A DNA stretch of 64,000 nucleotides from Eledone cirrhosa (Eukaryota): the NCBI GenBank assembly GCA_964016885.1, contig OZ024741.1, forward strand, positions 325,996,001 through 326,060,000, written 5' to 3'. The position numbers were made by a program, and so were the translations under genes. A model generated the notes under the pieces. That model worked only from the letters and a program-made list of their open reading frames with translations, was not told where the DNA came from and did no database searches. Of the stretch, positions 1 through 64,000 are shown piece by piece (within the stretch, counting starts at the first letter, position 1; the number at the start of each line of letters is the position of its first letter).

Positions 1-5
1 GGGAA

Positions 6-66
<61 letters not shown>

Positions 67-542
67 AAGGGAGGGAGAGATAAAGAGAGAAAGAAAGAGA
101 GAGAGCGAGAGAGAAAGAGAGAAAATGTTTAATTAATTAAAGGAAACATTGATGACAGTTCAATGTCAAATTATTTTATATTAGGAAAAAAACAGAAAAA
201 TTAAGAAAATTTATTTGCCTTTGATTTTCACATGGCATTTCTCAATGATCAAGAAGAAGAAGAAGAAGAAGAAGAAGAAGAAGAAGAAGAAGAAGAAGAA
301 GAAGAAGAAGATATGATGATAAAGAAGGATATGAAAAAGAAGTTGAAAAAGAAGAAAAAGAAGGACAACAACAATGGTAACAACAACTACAATATCATCA
401 AAAATTGCCGAAAGAATTCCCCACCTCTAAATAATAGCAGCAACTACAACGTAGTTGCTGCTATTATTTAGTATCAACAAATAAAAAACAACAGCAACAG
501 CAACAGCAACAATAGTAACAACACCACAACCAACAAAAATAA

Positions 543-760
543 TGGTTTCTTATATAGGCACAAGGCCAGCAATTTTGGAGGAGGGGGAAAGTCGATTAAA
601 TCGACCTCAGTGCGTGACTGGTACTTTATTTTATCGACCTCGTAAGGATGAAAGGCAAAGTTAAATTCGGTGGGATTTGAAATCAGATCATAAAGGGCCG
701 TAACTCTATGCTTCAAAGCATGGCATCCGACCCTCTACCGATAATGCCAATCCACCGCCC
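543..760 (-). mobile_element. tRNA-derived SINE (main family of this window)
   Basis: Reverse complement has an A-box-like TGGCATTATCGG, a degenerate B-box, the central GCCTTTCATCCTTACGAGGTCGATAAAATAAAGTACCAG block and the tail GCTGGCCTTGTGCCTATATAAGAAACCATT; more than 10 related copies in the window. Confidence 0.85.
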
Positions 761-1084
761 GAGCCCACCAACAAAAATAATAGCAGCAACTCCCACAACA
801 GCAACAACAACATAACAACAACAATAGCAAAAGTAGCTACAAGAAAAACATCAACGCTGTACGTCCCTATTAGATGAGAATTAAAGAAAGATATTGTCAA
901 GTTGAGGCCTTTTGTTTTCATTTATTTCAAGTAGCATGGCCTGGCATGATATAGTCTCATAACTCTTGAGGGAGTCGTAGGGTCACCGTATTGATATACG
1001 GCGTTTCTAGGGCATTTAAAACCTGGTGAATACAGCAGATTTCTTCCAATGTAGGATAGAGCGAGTGAGGGTTATAAAGGAAGA

Positions 1085-1247
1085 AACCACCCAAGTACTT
1101 GACTGGTACTTTTCTATCGATCTCGAATGGATGAAAGGTAAAGTTAACTTCGGAGGGATTTGAACCCAGAGAGCAGAGAGCTGAAACCAATACCGCAAAG
1201 CAAAGCACTCTATACGACGTTCTAACGACTCTGCTAATTCGTCGCTT
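1085..1247 (-). mobile_element. SINE, partial diverged copy
   Basis: GACTGGTACTTT...GGATGAAAGGTAAAGTTAACTTCGGAGGGATTTGAACCCAG matches the 543-760 family. Confidence 0.7.
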
Positions 1248-1554
1248 ATTATTTCAAGTGGAGTAAGTAGCTAACATGAAATTTGAAAATCTGTGATGGA
1301 AATTGTTGCTGTAGCAGCCGAATATGGCGGCCAACTGTTCCTTAATTCACGGTCTCCTGCATTGAACGTGAAGGTACATTACTTAGTGGTTAGGTTATTC
1401 GGCTCGATCGTAAGTTCATGAGTTCGCCTCCCAGCACACACTTGGTCAACATTAGGTAGCAGTAACACACTGAAGTTGATGTAATGCCTTTGCCCTTCAA
1501 ATTGCTGGCCTTGTGCCAAAAATAGAAGAAATTATTTTAGTAGTTGTTAGTATT

Positions 1555-1765
1555 GTGGATTGGCGGAGTCGTTAGAATGTTGGACAAATGCTTTGTATTA
1601 TTTATTCCGGCTCTTTATGTTCTGGGTTCAAATCACGCCGAGTTGAACTTCTGGCGTCTATAAAATAAAGTACCAGTACTGCACTGAGGTTGATATAATC
1701 GACTTCCCGATTCCCACAAAACTACTGGCCTTGTGCCAATGTTAGATAGAATTATTACTATTGTT
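1555..1765 (+). mobile_element. tRNA-derived SINE copy
   Basis: TGGCGGAGTCGTTAG A-box, GGGTTCAAATC B-box, AAAATAAAGTACCAG block, CTGGCCTTGTGCC tail followed by ATTATT. Confidence 0.75.
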
Positions 1766-2032
1766 CTAATTGCTATTTATCATGTTGCCATCTCTGTTAC
1801 TATTAATATTCTGTTCTTGTATTTCTGTTGTTGTTGTTGTTAGTGTAAATGTTAGAGCTGTTATTTTTGTTGTTGTTCTTCTTCTGACAGATGATGGAAG
1901 AGTTGTTTTTGTTGTCATTGTATTCGTCAATGATATATCAGATTCACGAAAAGACATTGAATCAGATTTCGGTTTTTGCTACTGAACGTCAGTATGTGAA
2001 TGTGTGTGTTTGTGAGATAGCTAGCTTTCTAG

Positions 2033-2095
<63 letters not shown>

Positions 2096-2159
2096 TGTTG
2101 TAGCGAGAAGCTAACAGTATTCCATAACATATTAACCCAATATATTCCTTTAATATACT

Positions 2160-2965
2160 GTACCGATTGTGTTGTTACTTCTGTTTACCTTTTACATAGA
2201 TACATACATACATACATATACACAAACATATATATATATATACATACATATATATATATATAAGTATGTACACGTACATACATATATGTATACAGACATA
2301 CAGTAGTATGTATATATATATACATACATGCACACATATATATATATGTACGTATGGATTCACCGAACATTTATTATAATGCTCGGTGTGTTTGTAAACA
2401 AACATCCCGTATTAAGCCGTAGTGTCCAGCAACCATCGTTGTACGTCTGTATACATATATGTATGTACGTGTACATACTTATATTTAAGTAACAGCCGTA
2501 CTAAGAGTAGGAAATGAAATTTCGTTTCATTTTTTCCGTTTATCGTTTTCGGTGCACCCGGCCGATTAACACACTCGATATGCAAATTGGGCTACTCAGC
2601 CGTTAATATGCATAAGGTAAGTATATTCGTTCAACAATCTGGCAGGAAGGTATACGTTGCTGACGATAGCTAATAAGCTTGAAACTAGTACAGCGTTCCT
2701 TTGTCAGTGTTGAACAAACGAGCAACGATGGTTGCTGGACACTACGGCTTAATACGGGATGTTTGTTTACAAACACACCGAGCATTATAATAAATGTTCG
2801 GTGAATCGATACGTACATATATATATGTGTGCATGTATGTATATATATATACATACTACTGTACGTCTGTATACATATATGTATGTACGTGTACATACTT
2901 ATATTTAAGTAACAGCCGTACTAAGAGTGGGAAACGAAATTTCGTTTCATTTTTTCCGTTTATAT
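2160..2965. mobile_element. Non-autonomous Penelope-like (pLTR-derived) element with internal inverted and direct repeats
   Basis: About 2340-2441 is the reverse complement of about 2723-2820; about 2441-2542 is repeated directly at about 2861-2962; contains a hammerhead at 2654-2696; related sequence at 27212-27510. Confidence 0.6.
2654..2696 (+). ncRNA. Minimal type I hammerhead ribozyme
   Basis: ACGTTG-CTGACGA-T-AGCT-AATA-AGCT-T-GAAAC-TA-GTA-CAGCGT: stem I ACGTTG/CAGCGT, intact core, palindromic stem III ACTAGT, cleavage triplet GUA. Confidence 0.85.
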
Positions 2966-3027
2966 ATATGTATAACATATATATACATAAACATATACAT
3001 ATACAAAACATAACACATAAAGCCTAT

Positions 3028-3123
<96 letters not shown>

Positions 3124-3344
3124 GTGGGGAGAGAATGCTTAATTAATTAACTTAAATCCTTGATGACAGTTCTATGGCAAATTATTTTCTATCAGAAAAA
3201 TAGTTAACAACTTTTATTTCATTTTGATTCTCACAGGTTCTGACAAAGGGACAAATATATCCTTCTATCTATCTTTCTATCTCTCTATCAATCTATCTCA
3301 CTCCATCACTTTCTCTCGCTTACTCTATTACCCCGCCCCCATTA

Positions 3345-4040
3345 TTGAGTGCTTTTGGCTGCATTTCCCGACAGCATTCGTTGGCTTGCCCGCAACAAGA
3401 GCTTCGATTATGCTGTACTACCTTCTTGTATTATTATCTCCTAGATTTAATGAGTAATTGATTAATTTAATTAGACAATTCTATTGATTGGTTAATTGTT
3501 TATGTGTGTTTAATAACATCTAGTTGAGAGCTTTCATTCGGTTTGTGCAAAGGATTGAAATCCTTTGTTCAAATTTTGAATTTGACCGCCAAAACCGGGG
3601 GTTACCTACCTTCGGAGAAACCACGTGACTTCCAGCAGTGTTTACTACTAGTTCTTACAACCAGTGGAGGCAGAACGAAAACTTGTTGACGAAGTAAATT
3701 CCACTGTTCTATCTTCCAAACCCCAATTAACTTGCAGGCCCCTGCAAATGGATTTTGTTGATTTCGGATTTACAGAAACCTAGTGGGGATGTTATATAAT
3801 ATTATGTAATATGTCCATGATGGTCCAGGTAACAGTCAAACCTTTCCCTGAGTCGTTTTTTTCGTTATTCTGGTCCGAGCGGCTCGCTTTTAGGTCACTG
3901 GCTTCAATTTGCATAGCTGTCTAAACGTAATGTTATAACTCTAAGGTCAAAATCCTTATTGAGTGCTTTTGGCTGGACTTCCCGACAGCATTCGTCACCT
4001 TCCCCGCAACCAGAGCTTCGATTATGCTGTACTACCTTCT

Positions 4041-4043
<3 letters not shown>
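3345..4043. repeat. ~85-bp direct repeats about 614 bp apart (pLTR/LTR-like arrangement)
   Basis: GAGTGCTTTTGGCTG...GAGCTTCGATTATGCTGTACTACCTTCTTGTA at ~3347 and ~3961, ending at a (TA)n tract. Confidence 0.65.
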
Positions 4044-4084
<41 letters not shown>

Positions 4085-4088
<4 letters not shown>

Positions 4089-4690
4089 ATGTATATGTAT
4101 ATTATGAGTTCATTTTCCGGACCGGGTGATGCGTTGTGTCCTTTAGAAAGACACTTTATTTGAGGCTGATCCAGTTTATTCGGCGGAAGAAATGAGTTGT
4201 GACGTCACTGGTACTAAGCTTTATCGGCCTTACCTTTCACTGGGTAACATTGGTGGCGTGAGGAAGGCAGACTGGTATGCATGTGAAACACAAACAAACT
4301 TGCTCGGACTTGTACCTCGGAGGGTAACTTTCTAGGTACAAATCCCATGGCCATTCGTGACCGAATTGGTTATTATATGTGCGTGGTCCTGGTAGCGGGT
4401 GTGTATGTGAGGATGGAGTTTGTGTGTGTGTGTGTGTGTGTATGTGTGTGAAAAAAGTTGGGATAACTATCGTGTAATGGTGAGTTCGATTAGCGAAGTG
4501 GACAACGTGTGCCCTTGAGTGAAACACTTTACTCCACGTTCATCTCGTCAGCTGGAAAAAAACGTTGTATCTGAATTCGAAGAGCTAGCCCTATTTCACA
4601 CTGTGTCACGTCGAATCTCACTGAGAACAACATTATGGATCCACGTCTCTGTGAAATGCTCAGTCACTTGAACGTTAGTGCATTATATAT
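4085..4690 (+). mobile_element. Two degenerate SINE relics of a second type
   Basis: GAGTTC B-box-like motif followed by GTGTCCTT/GTGCCCTTGAG..ACACTTTA blocks at ~4107-4160 and ~4482-4535; similar block at ~35745-35800. Confidence 0.4.
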
Positions 4691-4789
4691 TCTTTTACTG
4701 GTACTTATTTTAATCTCTTTTTGTCGAAGCGTTATTTCACGGTACTGAAACACAGATACAGTCGTAAACAAACTCACACTCACATTCAA

Positions 4790-4911
<122 letters not shown>

Positions 4912-5419
4912 TGTAGACAGGTATCTGCAGGTTTTATTTACCAAATTCCCCTCACAGATCACTGGTCAACTTGAGACTATAGTGGAAGACATCGGTCCAG
5001 GTTGTCGTGAAGCTGAACAGAACCTAGAACACCATGGTAGGGACGTGAAATACTTAACCACTTTATTCACTTTTCACAGTTACTTCAAACTTTTGTCGGG
5101 ATTTTTCAAGAACTAGAGGCTTAAATGTTGAAATTTTAAATTGAAAAGTATAAATTATTCTTAATTGGCGATAAAATGTTTGAGCGAATGAAAAAGAATA
5201 AAGAACTATAAATTATTTTTAATTGGAATTTCAATTACATTCTTCTTCTTCTTCTTCTTCTTCTTCTTCTTCTTCTTCTTCTTCTTCTTCTTCTTCTTCC
5301 ACCCAAACATTCCAGCTTCAATTAACAATATATTTATGCCTCTTAACTCAATTTATCATTACGCGGACACTTTTGCATTTTTCCTTTCGGTAATCCTTAA
5401 TGCACAACAGATTCAAGAA

Positions 5420-6900
5420 ATCTGATGAGGTGAGGGGTATCTCTTACTGGGGCTGTCGTTTTGCAGTTGGGGAACTCTACTGTAGATGTTAGTGATGTTG
5501 TTCCTGTTGCTATTGTTGAAATCTTTGTGGGAGTTGGTTGTTTTGGGAGTTTCTGCTACTGCTGATGCTATTATGGGGGTGGTTGTTGTTCTTGTTTTCT
5601 GTTTTAGCTACTGCTAATGCTGGTACTGACGTTTGTACTGCTGTTTTTGCTGTTGCTGTCGCTGCTGCTGTCGCTGCTGCTGTCACTGCTGCTTTCAATA
5701 GTTCAAAGAGTTAGGGGTTAGCAGTCGGGATATTTTCACTTCAACAGCCAGTGTTTGTGAGTGTAGAACCGCACGATGGTTGTTGGCCCCACATATGTTG
5801 CAATCTGGCCTTCTACCTTATACAGCCATAAAGGATTGATAGCTAACTGGTGGGTTAATAGGGTCAAAAGTCAAGAATAACTTCCATGTTCTCTAGGACA
5901 GTTTGGATCAGGAGAACCATCTTTGAACCTATCCAAACTTCTTTTCGTATCTTCTGGACTTCGAAGATTTCTGCATTATCCCTAATTCTAGCTCGGACAG
6001 CCATCAGCAGATGTCTATTTGTGGAGGAAGATAGTTTTTCTCCTCACTTTCCGCAATTCGTCGGTCTGTGTGTTACATTTTCCTCTTTTTTTTATTGTAG
6101 CGATTGAGTGCTTCTTGGCCTCCTTTTTATTGGGAAACTTCGCCTCTACCTTTATAAATCCTTTACCACGTGTTATGTAGTGTTTGATGTGCCAGGTTAT
6201 TTTAACGTATAGCTTAATTTGTTCTTTGCTGCACTTGGATAATGCTCCAATACATTTGCAGATGACCATGCTCCTTCTTGGGTCTGACAGAACCTGTTTC
6301 GGCACAGCTAATGACAAGTTTCCGCCAAACCTTGTCACCAGTTGAATGGCCCTGTTGATTCTCCTGTCATTTCGTACAACTGTGTCTATTGATTGCACTA
6401 CATTGGAAACCGAAGCAACACTAGCAACTTCGCCTTTGTTGTTCGTGGGGGCTTTGGTAATAATGTTGCCATCTCTGCTTCTACTGTTTTGCTTTGTTGT
6501 AGGCACGGTGGCAACGTAATTATTTTGGCTTCTGTTGATAGTGGGTGAGATGGGGGAGGCATTATAATTCATGCGTTCGTTTTTAGGTAAGCTGATTGTG
6601 GTGGTGCATTCAGTTATATTTTCATTGTTGTAGTTGTTACTGTGATTCTCATTGTTGTCTCTTATATCTCATTGTTGTCGTCGTCATCGTTGTCGTCGTC
6701 ATTGTTGTTGTTGTTGTTCTTCTTCTTCTTCTAGTTCCTTTCTTGCTTTTGTTACTTTCACCCATTGTAATGGTGGAGGTGCTGGTGCTGGTGTTGAGGT
6801 GATACATTGGCTTCCAGCCATCAGAAGTGAGGGGAGAGGAACGTTTCATAGTTCGCAGTGCAAACACTATCTACGCTATTCTTTTTAAACGGTCATACAA
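5420..6900 (-). pseudogene. Degenerate ORF1 of a third, older Tx1-like family
   Basis: ORF 6015-6572 KCSKEQIKLYVKITWHIKHYITRGKGFIKVEAKFPNKKEAKKHS aligns by eye to Tx1 ORF1 RATEAQIQKALGSVWQRKTHITRGKKYATVDVLFATPQEA; downstream GRRPDCNICGANNHRA (~5770-5820) parallels GKRPKCFRCGSKTHLRA. Confidence 0.65.
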
Positions 6901-7199
6901 CTAATTCTTTCAGCCTATTGCTAGAAAATATTTCTCCTTTTCCAGTTACAGAAAAATATAAAAAAAAAACATTATAGAAAAAAACAAAAACCAAAAAAAA
7001 TCAAACAAAAAACAAAAGAAAACAAAAGCAAAATTAAAACCCAAAACCCAAGACAGAAACCATGTAAGACAATGATGTTATTAATGTAATTTACACAGCT
7101 GAATTTCTCGTTGTCGAAACAAATCAAATCAAATTAAAGTTATTATCAAGACAATAAATGGACGTGCTTCGAAATTAACTAAGAGAAGTGAAATAAATA

Positions 7200-7415
7200 T
7201 CTATTCAACGTTCATCATCTTCTTGGCTGGTGAACGGAGATTCTTGGAGGGGGGGGGGGACTGAAGCTGACTCTATTCAACGTTCATCATTATCTTCGCT
7301 TCACTTGGTGAACGGAGATTCTTGGAGGGGGGGGGGACTGAAGCTGGCTCTATTCAACGTTCATCATCTTCTTGGCTTGCTGAACGGAGATTCTTGGAGG
7401 GTGGACTGAAGCTAG
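7200..7415. repeat. Three tandem ~65-75 bp repeats
   Basis: CTATTCAACGTTCATCAT...TGAACGGAGATTCTTGGAGG(G)nACTGAAGCT three times. Confidence 0.9.
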
Positions 7416-7849
7416 TGCGCTTGTAGTTGACAGATAATTAGGGACAAGGACAGGCAGGTTCGGCATTCGCAGTAAGTGCAAAGGAAATTCTGTCTTAGGT
7501 TCGGTGATTTTGTGTTTCAGTTCTTCCCCTCACAATCTCCTTTTTTTCCCAGGAAAACTTTCCGTGCATTTGCAGAGGAGGAGGAGGAGACAGACTAGGG
7601 GATGGTGTTTCAATAAACCACAAACCCAGATCTATAGAAAACTGCCGTCAATAGACAGTGAAACAAGCACCGAATGGTTTCGTTAGAGTCTTTGTGTCTC
7701 TTTGTGTCTTCCGCTAAGACCAAGCCCACAGCTTTTTCTCGGAGACAGTATACAACTTTCTCAGCCCACTGAGAAATATGGAATGTACAGAATTGAATAC
7801 TTAAGTCGAAAGTCTGTTTAGAGCCTGGAGGCTCATCAGTCTAGTACTT

Positions 7850-8035
7850 ATTTCATTTTCGTGTCGTTAAGCGACTGAAAGTACAAGATACTTCCCTGGA
7901 CAGGACACCAGTCAATCGCAGGGTTAAATCCCCGGCTATTGCTGGTGCTCATTTTAAGCTGAGAATACTGGTATCGAACCCACATCATTACGATCGTAAG
8001 TCCAACAAACTTACCACTAGGCCACGCGCATCCAC
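7850..8035 (-). mobile_element. SINE relic with V-domain-like segment
   Basis: Reverse complement contains AACCCTGCGATTGACTGGTGTCCTGTCCAGGG, resembling the V-SINE central domain as recalled, after a tRNA-like head (GGGTTCGATACC). Confidence 0.5.
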
Positions 8036-8292
8036 AATTGAATATCCAAGGATCCATTAAACGATATGTAACATTATAAAACAATGATACGAGAGAAGGT
8101 CATATGAAACTCTTTTTAGACCTTAATTTCATCATACCTACCATAAATTCCTGTGTATGAACATTTTTCACTCATCATTGTGCCTTGAACACCGGTGTGA
8201 TTCATAGAGTCACCGTAGTGATACAAGGCTTGTTTTGGGTAAATAAACACGACGAAGCTCATTTCTCGCCAGATTTGAACACAGGTGATTTC

Positions 8293-8353
<61 letters not shown>

Positions 8354-8436
8354 AGGTGAGTTTTATTGTAGTACAATAAAGCAATGCAGATATCGGATAA
8401 GAAGCACTCTACAGTTTGTAGGACTGGAGTATACAT

Positions 8437-8762
8437 AATATAAGATCAAAAGATGGTTAAAGGAGTTCCATGTATTTTATTATGCGCATTTCAAAAACAA
8501 ATATCATCATGCAATAACATTTGTGTTTTCATCAGATAAAACAGGAGAACATGATATGAAGGCTAAAAAACACTTGTGGATAGTGCAGTTTTAAATCAAG
8601 ATATGTTGATTTAAAACTGCACTATCCACAAGTGTTTTTTAGCCTTCACATCATGTTCTCCTGTTTTATCTGATGAAAACACAAATGTTATTGCATGATG
8701 ATATTTGTTTTTGAAATGCGCATAATAAAATACATGGAACTCCTTTAACCATCTTTTGATCT

Positions 8763-8769
<7 letters not shown>
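8437..8769. repeat. Near-perfect ~165-bp-arm palindrome carrying two opposed hammerhead motifs
   Basis: Arms mirror around GATATG at ~8600-8605 with about one mismatch; bounded on the right by (TA)n. Confidence 0.95.
8663..8731 (+). ncRNA. Type I hammerhead ribozyme (mirror copy on - at ~8474-8541)
   Basis: TTTTAT-CTGATGA-[AAACACAAATGTTATT GC ATGATGATATTTGTTTTT stem II]-GAAA-TGCGC-ATA-ATAAAA; palindromic ATGCGCAT stem III, AUA cleavage triplet. Confidence 0.8.
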
Positions 8770-8822
<53 letters not shown>

Positions 8823-9224
8823 CCGTGTAACCACTCTCTATTTGTATACATATCGGTGACGGCTATGTTGTTCAATGTATCCTTGTTTTTACTTAAGAAG
8901 CTAGCATATCATTTCCTGAACAACTAGTTGCTTTTTCTAACGTTTGTGGAGACTGTACAGGCTTATTATTTCGGATGATCCTACGGTTATATTTTTACAT
9001 TTCGTTTCCGTTATAGTTGGGTTATTGTTAATTGCCTTTAGAAATTGGTATACATAATATTTTTTCCAAGAATATTACATTATATAGCATTATATAATCT
9101 AGATGTATATATGTATTTATGCATACATACGTATATATATCTGTATATATATGTATACGTATTTATATATATATATATGTATGTATATATATACATATAC
9201 ATATAATGTATATATATAGTACAG

Positions 9225-9297
<73 letters not shown>

Positions 9298-9361
9298 TAT
9301 ATAAAGGAATATTTCCGCAGGAAAGGTAAAAAAAATAGAGTGCTCTATGTAGGCTACAGAG

Positions 9362-9435
<74 letters not shown>

Positions 9436-10067
9436 ATATATTTATATTATATATGTACATATATACATATGCATACACATACATATATATGTATATACAT
9501 ATATGTGTGGGCTTGTATATGTATATGCGTACAAACACACATACATATATATGTATATATATCCACGCATACACACACATATATACATATATATTTATAT
9601 GCATGAATATCTATCTATTCATATGTCTATATACATACATACAAATACATACTCACACACACACACTCACATACACACGCCCGCGTACATATACATATAT
9701 AAATATTTAAAAATACATATATATATATATACACTATTCCATATATATTCCACCAAATGCTTTTCTTCCTGTTTTGGGGCCAATTTTCTCTTTTATTTTT
9801 GTAGGTATCCGTTGATTCTTTTACAAAATTACTGGAAGCTAGAAGCTAGGTTATATTCCGTTTTTACCGCCTCACTAACATTAACATAAAATAGAACAAA
9901 AGCCAGAACGGTCACATTAGTCTTTCTTCTTTCCTTCATGTCTTTTATTTCTTTTACTCTTCCAAGGTTCTTTCCTTTTTCATATTCTCTTCCCTTTATT
10001 ATTTCGCTTTCATTCATTCTTCTAATAAGTTCTGTTCTGTCCTGTTCTTTCTTTTATCTGCATCAAA

Positions 10068-10129
10068 ACCACCACCACCACCACCACCACCACAACCATA
10101 TCTGTTCCCTCCATTACCGCCGCCATAGC

Positions 10130-10173
<44 letters not shown>

Positions 10174-10273
10174 GCAGCTTCTTCTTCTTCTTCTTCTTCT
10201 TCTTCTTCTTCTTCTTCTTCTTCTTCTTCTTCTTCTTCTTCTTCTTCTTCTTCTTCTTCTTCATAATAATAAT
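10068..10273. repeat. Compound trinucleotide microsatellite (CAC)n/(CAT)n/(CTT)n/(AAT)n
   Basis: Seen directly. Confidence 0.95.
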
Positions 10274-10304
10274 ATCGTTTACATATGAAAAATATTTATT
10301 GCGT

Positions 10305-10896
10305 ATCGACCTGTGGTCACCCCATAGTATCAAACTAACCACGGAGCTTGAGACAATCCAACGAAGCTACACCAAGAGGATTGACACGATGAAGGAGATG
10401 AGCTCCTGGGAAAGACTAAAAGAACTGAAACTCTCCTCCTTGGAACGAAGACGGGAGAGATACGCAGTGATATACATATGGAAAACCCTGGAGGGACTAG
10501 AACCAAACTTTGGCAGTGAGAGCTGGACCAACCCCCGATCAGGACATCATTGTGTGGTGCCAAAGATTCCGTCTTCCACACCTAGAAGAAGGAGCAGATA
10601 TTGCAATAGCCTGGGGTTCTAAGGCCCTCAACTCTTCAACAAGCTGCCAAGAAATTTGGGAGATCTGCATGGCGTGGCCGTGGATGTTTTCAAGAAACAT
10701 CTCTACACCCTGCTATCCTGGATCCCGGATGAGCCCACAGCACGGTACGAAAGTAATCTAAGGGCAGCAGCAACGAACTCCCTCTTACACCAATGGCCAG
10801 CCAACACAAGCTGGTGATAGAATGTGTAGCAACAAGGGCGGTGCCCCAACATGGACGCCTGGAAGAGGTAAAAGATTAAAAGAGTAAAAGAGTAAA
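10305..10896 (+). mobile_element. 3' fragment of a CR1/L2-group LINE (post-RT region and tail)
   Basis: LWSPHSIKLTTELETIQRSYTKRI..ERLKELKLSSLERRRERYAVIYIWK is the typical CR1/L2-group C-terminal motif; ends in short repeats (TAAAAGAG)n. Confidence 0.8.
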
Positions 10897-10902
10897 TACA
10901 TC

Positions 10903-10994
10903 ACCAGTCTGACTAGCAGATCGATACTGGAGTCGGGTCCATAATTCCTATGGGTCACCTTGAGCCAATCCTCTGCGAAACGCGCGTAACAGGT
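10903..10994 (+). ncRNA. Degenerate type I hammerhead with long stem II
   Basis: ACCAGT-CTGACTA-GCAGA...TCTGC-GAAAC-GCGC-GTA-ACAGGT; one core mismatch (CTGACTA); related decayed copy at ~23750-23800. Confidence 0.6.
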
Positions 10995-11122
10995 CGATAC
11001 GCAATAAATCTTTTTGATATGTAAATGAAACTTCCTCGTTTTTTCCTATTATATACACTGTAACTGAGCACAAAGTGCTTGATTTGGTTCCAACACCAGT
11101 ATTTCACCGAACTACCCACACA

Positions 11123-11191
<69 letters not shown>

Positions 11192-11364
11192 AATACATAT
11201 ATATATATTTGTTACACATTTTATCATATATATATGTGTGTAGAAAGAGAGCTAGGGGGAGAGAGTGAGAGAGAAAGTGGGAGAGATGGATGTGAAGAAA
11301 GATGCAAACATACAAACATAGATATTCCCACTTTTACTTAAACACACGCATCCCAACTCCAGCT

Positions 11365-11800
<436 letters not shown>

Positions 11801-11836
11801 TATATATACATATATACATATATATATCTATATATG

Positions 11837-11894
<58 letters not shown>

Positions 11895-11998
11895 TATATA
11901 TGCATATATACATATATATATGTATATATGTATATGTATATATATATAATGGAAAAATTTGAACAGGAACAAAACAGAGAGGCAGTACAACGAATGTT

Positions 11999-12037
<39 letters not shown>

Positions 12038-12076
12038 GTGTATATATGTATATGTATATATGTATATATGTAAATG

Positions 12077-12151
<75 letters not shown>

Positions 12152-12471
12152 AGCTGGAGTTGGGATGAGTGTGTTTAAGTAAAAGTGGGAATATCTATGT
12201 TTGTATGTTTGCATCTTTCTTCACATCCATCTCTCCCACTTTCTCTCTCACTCTCTCCCCCTATCTCTCTTTCTACACACATATATATATGATAAAATGT
12301 GTATATATATATATATACATATATACATATATACATATATATATATGTATATATACTTAATTGTAGACGTATGTTCTCCTTATCAAACTTGTTGAAGAAA
12401 CATTTCATTCAACATTGTCTGTATGTCTATATATATATATATGTACACACACACACACACATATATATAAA

Positions 12472-12605
<134 letters not shown>

Positions 12606-12879
12606 CATATATATGTATATAAACATAATTGTAGACATATGTTCTTATAAGATTAGTTGAAGAAACATTTCATTCAACATTGTAGCTCGTTGTTATATAT
12701 GTTGTCTAAAATTAGAATTTATCATCCAATGAAACCCTACAAATAACATGTCTGGGCCTAGAAGAGAAAAGTAATTGATAAATAGTAAAAGATAAATACT
12801 TGTTGTTTACATGAATACAATGATATTACTCCGAGGTGACCTTAACTAAATGTTCATTTATTATAATATTCACCACTGA

Positions 12880-13060
12880 TGACAGTGGATTGGCAGAGTC
12901 GTTTGAGCATCGAAAAAATGCCATGGCAGTATTTATTCCGGCTCTTTTCTTTCTGAGTTCGAATCTCACCGAAGTCTATAATGCCTTTCATCCTATCGAG
13001 GTAGACAAATTAAACTACCAATAATGTGCTGGAGTCGGTATAATCGAATTCCCCCTTTCC
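12880..13060 (+). mobile_element. SINE copy
   Basis: TGGCAGAGTCG A-box, GAGTTCGAATC B-box, GCCTTTCATCC block. Confidence 0.7.
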
Positions 13061-13326
13061 ATCCATTATGTAATAAAAATCAATGCATGTTTTGTTTTTC
13101 TAGTAGATGTTGTTTAATTGAGGCCAGCTACCTATTGAATGATAAAAGACGGAGTTTAGTATGAGAAGAATTTTTGACTCAAGTACTCTTCTCTAAGTTC
13201 AAATAGAAATACTGTGTCAATTTGAGACTCTCTTCGCCGCTTAATATTTATCGGTGTGATATTAAAAGACAACTAGAATAACCTTTATTGATCTCTTATA
13301 TGAATAACAGCAAGATAATACTGTTT

Positions 13327-13392
<66 letters not shown>

Positions 13393-13907
13393 ACACGTAT
13401 ATAGCATTCTCTGTTCAAGGGTTAGTCGGCCTCGTGGTTCTAGACGATATGATGGAGAAGACATTGTCCCCGAGGGTGGCGAGTGAGACGTGCTATGACT
13501 GACCAATTTCATCAGCAAGCATTAGTTTGTGGACGCAAGAGAAAGGTTGCTTATTGTAATTTTATATCTGAAACTACCAACAATACACTAAGTGCGGGAA
13601 CATAATAAACCCTAGAAAACATATACCTAAATATATTTGGACAGTAGATATGTCTAAGAAGAGATATCCATCTTCAGGTCTGAATATAACCGATTCTTCC
13701 AGAGAATGTTAAAATGAGAGAGAAAGAGAGGGAGGCGAGAGGACAATAGAGAGCAATAGATAGGGAGAGAGGGTGAGAGAAGATGAGAGAGGGTGAGAGG
13801 GTGAGAAGGCGAGAGAATGGGAGAACTAGAGAGGGTTAGAGTGCAAGAACGCGAGAGGGAAATAGAGTACGACAGAGGGTGGTAGTGAGCGAGAGAGGGT
13901 AAGAAAA

Positions 13908-13957
<50 letters not shown>

Positions 13958-14009
13958 AGAGAAAGTGATGAGAGAGAGAATGGCAATGGTAAAGGGAGAC
14001 AGAGGAAGC

Positions 14010-14160
14010 ATCGACTCAAGTACTGGATAGGCCCTTTATCGAGCGCCAAAGGATGAAAGGCAAAGTTGACCTTGGCGGGACTTGAGCTCACAATGCAATG
14101 AGCCAGATCAAATGCCGAGAAATTTAATTCGCCACCGTAGAGACTCTACCAATTCGTAGT
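14010..14160 (-). mobile_element. SINE copy
   Basis: GGATGAAAGGCAAAGTTGACCTTGGCGGGACTTGAGCTCA matches the main family. Confidence 0.65.
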
Positions 14161-14329
14161 CTGCCTTGCAATAAAACTGACTGTTAACATGTATCTGCTA
14201 GTGATCATGACAGTAAGCAAGATAATAAGGACATTATAAGCCGGATATACAAAGAGTATAAACAATTAAAATGTATTATTAATGAATTCAAGGCAGCATT
14301 GAGAAACATCTTCCCTATTTGTGACAACC

Positions 14330-14820
14330 TATATATCATTAATCAACTGACTTAAAAACATTAATCGATTTCAAGACGGCTTTCGATTCGGTAGAGACAG
14401 AAGCTGAGATGAACTCGTTGAGATAGTTCAAGATGTGGATGTAAATTATATTCAGATATCATTAATATCACCTAAATTAGAGGCGAGAGAAGGAGAGAGA
14501 AAAAGAGGGGGAGAGGGGGGAGAGGGGGGAGAGAGAGACAGAAGGAGAGAAAAATAAATGTTTTGGAACAGTAAGGAAGAGATAGAGATAGAGAGAGGGG
14601 GAAAGGGGCAGAAATAGAATGAGGGGAGAAGAAGTAAGAGGGCAAGAGAGAGAGAGAGAAAGGGAGAGAAAGAGAAAGAGTGAGGTGTAATAAGAGAGAA
14701 AGAGAGGAAAAGAGAAACAGTGAGTTGTAGTAACAGAGAAAGAGAGAAAAAGAGACTGCCTAATGTTAATATGGAGATTAGAAAGGGAGTAGGACGGGGT
14801 GAGACTTTTTCACTCCAGCT
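14330..14820 (+). pseudogene. Highly decayed RTE-like reverse transcriptase fragments split by a GA-rich tract
   Basis: Manual translation gives IDFKTAFDSVET (~14364-14400) and IRKGVGRGETFS (~14777-14812), matching RT motifs DF.KAFDSV and KGVRQGD.LSP; the second piece recurs at ~26550-26615. Confidence 0.5.
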
Positions 14821-15556
14821 TTGATACACTCTCTCAAGAAATACGTAAAAGTACACGTGACTGTGGAAAGCTTAGCCAAAACCACGTTAAATTCATGACC
14901 AGGCTGTTCCATTGTTCGAACAGCTGGGACATTCGTCGTCATAAGGACAGAAGGAGGTCCAACAAACACTCACAGATACACACACAGACACACACACACA
15001 TACAATGACATACACACACAAAAAGATATACACACACACAAAGACACACACACAAAGACGCATACACACAAAGACACACACACACAAAGACACACACACA
15101 TATTCAATGACATACACACACAAAAAGATACACACACACAAAGACACAACACTAAGAGACACACACACATACACACAAAGACAAACAGAAACCATATTTG
15201 ACTTTTATACGATGTGGTGCTTGTTTCGTTTTTAGTCCAACATTTTCATCCATTTTAATTCACCTTAAAGTCTAATCTATTAATACGAAGGTAGGCTGAA
15301 ATATTCATGAGAGAGTGGGCGAGAGAGAGAGATAGAGAGAGAAAAGTAAGAAAGAGATATAGAACTTAATTATTGACTGAAACTTTATCGACCTCGAATG
15401 GATGAAAGTCGAAGTTGATCTTGGTGGGATTTGGGCTTATAGCGAAAAGAGTTGAATCATATGCCACGAAGCCTTCTATCTAAGATTCTAACGATCTTAA
15501 AAATACTAACGATTATACCAATATGTATATAGTTATACTTGCGAGAGGACAAGACA

Positions 15557-15628
<72 letters not shown>

Positions 15629-16387
15629 GCAGTATATATTTTATTTAGTTTCAATGTTAAACTATAGGTAGACTACGTTTTATTCATGTTTTAGTCAAAT
15701 ATTGATATTTTAACATGAATGTTTTATTATTTACAAAAAAAAAAAAAAAGTAGAAACAATTATTTACATATATTTATAAAGTCACAAGCACAGAGACACA
15801 CACACATTCACACAAACACACACATAAACATAACCACGTAAACACAATCACACATACATATATATGGGTATATATGCATTGTTTTCTATGAATAAGCGCC
15901 CACACACAAAAACATAGACACACATATCTACACCACATATATGTATACATATATGTATACACATATATATATATATACATATATATATGCATATAGATAT
16001 ATGTGTATATATACATATATGCTTATACAAACACATATGAAAACACAGACACACACACATATATGTTGTATATTAACACCATTCCTAATTTTTTACATTA
16101 CCAGACTGTTAACATAAATTTTCGCCACGTCATGTGCTCATTTGCTCCGTTTTTTCATTTGTACCCAGAGTTCTCTCTCTCTCTATCTATATATACATAT
16201 ATATAGAGAGAAAGTGCGTGTGTGTGTATATGTGTGTGAGTGAGTGAGAGAGGGAGTGAGAGACGGTGGGCGGAGACGGTCACATAAATATATGAAAGCA
16301 ATATATTAAAATGTCACAGTAACTACGCAATACAAAGCAGAGCATAAATGTTTTACTATAGAAGAGCTTCTACAGGATTAGAAGCTC

Positions 16388-16492
<105 letters not shown>

Positions 16493-16671
16493 ATAATAAT
16501 ACTATTTATAGTTATGCATATAGTATAAACAACTATAAACAGGAAGGTCAGTAATTTCTTAATTATCTTATTACCAGTAAGAGAAATAGCTCAATGTATG
16601 AACATCAGTTGTTTTACAGAGCAGTTAAATAAATAAATTATACGATTATCAAAGTTGTGTTCAAATCATTT

Positions 16672-16723
16672 AATAGCTGACAATCGTTTCTTCCAAACTC
16701 TGGCTTGGTGTCATCGGAGCATT
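16672..16723 (-). ncRNA. Variant hammerhead in the Penelope 3' region
   Basis: Reverse complement AATGCT-CCGATGA-CA-CCAAGC CAGA GTTTGG-AA-GAAAC-GATT-GTC-AGCTATT; core has U4C. Confidence 0.55.
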
Positions 16724-17899
16724 ATCAATGTTTGCAAATATAATTAACATCCTATTCAACTGAACAATAATATAGATACATATAAATTGATGTTGTGAGC
16801 AACAGTTTCATATTTACAAGGTGGAATGGATTTTACATATATTTTACGAGAATTGTACGATAATTGTACAAACATTCATGTTCAAATTAAAATTAAAATT
16901 ATTAAAATTAAATTAAAATCAAAAGCACGGAGTGGAATACATGCAACAGTTAAAACAAGGGAATAGTCCAAATATTAAAGAGGCATTGAGGAAGCAGTTT
17001 TAGAGTCTATGGTGGATGTTGAAAGTTGATGGTGTTCGAATTAATGTTGAGAAACATACAGTTTTTGCACACTTTTCCATGACATATGTTGAATTAAATT
17101 TTAGTTAATGTTTATATTGAGTGTTTTAAGTTAGTTAGAGCAATGGATTGTGAATTAGTCTTAATGAATTCATATTCATAGACTATATTTGATCAACCGT
17201 TAAATGTTCAATCATTAATTTCCGGAAGTGAATAAGGGGAGCTAATGCGTAAGGGGAGGTAACTAGCTAATTAAGTTCAATTCAGTTATTAAAATTCTTT
17301 GTTCTAATACACAATACAATGTGATACTATTGGATCTCTGTTACATAATCCTGTATATTTATGCCTGACTTTAAATACAGTGTATTCTACTATCATACAT
17401 TAAAGGTTTCTTTAGATTGTTATCTATTCATTACTGGACAAGGTATATGTTATGAAGGATTATACAGCTGTTAATATCTCATAATAGATATGCCATATGT
17501 GCAATAATATAATCCCTAATTTAGAATGCTATTACATTTTATATTTAATTATAAGTGTATATATGCCTTATTATTATTATGTTGTGTAATTTAAGCATTT
17601 AATTATACATTTATAAATGCACATTATCATCACACATTACATTAAATATCTCTACATACCAAGTGCCAAATATCCATTACTGTATATGATATAATTAATC
17701 TATTGTAGTTATATCACAAGGTGGTAACTCTATGTCTAATTCTAACTGTTATTGCAGTGCATAAGGTTATAGATGAATAGGAGTTGTGTAGCGGAAAGAG
17801 TTGGTTGAGGGGTTTATGGTTGTGGGTGTTGCTAAGTCCTAGATGTGTAGTGTTAATAGTGGTGGGAAATTCAAATCTGACATTGTTGTATACTAACAG

Positions 17900-18730
17900 C
17901 TAGGTTTAAAGTTATGGAACGAGTGTCGGTACCGGTATTGGCACGAGGAAAATGTCTCTGACTTTCTATTAAGGCGGTTTAGTTTCGAAAAGATTATAGT
18001 ATGGGTCTCCAGAAGGCAGAAATTACACAATTTATTCGGTGGTTTATACGATGAGGCCCTACCTACTACTTCCCATTGCAGTGTAAATGGTCTATTCCTA
18101 GTTTTCAGAGAGAGTATGTAGCTAGATAAAGAAGTGGAGCTGACTAGATTGTGTTTTTTGAAAGAGTGGAGGTGCCAGTTGTATCTCGTCTTGAAGTTGT
18201 TCGAAGTAGAACCTATATATGTTTTAGAAGAGTTGTTTGCGTTGACAGTGCATGAGTATATGATGTCTTTGGTTAAGCAATTATTACCTAAGGGGCAAGT
18301 TCTATTAGTTCTACAGTTACATTTATTCTGGGTGTTATCTTGCCGGTTCCTATGTTGTGATGAATTCTGGTCGCTAGGGGTAGCACTAGGGTAATGATGC
18401 CTATCATTCGTATTGTTATTGATTTCATTAGTGCAGTACTATTATTACTACTATTGTTTACAGGTACTAAGTTTATCTCCTGTTGTGTTTTAATTAGTTG
18501 GAAATAGTTATTAATCTTCCTTTTATTACTACTAGCTATATGGCATGCTATGTTAGGTGTGGCGGAGTACGATATTTTAATTGTATTTTTATTGATAAGG
18601 CTATGGTACTTGTGGCCGGTCGAGAAGTCTTTTTCTAAGATTGAGAAGAAAGCCTTAGGCAAGTTGGTAGAGACGTTTAGATAGAAATGGGGATTGAAGA
18701 ATGTATTAGTTCTCCTATTTTTATTTATAG
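17900..18730 (-). pseudogene. Penelope linker, Zn-finger-like motif and GIY-YIG endonuclease (frameshifted)
   Basis: IIY...YIG signature, conserved R and H, and C-terminal LN.K.E; frameshift near 18400-18450. Confidence 0.85.
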
Positions 18731-18879
18731 TATTGTTTTTTGACGTATTTATATCCCTGTTTATATTATTATTGTGGTGTTTACTTTGGTATTAATCTTC
18801 GTCTTAGAGTTATAGTGGCTAGTGTTTTTACTATGTTTCCTCATGGCCATATTATAAGAAATAATGTTGTAACTATGTG

Positions 18880-18927
<48 letters not shown>

Positions 18928-18959
18928 GATAGATAGATAGACTCACATATACATACATA

Positions 18960-19120
18960 GGCGGCGAGGTGGCAGAGTTGTTAGAATATCGGAAAAAATG
19001 CTTTGTGGTATTCGTTTCAGCCGTCTGTATTCTCGGAGTTCAAATCCTGTCGAGGTCAACTTTGCCTTTCATCTTTTCAAGGCCGATAAAATAGTACCAG
19101 TCTAGTACTGGGGTCGATTC
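18960..19120 (+). mobile_element. SINE copy
   Basis: GGCGGCGAGGTGGCAGAGTTGTTAG head, GAGTTCAAATCC B-box, GCCTTTCATC block. Confidence 0.75.
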
Positions 19121-19321
19121 TTCCTCTGTATCTCTTTCTCACTTCCTCTCTGTCACTTTCTATCCTTCTTTGGAAGAAATCTGCTGTACTCAGGCCTGGA
19201 GAAGGATGGGCTCCGCCAGGCTTAATGTGCCCAAGAAACGCCTATGACAATACGGCACGGCTACAAATACATCAGGAGTTACAGGTCCATGTCATAAAAC
19301 ATATATATATATATATATATA

Positions 19322-20377
19322 CATTATGAAGAGAGAAGGAACATTTAGATATAATTAGTAATAAAATGTATCATACCTAAACTGCTCCTAGATTCCTCGA
19401 CTACCTAGTTTCGTGGCATAAACAAAAACAGTACATCATAAAGACATAGAGCCTTTGCCAGGTCTGCCGACGTATCAAGAGGATACCTCATTTTACTAGC
19501 TTCAAGAACGCGTCTACACGACGTGAGAAAGAATCCCAAAAGGCGGAGGGGGAGATAGTCACGCGATATAACGGTCGAGAAACAGAGCTAAGCCTCTTAT
19601 AACCCCGAAGAAAATACCGCGGAGGCGGAGGGGGTATTCATATCGAAGCCGTAGAAGAGGCGGTAAAGGAGGCGAGAAGTATGAGTAATGGCAGCTTTCC
19701 AGCAGTCCCCACACTTCAAAGATTACTCGACCAGAGGGAGTTATGAACAATATATTTAGAAACACACAGATACATGCGGACACACACATATACATGAATG
19801 CATCCACATCCAACCGTGAGTTAATGGTGCCAACCTTACCGATGTTGCTCAATGAATGACTGGGACAGACCAATCCGATTGAACTAGACTGAACCAGTAT
19901 CAGAGTTAAAAATACATTATGAAGAGAGAAGGAACATTTAGATATAATTAGTAATAAAATGTATCATACCTAAACTGCTCCTAGATTCCTCGACTACGTA
20001 GTTTCGTGGCATAAACAAAAACAGTACATCATAAAGATATAGAGCCTTTGCGAGGTCTGCCGACTTATCAAGAGGATACCTCATTTTACTAGCTTCAAGA
20101 ACGCGTCTACACGACGTGAGAAAGAATCCCAAAAGGCGGAGGGGGAGATAGTCACGCGATATAACGGTCGAGAAACAGAGCTAAGCCTCCTATAACCCCG
20201 AAGAAAATACCACGGAGGCGGAGGGGGTATTTATATCGAAGCCGTAGAAGAGGTGGTGAAGGAGACGAGAAGTATGAGTAATGGCAGCTTTCCAGCAGTC
20301 ACCACACTTCAAAGATTACTCGACCAGAGGGAGTTATGAACAATATATTTAGAAACACACAGATACATGCGGACACA
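19322..20377 (-). repeat. ~593-bp hammerhead-containing unit, ~1.8 tandem copies (left arm of a large inverted repeat)
   Basis: ACATTATGAAGAGAGAAGG recurs at ~19321 and ~19914; the peptides at 19938-20132(-) and 22953-23147(+) are identical. Confidence 0.9.
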
Positions 20378-21527
20378 TTGTTGATGGTGCGGAACTTGAC
20401 CGTTCGGCTTTCAATGTCTTTGGTGAATTCTTGAGGCATTTTTACCGATAAAATACCATTCTCTCCTTCACTTATGTATTGTTTGGCGTCTGTGATTCTT
20501 CGTGCCACATCTGAAATATTTTCGGGTATATAAGTCAAAGATTTCTTTGTTGTCTGTGCAAATGAAATCTTGTCGTCTGCTTTGCTTTCTGTTATGGTGT
20601 TATTTTCAAATGTTATTTTTGTGTTTGTTGTGTCTTTGTTTGTGTTATTAGTATTGTCATGCAATTTTTCAAATTTTTTTTTTCGTTGTTGGAATCCATG
20701 TCCAGATTTGTGTTTTCGTCATTTTTTTTCTCCGCAGATTCGTCTGTTTTTATTTTAATTTTTCCTTCCTTCTCTATGACGTTAGTTGGGAAGGAAGGGG
20801 GGGGGGGACTAAAGCGTGCGAGCTTACAACTCTTACCGCTGTCCCCCCACCACTATTTTCCTTCGCTGCGTTTAACATTTCTGTTAGACGATTGAAATTT
20901 TTTTGCCACAAAATTTTTTAAAACACGTTTTTCACCTCTAGGAGGGGTAAAGATGAGCTGTCCTACCGCCTGACAGTTCAGACGGGGGGGGGGGGGGGTC
21001 AAGCTACACAATCGTATCAAAATTAAATTTGAACTCACAAAATTTCCGCAATAAATTTGAACAAAACTGCTGCGCGAAGTGAATTACATCCACACTGTAG
21101 AACAGACGACAGCTGGATTGGTATATATATAGAGATAGATAGATAGATATAGATATAGATATATTGATATATAAAGGTAAACGAACGGTTAATAAATGTG
21201 TCTTTACTGAGAGTTTGCAAATTATTAAAGAAATATTTATGGTTGTGTCAAATTTTGCTAATAATATTGTCATATCATTTATAGGTAAGTACAATATAGA
21301 TATTTAGATCAGACAAAGAATCTTAGAAGTGATAATTTGTTCAACAGACACAACTGAATAGTGTTTGATTATGATTTAGCGATTTGAAGCGTATGAATGT
21401 ATGCAGATATTTATGTATGTACATGTATACATAATATATATATATGTACATACACACATATACGTATTTTATCTCCCTCTCTCCCTTTCTCTCTCTCTCT
21501 ATATATATACGGTATATATATATATAT

Positions 21528-21740
21528 AACGGAGGAAATGTGGTAAGGAACCAGGTGGACCATAACGCACCAAAGTACTCAATACTTAGGGTAGTAGAGT
21601 GGATAATAGGAACGAGTAGGACCCCGACGGCTGAGCTCAAGCCGTTTCGACGGCTAATTCTGGACTAAATGAAAATTTTCATTTAGTTCAGAATTACCCG
21701 TCGAAACGGCTTGAGCTCAGCCGTCGGGGTCCTACTCGTT

Positions 21741-21745
<5 letters not shown>
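21528..21745. mobile_element. pLTR-like fold-back element with half-hammerhead
   Basis: Palindrome ~21605-21745 centred on GAAAATTTTC; each arm carries GAAAC-GGC-TTGAGCTCA-GCC-GTC-GGGGTC (one arm with a minor variant); related copies at 25666-25850 and 27040-27118. Confidence 0.7.
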
Positions 21746-21818
<73 letters not shown>

Positions 21819-21841
21819 TATATATATTTATATATATATAT

Positions 21842-21880
<39 letters not shown>

Positions 21881-22287
21881 ACAATATATATATATATATA
21901 AAAATATATATATAAATATATATATATAGTTTTAATATAGATGAGATTCTACAGGGCTAGAACTGTTTTAAAATGTTATACTCTGCGGTGTATTGAGTAC
22001 CTTACTTACTGTGGTTACCTCCGATTCAACCTGGAATAATGTACGTATATATATATATATATGTATATATATACATAGAAATATCCACGGTTAGTTGTGG
22101 GGTCTAGTCTGCCTGAGTCTGGTTTGTGTGAGTGTGTGTGCATATATGTATAGATATAGATACATAACATATATATGTGTGTATGTAATTTGTACATTAC
22201 ATAAATATATAAATATATACACACGTATATATATATATATGTGTGTGCGTGTGTGTGTGTTTATATATATATATGTGTGTGTGTGTG

Positions 22288-22327
<40 letters not shown>

Positions 22328-22412
22328 TATATATATATTGACTATCTCCCCCTCTGCCTTTTGGGATTCTTTCTCACGTCGTGTAGACGCGTTCTTGAAG
22401 CTGTAAAATGAG

Positions 22413-22508
22413 GTATCCTCTTGATAAGTCGGCAGACCTCACAAGGACTCTATATCTTTATGATGTATTGTTTTTGTTTATGCCACGAAACTACGTAGTC
22501 GAGGAATC
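22413..22508 (+). ncRNA. Type I hammerhead variant (TTGATAA core)
   Basis: TCCTC-TTGATAA-GTCGGCA...TGCCAC-GAAAC-TACGTA-GTC-GAGGA; palindromic stem III ACTACGTAGT, GUC triplet, stem I TCCTC/GAGGA. Confidence 0.7.
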
Positions 22509-23005
22509 TAGGAGCAGTTTAGGTATGATACATTTTATTACTAATTATATCTAAATGTTCCTTCTCTCTTCATAATGTATTTTTAACTCTGATACTGGTT
22601 CAGTCTAATTCAACCGGATTGGTCTGTCCCAGTCATTCATTGAGCAACATCGGTAAGGTTGGCACCATTAACTCACGGTTGGGTGTGGATGCATTCATGT
22701 ATATGTGTGTGTCCGCATGTATGTGTGTGTTTCTAAATATATTGTTCATAACTCCCTCTGATCGAGTAATCTTTGAAGTGTGGTGACTGCTGGAAAGCTG
22801 CCATTATTCATACTTCTCGCCCCCTTTACCGCCTCTTCTACGGCTTCGATATGAATACCCCCTCCGCCTCCGTGGTATTTTCTTCGGGGTTATAAGAGGC
22901 TTAGCTCTGTTTCTCGACCGTTATATCGCGTGACTATCTCCCCCTCCGCCTTTTGGGATTCTTTCTCACGTCGTGTAGACGCGTTCTTGAAGCTAGTAAA
23001 ATGAG

Positions 23006-23101
23006 GTATCCTCTTGATAAGTCGGCAGACCTCGCAAAGGCTCTATATCTTTATGATGTACTGTTTTTGTTTATGCCACGAAACTACGTAGTCGAGGAAT
23101 C
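23006..23101 (+). ncRNA. Type I hammerhead variant, second tandem copy
   Basis: Same motif 593 bp downstream; antisense copies at ~19392-19488 and ~19984-20081. Confidence 0.7.
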
Positions 23102-23333
23102 TAGGAGCAGTTTAGGTATGATACATTTTATTACTAATTATATCTAAATGTTCCTTCTCTCTTCATAATGTATTTTTAACTCTGATACTGGTTCAGTCTA
23201 GTTCAATCGGATTGGTCTGTCCCAGTCATTCATTGAGCAACATCGGTAAGGTTGGCACCATTAACTCACGGTTGGACGTGGATGCATTCATGTATATGTG
23301 TGTGTCCGCATGTATCTGTGTGTTTCTAAATAT

Positions 23334-23400
<67 letters not shown>

Positions 23401-23554
23401 GTGTGTATGTGTGTGTATGTGTGTGTAAGATATATATTTAGAGAGAGACCTGTAAAATACCGACCACTGCGCCAATAGGTTTCGCCTTCAGTACTCCCAT
23501 GATCCCATGATTAGTGCTATCTCCCGTCTCAGTACCGCAGACTCTCTCTTTCTA

Positions 23555-23686
<132 letters not shown>

Positions 23687-24959
23687 CATACATAGAGAGA
23701 GAGAGAGAGAGAGAATAGGTGATTCAGTGATTCCGTAACTTCGAAAGGTTACCTTAAGCCAATAATCTGTGAAACGCGCATAACAGGCCGATTCTCAATA
23801 AAATCATAAATACACATAAACGAAACTTAATTGATTTTTGTAACTTTATTGTAAGTGATTCATATTAAAACAGCGGTTGGAGAATCTAATAATAATTTCA
23901 TTTTACATTAAAAATGCATTATATATGACAAAATAGAACATTACAAGAAATCCAATATTTACGAACGAACACTATACAATTACCGATTCGCCACCGTTTA
24001 TTCCAACTCCCCAGCTTATAAAAATCTATGCAAATGCCTAACCCCTAACTTATCCGCCCCTATTATTTGGGGCCCGAGTATAAGTATCGTTTCTCCCGAC
24101 GTTAATTTGCAATAATGTAAACGAAACCTTAACGCATTGATCTCATTGTTTTTAGCAGGCTTGCTATGGGCGCTGTGCCTTCTTCTAACCTAATAAATAA
24201 TGATAAAAAAAATAGTAATAACAAAAGAATAGAAATCTCAATCATAAATACGAAAAGAATAATGATTTATTTAAATGTATTTTAGAAATGGTAAATCAAA
24301 CCAGCATAATCATATCTTTTCTTTCTTAAAGGAAAAGTTAAATGTGCTCATAATATGTGGCACAATGAATTATTCATTCTAAATTATACCTGAAATATTG
24401 CTTGATCTTTCGGTTAGGAAAAAAAATGTCTTAGCAAAATGAACGTAAAATATATATTATCAATAACCACAACGACGCAACAATAAGAACAACACTACAA
24501 CAACGGGGAAAACAGCAACAACAACAACAAAAACGGTGAAAACATCAACAACAACAACAACAACAACAACAACGGCGAAAACATCAACAACAACAAAAAC
24601 GGTGAAAACATCAACAACTGTAAAAACATCAACAATGAGTGAGCAATTTTCAGATTTAAATAAGTGAGAGTAAAACATTAAGAAAAAAAAAAAACTTTAA
24701 TGTTTTTAAGTATTTTCATTTTTCATGTTGATGCGTAAACTCGCTTTGTAAATACAAGAGTTTATTTGTATATTTATATTGTCAAATATGGTGCAAATTA
24801 CATATTTTAACTGATCGTTTACATTTGATTTATACATCTCCCTAAGTTTCGTTCAACTTATTCATATTTGTTGTTTATAACAATAATATATATGCACACA
24901 CTCACACTCTTTTACTTACATATACATACATATATCTTCTTAGCTTCGTACGGACGTAT

Positions 24960-25072
<113 letters not shown>

Positions 25073-25296
25073 CGTGTAGCTCAGAAGTGTAGCTCTTTAT
25101 ACGAAACGTTTTTTTCCAATTCAGGTCGACGCGCACCTCCATCCACTTTTCTTAAAAAATAAATCATACTCAAAACGCCAGCACCAACAGTTTTGCAAGA
25201 GATGTCAACATGAATGGACCTATTATTTCTATCTAAAGACATTTTTTCCAATTCCACCCCGCCCGTCTTTTCAATCTATCTAATTTCTCATTCTTT

Positions 25297-25330
25297 CTTC
25301 TGATGAAGGACTAGCGTCCGAAACGTCAAC
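25297..25330 (+). ncRNA. Minimal hammerhead core
   Basis: CTGATGA-A-GGAC-TAGC-GTCC-GAAAC-GTC with ACGT palindrome; stem I poorly paired. Confidence 0.65.
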
Positions 25331-25492
25331 GCCCTCTTCCTGCTATTACAAGCATTAACCTAATATATTCCTTCCATAAACTAACCGATTGTGTTGTTAT
25401 TTCTGTATACCTTTTACACACACACACATACACACACACGTATATATATATGTAATAAAAGCGACGATTTATTGTCTTCATTACATTTATTG

Positions 25493-25586
25493 AGTAGTGA
25501 CGCACGTTTCGCTTTTGATCAGCCAAAGATTCGATCTGTATCCATCTAGCCCGACTCTGGAATCAAAACATCGTCGGATCATTGCT
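25493..25586 (-). ncRNA. Degenerate hammerhead with long stem II
   Basis: Reverse complement CCGACGA-T-GTTTTGAT...ATCAAAAGC-GAAAC-GTGC-GTC; weak stem I. Confidence 0.45.
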
Positions 25587-25665
25587 TAGTTCTACACCTC
25601 TATAGCGACTGGAAACTAAGCATCGAGTGCTCACTTCGGTGAGCCTACAGAAAAAATATATATAT

Positions 25666-25847
25666 AGGAAAATGTTCAAGATCCCGACGGCAGAGCTCAA
25701 GCCCGTTCGACGGCTAGGAAGAGCCGAAACGGCTTGAGCTCTGCCGTCGGGGTCTTGAACATTTTCCTGTTACCCACTCTACTACCCTAAGTATTGAGTA
25801 CTCTGGTGCGTTATGATCCACCTGGTTCCTTACCACACTTCCTTCGT

Positions 25848-25850
<3 letters not shown>
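25666..25850 (+). mobile_element. pLTR-like element with 5' fold-back (family of 21528-21745)
   Basis: Hairpin 25666-25768 with GAAACGGCTTGAGCTCTGCCGTCGGGGTC; ends in (TA)n. Confidence 0.7.
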
Positions 25851-25901
<51 letters not shown>

Positions 25902-26080
25902 TAACAAATGGAAACTATATTTATAAAACCATATTTATTTCATTATACATATTTCAAGGACAACAAAGCAAATTATGGTGCGCTTTCATCAATTATAAAA
26001 ATATTTGCTTGTTGTATCATATATATATATATATTATGGAGTGCTGTTGGATTTTCGCTGCAGTGTTTTCCATACCTTTC

Positions 26081-26117
<37 letters not shown>

Positions 26118-26418
26118 CACCATAAGAAAGAATAGATGAAGTATATTTTTCTTTAGAGTCTCTTAAATATAAAGTGTGTAGAGAAAATAAATGATATTGG
26201 TAAAAAGTAATATTGTTCTAGCTTAACATAAAGATAATAATGTGGTTGTTGTAGTGTATACGTAGATAATACATAGAAATATACATACACTGAAAGACGC
26301 TCATATTTACATACAAATATATATACATATATATCTAAATACACACACACACACACACTCACTCTCTCATTCTCTCTCTCTCGCACACACACACACATAT
26401 ATATATAGACATGTATAT

Positions 26419-26493
<75 letters not shown>

Positions 26494-26759
26494 CGTATTT
26501 AGATGATGGACGAGATAAAAGAGTAAACAATACCGAAGAGAGAAAAAGAGACTGCGTAATGTTAATATGAAGATTAGAAAGGGAGTAGGACGGGGTGAGA
26601 CCTTTTCACTCCAACTTTGTTGTACACAAACGGCAGACAACAGAGACCACGTATTGTTCCTCTCCGAAGAAAAACTTTCCCCATCTGAAAGCCCCCAGTT
26701 GATGGATGCGAAATCCGAAATAAAGGGACAATTAAATCACTTCCAAGGTAACTCTATCT

Positions 26760-26888
26760 CGTGCTCTGAGTTCAAATCCCGCCGAAGTTAACTTTGCCTT
26801 TCATCCTTACGGGGTCGATAAAATAAAGTACCAGTAATGAACTGGGTAATTGCTGGCCTTGTGCCTAAAGTAGAAACAGTTATTATTT
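26760..26888 (+). mobile_element. 5'-truncated SINE copy
   Basis: GAGTTCAAATCCCGCCG...GCTGGCCTTGTGCCTAAAGTAGAAACAGTTATTATT. Confidence 0.85.
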
Positions 26889-27115
26889 TTACACTCTTTC
26901 CTACGTTCCTCTACACCTTATACGTCTCATTCTACATGTCCTCTTACATCTCTCTCATCACCACCTGATTCTGTTGTTCGGAGATTTACCCATCTGCATT
27001 GTTTAGGCTTCCAAAACGACCAATTATATATATATATATAACGAAAGAAGTGTGTTAAGGAACCAGGTGGACCATAACGCACCATAGTACTCGATACTAT
27101 GGGTAGTAGAGTGGG

Positions 27116-27213
<98 letters not shown>

Positions 27214-27509
27214 AAAAGAATGAAACGAGGTTTCATTTCTCACTCTTAGTAAGGCTGATACCTAACTATAAGTATGTATACATACATATATGTGTACAGA
27301 CGCAGAGTAGTATGTATATATATATATATACAAACATGCACACAAATATATATGTACGTATGGGTTTACCGAACATTTATTATAATGTTCGGTTTGTTTT
27401 TAAACAAACAGCCCGAATTACGCCGTACATATATATATATGTGTGCATGTATGTATATATATATATATACATACTACTGTGCATCTGTACACATGTATGT
27501 ATGTACGTA

Positions 27510-29073
27510 TCCCCCGATTATCTGTAAGGCTTATATTTTTATATGAGCTGATAGATGACGGTTTAAGGATTTACAGAAACCCAAGAAGCTAGATATTCCA
27601 TCTCTCTAGTGGGTCCGGGTATGCATTTTACATTCATTTCATTTATTGATTTATTGATAATTTATCTGAGTGTCCCGAATCTTCCATATCGAACTTTTCG
27701 GTTATTTGGTTGATTGTAGACATATTCTACGTGTGACGGTATTTTAACGATAGTTATAGCTCTAATTTATTTGAATTATAGAGCCCTCTGCCGCTCATCT
27801 CGAATTTTGTTTATCGTGAACTCGTGCGCCGATTTTTCGATACTCGATTATTCTACTATATTTAGCTCTGGACTTAGCTATTGACCAGTTAATTTTATTG
27901 TTCATTTTTTGTCGATTCTATTAAATGATGAATAGCCCCTGTTTATTTTAACATGTCTATTGAGCACTCTTATTCGATATGTGTTTTTGCCACATTTTTC
28001 CGAATATTTTTGCGGATATAAAGGTTATCTCCCTTGCTGAAATCCATGTGCGTATTTTTAGCCTGGGTCTTATCTTTTTATCCATTCGGACGAAGCTCGT
28101 TGATGAAGTAACTCCAGTCCCCCGATTATCTGTAAGGCTTATATTTTTATATGAGCTGATAGATGACGGTTTAAGGATTTACAGAAACCCAAGAAGCTAG
28201 ATATTCCATCTCTCTAGTGGGTCCGGGTATGCATTTTACATTCATTTCATTTATTGATTTATTGATAATTTATCTGAGTGTCCCGAATCTTCCATATCGA
28301 ACTTTTCGGTTATTTGGTTGATTGTAGACATATTCTACGTGTGACGGTATTTTAACGATAGTTATAGCTCTAATTTATTTGAATTATAGAGCCCTCTGCC
28401 GCTCATCTCGAATTTTGTTTATCGTGAACTCGTGCGCCGATTTTTCGATACTCGATTATTCTACTATATTTAGCTCTGGACTTAGCTATTGACCAGTTAA
28501 TTTTATTGTTCATTTTTTGTCGATTCTATTAAATGATGAATAGCCCCTGTTTATTTTAACATGTCTATTGAGCACTCTTATTCGATATGTGTTTTTGCCA
28601 CATTTTTCCGAATATTTTTGCGGATATAAAGGTTATCTCCCTTGCTGAAATCCATGTGCGTATTTTTAGCCTGGGTCTTATCTTTTTATCCATTCGGACG
28701 AAGCTCGTTGATGAAGTAACTCCAGTCCCCCGATTATCTGTAAGGCTTATATTTTTATATGAGCTGATAGATGACGGTTTAAGGATTTACAGAAACCCAA
28801 GAAGCTAGATATTCCATCTCTCTAGTGGGTCCGGGTATGCATTTTACATTCATTTCATTTATTGATTTATTGATAATTTATCTGAGTGTCCCGAATCTTC
28901 CATATCGAACTTTTCGGTTATTTGGTTGATTGTAGACATATTCTACGTGTGACGGTATTTTAACGATAGTTATAGCTCTAATTTATTTGAATTATAGAGC
29001 CCTCTGCCGCTCATCTCGAATTTTGTTTATCGTGAACTCGTGCGCCGATTTTTCGATACTCGATTATTCTACT
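27510..29073. repeat. 608-bp tandem repeat, ~2.6 apparently identical copies
   Basis: TCCCCCGATTATCTGTAAGG at ~27510, ~28118 and ~28726; identical ORFs at 27979 and 28587. Confidence 0.95.
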
Positions 29074-29090
29074 ATATATATATATATATA

Positions 29091-31464
29091 TGAAAAGTGT
29101 CAGGACCTCGACCGCTTCCTCAGGATCAGGATCTCCTACTTCCTCTCAATGGTTATACGCCCTATAATCAAGATGTCCCCAGATGTATGTGACAGTACAG
29201 AGGACCACCTACGCAGAATCAGTGAGTGCAACAAAACAAAAACCTATCCAACTGCATAATAGGCAGTATGGATGTGGTATCACTATACCCATCCATTAAC
29301 ATTGATTTTGCTGTGGAAAAATGTGTGAGAGTGGGGTGGAGTTCTGCGACGTCGACCCAGACGACTGGGCCTCCTACTTAGACTTACTTATGACACTGAC
29401 TACCTAGACAGCCATGAACTTAGCCGTTTCTGCCCCAGTAGACCCATAAGAGGTAGACCCCCCACCATAATCTCAATCGCAAGAAAGACTGCCATGGGAA
29501 GGTGAATTGGGTGGACCAAAGTCACACGGACCCCCCAAAACAATGATCAGGTAAGAAAAATGGTCGCACATGCAATAGGGGCTAGTATTAAAACTACCCT
29601 AAAGGGCCACATATACAAATTCAACGAGAAGATCTACACCCTAAATGAGGGAGCAGCCATTGGCGTCAGCATAGCTGGTGATGTTGCCAACCTTTTTATG
29701 GTATGGTGGGAAAGGAGACTTAAAGATCTCCTTGATGAGAGCTCCATAGACCTCATCATGTACTCTCGTTATGTAGACGACATTAATATGGTAATAAGGA
29801 CATCCCCACAAGAGAGTACTAACAAGTATGATTTAGAATGCAGCACAATGGAAAGCAGCCAGCAGATAGCTAATTCCATACACCAGAGTATAACTGTAAC
29901 TATCGACTACCCTTCCAAACAACACGCTAACAATAGACTACCTGTATTAGACACGGAACTCTGGATTAACACTATAGACGAGAGATCCCAAATTCTCCAC
30001 TCACGCTAAACCCATGGCCAAATTCTCCACTTACGCTAAACCCATGGCCTCCAAATATCTGATACTCAAAACCTCAGCAATGTCCAGTAGTGCTAAGTTT
30101 AATATTCTGATCGCAGACTTGGTACGAGTGATGAAGAACGTATCGCGTATGTGCGACCCAACAGAAATGGAAAGACACATCCAACACTTCATAAACAGCA
30201 TGCAGTTCTCTGGCTACAACCAAAGAGACAGAATCAGAGTATACGAAGGAGCCACGGAGAAATATAAGATCCTCATAGAACTGGACATGAAAGGAATTTG
30301 CCCATTATACAGGAGCAAATCAAGGAATAGCTTAGATAGGACTAAACATAAGATAGGCAAAGCCACCTCATGGTAAGACAACCAGAGATACCAGAGTGTC
30401 ATGTTCGTGGACGCTACCCCTGGAGGGAAATTAGCTAACCAGTGTAGAAAGGCCCTGAGAAAGACCCACCTAAAGATTAAGGTTGTAGAAAAGCCAGGAA
30501 CCACCATAAAATCCCTGCTCAACAAAACATACCCTTTTAAGAAAACCCACTGTAATAATAGGAAATGTATTATATGTAAAGCAAACCCCGGATAAACTGT
30601 TAAACTAGAAACGTAGTCTATAGCATAAGATGTACAGAGAGTACTTTCAGAAACATGACAACAACATACATAGGCGAGACAGTTTGTAGTATAGGTGAAA
30701 GGATAGACCAACACTGGGAGGAACTAAAAGGAAGAAAAAACGGTTCAGTACTATACGAACACGCCAGACAACAACATGATGGTAACATAGACAACATAGA
30801 AATTAAAATAATATCTAAACATAGAAATGACCCAGCAGATAGGCTAATCAGAGAAGCAAGCAAAATAGAGCTTAGAATGCCAAATCTAAACAGAAAAAAT
30901 GAATGGAATAACAACAACACCTAAACAAACAATACTGACCTAAAGAGAAATATAAATAAATAAATAAATATATACACAAGCACAATAACAACGAACACAT
31001 ATAAACACACACTACTAAACTAAGATAGAATACAATAACCAAAACAGTGACGAACACACATCAAACACTATACACACACGCAAACGCATGCGCAGAGAAG
31101 AAGACACAAATAAATAAATAAATAAATAAACAGATTAAATAAAGATGGCGTAGACATACACTACAACATGAGGAAACATAATAGCACCACAGACGTTATT
31201 GCAGATGTGTAACGAAAGAACTTTGTTAGACTATATATATGTGTTTGTGTCTATATTATATCTGTATTTTTGACCGTTGGCCAGTCAATGGTAAACATTG
31301 AGGACCGAATAAATTAACTGATATAAAAGATACAGAAGCGAAAACCAACCAAACAGTGAGTGTGTTCTGTTATTAATTCTGGCAATATTATTACAACAAT
31401 ATGACCCTCCCCAAATATAACAATATTTGTTTCGACACACGATTTCATATAAAAGACCTCGCAA

Positions 31465-31470
<6 letters not shown>
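29091..31470 (+). mobile_element. Penelope-like retroelement, 5'-truncated and disrupted (RT, GIY-YIG, pLTR)
   Basis: RT motifs MDVVSLYPSI, GAAIGVSIAGDVANLFM, YSRYVDDI and LPVLD; endonuclease YIGET..ERIDQH..RLIREA..LNRKNEW; multiple stops and frameshifts; flanked by (TA)n. Confidence 0.9.
29260..30924 (+). pseudogene. Penelope-like RT/GIY-YIG polyprotein (fragmented)
   Basis: ORFs 29560-30009, 30014-30376, 30401-30595 and 30655-30924 are consecutive pieces; a ~30-bp internal duplication at ~29988-30048 breaks the frame. Confidence 0.88.
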
Positions 31471-31532
<62 letters not shown>

Positions 31533-31537
31533 CATAC

Positions 31538-32314
31538 AATACATTAACAGAGAAAGCTTTAAGCTATACTCTGACTGGCTACCAACTCACTCAACAAACA
31601 TTAGTATATACCTTAGTATCATCCCAATTTTACGTTTGGGGTGCTAACTATATGTATTTTGCGGAAAGCCAGTTGTATTATTTTATATGAGACATAATTA
31701 AAATATATCTCCCTTTCCAAACAATTGTTTCATTATAAGTTTTCTACAAGTTAGGAGAATGTGTCCGGGTTATGTAGAAGCCTGCAGACATTCCGTAGGA
31801 ATATATGCAGGTGGGCACTTATAAATCATCAGTGGATGCCCGTCAAACATCGATATAAAAAACTCACTTACCGATGTATAATCTCACGTCAGCAATGGTC
31901 TCCCTCCGCATCAGAATGACCGCCAAATTTGAAATTCCAGCAGTCTCAGAGCGTCATGAAGCGGAAAAGGGAGGTCACTGCGAAACACAAGAAAGTAAAA
32001 TAATAATTTACACGCGGGTCAATTAAATTTTTCAACAATTTTAACCCTGCGTGTGAAGAACTCAATTAGATTATAAAAAAATAAATATATGCATGTATTA
32101 TTTATACACGCATATAGGTATTTTCTTAGGCTAAAAACAGAGATATGATACCAGAATAACGATCAATATTTCATAGTGATAATACATACGGAAAGTTACG
32201 CTTAAAAGGTATCTGGAAATATTCATCTCAGGCCAATTCAAGAGTATAATATTCAATACATTAACAGAGAAAGCTTTAAGCTATACTCTGACTGGCTACC
32301 AACTCACTCAACAA
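31538..32314. repeat. ~60-bp direct repeats about 717 bp apart (pLTR-like)
   Basis: AATACATTAACAGAGAAAGCTTTAAGCTATACTCTGACTGGCTACCAACTCACTCAACAAA at ~31538 and ~32255; (TA)n-bounded. Confidence 0.7.
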
Positions 32315-32980
32315 ATATATATATATATGTAATATATATGTATATATGTATATATGTATATACATATATAATATATATGTATATATGTATATATGTATAT
32401 ACATACTATATATATAATAGGGTGTGTATGGAAGCATATAGGATATATTTATGTATTATATAATAAATACATGGTATATACTTTAATATATGACCCTATT
32501 ATGAAACATTCTATGCAATTGGTACTGCTAATATACTTATATACTCTTTTAACTCTTTACCTATCTTAACCCACGATCTGTGGCTCATTTTGGGATACTC
32601 ATGCTATTGCCACATTATCTATAGGCCTCCTTCCTATGATGAGAGGGTTTGACAACACTAACTTCTTTTTGCCGTGATGTTAACTCGTCAGTGATCTTGG
32701 AATGCACAATGTCGAGTAAAGTGAGTATTTGTATACATGTTGATTGCCATCCCTTCATTGACCATTGTACGATCATGTGAAGGCAGGTGACTTTTCTGAC
32801 TAACTCATATTTTGCAGGCACGTTCACAGATGTGATACTTGAACTGACTGTTTCCTGATAATACCGGCCTGAGTGTGTCTTCATGCATTCTACCGTCTCC
32901 TCATGCATTCTACCGAGAAGCCATGTTGGTACTATGCAGGACATTTGTCCTAAGCCGACTGGACTATTCTTCTCAGTTGT

Positions 32981-33497
32981 AGTCACCCAACAGTGTCAAA
33001 CTAACCAGGGAGCTTGAAGCAATCCAGCGAAGCTACACCAAGAGGATTGCCACGGTGAAGGAGATGAGCTACTGGAAGATTCTAAAAGAACTGAAACTCT
33101 ACGGTATGCAGTGATATACATATTGAAGATCCTGGTCGGACTAGCACCAAACTTTGCCATTGAGAGCTGGACCAACCCTCAAACAGGACGTCACTGTGTA
33201 GTGCCAAAGGACAGGTATTGCAATAACCTAGATTTCAATGGGCCCCAACTATTTACTAAGCTGCCACGAAGTTTGGGAGGTTTAAATGGTGTGGACGTGG
33301 ATGTTTTCAAGAACAACTCTGCTATCCAAGATCCGAAATAAACCCACAGCACGGAATGAAATTAACCTAAAGGCAGCAGTAACGAACTACCTCCCACATC
33401 AATGGCCAGGCTGGGTATAGAAAGTGAAACAACAATGGTGGTGACACAGCATGGCCTCAGCCGGATGGCAGGAGCAGCTAAAATAGTAAAAGAGTAT
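32981..33497 (+). mobile_element. Second CR1/L2-group 3' fragment (family of 10305-10896)
   Basis: Collinear with 10315-10896 (GAGCTTGAAGCAATCCAGCGAAGCTACACCAAGAGGATTG; ESWTNP..GRHCVVPK), with internal deletions. Confidence 0.8.
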
Positions 33498-34137
33498 ATA
33501 TACGTATACATATTTATATATCTAAATATAACGTAACAACGAGTGAGAGAGAGAGTGTGTGTGAGTGACTGTGAGAGAGAGAGGGGGGAGAGAGCGTGAG
33601 TGAGGGAGTGTTTGAGAGAGAGGGAGAGAGAGAGAGAGAGAGGGAGAGAGAGAGAGAGAAAGAGAGAGAAAGAGAGAGAAAGAGAGAGAAAGAGAGAGAA
33701 AGTGAGAGAACTTTACAGGAAGATAGAAATACATTGTTATGAATTGGGTTAAGTTGAATGATGATATTATCTATAAAAGGCAGATTGTTGTTGTGTGTGT
33801 GTGCATGTTCCATGTTTATACATTTGCAGAATTTTAAACCGATCCGACTCAACATCTGTAAGAATGTTGTAAATGGTCTAACTTATGTCAACGACTATTT
33901 ATTTCATTTACATTCACCCACAATTACGGAAATAATCGATAAAACTAAATACATGACGCTTTACCCCTCTAATACAATCAGATACCCTCTCTCTACTCTC
34001 CTTAAACTTTAAGAGAGAGAGAGTGAGAGGGAGAGAGAGAGAGAGAGAACGTTTGTTTTTGAGTGTGGAACGGTCAAACATTTATTTACTTCAATGACAA
34101 AGAGAACTTATTACATTTCATACCAAACAACAATTAT

Positions 34138-34610
34138 TCAAAAGCAACAGATAAATTTATTCAACAACAAAAAAAATCGCGATAACTATTTTTTTAAACA
34201 TCTATCAACGAATGTGGAAGAAAGAAGTATCAGTTCATTTACTATACACAATAATATCCTCTATGAGGTCACTAAACCTGCTAGAAACAGCAGCTAACTC
34301 TCCCCCATATCATACCACTCTCTACTGTCTTAAATTTAGAAAATATATCCTCTATGAGGTCACTAAACCTGCTAGAAACAGCAGCTAACTCTCCCCCATA
34401 TTCAAAAGCAACAGATACATTTATTCAACAACAATAAAAAAAATAGCGATAAATCTTTTTTAAAACATCTATCAACGAACGTGGAAGAAAGAAGTATCAG
34501 TTAATTTACTATACACAATAATATCCACTATGTGGTCAGTAAACCTGCTAGAAACAGCAGCTAACTCTCCCCCATATCACACGCCTCCCTACTGTCTTAA
34601 ATTAGAAAAC
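34138..34610. repeat. Local tandem duplication/triplication (~260-bp and ~90-bp units)
   Basis: CAAAAGCAACAGATA..TTTATTCAACAAC twice; TAAACCTGCTAGAAACAGCAGCTAACTCTCCCCCATAT three times. Confidence 0.85.
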
Positions 34611-36450
34611 ACACATTAGAGAACCATGCAGAACAACTCCATCGCAGCTCTGTTGTTCGGCTGGCATCGTCTACGCGCGTGTTGCGCAAGTAGTGTGAAA
34701 CAATAAATTTCGACACTTCTTTGCACAGAGATAATATCCATAGGCGAAACTACAATTGTCACTGCTGGTGCAGCTCCTGCTTCGGCAGTCCAGGTCTGTA
34801 ATTCATTCACCCAGTGCCTGGCAGACAAAAATGTGCTGCCATAAAATGGGTGGTGAAACCTAACTTTGGTAACTTACTGACCCCGAGCAACGCCGAGCTT
34901 TTATGCTAGTACATTGATAAAAGAAACATTATATCTGGAATGTTCTATAATCCATCTAAAAACGTTCATTTACATACGCTTACTCATGAAGTCATAATAA
35001 TCATTGCTTAGATATATATGCATATATGCTTTAGGATATATATATATATATAGCTGTTTTCAATATCTGACAAGACAATATATGTAATCTTAAACACAGG
35101 CCCAACCACGCAGATATAGAGATCTGCATCTATCTATCTCTCCCCCACTCCCTCTATGTATTTATGCGTATACACAGACTCACACACACAAGCACTCACA
35201 CACACACATACACACATATATATATATTATCTGTGTGTGTGTGTGAGTATACATATATATGTGAGTGTATGTGCGCGAGTGTGTGCGTGTATATATGTAT
35301 ATATATATATTTATTAAAATAACAGATTAAAGTTTAATCAAAGAATCGCTGCTTTCACCCTTAACAGGATCTTCATATATATATATATGAATTTCTAAAA
35401 GACTCGATTCATTTATATGGCTTTGGTGCAGCGAGGTTATAGTGGTAGGTATTTGCAACGCAATGGAACTGAAAGCTAAGCCACGAGGTTGCAAAGCAAT
35501 CTCAATAGCCACACAGCCATGTCTGCCTCAGATAGTCGTTTGAAGATCTTATCCAACCCTAAAAAAATATTTCAAAGACGATCGTTCCAGTGGTTCAAAC
35601 AACAGAACAACCTGCACGTGAAATTGACATGCAAGTCACTCAGCTTTCCACACACGTATAACCTGAACGTAAACACAGAGTGATTCAGCATATCATTGTG
35701 TGTGTGAAAAATCTGGCCTTTTAATTCCCGATCATAATATCGTGGGTTCGATTCCTGGGCTGGTTTGTGTGATGGGTTCTTGAGCAAAGTACTTCATTTT
35801 CCGATGGTCCTGTACACTCAGCTGAAAATGAGCACCAACAGTATCTGGGGATTTAACGCTGCCAGGGGTAAGTCTTGAACTCTCAGCCGCTTAACGCAAC
35901 AGAAACCGAGGTAAGAACCGGCCTGACGAGCCTCAGAGCTCTAGAGATACAATTTTTAAAAACAATCCATCCATCTCAGATGCTTCTGAATTTCACAATT
36001 TCATTCACAAAACTTTGATCGACTATTGGCTATGGTAAATGACAATGGCCTAAGTTGCCATGCAGTGGGATTGAACCCGGTACCCGATGATTACGATGAA
36101 AACAACTACCATCATTCGACCATGTTACCTCCACAGGCCAAATTCTAACAACTAAATAAACTCCCAAATAGTGTCAAAACAAAACGAGAGAATTTAATAA
36201 GGCGAGTTAATCAAATGGAAAGGATCATTGGACAGGTTTTACGGGCCAAATCATCCGGCAGGAGACCCAGTGTTAAATACCGTGAAAGACTGATGAATAA
36301 CATTTCCATGAGCACGGCTGTCTCGCTTGGGTAGCTAGCCGGATCCATTGGAGACGGTTTCCTGTGACAGGATGCTCTAGAATGTGTGTTTGAAGACTCT
36401 GCCCCCACGGCCTTCTCAAGAATAAGTGGGCGAATAATAATAATAATAAT

Positions 36451-36634
36451 TGTTTCTACTTTTGGCACAAGGCCAGAAATTACTCCAGTGTATTACTGGC
36501 ACTTTATTTTATCGACCGCGTAAGGATGAAAGGCAAAGTTAACCTCGGCGGGATTTGAACTCAGAATGGAAAGAGCCGTAACTCTATGCGTCAAAGCATG
36601 GCGTCGGACCCTCTACCAATACTGCCAATCCACC
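36451..36634 (-). mobile_element. SINE, near full length
   Basis: Family match; tail runs into (AAT)n at 36433-36450. Confidence 0.9.
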
Positions 36635-36646
36635 ATTATATAATAA

Positions 36647-36830
36647 TGAATTGGCAGTATCGGTAGAGGGTCGGATGCCATGCTTTCCAGCATAGTTACG
36701 TCCCTTAACGATCTGAGTTCAAATCCCGCTGAGGTTGACTTTGCCTTTCATCCTTACGGGGTCGATAAAATAAAGTACCAGTAATGCACTGGGTAATTGC
36801 TGGCCTTGTGCCAAAAAGTAGAAACAATTA
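36647..36830 (+). mobile_element. SINE, near full length, head-to-head with the previous copy
   Basis: TGGCAGTATCGG A-box, GAGTTCAAATCC B-box, tail CCTTGTGCCAAAAAGTAGAAACAATTAT. Confidence 0.9.
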
Positions 36831-36845
36831 TATAATAATAATAAA

Positions 36846-37373
36846 GACGGTGAATTGGCAGTATCGGTAGAGGGTTGGACGCCATGCTTTCTAGCATAGT
36901 TACGTTCCTTTACGGTCTGAGTTCAAATCCAGTCGAGGTTAACTTTGCCTTTCATCCTTATGGGGTCGATAAACACAATAGGCCTGACCTGGTGGTTTTG
37001 GACAAGGAAAAAAGATCGTGCCTAATTGTAGATGTAGCCTGCCCATTTGACACGAGAGTGCAAGAAAAGGAGAGTGAGAAAATTAACCGATACCAGGATT
37101 TAAAGTGGGAGTTAAAAAGGATTTTGAACTGCCATGAAATCAAGGTCGTCCCGATTGTCATAGGCGCACTAGGTACTATCTCAAAGAGTTTCCAAGGATG
37201 GTTAAAGAAGAATAGTCCAGCCCCGCTTTTTGGAACACTTCAAAAAGCATGCTTGCTGGGAACAGCAAGAATCCTCCGATACGTCCTGAATATCTGAGGC
37301 TGCAGATAGCGGCTTGATATTCATTTCAACAAACAATCCAATTAAATAACATCAATGACTGAGGCTCAAAGAA
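36846..37373 (+). mobile_element. Chimera: SINE 5' part (36846-36972) joined to the 3' end of an R4/Dong LINE (36973-37373)
   Basis: SINE sequence up to GGGGTCGATAAA, then HNRPDLVVLDKEKRSCLIVDVACPFD...RYVLNI and 3' UTR collinear with 38805-39202; (AAT)n tail. Confidence 0.88.
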
Positions 37374-37374
37374 C

Positions 37375-37426
<52 letters not shown>

Positions 37427-39202
37427 GGATCACCAAAAGCCTGGAGATCTTCAGGGTGGCAGATAACATCAGACAGTTGCTAGGCAGGAGTATGGGGTCC
37501 TGGGAGACAGAGTTGACATCAACTGGAGTATCCTTGGGAAGCGTGAAGATCAAGAGAGGTATCTTCCAGGGAGATAGCCTGTCCCCTCTGTTGTTTGTCC
37601 TTGCCCTGATGCCCTTGACCATTATGCTGCGAAAAGTGAGAGCAGGATACAAGTTGGGAAGGGGAGAGCTTACCATCAATCACCTCCTCTTCATGGACGA
37701 TCTTAAGCTCTTCGGGAAAAGTGAGAAGGAGTTGGATGTGCTTGTTGACACTGTCCGTATTTTCAGCAGTGATATATGTATGCAGTTTGGTATTGGTAAA
37801 TGTGGAGTCATTGTGATGAAGAGGGGTAGGTTGAGCAGAAGTAACGGGATCCAGATACCAACAGGTGAGATGATAAAGGAAATTGACTCTGAGGAAGGAT
37901 ACAAGTATTTGGGCGTTCTGGAGGCTGATGGCATAAAGAACAAAAAAATGAAGGAATTGTTAAGAACTGAATACATTCGGAGAGTAAGGAGCGTATTGAA
38001 GTCACATCTGAACAGCAGAAATGCCATAAGCGCAGTAAATTCCCGAGCTGTGTCTATTATTAGGTACAGTGCGGGAATTCTGAGATGGAATGTTGCTGAA
38101 CAAAAAGAAATGGATAGGAAGACTAGGAAGCTATTGACTATCTACAACATGTTCCACAAGAGGAGTGATGTCGATAGACTCTACCTAAGGAGATCTGAGG
38201 GTGGAAGAGGTCTTATCAGCATAGAGGACTGTGTTCAGATGGAGAAAAACAACCTATACAAATACGTGACCTATAGTAAGGAGCCAATGCTCAGAACTGT
38301 ACTGAAGGAGGGGACAGTAGGCCAGGGGATGTCCAAGGAGCAAATAACATCAAGGAGGAAGAGCAGCCTTAGGGGAAAATCCCTTCATAGTACCTTCTTT
38401 GAGAAAACTGAATTTAGAGATCCACAGACATGGAACTGGTTGAGAAGAGGAGACCTCAAAAAGGCTACAGAAGGAATGCTAATGGCTGCGCAGGAGCAGG
38501 CCCTCAAAACGAAGTGGTTGAAGCACCATATCTACAAGGAGGAGGCTAGCCCACTGTGCAGGATCTGTGGAGAGAGAGAGGAGACTGTGGCTCACATTGT
38601 GTCCGAGTGTAAACACCTAGCCCAGACCCACTATAAGGGCTGGAGACACGATGTGATGGGCAGGGTGATCCACTGGCACCTGTGCAAAGTAAACAATTTA
38701 CCACATTCTGAGAAATGGTATGAGCATAGGCCAGAGGCGGTGATGGAGAACAATCAGGTGAAGGTGCTGTGGGATTTTAGGATACAGACGGACAAAAAAC
38801 TGGAACACAATAGACCTGACCTGGTGGTTGTGGACAAAGAAAAAAGATCGTGCCTGATTGTGGATGTGGCCTGCCCGTTCGACACGAGAGTGCAAGAGAA
38901 GGAGAGGGAGAAAATTAACCGATACCAGGACCTAAAGTGGGAGGTGAAAAGGATTTGGAACTGCCATGAAGTCAAAGTGATCCCGATTGTCATAGGCGCA
39001 CTGGGGACTATCTCCAAAAGTTTCCAGGGATGGTTAAAGAAAATCGGCCCCTTCACGCTTTTTGGAACGCTTCAAAAGGCATGCTTGCTTGGAACAGCAA
39101 GAACCCTCCGATACGTCCTGAATATCTGAGGCTGCATGTAGTGGCATGATATTCAATCCAACGGACTTTCCAGTTAACCAACATCAATGACTGAGATTCA
39201 AG
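37427..39202 (+). mobile_element. R4/Dong-clade non-LTR retrotransposon, family A, 5'-truncated, in (AAT)n
   Basis: RT, CCHC and restriction-like endonuclease domains; (AAT)n on both sides, as known for Dong/Rex6 TAA-targeting elements. Confidence 0.9.
37456..39129 (+). CDS. R4/Dong polyprotein C-terminal part (RT, CCHC, RLE); uninterrupted but N-terminally truncated
   Basis: GIFQGDSLSPLLF, HLLFMDDLKLF, YKYLG, CRICGEREETVAHIVSEC, RPDLVVVD..IVDVACPFD..EKINRY. Confidence 0.85.
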   Translation: MADNIRQLLGRSMGSWETELTSTGVSLGSVKIKRGIFQGDSLSPLLFVLALMPLTIMLRKVRAGYKLGRGELTINHLLFMDDLKLFGKSEKELDVLVDTVRIFSSDICMQFGIGKCGVIVMKRGRLSRSNGIQIPTGEMIKEIDSEEGYKYLGVLEADGIKNKKMKELLRTEYIRRVRSVLKSHLNSRNAISAVNSRAVSIIRYSAGILRWNVAEQKEMDRKTRKLLTIYNMFHKRSDVDRLYLRRSEGGRGLISIEDCVQMEKNNLYKYVTYSKEPMLRTVLKEGTVGQGMSKEQITSRRKSSLRGKSLHSTFFEKTEFRDPQTWNWLRRGDLKKATEGMLMAAQEQALKTKWLKHHIYKEEASPLCRICGEREETVAHIVSECKHLAQTHYKGWRHDVMGRVIHWHLCKVNNLPHSEKWYEHRPEAVMENNQVKVLWDFRIQTDKKLEHNRPDLVVVDKEKRSCLIVDVACPFDTRVQEKEREKINRYQDLKWEVKRIWNCHEVKVIPIVIGALGTISKSFQGWLKKIGPFTLFGTLQKACLLGTARTLRYVLNI

Positions 39203-39494
39203 GAATAACAACAACAATAATAATAATAATAATAATAATGTTTTCTTTATTAACCACAAGGGTTTACATAAAGTAGACATTAAGGACAGTACAGGACAAT
39301 ACAGGACGGTACAAATAGGCATTTCTGCGTGTAAAAAAACAAAAAAAAAACAGAGGGTGTAACAAAAAATAACAATGAAAAATTCCCAATAGGGGGGAGA
39401 CTTCGGAGGGGCATTTGTGGAGAAAGCCCAGTAATAAGCCACAATGACCCTGACCACCAAGGCAAGTGCCCTCTCCCAGTTTTCCACCTTTAAT

Positions 39495-42400
39495 TTACAG
39501 ATATATACTCAGAGTAGGCCCATTCACTCGGGCCATTCTTGCTTCTCTCACCCATCTTTCAACAAAATGCTGGGAAGAGAGCACTTCCCTCTCTACTCTG
39601 ATTTTCCTTTTCAAATGAAATTTGAAAAAGTCAATCAGAGCATCACCGAAGAGGTAAGTGCTCGTCTTCAGCCCTTTCAAACGTGTCCACCATACTATCT
39701 CTTTCGCCATGGCCACCAGACAGATAAAAACTGCCTGCCCTTCCCGGCTAAAGGAGGAGGGCGGGCCAATCCTCACGATGGACTCAGATGATAGCCGGAT
39801 CCGTCCTAAACGCGACAGCAGGTGTTCGACATAAACCCACAAGTCAGCAATTTTCGGACACTGGACGAGTGCGTGCAGGACGGTTTCGTCGCCCTGTGCG
39901 CATCTCGGACATGCCCGGCTGACGGCACCTCTATGCCTGTAGAGATTATCCCGAACTGGCAAGGCTCATCGGTAGCACTGCCAGGCCAGAGATTTCTGGA
40001 AGTTGTCCATAGGCCCTGGCCCGAAAGTTCTTCCGAAGAGATTGGCTAGTTGATTTTCGTCGACGCCTAGAGTTTCCCCAAGTACGTCGTCGCTCTTCCC
40101 CTCCACTAATCCTCTATAGAACGCCGAGGTGGAGTTTCCACCGATCACATTGCCCGATTGGTCGAGGGCTGTGAGCGCCTGAAGACATTCCAGTCTCCAG
40201 ACGCTCCCTCTCGGTCTTGGCTTGACCCAGGACTGCAGCTCCGTGAAGTAAACGAGCTGGGGAAATACGCGTCTAGCAAACGGCGACCACACCTGATCAC
40301 CGTCGAGGAAGAGGTGGAGATGTCGTAGCCTGAGCGCGTGCCTGCGCATCATCAGCCACGGCATGCCCAGCCCTCCACGTAGCGGGTGTTGACAACAGAT
40401 GGACCGCCTGACCATCGGAGCGCGTCCCTTCCACAAAAAGCGAAAGAGCAAGCGCTCCAGCGCAGCCAGGCGAGGCTTAGGACAAGGTACGACGGTCAGG
40501 CGGTAGCAGATGACAGACGCGATGTACGCGTTAGCCACCTCCGCTCGACCTTTCAGGGATAGCTTCCTCTCCGCCCATTTCTGGGTGAGAGAAGCCACCC
40601 TGCTCGTCACCTCGTCCCAGTTTTTGTCCGTCTGGAGGTCCGGACCGAACGAGACCCCTAGCAATTTAACCGGTCCGTCCGTCCAGCGTCCGACGACGCT
40701 GTTGGACGGCATGGACCTGCCTCTCCAGGTGCCGAGCTGCAGGCCCACTGACTTTTCCTGGTTGATCATTGCTCCTGTCACCGCTTCGTATTCTCTTAGT
40801 GTAGTGCCGATCGCCTCGATGTGTTTGGCGTTCGACACCACTATGGTGACATCGTCCGAATATGCTGACACGGATCTTCCGCATCCTAGTTCGCGCGGGA
40901 CGCCCCTCAACGTCTCCAGTTCGTGCAGTAATGGCTCGAGAGTCAATACTTACAATAGGGACGAGAGGGGACATCCTTGGCGGACCGAGCGCATGATGTT
41001 GAACGGTTCCGACAGGTGACCGTTCACTCTCACCACAGAGCAGATGTCGCTGTGCATGGCAGCGATCCAGCCTCTGAAGACGGGCCCAAAGCCAGCCGCC
41101 CTCAGGACTGCCGCTAGGTAACGATGGTCGACCCTATCGAAAGCTTTCGACTGATCTAAATTGATCAAGGACCCACCAGTGCCAGGTTCCTTAGCTACCC
41201 ACTCTACGATGTATCGCATGAGGTGGAGGTTGTCGTGGATGGATCTGTCGGGAATGGCGCATGTCTGCGCCTCTCCTACCAGACCACCAACGACAAGCGC
41301 CAACCTCTTTGCTAGCACCTTGGCCAAAATCTTGAAATCTGTGTTTAGCAGAGTTATGGGCCGGAAATTATCTATGTTATCCCCCTTGTTCGGATCCTTT
41401 CTCAGCAGTGCCACCGCTCCTCGGCTCACAGAACTGGGAATTCTCCCGTTCTGTTGCCAGTTGCAGTAGACGTCCGCCAAGAGGCCTCCGAACAAGTCTG
41501 GCATCTGTACGTAAAGTTCATAGGGCAGACCATCCAAACCAGGCGATTTACCCCTTGTGCAGCCAGTCATTGCCTCCCTTACTTCAGCGGCTGTTATCGG
41601 CTTTTCGTAACACCTCGCCTCAGTGGGCGAGAGCCGCGGCTGTCAGTCGAGGTAGACACTAAAGTCCATCCCTCGACCCGGCTCACCGCTGCCCCCGAAC
41701 AGCTGAGCGAAGTGTCGCTGAAAAGCTTCACACATTTGCCCGGGATCGAGTAGCATGCGCCCGTCGTGGTCCACCAAAGACCGGATCGTGGCTTTGTTGC
41801 CACGATGCGCCTCCGCCACTCGGGCCCATTGAACGGCTTTCGTCCCCTCGTGTCTGAGAGCACGCACCCTTGCTCTGACAACGCAGCCTTCGTGCTTTGC
41901 ATTGAAGAATTGGTCAAGGGCCAATTTCGCCGCAAACACGTCGGTCGCAATGCCTTTGCTAAGCGCCTCGTCTAATTTTCTAACTAGTTCTCCCTCTGCT
42001 CTATTTTTCTCTATTGCTAAAGCCTTACTAAACCTAACGGATTCTATTCTAATCGCTCTTTTCAGAGCAAACCACCACTTGTTGTTGACGATGGACTCGT
42101 CAACGCCCGCTTAACTAGTTCGCTAATCCGGTCTCTGTAGGCCTTGCGCGCTGGTAAGGACGCGTTTAGCTTCCAGTAGCCGGGTCCTCGTCTATGAAGC
42201 CTATCTAAGTCAAGCACACAGATCACGAATTTGTGGTCCGTGTAGCTGACTATCTTGAATTGTGGACAGCCTATGCTAGACCTATCTATTTCCCTACAAA
42301 ATACTCTATCTAGATATGATCTGGATGACCCTATGCGATTTGTCCAAGTCCACATTGGCGCATTCGGGAAATCCAATCGGTACCTGTCAGACAGTTCAAA

Positions 42401-42910
42401 ACGCCTGAGCAGGTTGGTGAGGCTCTTGCACCCTCCACCCATATCCGCTAATCCCACACAGTCCCAGCGTGCATCTAAGATCCCGTTCCAGTCGCCCACT
42501 AACACTAAGCGGGACGTTCCAAGAAAGGTCTCCAGACGCCGAAAGAAATCAGGCCGCCCTGCTCCTGTCGGGGCATAGACGGCCACTAGCCTGAAAGCTT
42601 GCCCGTCTCCGCTGGTCACGTCCAGCACCACCAGCTTACCCTCTGGGTCCAGGAAGATGGCCCGTATGGCGAGATCCAAACCTCTCCGAAAAAGCACAGC
42701 AACTCCTCCCCCCGATCCAGGACGGCTGGGAGATGCGTACACATCGTAGCTGCCGAAGATCGGTGCAAAGGCCCGTGCTTCGGAGATTCTGGTCTCGCTG
42801 ATGGCCACTACATCTATGTTTAGTGACCTGAGGTCGTTGAGCAGGTGACCCTGCTTCCATGACGACCTCAAGCCACGCGCATTTATGCTGCCTATTCTGA
42901 GTGAGGTCAT
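39495..42910 (-). pseudogene. Tx1 ORF2 (APE endonuclease, RT, C-terminal zinc motif), disrupted
   Basis: MTSLRIGSINARGL, VGDWN, SYLDR, YTDH, GYWKLN, KSPGLDGLPYE, FRPITLLN, DQSKAFDRV, RQGCPLS, AYSDD, CPRC..ETVLHALVQC; several frameshifts and stops. Confidence 0.92.
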
Positions 42911-42945
42911 GTTTAAAATAGAGTGGAAAAGATGGGAAAGACCAC

Positions 42946-45048
42946 TTACCGTACTTTTGGTAGAGGAGGGATGGTTTTTACATCTCTTTTCACTTGATCG
43001 TCTGTTGAATCGTCCCTTCGGCTGGTCGTCGGCTCTTCTAAGAGAATGTCTGAATATACTCTTCGCTTGATAGTTCCTCCGAGGTCCCTGAAATCACCAA
43101 CTCCGTTGGGGAATTTCGTTTTAATGTTTGTGTATTGTTTCTGTGCTATTTTTAGCAGTCTTCTGTTAGTTGGCGTTTTGATTGGTGCTGGTATTATGTA
43201 GTCGTGTTGTGAAATGTATGTGTGTTCAATTATGTAAGTCATTAGTTTCTTGTTGTGTGTATTTATTGCCGTGCATTTGTTTTTCTCGGGGTGGGGTGTG
43301 GTTCTGCTATTTTCTTGTCGTTGTTGCTGGGTGTGTGTGTTTTGTTGTTGTGTTTGCGATGTTGGTGCTTGTGGTGGTGGTGTTGAAGGTGTTGTTGGCG
43401 GTTGGGTTGTCGCCGGTGGTGATGGTGGTGCTAGTGTGGGTGGTGATGGTGTTGGTGGTGTTGCTGCTGTGGGTCTCTTTGCAGTAGACTTTACCCTTTT
43501 CTCATTTCTTTCCTCCCTTTTCAAAGGCGACGATGCGCTGCTTCTGCGTTTGTACCTTCTTACGACCTTTTGCCATCTCTCTCCCACCTCACACTCCATG
43601 TCTGATTCTGTGAGGTCGGGGAAGGGTACCAGCTCCACTCTTTCACTTGTTGTTGTTGGTGATGTTTGCACTGGAGTCTCTGTTGCAGATGCATTTGGTA
43701 TTGCTGTTGTTGTTGTTAATATTTCCACTGCTGCTGCTGTTTTTGATTTCCGTGGCGTGGGTATGGGTGCGACGGACCTATCGTTCCTGGTTGCCGCTTG
43801 TCCTGTTGCTGGTAGCCGTGGAGCCGGTTTCGGAAGGAGGGGGGTTTCTCCTTTCTCAGGGTCTTCTCGTTGCAGAAGGCCCTGAGGTGAGTCTTCGATC
43901 CACAGCGAAAGCATTTCGGGCGTTTTCCCTCAACACTTATGGGCAGTTGAGTGCCGTTATCGAAGTCTATCAAATCCGGGATAGCTTCGATGCACTCCTG
44001 GTTGGTTTGGATTAGCATCTCAATGGAGGTGCCGACCCAATTTTCTCTTACTTTTTTCTGTACTTGCAGTACAGTTGTTTTGTCCTCGATTCCGACGAGG
44101 ACAGACGCGGCCAGCCAAGAAGGGGCCATCCCGGGGGGGGGGGGGGGCGTGGGTCGGTTTGACCCTCACAAATTTTTGCCCGCAGTAGGAGGGCACCAAC
44201 ACCATTTCCTCGCTCCTTAGGGTCACTACAGATTGGGCCTTTGCCTCCTGGGGTGTCGCAAAAAGTTCGTCTACGGTGGCATATTTTTTTCCTCGGGTGA
44301 TGTGCGTTTTCCGCTGCCACACAGACCCCAAGGCTTTTTGTATTTGAGCCTCTGTGGCTCTTTCCACCCTACGGGATTTTGTACTTACTGTACGGTACGT
44401 GACCGTACAGTGATGTTGGGTTTCGAAAGATTTTTCCGCTGCCTTGCAGATTGCTCGGTGTCCAGTTTTTGTCACCATCTTCTTCGCTTCCTCTAATTCC
44501 TCATTTGTTATGAGGATTGTTTCCAGGTTCTTCGCGATACCTGCAAATGAGATTGGTTTTTCTTTGCTGCTGTTGTTGTTGTTGTTTTCGTCAGAGCTGC
44601 TGTTACTTTTGTTGTTGCTGCAGGTACTACGACTACTGCCGCCGCCGCTGTTGCTGTGGTTGTTGTTGTTGTTGTTGCTGCTGCTAATGCTGTTGTTGTT
44701 TATGCTGCTGGTGATGCTGTTGCGGCTGCTACTGTTGTTTTCATTGTCACTGTTGCTGTTGTTATTACGGCTGCTACTGCTATTATTCCTGACGTCAGAC
44801 GAATGAACTGGGTTTTCGTATTTCCCGCACACCCGTTTCGTCGCTGTCGTCGTCGTCGTGGAGAAACCTTGCACGCTTTGCACGAGACTTTTCTTTTCTT
44901 TCGTCGCTTGCGAAAGAGAAGGGAGGGAGAGAGACACATTTAAAGAAGGGAGGGAGAGAGACAATCTTCTCTCTGCTGTAGTGATGATTGAGGAAGAAGA
45001 AGACGGAATGAGTGGGAGTGACCTATGCAAATTCTTTTTCGTAGCCAT
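42946..45048 (-). pseudogene. Tx1 ORF1 (N/S-rich N-terminus, CCHC knuckle, P/T-rich tail), frameshifted
   Basis: ORFs 44020-45048, 43716-44129 and 42946-43914; CFRCGSKTHLRAFC. Confidence 0.85.
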
Positions 45049-45278
45049 GTTGGTTTTTTAAAAAAAATAAATATTGGGTACAAAACCCCAATAAGCAGTT
45101 ATTTAACCCCGAAGGGCCAAATAACCGGCAGAAAGACGCCTCTCACGAGGAGGAGGGTGTTTTTGTCTACAAGTTGGTCTAAGTTTTAAACAATTAACAA
45201 TTGTTATAGCGTTCAAAATTTACAGTACCTTACAGAGCCGAGCCTCCGTCAACCATAGCATTCAATAATAATAATAAC

Positions 45279-45331
<53 letters not shown>

Positions 45332-45332
<1 letters not shown>

Positions 45333-45519
45333 TGTTTCTACTTTTTGGCACAAGGCCAGCAATTACCCAGTGTATTACTGGTACTTTATTTTATCGACCC
45401 CGTAAGGATGAAAGGCAAAGTAAACCTCGGCAGGATTTTGAACTCAGATCGTTAAGGGACGTAACTATGCTGGAAAGCATGGCGTCCGACCCTCTACCGA
45501 TACTGCCAATCAACCGCCT
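45332..45519 (-). mobile_element. Full-length SINE whose (ATT)n tail hosts Tx1 copy 1
   Basis: Family match; (AAT)n on both sides. Confidence 0.9.
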
Positions 45520-46504
45520 ATAATAATAATAATAATAAGGGAAGAAGACACACATGGTGGATAGAAGGTCGAGAAATCGCTCCCGTAAGTTTTGATTTCT
45601 TAACATATTTAAATCAATTGTGAAATAACAATTCTTAGTACAAATGTTGCATAAAACATCCGGCTTGAGTCCCAAAAAATTCGGATCCATAATATCTTGT
45701 TATATCGCTCAAATATTCAATTTTGTATTATATATTTTGTATTCAAAAAAAGAAAATGGTTATAAATGGAAGAAAACACCCTCTGTCTACACTATATAGA
45801 ACAGCCAAATAACAGCAACTTCACCAACACCAGAAACTTGATACACCACCTATCCCATCACACTAAATATAACAGCCAGATAACGGCAATTTCACCACCA
45901 CCACCATCAATCCCAGCATCATAATAATAATTACTATTATTATTGTCTCAAATTTTAACAAAATGTTTAATTCCAATTTTATGGGAATATGTCAACACAA
46001 TATATATTAAACATACGAACACAAACTCATAGACACTACGTATGACAAAACTCAGTAACCACAATGCCACCGCCGCCACCACCCCATCCATCATTGCTAC
46101 CACTATCCCATCGCCGCCGCCACCACACCTTCATTGCTACCACCACTATTCCCCTGTTAACTTGAGAGAGAAAGGGGAAGGTGGCGGTATCACTAGACAA
46201 GGGAGAGGCTAGCAAAAGATATAAATATATTGACTTAGTAACCTGGCCACCGGCCAAATGTCAACATCAACAACTATGGGACTGCTGGCTCACCCCTTCC
46301 TCACCAACAATATAAAAAGCCCCGGCACCACCACCGACATAGCCAACAACAATAACAGGCAACTACAGCAAAAAGTATATTATATATTTGTAATGCACTG
46401 GGTGATTGCTGGCCTTGTGCCTGGAGTGGAGACAATTATTAATAATTTCATTCTTAAGCCACGCAATGCTCACATCAAGGAACCACTCATGATAATAACA
46501 ATTT

Positions 46505-49500
46505 AAAAAAACAACAAAAAGAAAACCCCGTGACCAAGAAATACCGGGATGGCGGCCGGCGGGGAATAGCCGTGTCTCTAGGGGAGAACGACCCCTCTAG
46601 TCTTGGTTGACACTCGTTCTAGAAGTGGTAACACGAAATGATTACCCCTTGGCGGATAAGGATAAAACGCGACAAAATAAAGTAAATGTCTAATGATAAA
46701 ATCTCATACCGGATCGGCCGTCACCCGGGTAAAAAAGGGCCGCGTCCCTCAGAGAGGAACCAGACTGGGGTCGAAAAATCAGCTAATGGTTCAAACCTTC
46801 CCATCACTTCGGAGCTGGAGACCTCCCATAACCGGAATACTCCTACTGTTGGCCCTCCATGCTCACCACCAAGAAATCCAAAGAAAAAGAGAGAAAAATG
46901 GTCAAGGGAAGATAATAAAGAAGTCCTTGAAGCTTTCTACACTGCCATGTACTACCCATCAAATACATCGAATACAGAACAGACATATATCAACTGGAAA
47001 AAGAAACATCCCGAAAACAGAGGCTATATTGACAGTAACAAACTAGCCAATATACGAAGAAATATTGTAAGAAAAAAGTTACTAACTGATATAGAAATTG
47101 ATCAGATCAAGCTATTAGCACAAAGTCAGCGAAGGGAAAATGAAACATGTGTCAGTGAAAACGAGGTTAACTGTAACACTTCGAATCCCAGGGTTGGGGC
47201 GGAATCACTGGCAACAGAACAAATTAAAGAAAGGATCGAAAAAGTGGAGGGAGTGCATGCTCAGGATGAAACTCCAAATGAAAATAATGAGATCGTAAAT
47301 GATAAAGAAATGAATGAGAATGAACTTGCCAACTTGAAGGATGAAATTATGATCGAATGGATGAAAATGAAAGAATCAGACATGGGGCAACGAGACACCC
47401 TCCCTAAGATCCAGAACTCCAAACAGAACCAAAAGATAATACACAAGACTAACATAATTCTCAAAAACAGTATCATCACAAACAAACTAAACATTACTGA
47501 TTTAAATCATCTCTATTATGCATCGGCTAAAGTCACCACTCACTTATGTGGAGTGAAGATGAAAAAACAAAGGAATACCCACAAGAAATCTACTTGGCAA
47601 GAGAACATCAATCGCCAAATAAACCTTCTCCGACCTGACATAGAAATTTTAAAAAACTATAATGTAGGTGAACATGTTAAACAAACTAAACTTAGAAAAT
47701 TGAAAAGAAAGTACAGTATAAAATCAACAAGTGACATAGACATGCTGATAGAAATAATCAAGCAAAAAGTGTCGGCCAAAGCTGCTCGTATAAGGCGCTT
47801 TGAAAAACGATCTAGATTCTATAAGGACAATAATATGTTCAAAAACAACCAAAGAAATTTCTACAGAAAAATTGGTAAGTCAATAATAACTGCTAAATCA
47901 ATACCACCCAAGGAGGAAATGCAAGAATTCTGGGAAAAGATCTGGGCCGAAGAAAAAGTTCATAACATACATGCCCCATGGATAGACAGACAAATGAAAG
48001 ATACAGCTCAACTTGAGGAACAAATATGGGAAAATATAACAGTTGAACAGTTGCGCTTGGCTCTAAGAAAAACCATCAAATGGAAATCCCCAGGAAAAGA
48101 CAAAATACAAAACTTTTGGATAAATGCCTTCACAGAGTCACATGAGCTGTTAGCCCAACTTTACAATGAAATAGTTAAGGAGCCAGAAAAGATACCATCA
48201 TGGCTAGTTAACGGCATTACATTCCTGCTTCCGAAGAAGGATGAGACAAACAATCTCAAAAATTACAGACCGATAACTTGCTTGACCACAATGTATAAAA
48301 TTTTAACATCAGTCCTAACTGAATACACATATGACCACCTGATAACAAATGACCTATTTCCCATTGAGCAGAAAGGGTGTAAACGGGGCTCTTATGGCTG
48401 TAAGGATCAGCTTCTGGTTAACAAAATGATACTGGAAGATTGTCATAATAGACACAAAAATCTATCGATTGCTTGGATAGATTATAAAAAAGCATTCGAT
48501 AGTTTGCCACACAGTTGGATTGAAAAATGTTTAGAGATTTTCAAAATATCCCCCGTTGTCAGGAGGTTTTTGTCATTCAGTATGAAGACATGGAAAACGA
48601 CACTCCTTTTGAATAGTGAAACAAAATCACTGGAAGCTGGAGAAATTAATATTAATTGTGGAATTTTTCAGGGTGACTATTTAACACCGCTTTTATTCTG
48701 CATCGCACTCATACCATTAAGTAAAATGCTCAATGAAACAAAACATGGATATAAAGTCTATGACAAAACCATTAATCACCTGTTCTACATGGATGACCTG
48801 AAACTATTTGCAAAAAATGATGAACAATTGCAAGGGCTATTATCCACTGTGGAGCAGTTCAGTGATGACATTAAAATAGAGTTTGGACGAGATAAATGCG
48901 CCAAAGCAACGTTCACCAGAGGAAAGCTGCTGAAGAGTTCAGACATTAATCTTGATCGGGGGAACGTGATAAGAGAACTTGATCAAGAAAAAAACTTACA
49001 AATATCTAGGTGTTTGTGAAGGAGACGAAATCAAGCACTCGACAATGAGGGAAAGGATAAGAAAGGAATGTTACCGCAGAGTAAGAGCAATCTTAAGAAC
49101 GGAATTGAATGCAAGGAATAGGATCGATGCCATAAACACGCTTGCCATACCAGTAGTAACCTACAGTTACAATGTCATCAACTGGTCAAGCACAGAGATC
49201 CGTAGGCTCGATACAAAAATTCGAAAATTCTTAACCATGCACAGAATGCATCACCCTAAGGCAGGGATGATCAAACTCGTTTTGAAACACGAAAGCATCA
49301 AAAGATCACATTCCATTACAAAAGATGCACAAAGATACAGTAATGGACTACAAATTTCAGAAGTCCCATTTACTGCTGAAATGGAAAACACAGAAAAAGC
49401 AAAGCAGGTAAAAGTAACTGCAAAGAAAGAACTGCTACAGAAACTGGCTAAGAAATGGCAAGAAAAGCCTCTGTATGGAAAATACCCAGAGCGAGCTAAC

Positions 49501-50364
49501 AATCCTGATGTTGACAAAACTTTAACCCATCAGTGGTTGGCATCCTCTGGACTGAAATCGGAGACTGAAGGACTGATTATATCAGCACAAGATCAGTGTC
49601 TGCCAACAAAAAATTACCAAGCCAGCATAATAAAAAATGGGTGCAGCCCATTATGCCGTGTATGCAAAAAACAACCAGAGACCATTGACCATATAATTTC
49701 AATGTGCAGTCCTATAGCTCCAACCGAATACCTAAACAGGCATGACAGAGCTGCACAATACATACATTGGATAATGTGTAAGCATTTTGACCTGCCCCAT
49801 CAAAAGAAGTGGTGGGAGCATCAACCACCTCCCATACTTGAAAAAGATCACATCTCAATCTTGTGGAACTTTAGCATCCAAACAGACCGAAAAATAGATG
49901 CAAATAGACCTGATATAATATTGAAGGACTTTCAAAAGAGGGTATGCCTGCTAATTGATATGTCTGTTCCAAAAGACAAGAATATATCTATAAAAACATT
50001 TGAAAAATTGAGCAAGTATAAGGACCTGGAGATAGAAATTGGAAAAATGTGGAAATTGAGAACTAAAACAATACCAGTGGTTGTAGGCGCTCTGGGAATG
50101 ATACCTAAGGGGTCTAATGATTACTTATCGCAAATTCCAGGAAACCAGCGTATAGGAGAAACACAAAAGATAGTACTAATGGGAACTGCACATATACTAA
50201 GGAAGATTCTGTCAATATAAGTACATCACAAGTCTAAACACTAAAGATGCATGTGTCAATATGAATGTTCTTTCTTGAACATGGCGGACCTTGTTGTCTC
50301 TTGAGGTCACTGGTTGTGACTTGGTGATAACTCGTATGAACATAAAGCAAGATAAATGCAACTG
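46505..50364 (+). mobile_element. Apparently full-length R4/Dong-clade element, family B
   Basis: GC-rich 5' UTR, single long ORF with RT, CCHC and RLE, 3' UTR and (TAA)n tail at 50365-50386. Confidence 0.9.
46686..50220 (+). pseudogene. R4/Dong polyprotein, one frameshift (A-run ~48988-48994) and an in-frame deletion
   Basis: WKSPGKDKIQNFW, NYRPITCL, WIDYKKAFDSLPH, GIFQGD, FYMDDLKLF, YKYLG, CRVC..ETIDHIISMC, RPDIILKD..LIDMSVP..EKLSKY. Confidence 0.9.
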
Positions 50365-50636
50365 TAATAATAATAATAATAATAATGATTTCTTTATTAA
50401 GCACAAGGTTTTACATAAAGTAGACATTAAGGACAGTGCAGGACAATACAGGACGGTACAAATGGGCATTTCTGCGTGTAAAAAACAAAAACAGAGGATG
50501 TAACAAAAAAATAACAATAAAAAATTCCCCAATAGGGGGAGACTTCGGAGGGACATTTGTGGAGAAAGCCCAGTAAAAGGCCACAGTGACCCTGACCACC
50601 AAGGCAAGTGCCCTCTCCCAGTTTTCCACCTTTAAT

Positions 50637-53600
50637 TTACAGATATATACTCAGATTAGGCCCATTCACTCGGGCCATTCTTGCTTCTCTCACCCATCTT
50701 TCAACAAAATGCTGGGAAGAGAGCACGTCCCTCTCTACTCTGATTTTCCTTTTCAAATTTCATTTGAAAAAATCAATCAGAGCATCACCGAAGAGGTAAG
50801 TGCTCGTCTTCAGCCCTTTCAAACGTGTCCACCATACTATCTCTTTCGCCATGGCCACCAGACAGATAAAAACTGCCTGCCCTTCCCGGCAAAAGGAGGA
50901 GGGCGGGGCAATCCTCACGATGGACTCCGATGGTAGCCGGATCCGTCCTACACGCGACAGCAGGTGTTCGACATAAACCCACAAGTCAACAATTTTCGGA
51001 CACTGGACGAGTGCGTGCAGGACGGTTTCGTCGCCCTGCGCGCATCTCGGACATGCCCGGCTGATGGCACCTCCATGCCTGTATAGTTTATCCCGAACAG
51101 GCAAGCCTCCTCGGTAGCACTGCCAGGCCAGAGATTTCTGGAAGTTGTCCATAGGCCCTGGCCCCAAAGTTCTTCCGAAGAGATTGGCTAGTTGATTTTC
51201 GTCGACGCCTAGAGTTTCCCCAAGTACGTCGTCGCTCTTCCCCTCCACTAATCCTCTATAGAACGCCGAGGTGGAGTTTCCACCGATCACATTGCCCGAT
51301 TTATCGAGGGCTGTGAGCGCCTGAAGACATTCCAGTCTCCAGGCGCTACCTCTCGGTCTTCGCTTGACCCAGGACTGCAGCTCCGTGAAGGAAACGAGCT
51401 GGGGAAATACGTGTCTAGCAAACGGCGACCACACCTGATCACCGTCGAGGAAGAGGTGGAGATGTCGTAGCCTGAGCGCGTGCCTGCGAATCATCAGCCA
51501 CGGCATGCCCAGCCCTCCACGTAGCGGGTGTTGACAACAGATGGACCGCCTGACCATCGGAGCGCGTCCCTTCCACAAAAAGCGAAAGAGCAGACGCTCC
51601 AGCGCAGTCAGGCGAGGCTTAGGACAAGGTACGACGGTCAGGCGGTAGCAGATGACAGACGCGATGTACGCGTTAGCCACCTCCGCTCGACCTTTCAGGG
51701 ATAGCTTCCTCTCCGCCCATTTCTGGGTGAGAGAAGCCACCCTGCTCGTCACCGCGTCCCAGTTTTTGTCCGTCTGGAGGTCCGGACCGAACCAGACCCC
51801 TAGCAATTTAACCGGTCCGTCTGTCCAGCGTCCGACGACGCTGTTGGACGGCATGGTCCTGCCTCTCCAGGTGCCGAGCTGCAGGCCCACAGACTTTTCC
51901 TGGTTGATCATTGCTCCTGTCACCGCTTCGTATTCTCTTAGTGTAGTGCCGATCACCTCGATGTGTTTGGCGTTCGACACCACTACGGTGACATCGTCCG
52001 CATAAGCTGACACGGATCTTCCGCATCCTAGTTCGCGCGGGACGCCCCTCAACGTCTCCAGTTTGTGCAGTAATGGCTCGAGAGTCAATACTTACAAGAG
52101 GGACGAGAGGGGACATCCTTGGCGGACCGAGCGCATGATGTTGAACGGTTCCGACAGGTGACCGTTCACTCTCACCACAGAGCAGATGTCGCTGTGCATG
52201 GCAGCGATCCAGCCTCTGAAGACGGGCCCAAAGCCAGCCGCCCTCAGGACTGCCGCTAGGTAACGATGGTCGACCCTATCGAAAGCTTTCGACTGATCTA
52301 AATTGATCAAGGACCCACTCGTGCCAGGTTCCCTAGCTACCCTCTCTACGATGTATCGCATGAGGTGGAGGTTGTCGTGGATGGATCTGTCGGGAATGGT
52401 GCATGTCTGCGACTCTCCCACCAGACCACCAACGACAAACGCCAACCTCTTTGCTAGCACCTTGGCCAAAATGTTGAACTCTGCGTTTAGCAGAGTTATG
52501 GGCCGGAAATTATCTATGTTATCCCCCTTGTTCGGATCCTTTCTCAGCAGTGCCACCGCTCCTCGGCTCACAGAACTGGGAATTCTCCCGTTCTGTTGCC
52601 AGTTGCAGTAGACGTCCGCCAAGAGGCCTCCGAACAAGTCTGGCATCTGTACGTAAAGTTCATAGGCAGACCATCCAAACCAGGCGATTTACCCCTTGTG
52701 CAGCCAGTCATTACCTCCCTTACTTCAGCGGCTGTTATCGGCTTTACGCAACACCTAGCCTCAGTGGCCGAGAGCCGCGGCAGTCCGTCGAGGTAGACAC
52801 TAAAGTCCATCCCTCGACCCGGCCCACCGCTGCCCCCGAACAGCTGAGCGAAGTGTCGCTGAAAAGCTTCACACATTTGCCCGGGATCGAGTAGCATGCG
52901 CCCGTCGTGGTCCACCAAAGACCGGATCGTGGATTTGTTGCCATGATGCGCCTCCGCCACTCGGGCCCATTGAACGGCTTTCGTCCCCTCGTGTCTGAGA
53001 GCACGCACCCTTGCTTTGACAACGCAGCCTTCGTGCTTTGCATTGAAGAATTGGTCAAGGGCCAATTTTGCCGCAAGCACGTCGGTCGCAATGCCTTTGC
53101 TAAGCGCCTCGTCTAATTTTCTAACTAGTTCTCCCTCTGCTCTATTTTTCTCTATTGCTAAAGCCTTACTAAACCTAATGGATTCTATTCTAATCGCTCT
53201 TTTCAGAGCAAACCACCACTTGTTGTTGACGATGGCCCCTGTCAACTCCCGCGTAACTAGTTCGCTAATCCGGTCTCTGTAGGCCTTGCGCGCTGGTAAG
53301 GACGCGTTTAGCTTCCAGTAGCCGGGTCCTCGTCTATGAAGCCTATCTAAGTCAAGCACACAGATCACGAATTTGTGGTCCGTGTAGCTGACTATCTTGA
53401 ATTGTGGACAGCCTATGCTAGACCTATCTATTTCCCTACAAAATACTCTATCTAGATATGAGCTGGATGACCTTATGCGATTTGTCCAAGTCCACATTGG
53501 CACATTCGGGAAATCCAATCGGTACCTGTCAGACAGTTCAAAACGCCTGAGCAGGTTGGTGAGGCTCTTGCACCCCCCCACCCCTATCCGCTAATCCCAC

Positions 53601-54056
53601 ACAGTCCCAGCGTGCATCTAAGATCCCGTTCCAGTCGCCCACTAACACTAAAGAGCGGGACGTTCCAAGAAAGGTCTCCAGACGCTGGAAGAAATCAGGC
53701 CGCCCTGCTCCTGTCGGGGCATAGACGGCCACTAGCCTGAAAGCTTGCCCGTCTCCGCTGGTCACGTCCAGCACCACCAACTTACCCTCTGGGTCCAGGA
53801 AGATGGCCCGTATGGCGAGATCCAAACCTCTCCGAAAAAGCACAGCAACTTCTTCCCCCAAACCAAGTCGGCTGGAAGATGCGTACACATCGTAGCCGCC
53901 AAAGATCGGTGCGAAGGCCCGTGCTTCGGAGATTCTGGTCTCGCTGATGGCCACTACATCTATGTTTAGTGACCTGAGGTCGTTGAGCAGGTGACCCTGC
54001 CTCCATGACGACCCCAAGCCACGCGCATTTATGCTGCCTATTCTGAGTGAGGTCAT
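50637..54056 (-). pseudogene. Tx1 ORF2 copy 2 (APE-RT-Zn), disrupted
   Basis: ORFs 53538-54056, 52568-53581, 52092-52646 and 50760-52088; AYADD intact. Confidence 0.92.
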
Positions 54057-54091
54057 GTTTAAAATAGAGTGGAAAAGATGGGAAAGACCAC

Positions 54092-56191
54092 TTACCGTAC
54101 TGTTGGTAGAGGAGGGATGGTTTTTCCATCCCTTTTCACTTGATCATCTGGTGAAGGGACCATTGAATCGTCCCTTCGGCTGGTCGTCGGCTCTTCTATG
54201 AGTATGTCCGAATATACTCTTCGCTTGATAGTTCCTCCTAGGTCTCTGAAATCACCAACTGCGTTGGGGAATTTCTTTTTAATGTTTGTGTATTGTTTCT
54301 GTGCTATTTTTAGCAGTCTTATGTTAGTTGGCGTTTTGATTGGTGCTGGTATTATGTAGTCGTGTTGTGAAATGTCTGTGTGTTCAATTATGTAAGTCAT
54401 TAGTTTCTTGTTGTGTGTATTTATTGCCGTGCATTTGTTTTTATGGGGGTGGGGTGTGGTTCTGTTATTTTCTTGTCGTTGTTGCTGGGTGTGTGTGTTT
54501 TGTTGTTGTGTTTGCGATGTTGGTGCTTGTGGTGGTGGTGTTGAAGGTGTCGTTGGCGGTGGGGTTGTCGCCGGTGGTGATGGTGGTGCTAGTGTGGGTG
54601 GTGATGGTGTTGGTAGTGTTGCTGCTGTGAGTCTCTTTGCAGTAGACTTTACCCTTTTTTCATTTCTTTCCTCCCTTTTCAAAGGCGACGATGCGCTGCT
54701 TCTGCGTTTGTGCCTTCTTACGACCTTTTGCCATCCCTCTCCCACCTCACACTCCATGTCTGATTCTGTGAGGTCGGGGAGGGGTACTAGCTCCACTCTT
54801 TCACTTGTTGTTGTTGGTGATGTTTGCACTGGAGTCTCTGTTGCAGCTGCATTTGGTATTGCTGTTGTTGTTGTTAATACTTCCACTGCTGCTGCTGTTT
54901 TTGATTTCCGTGGCGTGGGTATGGGTGCGACGGACCTATCGTTCCTGGTTACCGCTTGTCCTGTTGTTGGTAGCCGTGGAGCCGGTTTCGAAAGGAGGGG
55001 GGTTTTCTCCTTTCTCAGGGTCTTCTCGTTGCAGAAGGCCCTGAGGTGAGTCTTCGATCCACAGCGAAAGCATTTCGAGCGTTTTCCCTCAACACTTATG
55101 GGCAGTTGAGTGCCGTTATCGAAGTGTATTACATCCGGGATAGCTTCGATGCACTCCTGGTTGGTTTGGATTAACATCTCAATGGAGGTGCCGACCCAAT
55201 CTTCTCTTACTTTTTTCTGTACTTGCAGTACAGTTGTTTTGTCCTCGATTCCGACGAGGACAGACGCGGCCAGCCAAGAAGGGGCCATCCCGGGGGGGGG
55301 GGGACAGTTTGACCCTCACAATTTTATGCCCGCAGTAGGAGGGCACCAACACCATTTCTTCGCTCCTTAGGGTCACTACGGATTTAACCCTTGCTTCCTG
55401 GGGTGTCGCAAAAAGTACGTCTACGGTGGCATATTTTTTGCCTCGGGTGATGTGCGTTTTTCGCTGCCACACAGACCCCAAGGCTTTTTGTATTTGAGCC
55501 TCTGTGGCTCTTTCAACCCTACGGGATTTTGTACTTACTGTACGGTACGTGACCGTACAGTGATGTTGGGTTTCGAAAGATTTTTCCGCTGCCTTGCAGA
55601 TTGCTCGGTGTCCAGTTTTTGTCACCATCTTCTTCGCTTCCTCTAATTCCTCATTTGTTATGAGGATTGTTTCCAGGTTCTTCGCGATACCTGCAAATGA
55701 GATTGGTTTTTCTTTGCTGCTGTTGTTGTTGTTGTTTTCGTCAGAGCTGCTGTTACTTTTGTTGTTGCTGCAGGTACTACGACTACTGCCGCCGCCGCTG
55801 TTGCTGTGGTTGTTGTTGTTGTTGTTGCTGCTGCTAATGCTGTTGTTGTTTATGCTGCTGCTGATGCTGTTGCGGCTACTACTGTTGTTTTCATTGTCAC
55901 TGTTGCTGTTGTTATTACGGCTGCTACTGCTATTATTCCTGACGTCAGACGAATAAAATGAGTTTTCGTATTTCCCGCACACCTGTTTCGTCGTTGTCGT
56001 CGTGGAGAAATCTTGCACGCTTTGCACGAGACTTTTCTTTTCTGTCGTCGCTTGCGAAAGAGAAGGGAGGGAGAGAGACACATTTATAGAAGGGAGGGAG
56101 AGACACAATCTTCTCTCTGCTGTAGTGACGATTGAGGAAGAAGAAGACGGAATGAGTGGGAGTGACCTATGAAATTCTTTTTCGTAGCCAT
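54092..56191 (-). pseudogene. Tx1 ORF1 copy 2, frameshifted
   Basis: ORFs 55179-56108 and 54092-55288; CFRCGSKTHLRAFC. Confidence 0.85.
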
Positions 56192-56406
56192 GTTGTTTTT
56201 TTGTTTAAAATAAATATTGGGCACAAAACCCCAATAAGCAGTTATTTAACCCCGACGGGCCAAATAACGTGCAGAAAGACCCCTCTCACGAGGAGGAGGT
56301 TGTTTTTGTCTACAAGTTGGTTAAAGTTTTAAACAATTTACAATTGTTATAGCCGTCAAAATTTACAATACCTTACAGAGCCGAGCCTCCGTCAACCATA
56401 GCATTC

Positions 56407-56436
<30 letters not shown>

Positions 56437-56437
<1 letters not shown>

Positions 56438-59400
56438 GTTTCTTTATTGGCCACAAGGGCTAACAGGAAAAAAACATTAGAGACGGCACAGAACAGTACA
56501 GGACGATACAAAGTGAGTTTTTGTCGTGTAAACAGGTTACAACAAAAATTCAAATAAAAGGGGGAACCACCGAGGGTCACTCGTGGCGAAAACCACACAA
56601 AAAGACCACGGCCACACTGACCACCAGGGCAAGCGCCCTCTCTCAGTTCTCCCACTCCTTTGTCTCAGGCGCATACTCAGAGCGGGCCCGTTCACTCGGA
56701 CCAGACGCACCACTTTCACCTACCTTTCAACGAACTTACTAGAAGACAGCACTTGCTTCTTCACCCTGATTTTCCTCTTCAAGTGAAACTTGAAAAAGTT
56801 AATCAGGGATTGGCCAAAGAGGAAAGTCTCAGTCTTTAACCCTTTCAACCTTGTCCACCACACAATTTCTTTCGCCATGGCCACCAGGCAGATGAAAACT
56901 GACTGCCCTTCCTCCTCTTTAAAGGAGGGTGACGGGGCTATCTGCACAATGGACTCAGTCGATAACCGGATCCGTACTACACACGCCAGCAGCTATTCGA
57001 CATAGCTCCACAAGTCAGCAATCCTCGGGCACTGAACGAGTGCATACAGGACGGTTTCGTCGCCCTTCGCGCATCTCGGACAGGCTCGGCTGACAGCACC
57101 TCCGTGCCTATAGAGCTTATCCCGAACCGGCAACGCACCCCGATAGCACTGCTAGGCCAGGGATTTCTGGAAGTTGTCCATAGGCCCCGGTATAAAAGTT
57201 CTTTTGAAGAGAGCGAACAGCTGATAGTCTTCGACAACCAGGGTCTCCCCGAGAACGTCGTCGCTCTTCCCTCCACTAGCCCTCTATAGAACGCCGAGGT
57301 GGATATTCCACTGATACTAGTGCCCAGCTGGTAGAGGGTAGTGAGCGCCTGGAGACATTCCAGCTTCCAAGCGTTATCCCTCCGTCTTTTCCTGATCCAG
57401 GACTGCAGCTCCCTCAAGGAGACGAGCTGGGGAAAAGCGCGTCTGGCAAACGCCGACCACACCTGTTCACCGGCAAAGAAGCATCAGAGATGTCGCAGCC
57501 TCAGCGCATGTTTGCACATCATCAGCCACGGCATGCCTAGTCCTCCACGCAACGGATGTTGACAGCAAATGGATTGTCTGACCATGGGAGCACGTCCTTT
57601 CCACAAAAAGCGGAAGAGAAGGTGCTCCATTTTTGTCAGAGTTGGGCGAGGGCAAGGTACGACGGCCAGGCGGTAGTAGATGACGGACGCGATGTACGCA
57701 TTCGCCACCTCCGCCCGACCTTTCAGAGACAGCCTCCTCTCGGCCCATGTCTGGAAGATTGGTGCGAAGGCTCGTGCTTCGGAGATTCTGGTCTCGGTGA
57801 TGGCCATCACATCTATGTTTAGTAACCTGGGGTCGTTGACCAGGTGACTCTGCTTCCAAGATGACCCCAGGCCACGTACATTTATACTGAATATTCTAAG
57901 TACGGCCATGTTGGATGAGAAACGGGGCAAGTGTGAAAGGATCACTTACCTTGATCGTGTTGGGAAGAGACAGTAGAACCGTCACTTTGGCTGGTCATGG
58001 GTGTTTCCAAGATGATGTCAGTGTATTTCCTCTTGGTAAACGACCCTCTGAAGTCTCCAACTGTGTTGGGGATTTTTTCTTTTAAAAGTTTATAAAGATC
58101 TATTTTAATTTCAATGATGTTTATATTCTTCGGGAGAGTTGTTGGTATTGGTGGGGTGTAGTTTTTTTTTCTGTGATGTCTGTGTGTTGCTTTATATGTT
58201 GGAAGAGTTCTTTATTTGCCATGTTTATGGCTGTGTACTTTTTGGGGGGGAGGGGTGGTTTTGTTGCTGTTTTCTTGCTGTTGCTGTTGGGTGTGTGTGT
58301 GCTTTGTTGTGTTTGCGATGTTGGTGTTTTTAGTGATGCTGGTGGTGGTGTGGTTGTTGTTGGCGGTGATGCTTATGGTGGTGATGGTGATGGTGGTGGT
58401 GTTGCTGCAAGTCTCCTTGCAGCCTTTACCTCTCTTTGTTTGCCTTCGCTTTTGGACGGTGAAGCTAAGGGTTGTTTTCTTTTTTTTTTTTTTTGTTGCA
58501 GACCGTTTGTCACTTCCCTCCCGCCTCATACTAAATGTCGGATTCCGTGGCGTCTGGGAGGGGTATGAGCTCCACTACTGTTGGTGGTGGTAGCGAGCCC
58601 GCTCCGGCGATTTTGCCGCCGGTGTAGCTACTGCGACTGTTGGTGCTGCCACCACTGCTGGCGCTGTTTTAGTTGTCCGTAGCCTTGGTATGGGTGCCAC
58701 GGAAGTTGCCCTCCTACTCACCATGGAAGGGTCTTCTGCCTCTGTTGCCTGCCTTGCTCTTGGTAGCAGTGGATCAGACGTCGGAAGGAGGGGACCCTCT
58801 TCTTGGCTGTCTTCTGCTGGCAGAAGGCCCTGAGGTGACCCTTCTGCCCACAGAGATAGCACTTATAGGGAGTTGGAGTCCTTCCTCGAGGTCTATGATA
58901 TCTGGGATGGCTTCGAAGCACTACTGGTCAGTTTGTATTAGCATTTGCATGCCTATTCCTGACCATTTCTCTCTTTCCATTCTCTGTATTTGCAGTATGG
59001 TGGTCTTCTGCTCGATTTCAGCAAATACAGACGAGCCAGCTAAGGTATGGGCACGTCGGGCAGGACCTGGGTCACTTTGAACCTCACAATTTTCTGCCCA
59101 CAGTAGGAGGGCTTCAATACTATCTCCTCACTCTTTAGGGTTTCCAAAGAGTGAGACTTCGCCTCTTGAGGGGTGGCGAAAAGTACGTCTACTGTGGCGT
59201 ACTTTTTGCCTCGGGTGATGTGGGTTTTGCGCACCCTGACGCACGCCAAGGCCTTTTGGATTTGAACCTCCGTGGCTCTCTCCACCCGATGTGACATTTT
59301 GCTTACGGTGTGGTAACTCACCGTGCTCAGCTGCTGATCTTTGAATAAATCGGGTGGAGGTTTCAGGGAAACTCTATTGTCGTTTCTCGACACCATGGCT

Positions 59401-60166
59401 CTTGCGACTGCCATCTCCTCCTCCGTGACTAGCACTGTCTCTATTTTTCGGGCCACACCTGCGAAAGAAGTGGCCCTTTTTTCAGCGGCACCATTATTGC
59501 TGCCGCTATTGCTGCTACTGATCTTGTTGTTGGTGCTGTTGCTGTTGCTACAAACGGTGTTGTTGGTGCTGTTGCTGTTGCTACTGCTACAAACGGTGTT
59601 GTTGGTGTTGTTGCTGTTATCACTGTTGTAGTTGGTTGTCTTTTTGGTGCCACCGTTGTTGTTGTTTTTGGTGCAATTTGTATTGTTGCTGTTGGTGTTG
59701 TCGTTGTTTATTTTCTTGTTAGTGGTGTTAATATCGTTGTTGCATTTTGTTTTCATTTTTTTCTGTTGTCTGTATTTTGGTTGTCGCTGTTATTGTTGTA
59801 GTTGGTGTGGTAATTTTTTTAAATTAGTGTTCACAGTGTTGTTGTCTTTGTTCACGTTGTTTGTGGTGGTGTTTGTTGTATACATTTCTGTGACTCCCCC
59901 TCTCAACTTTTACGCCGTTGTCACACGACAGCAGAGATATTGCTGGGGGGGGGGGGGGCATGTTTTTTATTTTAATTTTTAAAAGTAAAATGTTCAAATA
60001 TTGTTCAAATATTTGGGCCAAAAGGCCCAAATATACTTTCCTCTTCACAGGGCAAAGTCCAAGGGCTTATATCCCTTACACAACAAGAAAAATTAAACAA
60101 CAAATAATTATAACAGGTAAATAAAGCGACTTACTGGGAGCGAGCAAAAAGACGTCCGAACAGACC
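56437..60166 (-). mobile_element. Tx1 LINE family B, internally deleted (most of APE and all of RT missing)
   Basis: ORF1 homolog (SFAGVARKIE..HITRGKKYATVDVLFATPQEA..CYLCGQKGHLRAFC); ORF2 reads ARAFAPIF|QTWAERRLSLKGRAEV; (AAT)n on both sides. Confidence 0.88.
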
Positions 60167-60174
60167 AATAATAA

Positions 60175-60355
60175 TTGTTTCTACTTTTGGCACAAGGCCA
60201 GCAATTACTCAGTGTATTACTGGTACTTTATTTTATCGACTCCGTAAGGATGAAAGGCAAAGTTAACCTCGGCGGGATTTGAACACAGATCATAAAGGGA
60301 CGTAACTCTATGCTTCAAAGCATGGTGTCCGACTCTCTACAGATACTGCCAATCC
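60175..60355 (-). mobile_element. SINE whose (ATT)n tail hosts Tx1 family B
   Basis: Family match; further fragment at ~60380-60432. Confidence 0.9.
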
Positions 60356-60724
60356 AATAATAATAATAATAGTTTCTATTAAATTGACCTCAGTGCATTA
60401 CTGGTGCTTTATTTTATCGACCCCGTAAGGATAATAATAACAAGTGTTAATTAAATGCAACAAGTTTATCACATCGAGAATCTAGAGTTAAATTGTGTTG
60501 TCACGTTATAATGATGAACATATGATAAGGTTAGATAAAGGTGGTTTGGTACCATCTATTTTTGGTTTTAATAGCATTGTAAACTTTGCCAAGCAAGCTT
60601 AGAGTGAAAACCTGAACAATAAATTAGCTCTGCAGCCATCATGCAGACAATGGCCAGTTTTCAATGCATTGTTCAATTATGTATATCAGTATAATATCTA
60701 TATAGGCACAGATATATGTATATG

Positions 60725-60797
<73 letters not shown>

Positions 60798-60802
<5 letters not shown>

Positions 60803-61870
60803 AATATGATAATATGGGCGCTGCGGAGTTGCAAATGGGTTACATATGAAAAAAGTTTGTCCTTCATCAGTGATCTTCCAACTATCATAGGCATTTCATC
60901 GCTTTAAAGACCATATACCTCCGGTTGGTGCGAGCAACGGCTAAAAAAAGTCGTTGGAACACGTAAATAAAGGGGACGCGAGGGTAAACAACAAAATGGT
61001 GAGGCAACAGAAAGTGAGGAAGAAGGAGACAAGTCCCAGATTTCTATGAATTTAAGTTCGGTGAAATCGTGAACGAGAGAATAAAGACCATCAAACCTGG
61101 TTGAAATGTGAGCAAGGAAGGAATTTCGCACAGGTCTAACGGGAGGAAGAAGGGGTCTGGTCTGCGAATTCGGTAAACATAAGTTCTGTGAAATCGTAGA
61201 CGAGAGAGAAAAAAATTCCGACCAGCTTGGCCGAGAATGTGAGAGAAAAGAGTTACTCACAGGTCAAACGGGAAGAAAGAGGAGGAGGAGGAGGAGGAGA
61301 GGTAGTGACAGAGAATGAGTGAGTGAAGGGTGAGGTGAGGAGGAGGCTAACAGAGAGAGAGACTGCTAGAAAAGGTAAAGATACATAGAACGAAAAAGAC
61401 GGTGTAGCAGCAGAGGAAAAATATGTGTAAATATGATAATAAGGGCGCTGCGGAGTTGCAAATGGGTGACATATGAAAAAAGTTTGTCCTTCATCAGTGA
61501 TCTTCCAACTATCATAGGCATTTCATCGCTTTAAAGACCTTATACCTCCGGTTGGTGCGAGCAACGGCTAAAAAAAGTCGTTGGGACACGTAAATAAAGG
61601 GGACGCGAGGGTAAACAACAAAATGGTGATGCAACAGAAAGTGAGGAAGAAGGAGACAAGTCCCAGATTTCTATGAATTTAAGTTCGGTGAAATCGTGAA
61701 CGAGAGAATAAAGACCATCAAAACTGGTTGAAATGTGAGCAAGGAAGGAATTTCGCACAGGTCTAACGGGAGGAAGAAGGGGTCTGGTCTGCGAATTCGG
61801 TAAACATAAGTTCTGTGAAATCGTAGACGAGAGAGACGATTTCACAGAACTCATGTTTACCGAATTCGCA
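60798..61870. repeat. ~628-bp unit, ~1.7 tandem copies, ending in a ~33-bp-arm fold-back (pLTR-like)
   Basis: TGTAAATATGATAAT.GGGCGCTGCGGAG at ~60799 and ~61426; hairpin TGCGAATTCGGTAAACAT..ATGTTTACCGAATTCGCA at 61790-61870; (TA)n on both sides. Confidence 0.85.
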
Positions 61871-61887
61871 TATATATATATATATAT

Positions 61888-63134
<1,247 letters not shown>

Positions 63135-63333
63135 ATTATAATAAATGTGAAGACTAAAATCCATTAAGGGTGAAAGCAGCGATTCTTCGCTTAAACTTTA
63201 ATCTGTTATTTTAATATATATATATATATAAATATATATATGTGTATGTATATATATATGTGTATATATATCTATATATATATATATGTATATATATCTA
63301 TATATATATATATGTATATATATGTGTATGGGA

Positions 63334-63372
<39 letters not shown>

Positions 63373-63912
63373 AGTCTGTTTGTGCATGTTTGTGTCTGTG
63401 TCTGTACGTGTGTATGTTGGAGTCTGCATATATATATGCATGTATATGGATGTAGACAGGCATATATGTATACATTCTCAAGTTTATTCGAAAAAACAAA
63501 AGACCTACACATACTGTGGAAAGTTTAATATACTTTAGTTGCTGATTCGTTTATAGTGTTAATACCGTTTCTAACACAATCTAATAGCAACGTTGTGATC
63601 AGATTTTCTCAGAACAGAATCAGAAGCAACTGTACCACTTACTTAATGACACATAGACACATACACACAGTCAAACATACTCACACAAACATTTATACAT
63701 ATATATATATATACATGTATACACATTTTCCTATATGATTGAACTCTAGATACACAAGTAGGCGACCAGCTTGTTAAATTTAATGTGTAGGTGTCTATCT
63801 CTGTATTTATATATCTATGAATCATCTGTCTATTTATCTCTCTCTCTCCCCCTCTCTCTTTCTCTCTCTCCCTCTCTCTCTGTATATATATATATGTATA
63901 TATATATATGTG

Positions 63913-64000
<88 letters not shown>

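Follow-up and report, generated by a model that had tools for sequence, protein, structure and literature searches.

The AAT-linked nest

The window analysed here, a stretch of 64,000 nucleotides, contains a single unbroken nest of retroelements (36433-60440) whose elements are linked by (AAT)n runs. When the whole window was scanned for runs of at least four units, 10 AAT runs and no ATT runs were counted inside the nest, against two AAT runs and one ATT run in the other 40 kb. We attach no p-value to this enrichment, because the 10 runs are not independent and are probably one tract split by insertions. Re-inspection of the sequence bore out the element order and strands of an earlier sequence-only reading, as well as its placement of (AAT)n at the junctions. 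Copies within the nest differ by 3-13%.

Two R4-type elements and a chimera lie on the plus strand. R4-A (37426-39204) is a 5'-truncated RLE element with an open frame of 567 aa that covers the RT end, a CCHC motif and a PD..D nuclease. It follows (AAT)17 (37375-37425, plus strand), and an AAC/AAT tract (39205-39239, plus strand) separates its tail from that of the element Tx1-A1. R4-B (45539-50364) is probably full length, with a long 5' UTR and an ORF at 46686-50220 that contains frameshifts; it is preceded by (TAA)6 (45520-45538, plus strand), which is also the 5' flank of a SINE placed head to head with it, and (TAA)7 (50365-50387, plus strand) lies between its tail and that of Tx1-A2. The chimera (36844-37374) consists of a SINE head up to about 36973 and the final 400 bases of an element resembling R4-A, joined via a 2-base overlap, with the R4 part 87% identical to R4-A over 436 bases. 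An RT domain was detected on both R4-A and R4-B, and the RT and nuclease stretch of R4-A matches R2, which accounts for all five solved-structure matches. A single ORF in which CCHC and a PD..D nuclease come after the RT, together with the absence of an APE, places these elements among the RLE-type non-LTR retrotransposons (R2 group). All three R4-type 3' ends are (TAA)n, as had been claimed, and the 5' flanks are (AAT)17 and (TAA)6, in agreement with the target and tail of R4/Dong. We take this to be the clade of R4-A and R4-B, the quick tree holding no named clade references.

The sequence-only reading had set 45539-46500 apart as a spacer of about 1 kb. This stretch is instead multi-copy and joins R4-B in public contigs. 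In sequencing run X1, its depth was 20-31, compared with 31-36 at the start of the R4-B ORF, and a 1505-base X1 contig bridges 46203-47706 with 15 differing letters. The stretch is most likely the R4-B 5' UTR, joined to it by the contig from 46203 onward and, for 45539-46203, probably so judging by depth. The UTR is thus about 1.1 kb long and carries a SINE 3' fragment (46390-46445, plus strand) that lies within the bridging family contig. As multi-copy DNA runs into R4-B here, the nest is without unique DNA. R4-B differs from X1 contigs at 47 of 4070 bases and Tx1-A2 at 62 of about 2130, so that R4-B looks the younger of the two. The organisms of runs X1, X4 and X11 may differ from that of the window, and all figures from them are the best-supported entries among the matches listed. 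A search for an HDV-like ribozyme at the 5' ends of R4-B and the Tx1-type elements gave no Rfam match, and a custom descriptor, which lacked a positive control, gave none either.

Three elements of the L1/Tx1 group lie on the minus strand. Tx1-A1 (39240-45263) is full length, with stops and frameshifts interrupting its ORF1 and ORF2 (APE-RT-zf), and adjoins an (AAT)23 run with one AAC (45264-45332, plus strand). Tx1-A2 (50388-56406) is likewise full length and broken, and (AAT)10 (56407-56436, plus strand) joins its head to the tail of Tx1-B (56437-60166). The latter represents a second family, diverged to 77% at the nucleotide level in the 3' part of ORF2 and to 59-61% at the amino acid level in ORF1, and has an internal deletion of about 2.2 kb at 57754. 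ARAGORN called a tRNA-Thr at 58547-58629 inside its ORF1, which we took as chance. APE, RT and zf-RVT domains were found on the minus-strand elements, and the combination of ORF1 with an ORF2 bearing an N-terminal APE, an RT closer to L1 than to R2 and a C-terminal zinc finger places them in the L1 group. A relative, P0001, scored 172-174 bits on L1 ORF2p and 63-88 on R2. Their Tx1 clade label is our assumption, as the tree included no named Tx1 reference. In this quick tree, built without named references and accompanied by long-branch warnings, Tx1-A and P0001 adjoin the array-forming relatives described below (support 92, unstarred). Read in its own orientation, each of the three copies is flanked by (ATT)n at either end, the previously noted (ATT)n tail included, at one locus where two of the three are not independent. 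No element of the nest has a poly(A) tail. Viral contigs yielded no exact match to the Tx1 5' end and no relatives of P0001, and a metagenome scan returned 30 loci at 23-38% identity, too distant to be informative and with no common flank repeat.

The SINEs are distributed along the nest. Its left edge is (AAT)6 (36433-36450, plus strand), the 3' tail or target of a near full-length tRNA-type SINE in ATT polarity (36451-36634, minus strand). Next to it, a SINE in AAT polarity (36648-36826, plus strand) stands between 13-bp direct repeats (36635-36647 and 36827-36839) that are likely a target-site duplication. Rfam miRNA matches at 36550-36725 stayed below the gathering score and are attributable to these two head-to-head SINEs. 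A full-length copy at 45333-45519 (minus strand) is 96.7% identical to the SINE at 36650. On the far side, a SINE at 60176-60355 is enclosed by (AAT)3 and (AAT)5 (60167-60370, minus strand), and a fragment of a second subtype with (TAA)3 (60371-60440, minus strand) forms the right edge. The tRNA derivation is indicated by A and B boxes in the head, identified by eye against what we assume to be the consensus, together with a length of about 190 bp, very high run depth and no ORF; ARAGORN and an Rfam tRNA search gave no match on the SINE.

A 3' hairpin common to the SINE and the Tx1-type elements

The 3' ends of SINE and Tx1 elements have in common a hairpin with a CTYGT loop and compensating changes in the stem, a feature overlooked in the sequence-only reading. 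In Tx1-A1 it reads AACC-CTTGT-GGTT (loop read from 39260 downward) and is followed by AATAAA, in Tx1-B it reads GCC-CTTGT-GGC, and in Tx1-A2 the stem has one mismatch. Comparing the last 26 bases of six SINE ends against 5000 random 26-mers of the window, we obtained p-values of 0.0004-0.0018 for the Tx1-B tail, 0.0014-0.022 for Tx1-A1 and 0.002-0.017 for Tx1-A2, while the same test revealed no similarity to the three R4 ends (p 0.26-0.64). The core CCTTGTG is invariant in nine SINE and three Tx1 ends. Pairing is kept in 37 of 38 stem cells, with two pairs changed on both sides; the covariation score was reached by 1 of 500 shuffles and the number of pairs with double changes by 62 of 500, the compensating changes amounting to two events. 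The stem is only 3-5 bp long, and the minimum-energy fold displays the hairpin in four of nine ends (two of the six SINE ends, Tx1-A1 and Tx1-B) and lacks it in the other five. Similarity is confined to about 25 bases, within which the SINE has kept the hairpin but not AATAAA. SINE and Tx1 thus share both the 3' terminal sequence and the stem-loop expected of a stringent LINE/SINE pair. SINE 3' ends continue into AAT-like sequence in 690 + 794 contigs (among the matches listed), and the exact SINE tail pattern had no match in bacterial genome contigs.

The same hairpin is found in distant relatives (42-43% aa identity) from another animal, represented by overlapping loci of about eight subfamilies in the contigs of one assembly. 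In all 33 scored units, the hairpin and then AATAAA form the end (3 of 36 were too short), and a 12-base pattern with the SINE hairpin (loop CTYGT) occurred 62 times in this assembly against once for the control. As the hairpin is terminal in these relatives too, the SINE likely rides on the L1/Tx1 lineage, mobilized by an L1/Tx1-group enzyme through a stringently recognized 3' end. ORF2p would recognize the CUYGU-loop hairpin, which the SINE would have retained while its AATAAA decayed.

The relatives are arrayed head to tail, with as many as 13 units following one another on a single contig. Neither poly(A) nor an AAT/ATT run of three units was present at 18 loci, and the junctions between units are unrelated sequences of 16-17 nt: among seven subfamilies whose APE is 93-96% identical, junction 17-mers share 0-7 of 17 letters. 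Three of six array left edges repeat their own junction sequence. At the other three a duplication is not clearly visible, their scores of 4-6 not exceeding those of foreign junctions, and junction sequences may therefore partly be element ends. Unrelated junctions despite near-identical APE suggest that the (ATT)n preference may sit in an RNA read-through tail and not in the endonuclease alone.

Assembly of the nest

We posit, with a probability of about 0.6, that the nest was built by repeated target-primed insertion into one microsatellite, with orientation set by pairing of the nicked strand with the RNA 3' end and with the SINE borrowing an L1/Tx1-group enzyme via its 3' hairpin. Tx1-type RNA would be cut shortly past AATAAA within the donor (ATT)n flank, so that it would end in (AUU)n and prime on the nicked (AAT)n strand; R4-type RNA would end in (UAA)n and prime on the opposite strand. 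Each insertion would leave a tract on both sides and thereby renew the target, a proposal of the sequence-only reading that fits the sequence and, for the SINE, also the run data, as 191 contigs of run X4 (among the matches listed) join a SINE head to a SINE tail. Tx1-B, A2 and A1 would have come first, as a head-to-tail array, followed by the SINE and R4-B at the A2/A1 junction and by R4-A beyond A1.

Other parts of that reading have to be modified. Its strand partitioning holds for the R4-type and Tx1-type elements and is not strict for the SINEs, given the copy in AAT polarity at 36648-36826. Likewise, opposite polarity fits its RLE and APE using opposite strands of one microsatellite, although polarity does not show that the APE reads (AAT)n itself. 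The supposed module R4>(AAT)n<Tx1<SINE, seen twice, does not consist of independent copies, since Tx1-A1 and A2 share a premature stop, and tail-to-tail contact of R4 and Tx1 follows automatically from opposite polarity without a special module. A single array of three L1/Tx1-group elements in head-to-tail order, subsequently split by R4-like elements and SINEs, accounts better for the arrangement. Duplication of the whole module is ruled out, as the SINEs at the module ends are only 89% alike and R4-A and R4-B have 37-43% aa identity.

Over 6000 aligned bases, 188 differences separate Tx1-A1 from A2, and the two have in common a premature TAA in the RT (52092-52094 in A2), a site at which P0001 has Tyr. 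They would come from one defective source: a single donor may have been copied in trans on two occasions, a concatemer may have inserted once, or a local duplication may have taken place. That a single dead copy was duplicated at the DNA level, by unequal exchange between AAT tracts, is a minority possibility of some weight, and would make the stack partly not a product of retrotransposition. Besides the shared stop, it draws on neutral divergence (ORF2 dN/dS 0.85, p 0.53 against 1), on 11 shared changes against 4 and 6 private ones in 219 columns invariant in eight relatives (many may be family-level), on a C at 55407 in both copies where all depth of four runs has G (among the matches listed), and on A2 being equally far from X1 contigs (62) and from A1 (65). 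It is opposed by a duplicated unit that is exactly the element, by the 89% likeness of the module-end SINEs, and by a T at 53012 in both copies, a site where 6-17% of family depth (X4, X11; among the matches listed) departs from the majority A, which is compatible with a minor subfamily. Polarity might also be hard-wired, with nicking by the Tx1 APE confined to the (AAT)n strand and nicking by the R4 RLE to the (TTA)n strand, in the manner of TRAS1 and SART1 on telomere repeats. We consider this rather unlikely as the explanation, while noting that it is compatible with tail pairing. Endonuclease swaps between SART1 and TRAS1 shift target choice (PMC7265360), Tx1 families such as Kibi on (TC)n, Koshi on (TTC)n and the crocodilian ones on (TTCC)n/(TTTC)n target microsatellites (PMC4494074), two distinct Tx1 families of the nest both lie in (ATT)n, and the window APE, only 38-46% identical to that of the relatives, may have specialized. 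Against it stand the unrelated junctions of relatives with near-identical APE domains, and the one SINE of opposite polarity, which is located where an ATTAT/ATAAT switch occurs and has a 13-bp duplication.

It is improbable that the SINE has its true partner in another LINE, be it an RTE or L2 element or a third Tx1 family, or that the hairpin acts as a signal for 3' processing instead of the site that ORF2p recognizes. Known SINE tails do derive mostly from CR1/L2 or RTE (PMC3747384), cephalopod Ceph-SINEs have RTE tails (PMC5786205), and the SINE stem (GGC/GCC) is closer to that of the distant relatives than to Tx1-A or B. Yet APE elements in this lineage terminate in precisely the hairpin of the SINE, polarity and (ATT)n ends are common to SINE and Tx1, and it was the hairpin, not AATAAA, that the SINE retained. 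A passive pile-up in a gene-poor region, or an assembly artefact of mis-joined repeats, with no targeting at all, has very little probability: the window is rich in repeats, at several sites run X4 lacks the private letters of the R4-B copy (among the matches listed) and no record spans the stretch, but the junctions lie in AAT-type tracts with fixed polarity, the copies at 3-13% differ too much for collapse, and the 13-bp duplication is clean. Beyond repeated target-primed insertion, we tentatively suggest, as a doubtful extension, a lineage without a fixed DNA target that combines recognition of the CUYGU hairpin RNA with about 16 bases of donor downstream flank as a guide. Such "target memory" would lead to head-to-tail arrays in one host and to an (ATT)n lock with an abundant SINE in this one, and, if true, would constitute a naturally RNA-programmed target-primed integrase.

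Comparison with known systems

If the pairing holds, the SINE adds an animal to the cases of stringent 3'-end recognition in the L1 group, in which SINE pairings are rarely reported, and bears on whether recognition of poly(A) alone, as in mammalian L1, is derived and arose by loss (PMC3472496). A likely driver would also be identified for a SINE of very high abundance; SINEs occupy 11.6% of the genome of Octopus vulgaris, and those among its recent insertions are mostly unclassified (PMC13282606). Should the RNA tail govern the choice of target, programmable insertion could be tested directly with this element. Such nests could explain TE hotspots and the growth of AAT tracts.

In Octopus vulgaris, Dong-R4 elements are plentiful and have been active recently (PMC13282606), and Dong itself (R4 clade; Bombyx, Anopheles, Biomphalaria) resembles the nest elements as an RLE element in (TAA)n with a (TAA)n tail (PMC3812793, PMC3774820). 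R4-B differs in having no detected HDV-like 5' ribozyme (within the Rfam and uncontrolled descriptor searches above) and a 5' UTR of about 1.1 kb with a SINE fragment. TRAS1 and SART1 on (TTAGG)n likewise are two elements using one repeat in opposite directions (PMC7265360), and tail-target annealing has been proposed for SART1 and R1Bm (PMC7265360); both TRAS1 and SART1 are R1-clade APE elements on telomeres, whereas the nest combines RLE and APE on an interstitial microsatellite. Kibi, Koshi and crocodilian Tx1 are L1/Tx1-group APE-RT elements in simple repeats (PMC4494074). Kojima 2015 sets the bar for target-sequence preference in Tx1 at over 20% of flanks. Their targets are pyrimidine repeats, (ATT)n not being among those given in the accessible part of that source, and the window elements differ further in lacking poly(A) and having a conserved 3' hairpin.

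A short 3' stem-loop that LINE and SINE have in common, its loop conserved and its stem variable, is known from ZfL2, UnaL2/UnaSINE, maize LINE1-1_ZM/ZmSINE2-3 and Chlamydomonas L1-1_CR/SINEX-3 (PMC4176376, PMC3472496). A 2012 survey lists only three SINEs with L1-clade tails, all from plants or algae (PMC4176376, PMC3472496); compared with these, the nest SINE would extend the list to the L1/Tx1 group of an animal, with CUYGU as its loop. Also comparable is SINEU/Tx1-Mar of crocodilians, a SINE likely moved by Tx1 with a shared target and tandem insertions sandwiching the TSD (PMC4494074). The heads of SINEU, however, are of snRNA type and its tails are poly(A), and its link to Tx1 is by target and shared 5' heads, not shared 3' structure (PMC4494074). 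In the open literature, which leaves Repbase, subscription papers and supplements outside, we came across no account of a Tx1 that targets (ATT)n, of a Tx1-tailed octopus SINE or of read-through tails in Tx1 arrays. The opposite-strand use of one repeat and Dong on (TAA)n are already known, and the TRAS/SART and Dong precedents make the opposite-strand stacking of modest interest. New, as far as the searched literature goes, are the hairpin shared by SINE and Tx1 and the poly(A)-less relatives with their arrays and unrelated junctions.

Layout and probable history of the nest

On re-examination of the window sequence, the elements, strands and junction tracts that the sequence-only reading had listed for the nest, a stack of retroelements joined by (AAT)n runs, were borne out. 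AAT runs of at least 4 units number 10 in 36433-60440 against 2 in the remaining 40 kb, while ATT runs of at least 4 units number 0 and 1, respectively. The plus-strand LINEs R4-A and R4-B contain an RT domain, and the R4-A frame carries a CCHC motif and a PD..D nuclease, with all five of its solved-structure matches being R2 proteins. The minus-strand LINEs encode ORF1 and an ORF2 with APE-RT-zinc-finger architecture, nearest to human L1. We take these groups to be the R4/Dong and Tx1 clades, respectively. The minus-strand order is SINE, Tx1-B, Tx1-A2, [R4-B], SINE, Tx1-A1, [R4-A].

The proposed partitioning by strand holds for the LINEs, but not for the SINE at 36648-36826, which has AAT polarity and sits where ATTAT switches to ATAAT, with one copy of a 13-base repeat on either side. 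The five bases ATTAT beside its tail seem enough for insertion. Its neighbor combines a SINE head with the 3′-terminal 400 bases of an R4-A-like copy across a 2-base overlap, probably because the R4 enzyme switched templates.

A spacer of ~1 kb had also been described inside the nest. Four of the 13 listed sequencing runs were mapped to 45545-60480 for depth and contig bridging. In run X1, this stretch has a depth of 20-31, similar to the R4-B ORF start (31-36), and one 1505-base contig spans 46203-47706; in run X4 it is covered at roughly half the depth of the ORF start. RAD molecules ending at 45619 number ~6100 per run. The stretch is therefore multi-copy, and in all likelihood it represents the R4-B 5′ UTR, starting directly after (TAA)6 at 45520-45538, with the part upstream of 46203 placed by depth alone. 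The nest is thus continuous, and a SINE tail fragment (46390-46445), lying within the bridging contig, travels with R4-B.

Tx1-A1 and Tx1-A2 differ at 188 of 6000 bases, with an ORF2 dN/dS of 0.85 (p 0.53 against neutrality). Common to both are a premature TAA in the RT, at a codon that is Tyr in the nearest relative, and a C at 55407, where all depth of four runs has G. Either one defective source gave rise to both or one is a local duplicate of the other, which undercuts the claim that a module R4>(AAT)n<Tx1<SINE occurs twice. Most simply, three Tx1 units would have formed an array that was split afterwards, R4 and Tx1 meeting tail-to-tail because their polarities are opposite. The R4 copies look younger than the Tx1 copies, since R4-B differs from X1 contigs at 47 of 4070 bases and Tx1-A2 at 62 of about 2130, and the R4-A frame is open.

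In ORF1, a G run is expanded at the same position of the two Tx1-A copies (44130-44150 and 55290-55303); it shifts the frame and reflects slippage or sequencing error. Over 50525-54010, X1 depth reaches 12,600 on the Tx1 RT region and is <100 on ORF1, which points to a related Tx1 family of much higher abundance as candidate main SINE driver. Elsewhere, a decayed piece of ORF1 from a third Tx1-like family (5300-6670, minus strand; 29% to Tx1-B ORF1) ends at a (TTC)20 tract (5240-5299), which may reflect another microsatellite preference. A 5′-truncated plus-strand fragment, presumably CR1/L2-like (10130-10900), directly follows (CAT)14 (CTT)28 (TAA)3, and ORF pieces at 17893-18791 and 29506-30723 resemble, we assume, Penelope-like GIY-YIG and RT regions. 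A 416-base direct repeat (60794-61209 and 61421-61836; 98%) lies just right of the nest, and further short duplications and inversions occur at 2360-2960, 8520-8770 and 61880-62960.

A 3′ hairpin common to SINE and Tx1 ends

An invariant CCTTGTG lies ~16 bases before (ATT)n in all nine SINE 3′ ends located in the window (chance mean 0.08) and in 3/3 aligned Tx1 ends. Six SINE ends, scored over their final 26 bases with 5000 random window 26-mers as null, matched the tails of Tx1-B (p 0.0004-0.0018) and of Tx1-A1 and Tx1-A2 (p 0.0014-0.022), but not the R4 ends (p 0.26-0.64). The motif forms a hairpin with a CTTGT loop and stems GGC/GCC (SINE), ACC/GGT (Tx1-A1) and GCC/GGC (Tx1-B), the Tx1-A2 stem carrying a mismatch. 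Across SINE and Tx1 ends, 37 of 38 stem cells pair. The covariation score was equalled in 1/500 shuffles and the count of double-change pairs in 62/500, with two events only behind the covariation. The hairpin appears in the minimum-energy folds of 4/9 ends, and the 21 loop-plus-stem matches in the window comprise nine SINE tails, two Tx1 ends and 10 sites elsewhere. SINE tails retain the hairpin without AATAAA, the pattern expected if ORF2p recognises a passenger transcribed by Pol III.

Array-forming relatives

A profile scan yielded 18 loci with 42-43% identity. They lie on eukaryote-like contigs within a bacterial MAG labelled Arenicella (G001, contigs C3-C19, loci L031-L067), which are probably animal host DNA; L1/Tx1-group ends and AT/AC microsatellites occur on 15 contigs. 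Their 3′ ends read GGC-CTYGT-GCC, with AATAAA 21-24 bases on, in 33/33 scored units (3 of 36 were left out as too short; loci overlap, and there are about 8 subfamilies), and 62 copies of a 12-base pattern that contains the hairpin are spread over 15 contigs, against 1 in the control. The units are near-identical, measure 6.4-6.9 kb, contain long ORF2 matches and stand head-to-tail in arrays of up to 13 on one contig. No poly(A), AAT runs or ATT runs were found in these arrays. AATAAA is followed by a 16-17 base sequence with 0-7/17 letters common between subfamilies; one junction type is repeated on five contigs. The same junction sequence precedes the first unit at three of six array left edges (16 bases exact; 12; 17 with mismatches), with no clear match at the other three. 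Hence the lineage as a whole has the 3′ hairpin but does not have (ATT)n as its common target, and its elements habitually re-insert beside themselves.

In some loci (L033:7167-7215, L049-L066), another hairpin, whose stem varies with full compensation, stands between the CTYGT hairpin and AATAAA; this second hairpin is absent in the window's Tx1 and SINE. L067 (G001:C18:12500-13600) contains a natural empty site, as a local duplication has preserved a 16-base target copy free of insertion beside the occupied one.

Proposed insertion mechanism and known systems

Given the observed layout, polarity, domains, hairpin and absence of poly(A), we posit that a Tx1-type transcript, cut just past AATAAA inside the donor flank, would end in (AUU)n and pair with the nicked (AAT)n strand, giving insertion in ATT polarity. 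R4-type RNA ending in (UAA)n would undergo the mirror-image reaction, each insertion would leave tracts on both sides, and ORF2p would recognise the SINE, as a Pol III passenger, through the retained hairpin. We give this mechanism as a whole a probability of about 0.6. In X4, 690 and 794 contigs exit the SINE tail into AAT-like sequence (agreement 0.42 and 0.38) and 191 join SINE head to SINE tail, which supports the same insertion behavior genome-wide for the SINE; in runs X11 and X12 the plus-strand sequence past the SINE head is rich in A (agreement 0.47-0.48).

Target choice may alternatively be set by endonuclease specificity, which we consider rather unlikely as the explanation and which may act jointly with tail pairing; the APE domains of seven relative subfamilies with differing junctions are 93-96% identical. 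The boldest reading, that there is no fixed DNA target and that hairpin-recognised RNA would carry the donor flank as guide, is more doubtful still.

The nest is real and was correctly sketched from sequence; its central idea has precedent. Dong targets (TAA)n (PMC3812793), Kibi/Koshi target (TC)n/(TTC)n and SINEU-3, of the Tx1-driven SINEU, stands in tandem around its TSD (PMC4494074), and TRAS1/SART1 share one repeat in opposite orientations, with annealing of the tail (PMC7265360); these already cover the stacking and polarity of the nest. Stem-loop recognition is established for L2 (PMC4176376), L1-clade tails were limited to three SINEs of maize and Chlamydomonas in a 2012 survey (PMC3472496, PMC3747384), and in O. 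vulgaris Dong-R4 and L1-Tx1 were recently active and SINEs make up 11.6% of the genome (PMC13282606). The open-access papers searched describe no (ATT)n Tx1, no SINE-LINE link of this kind and no such arrays. What the nest adds to these systems is a likely stringent SINE/L1-Tx1 pair and a hint of RNA-carried target choice.
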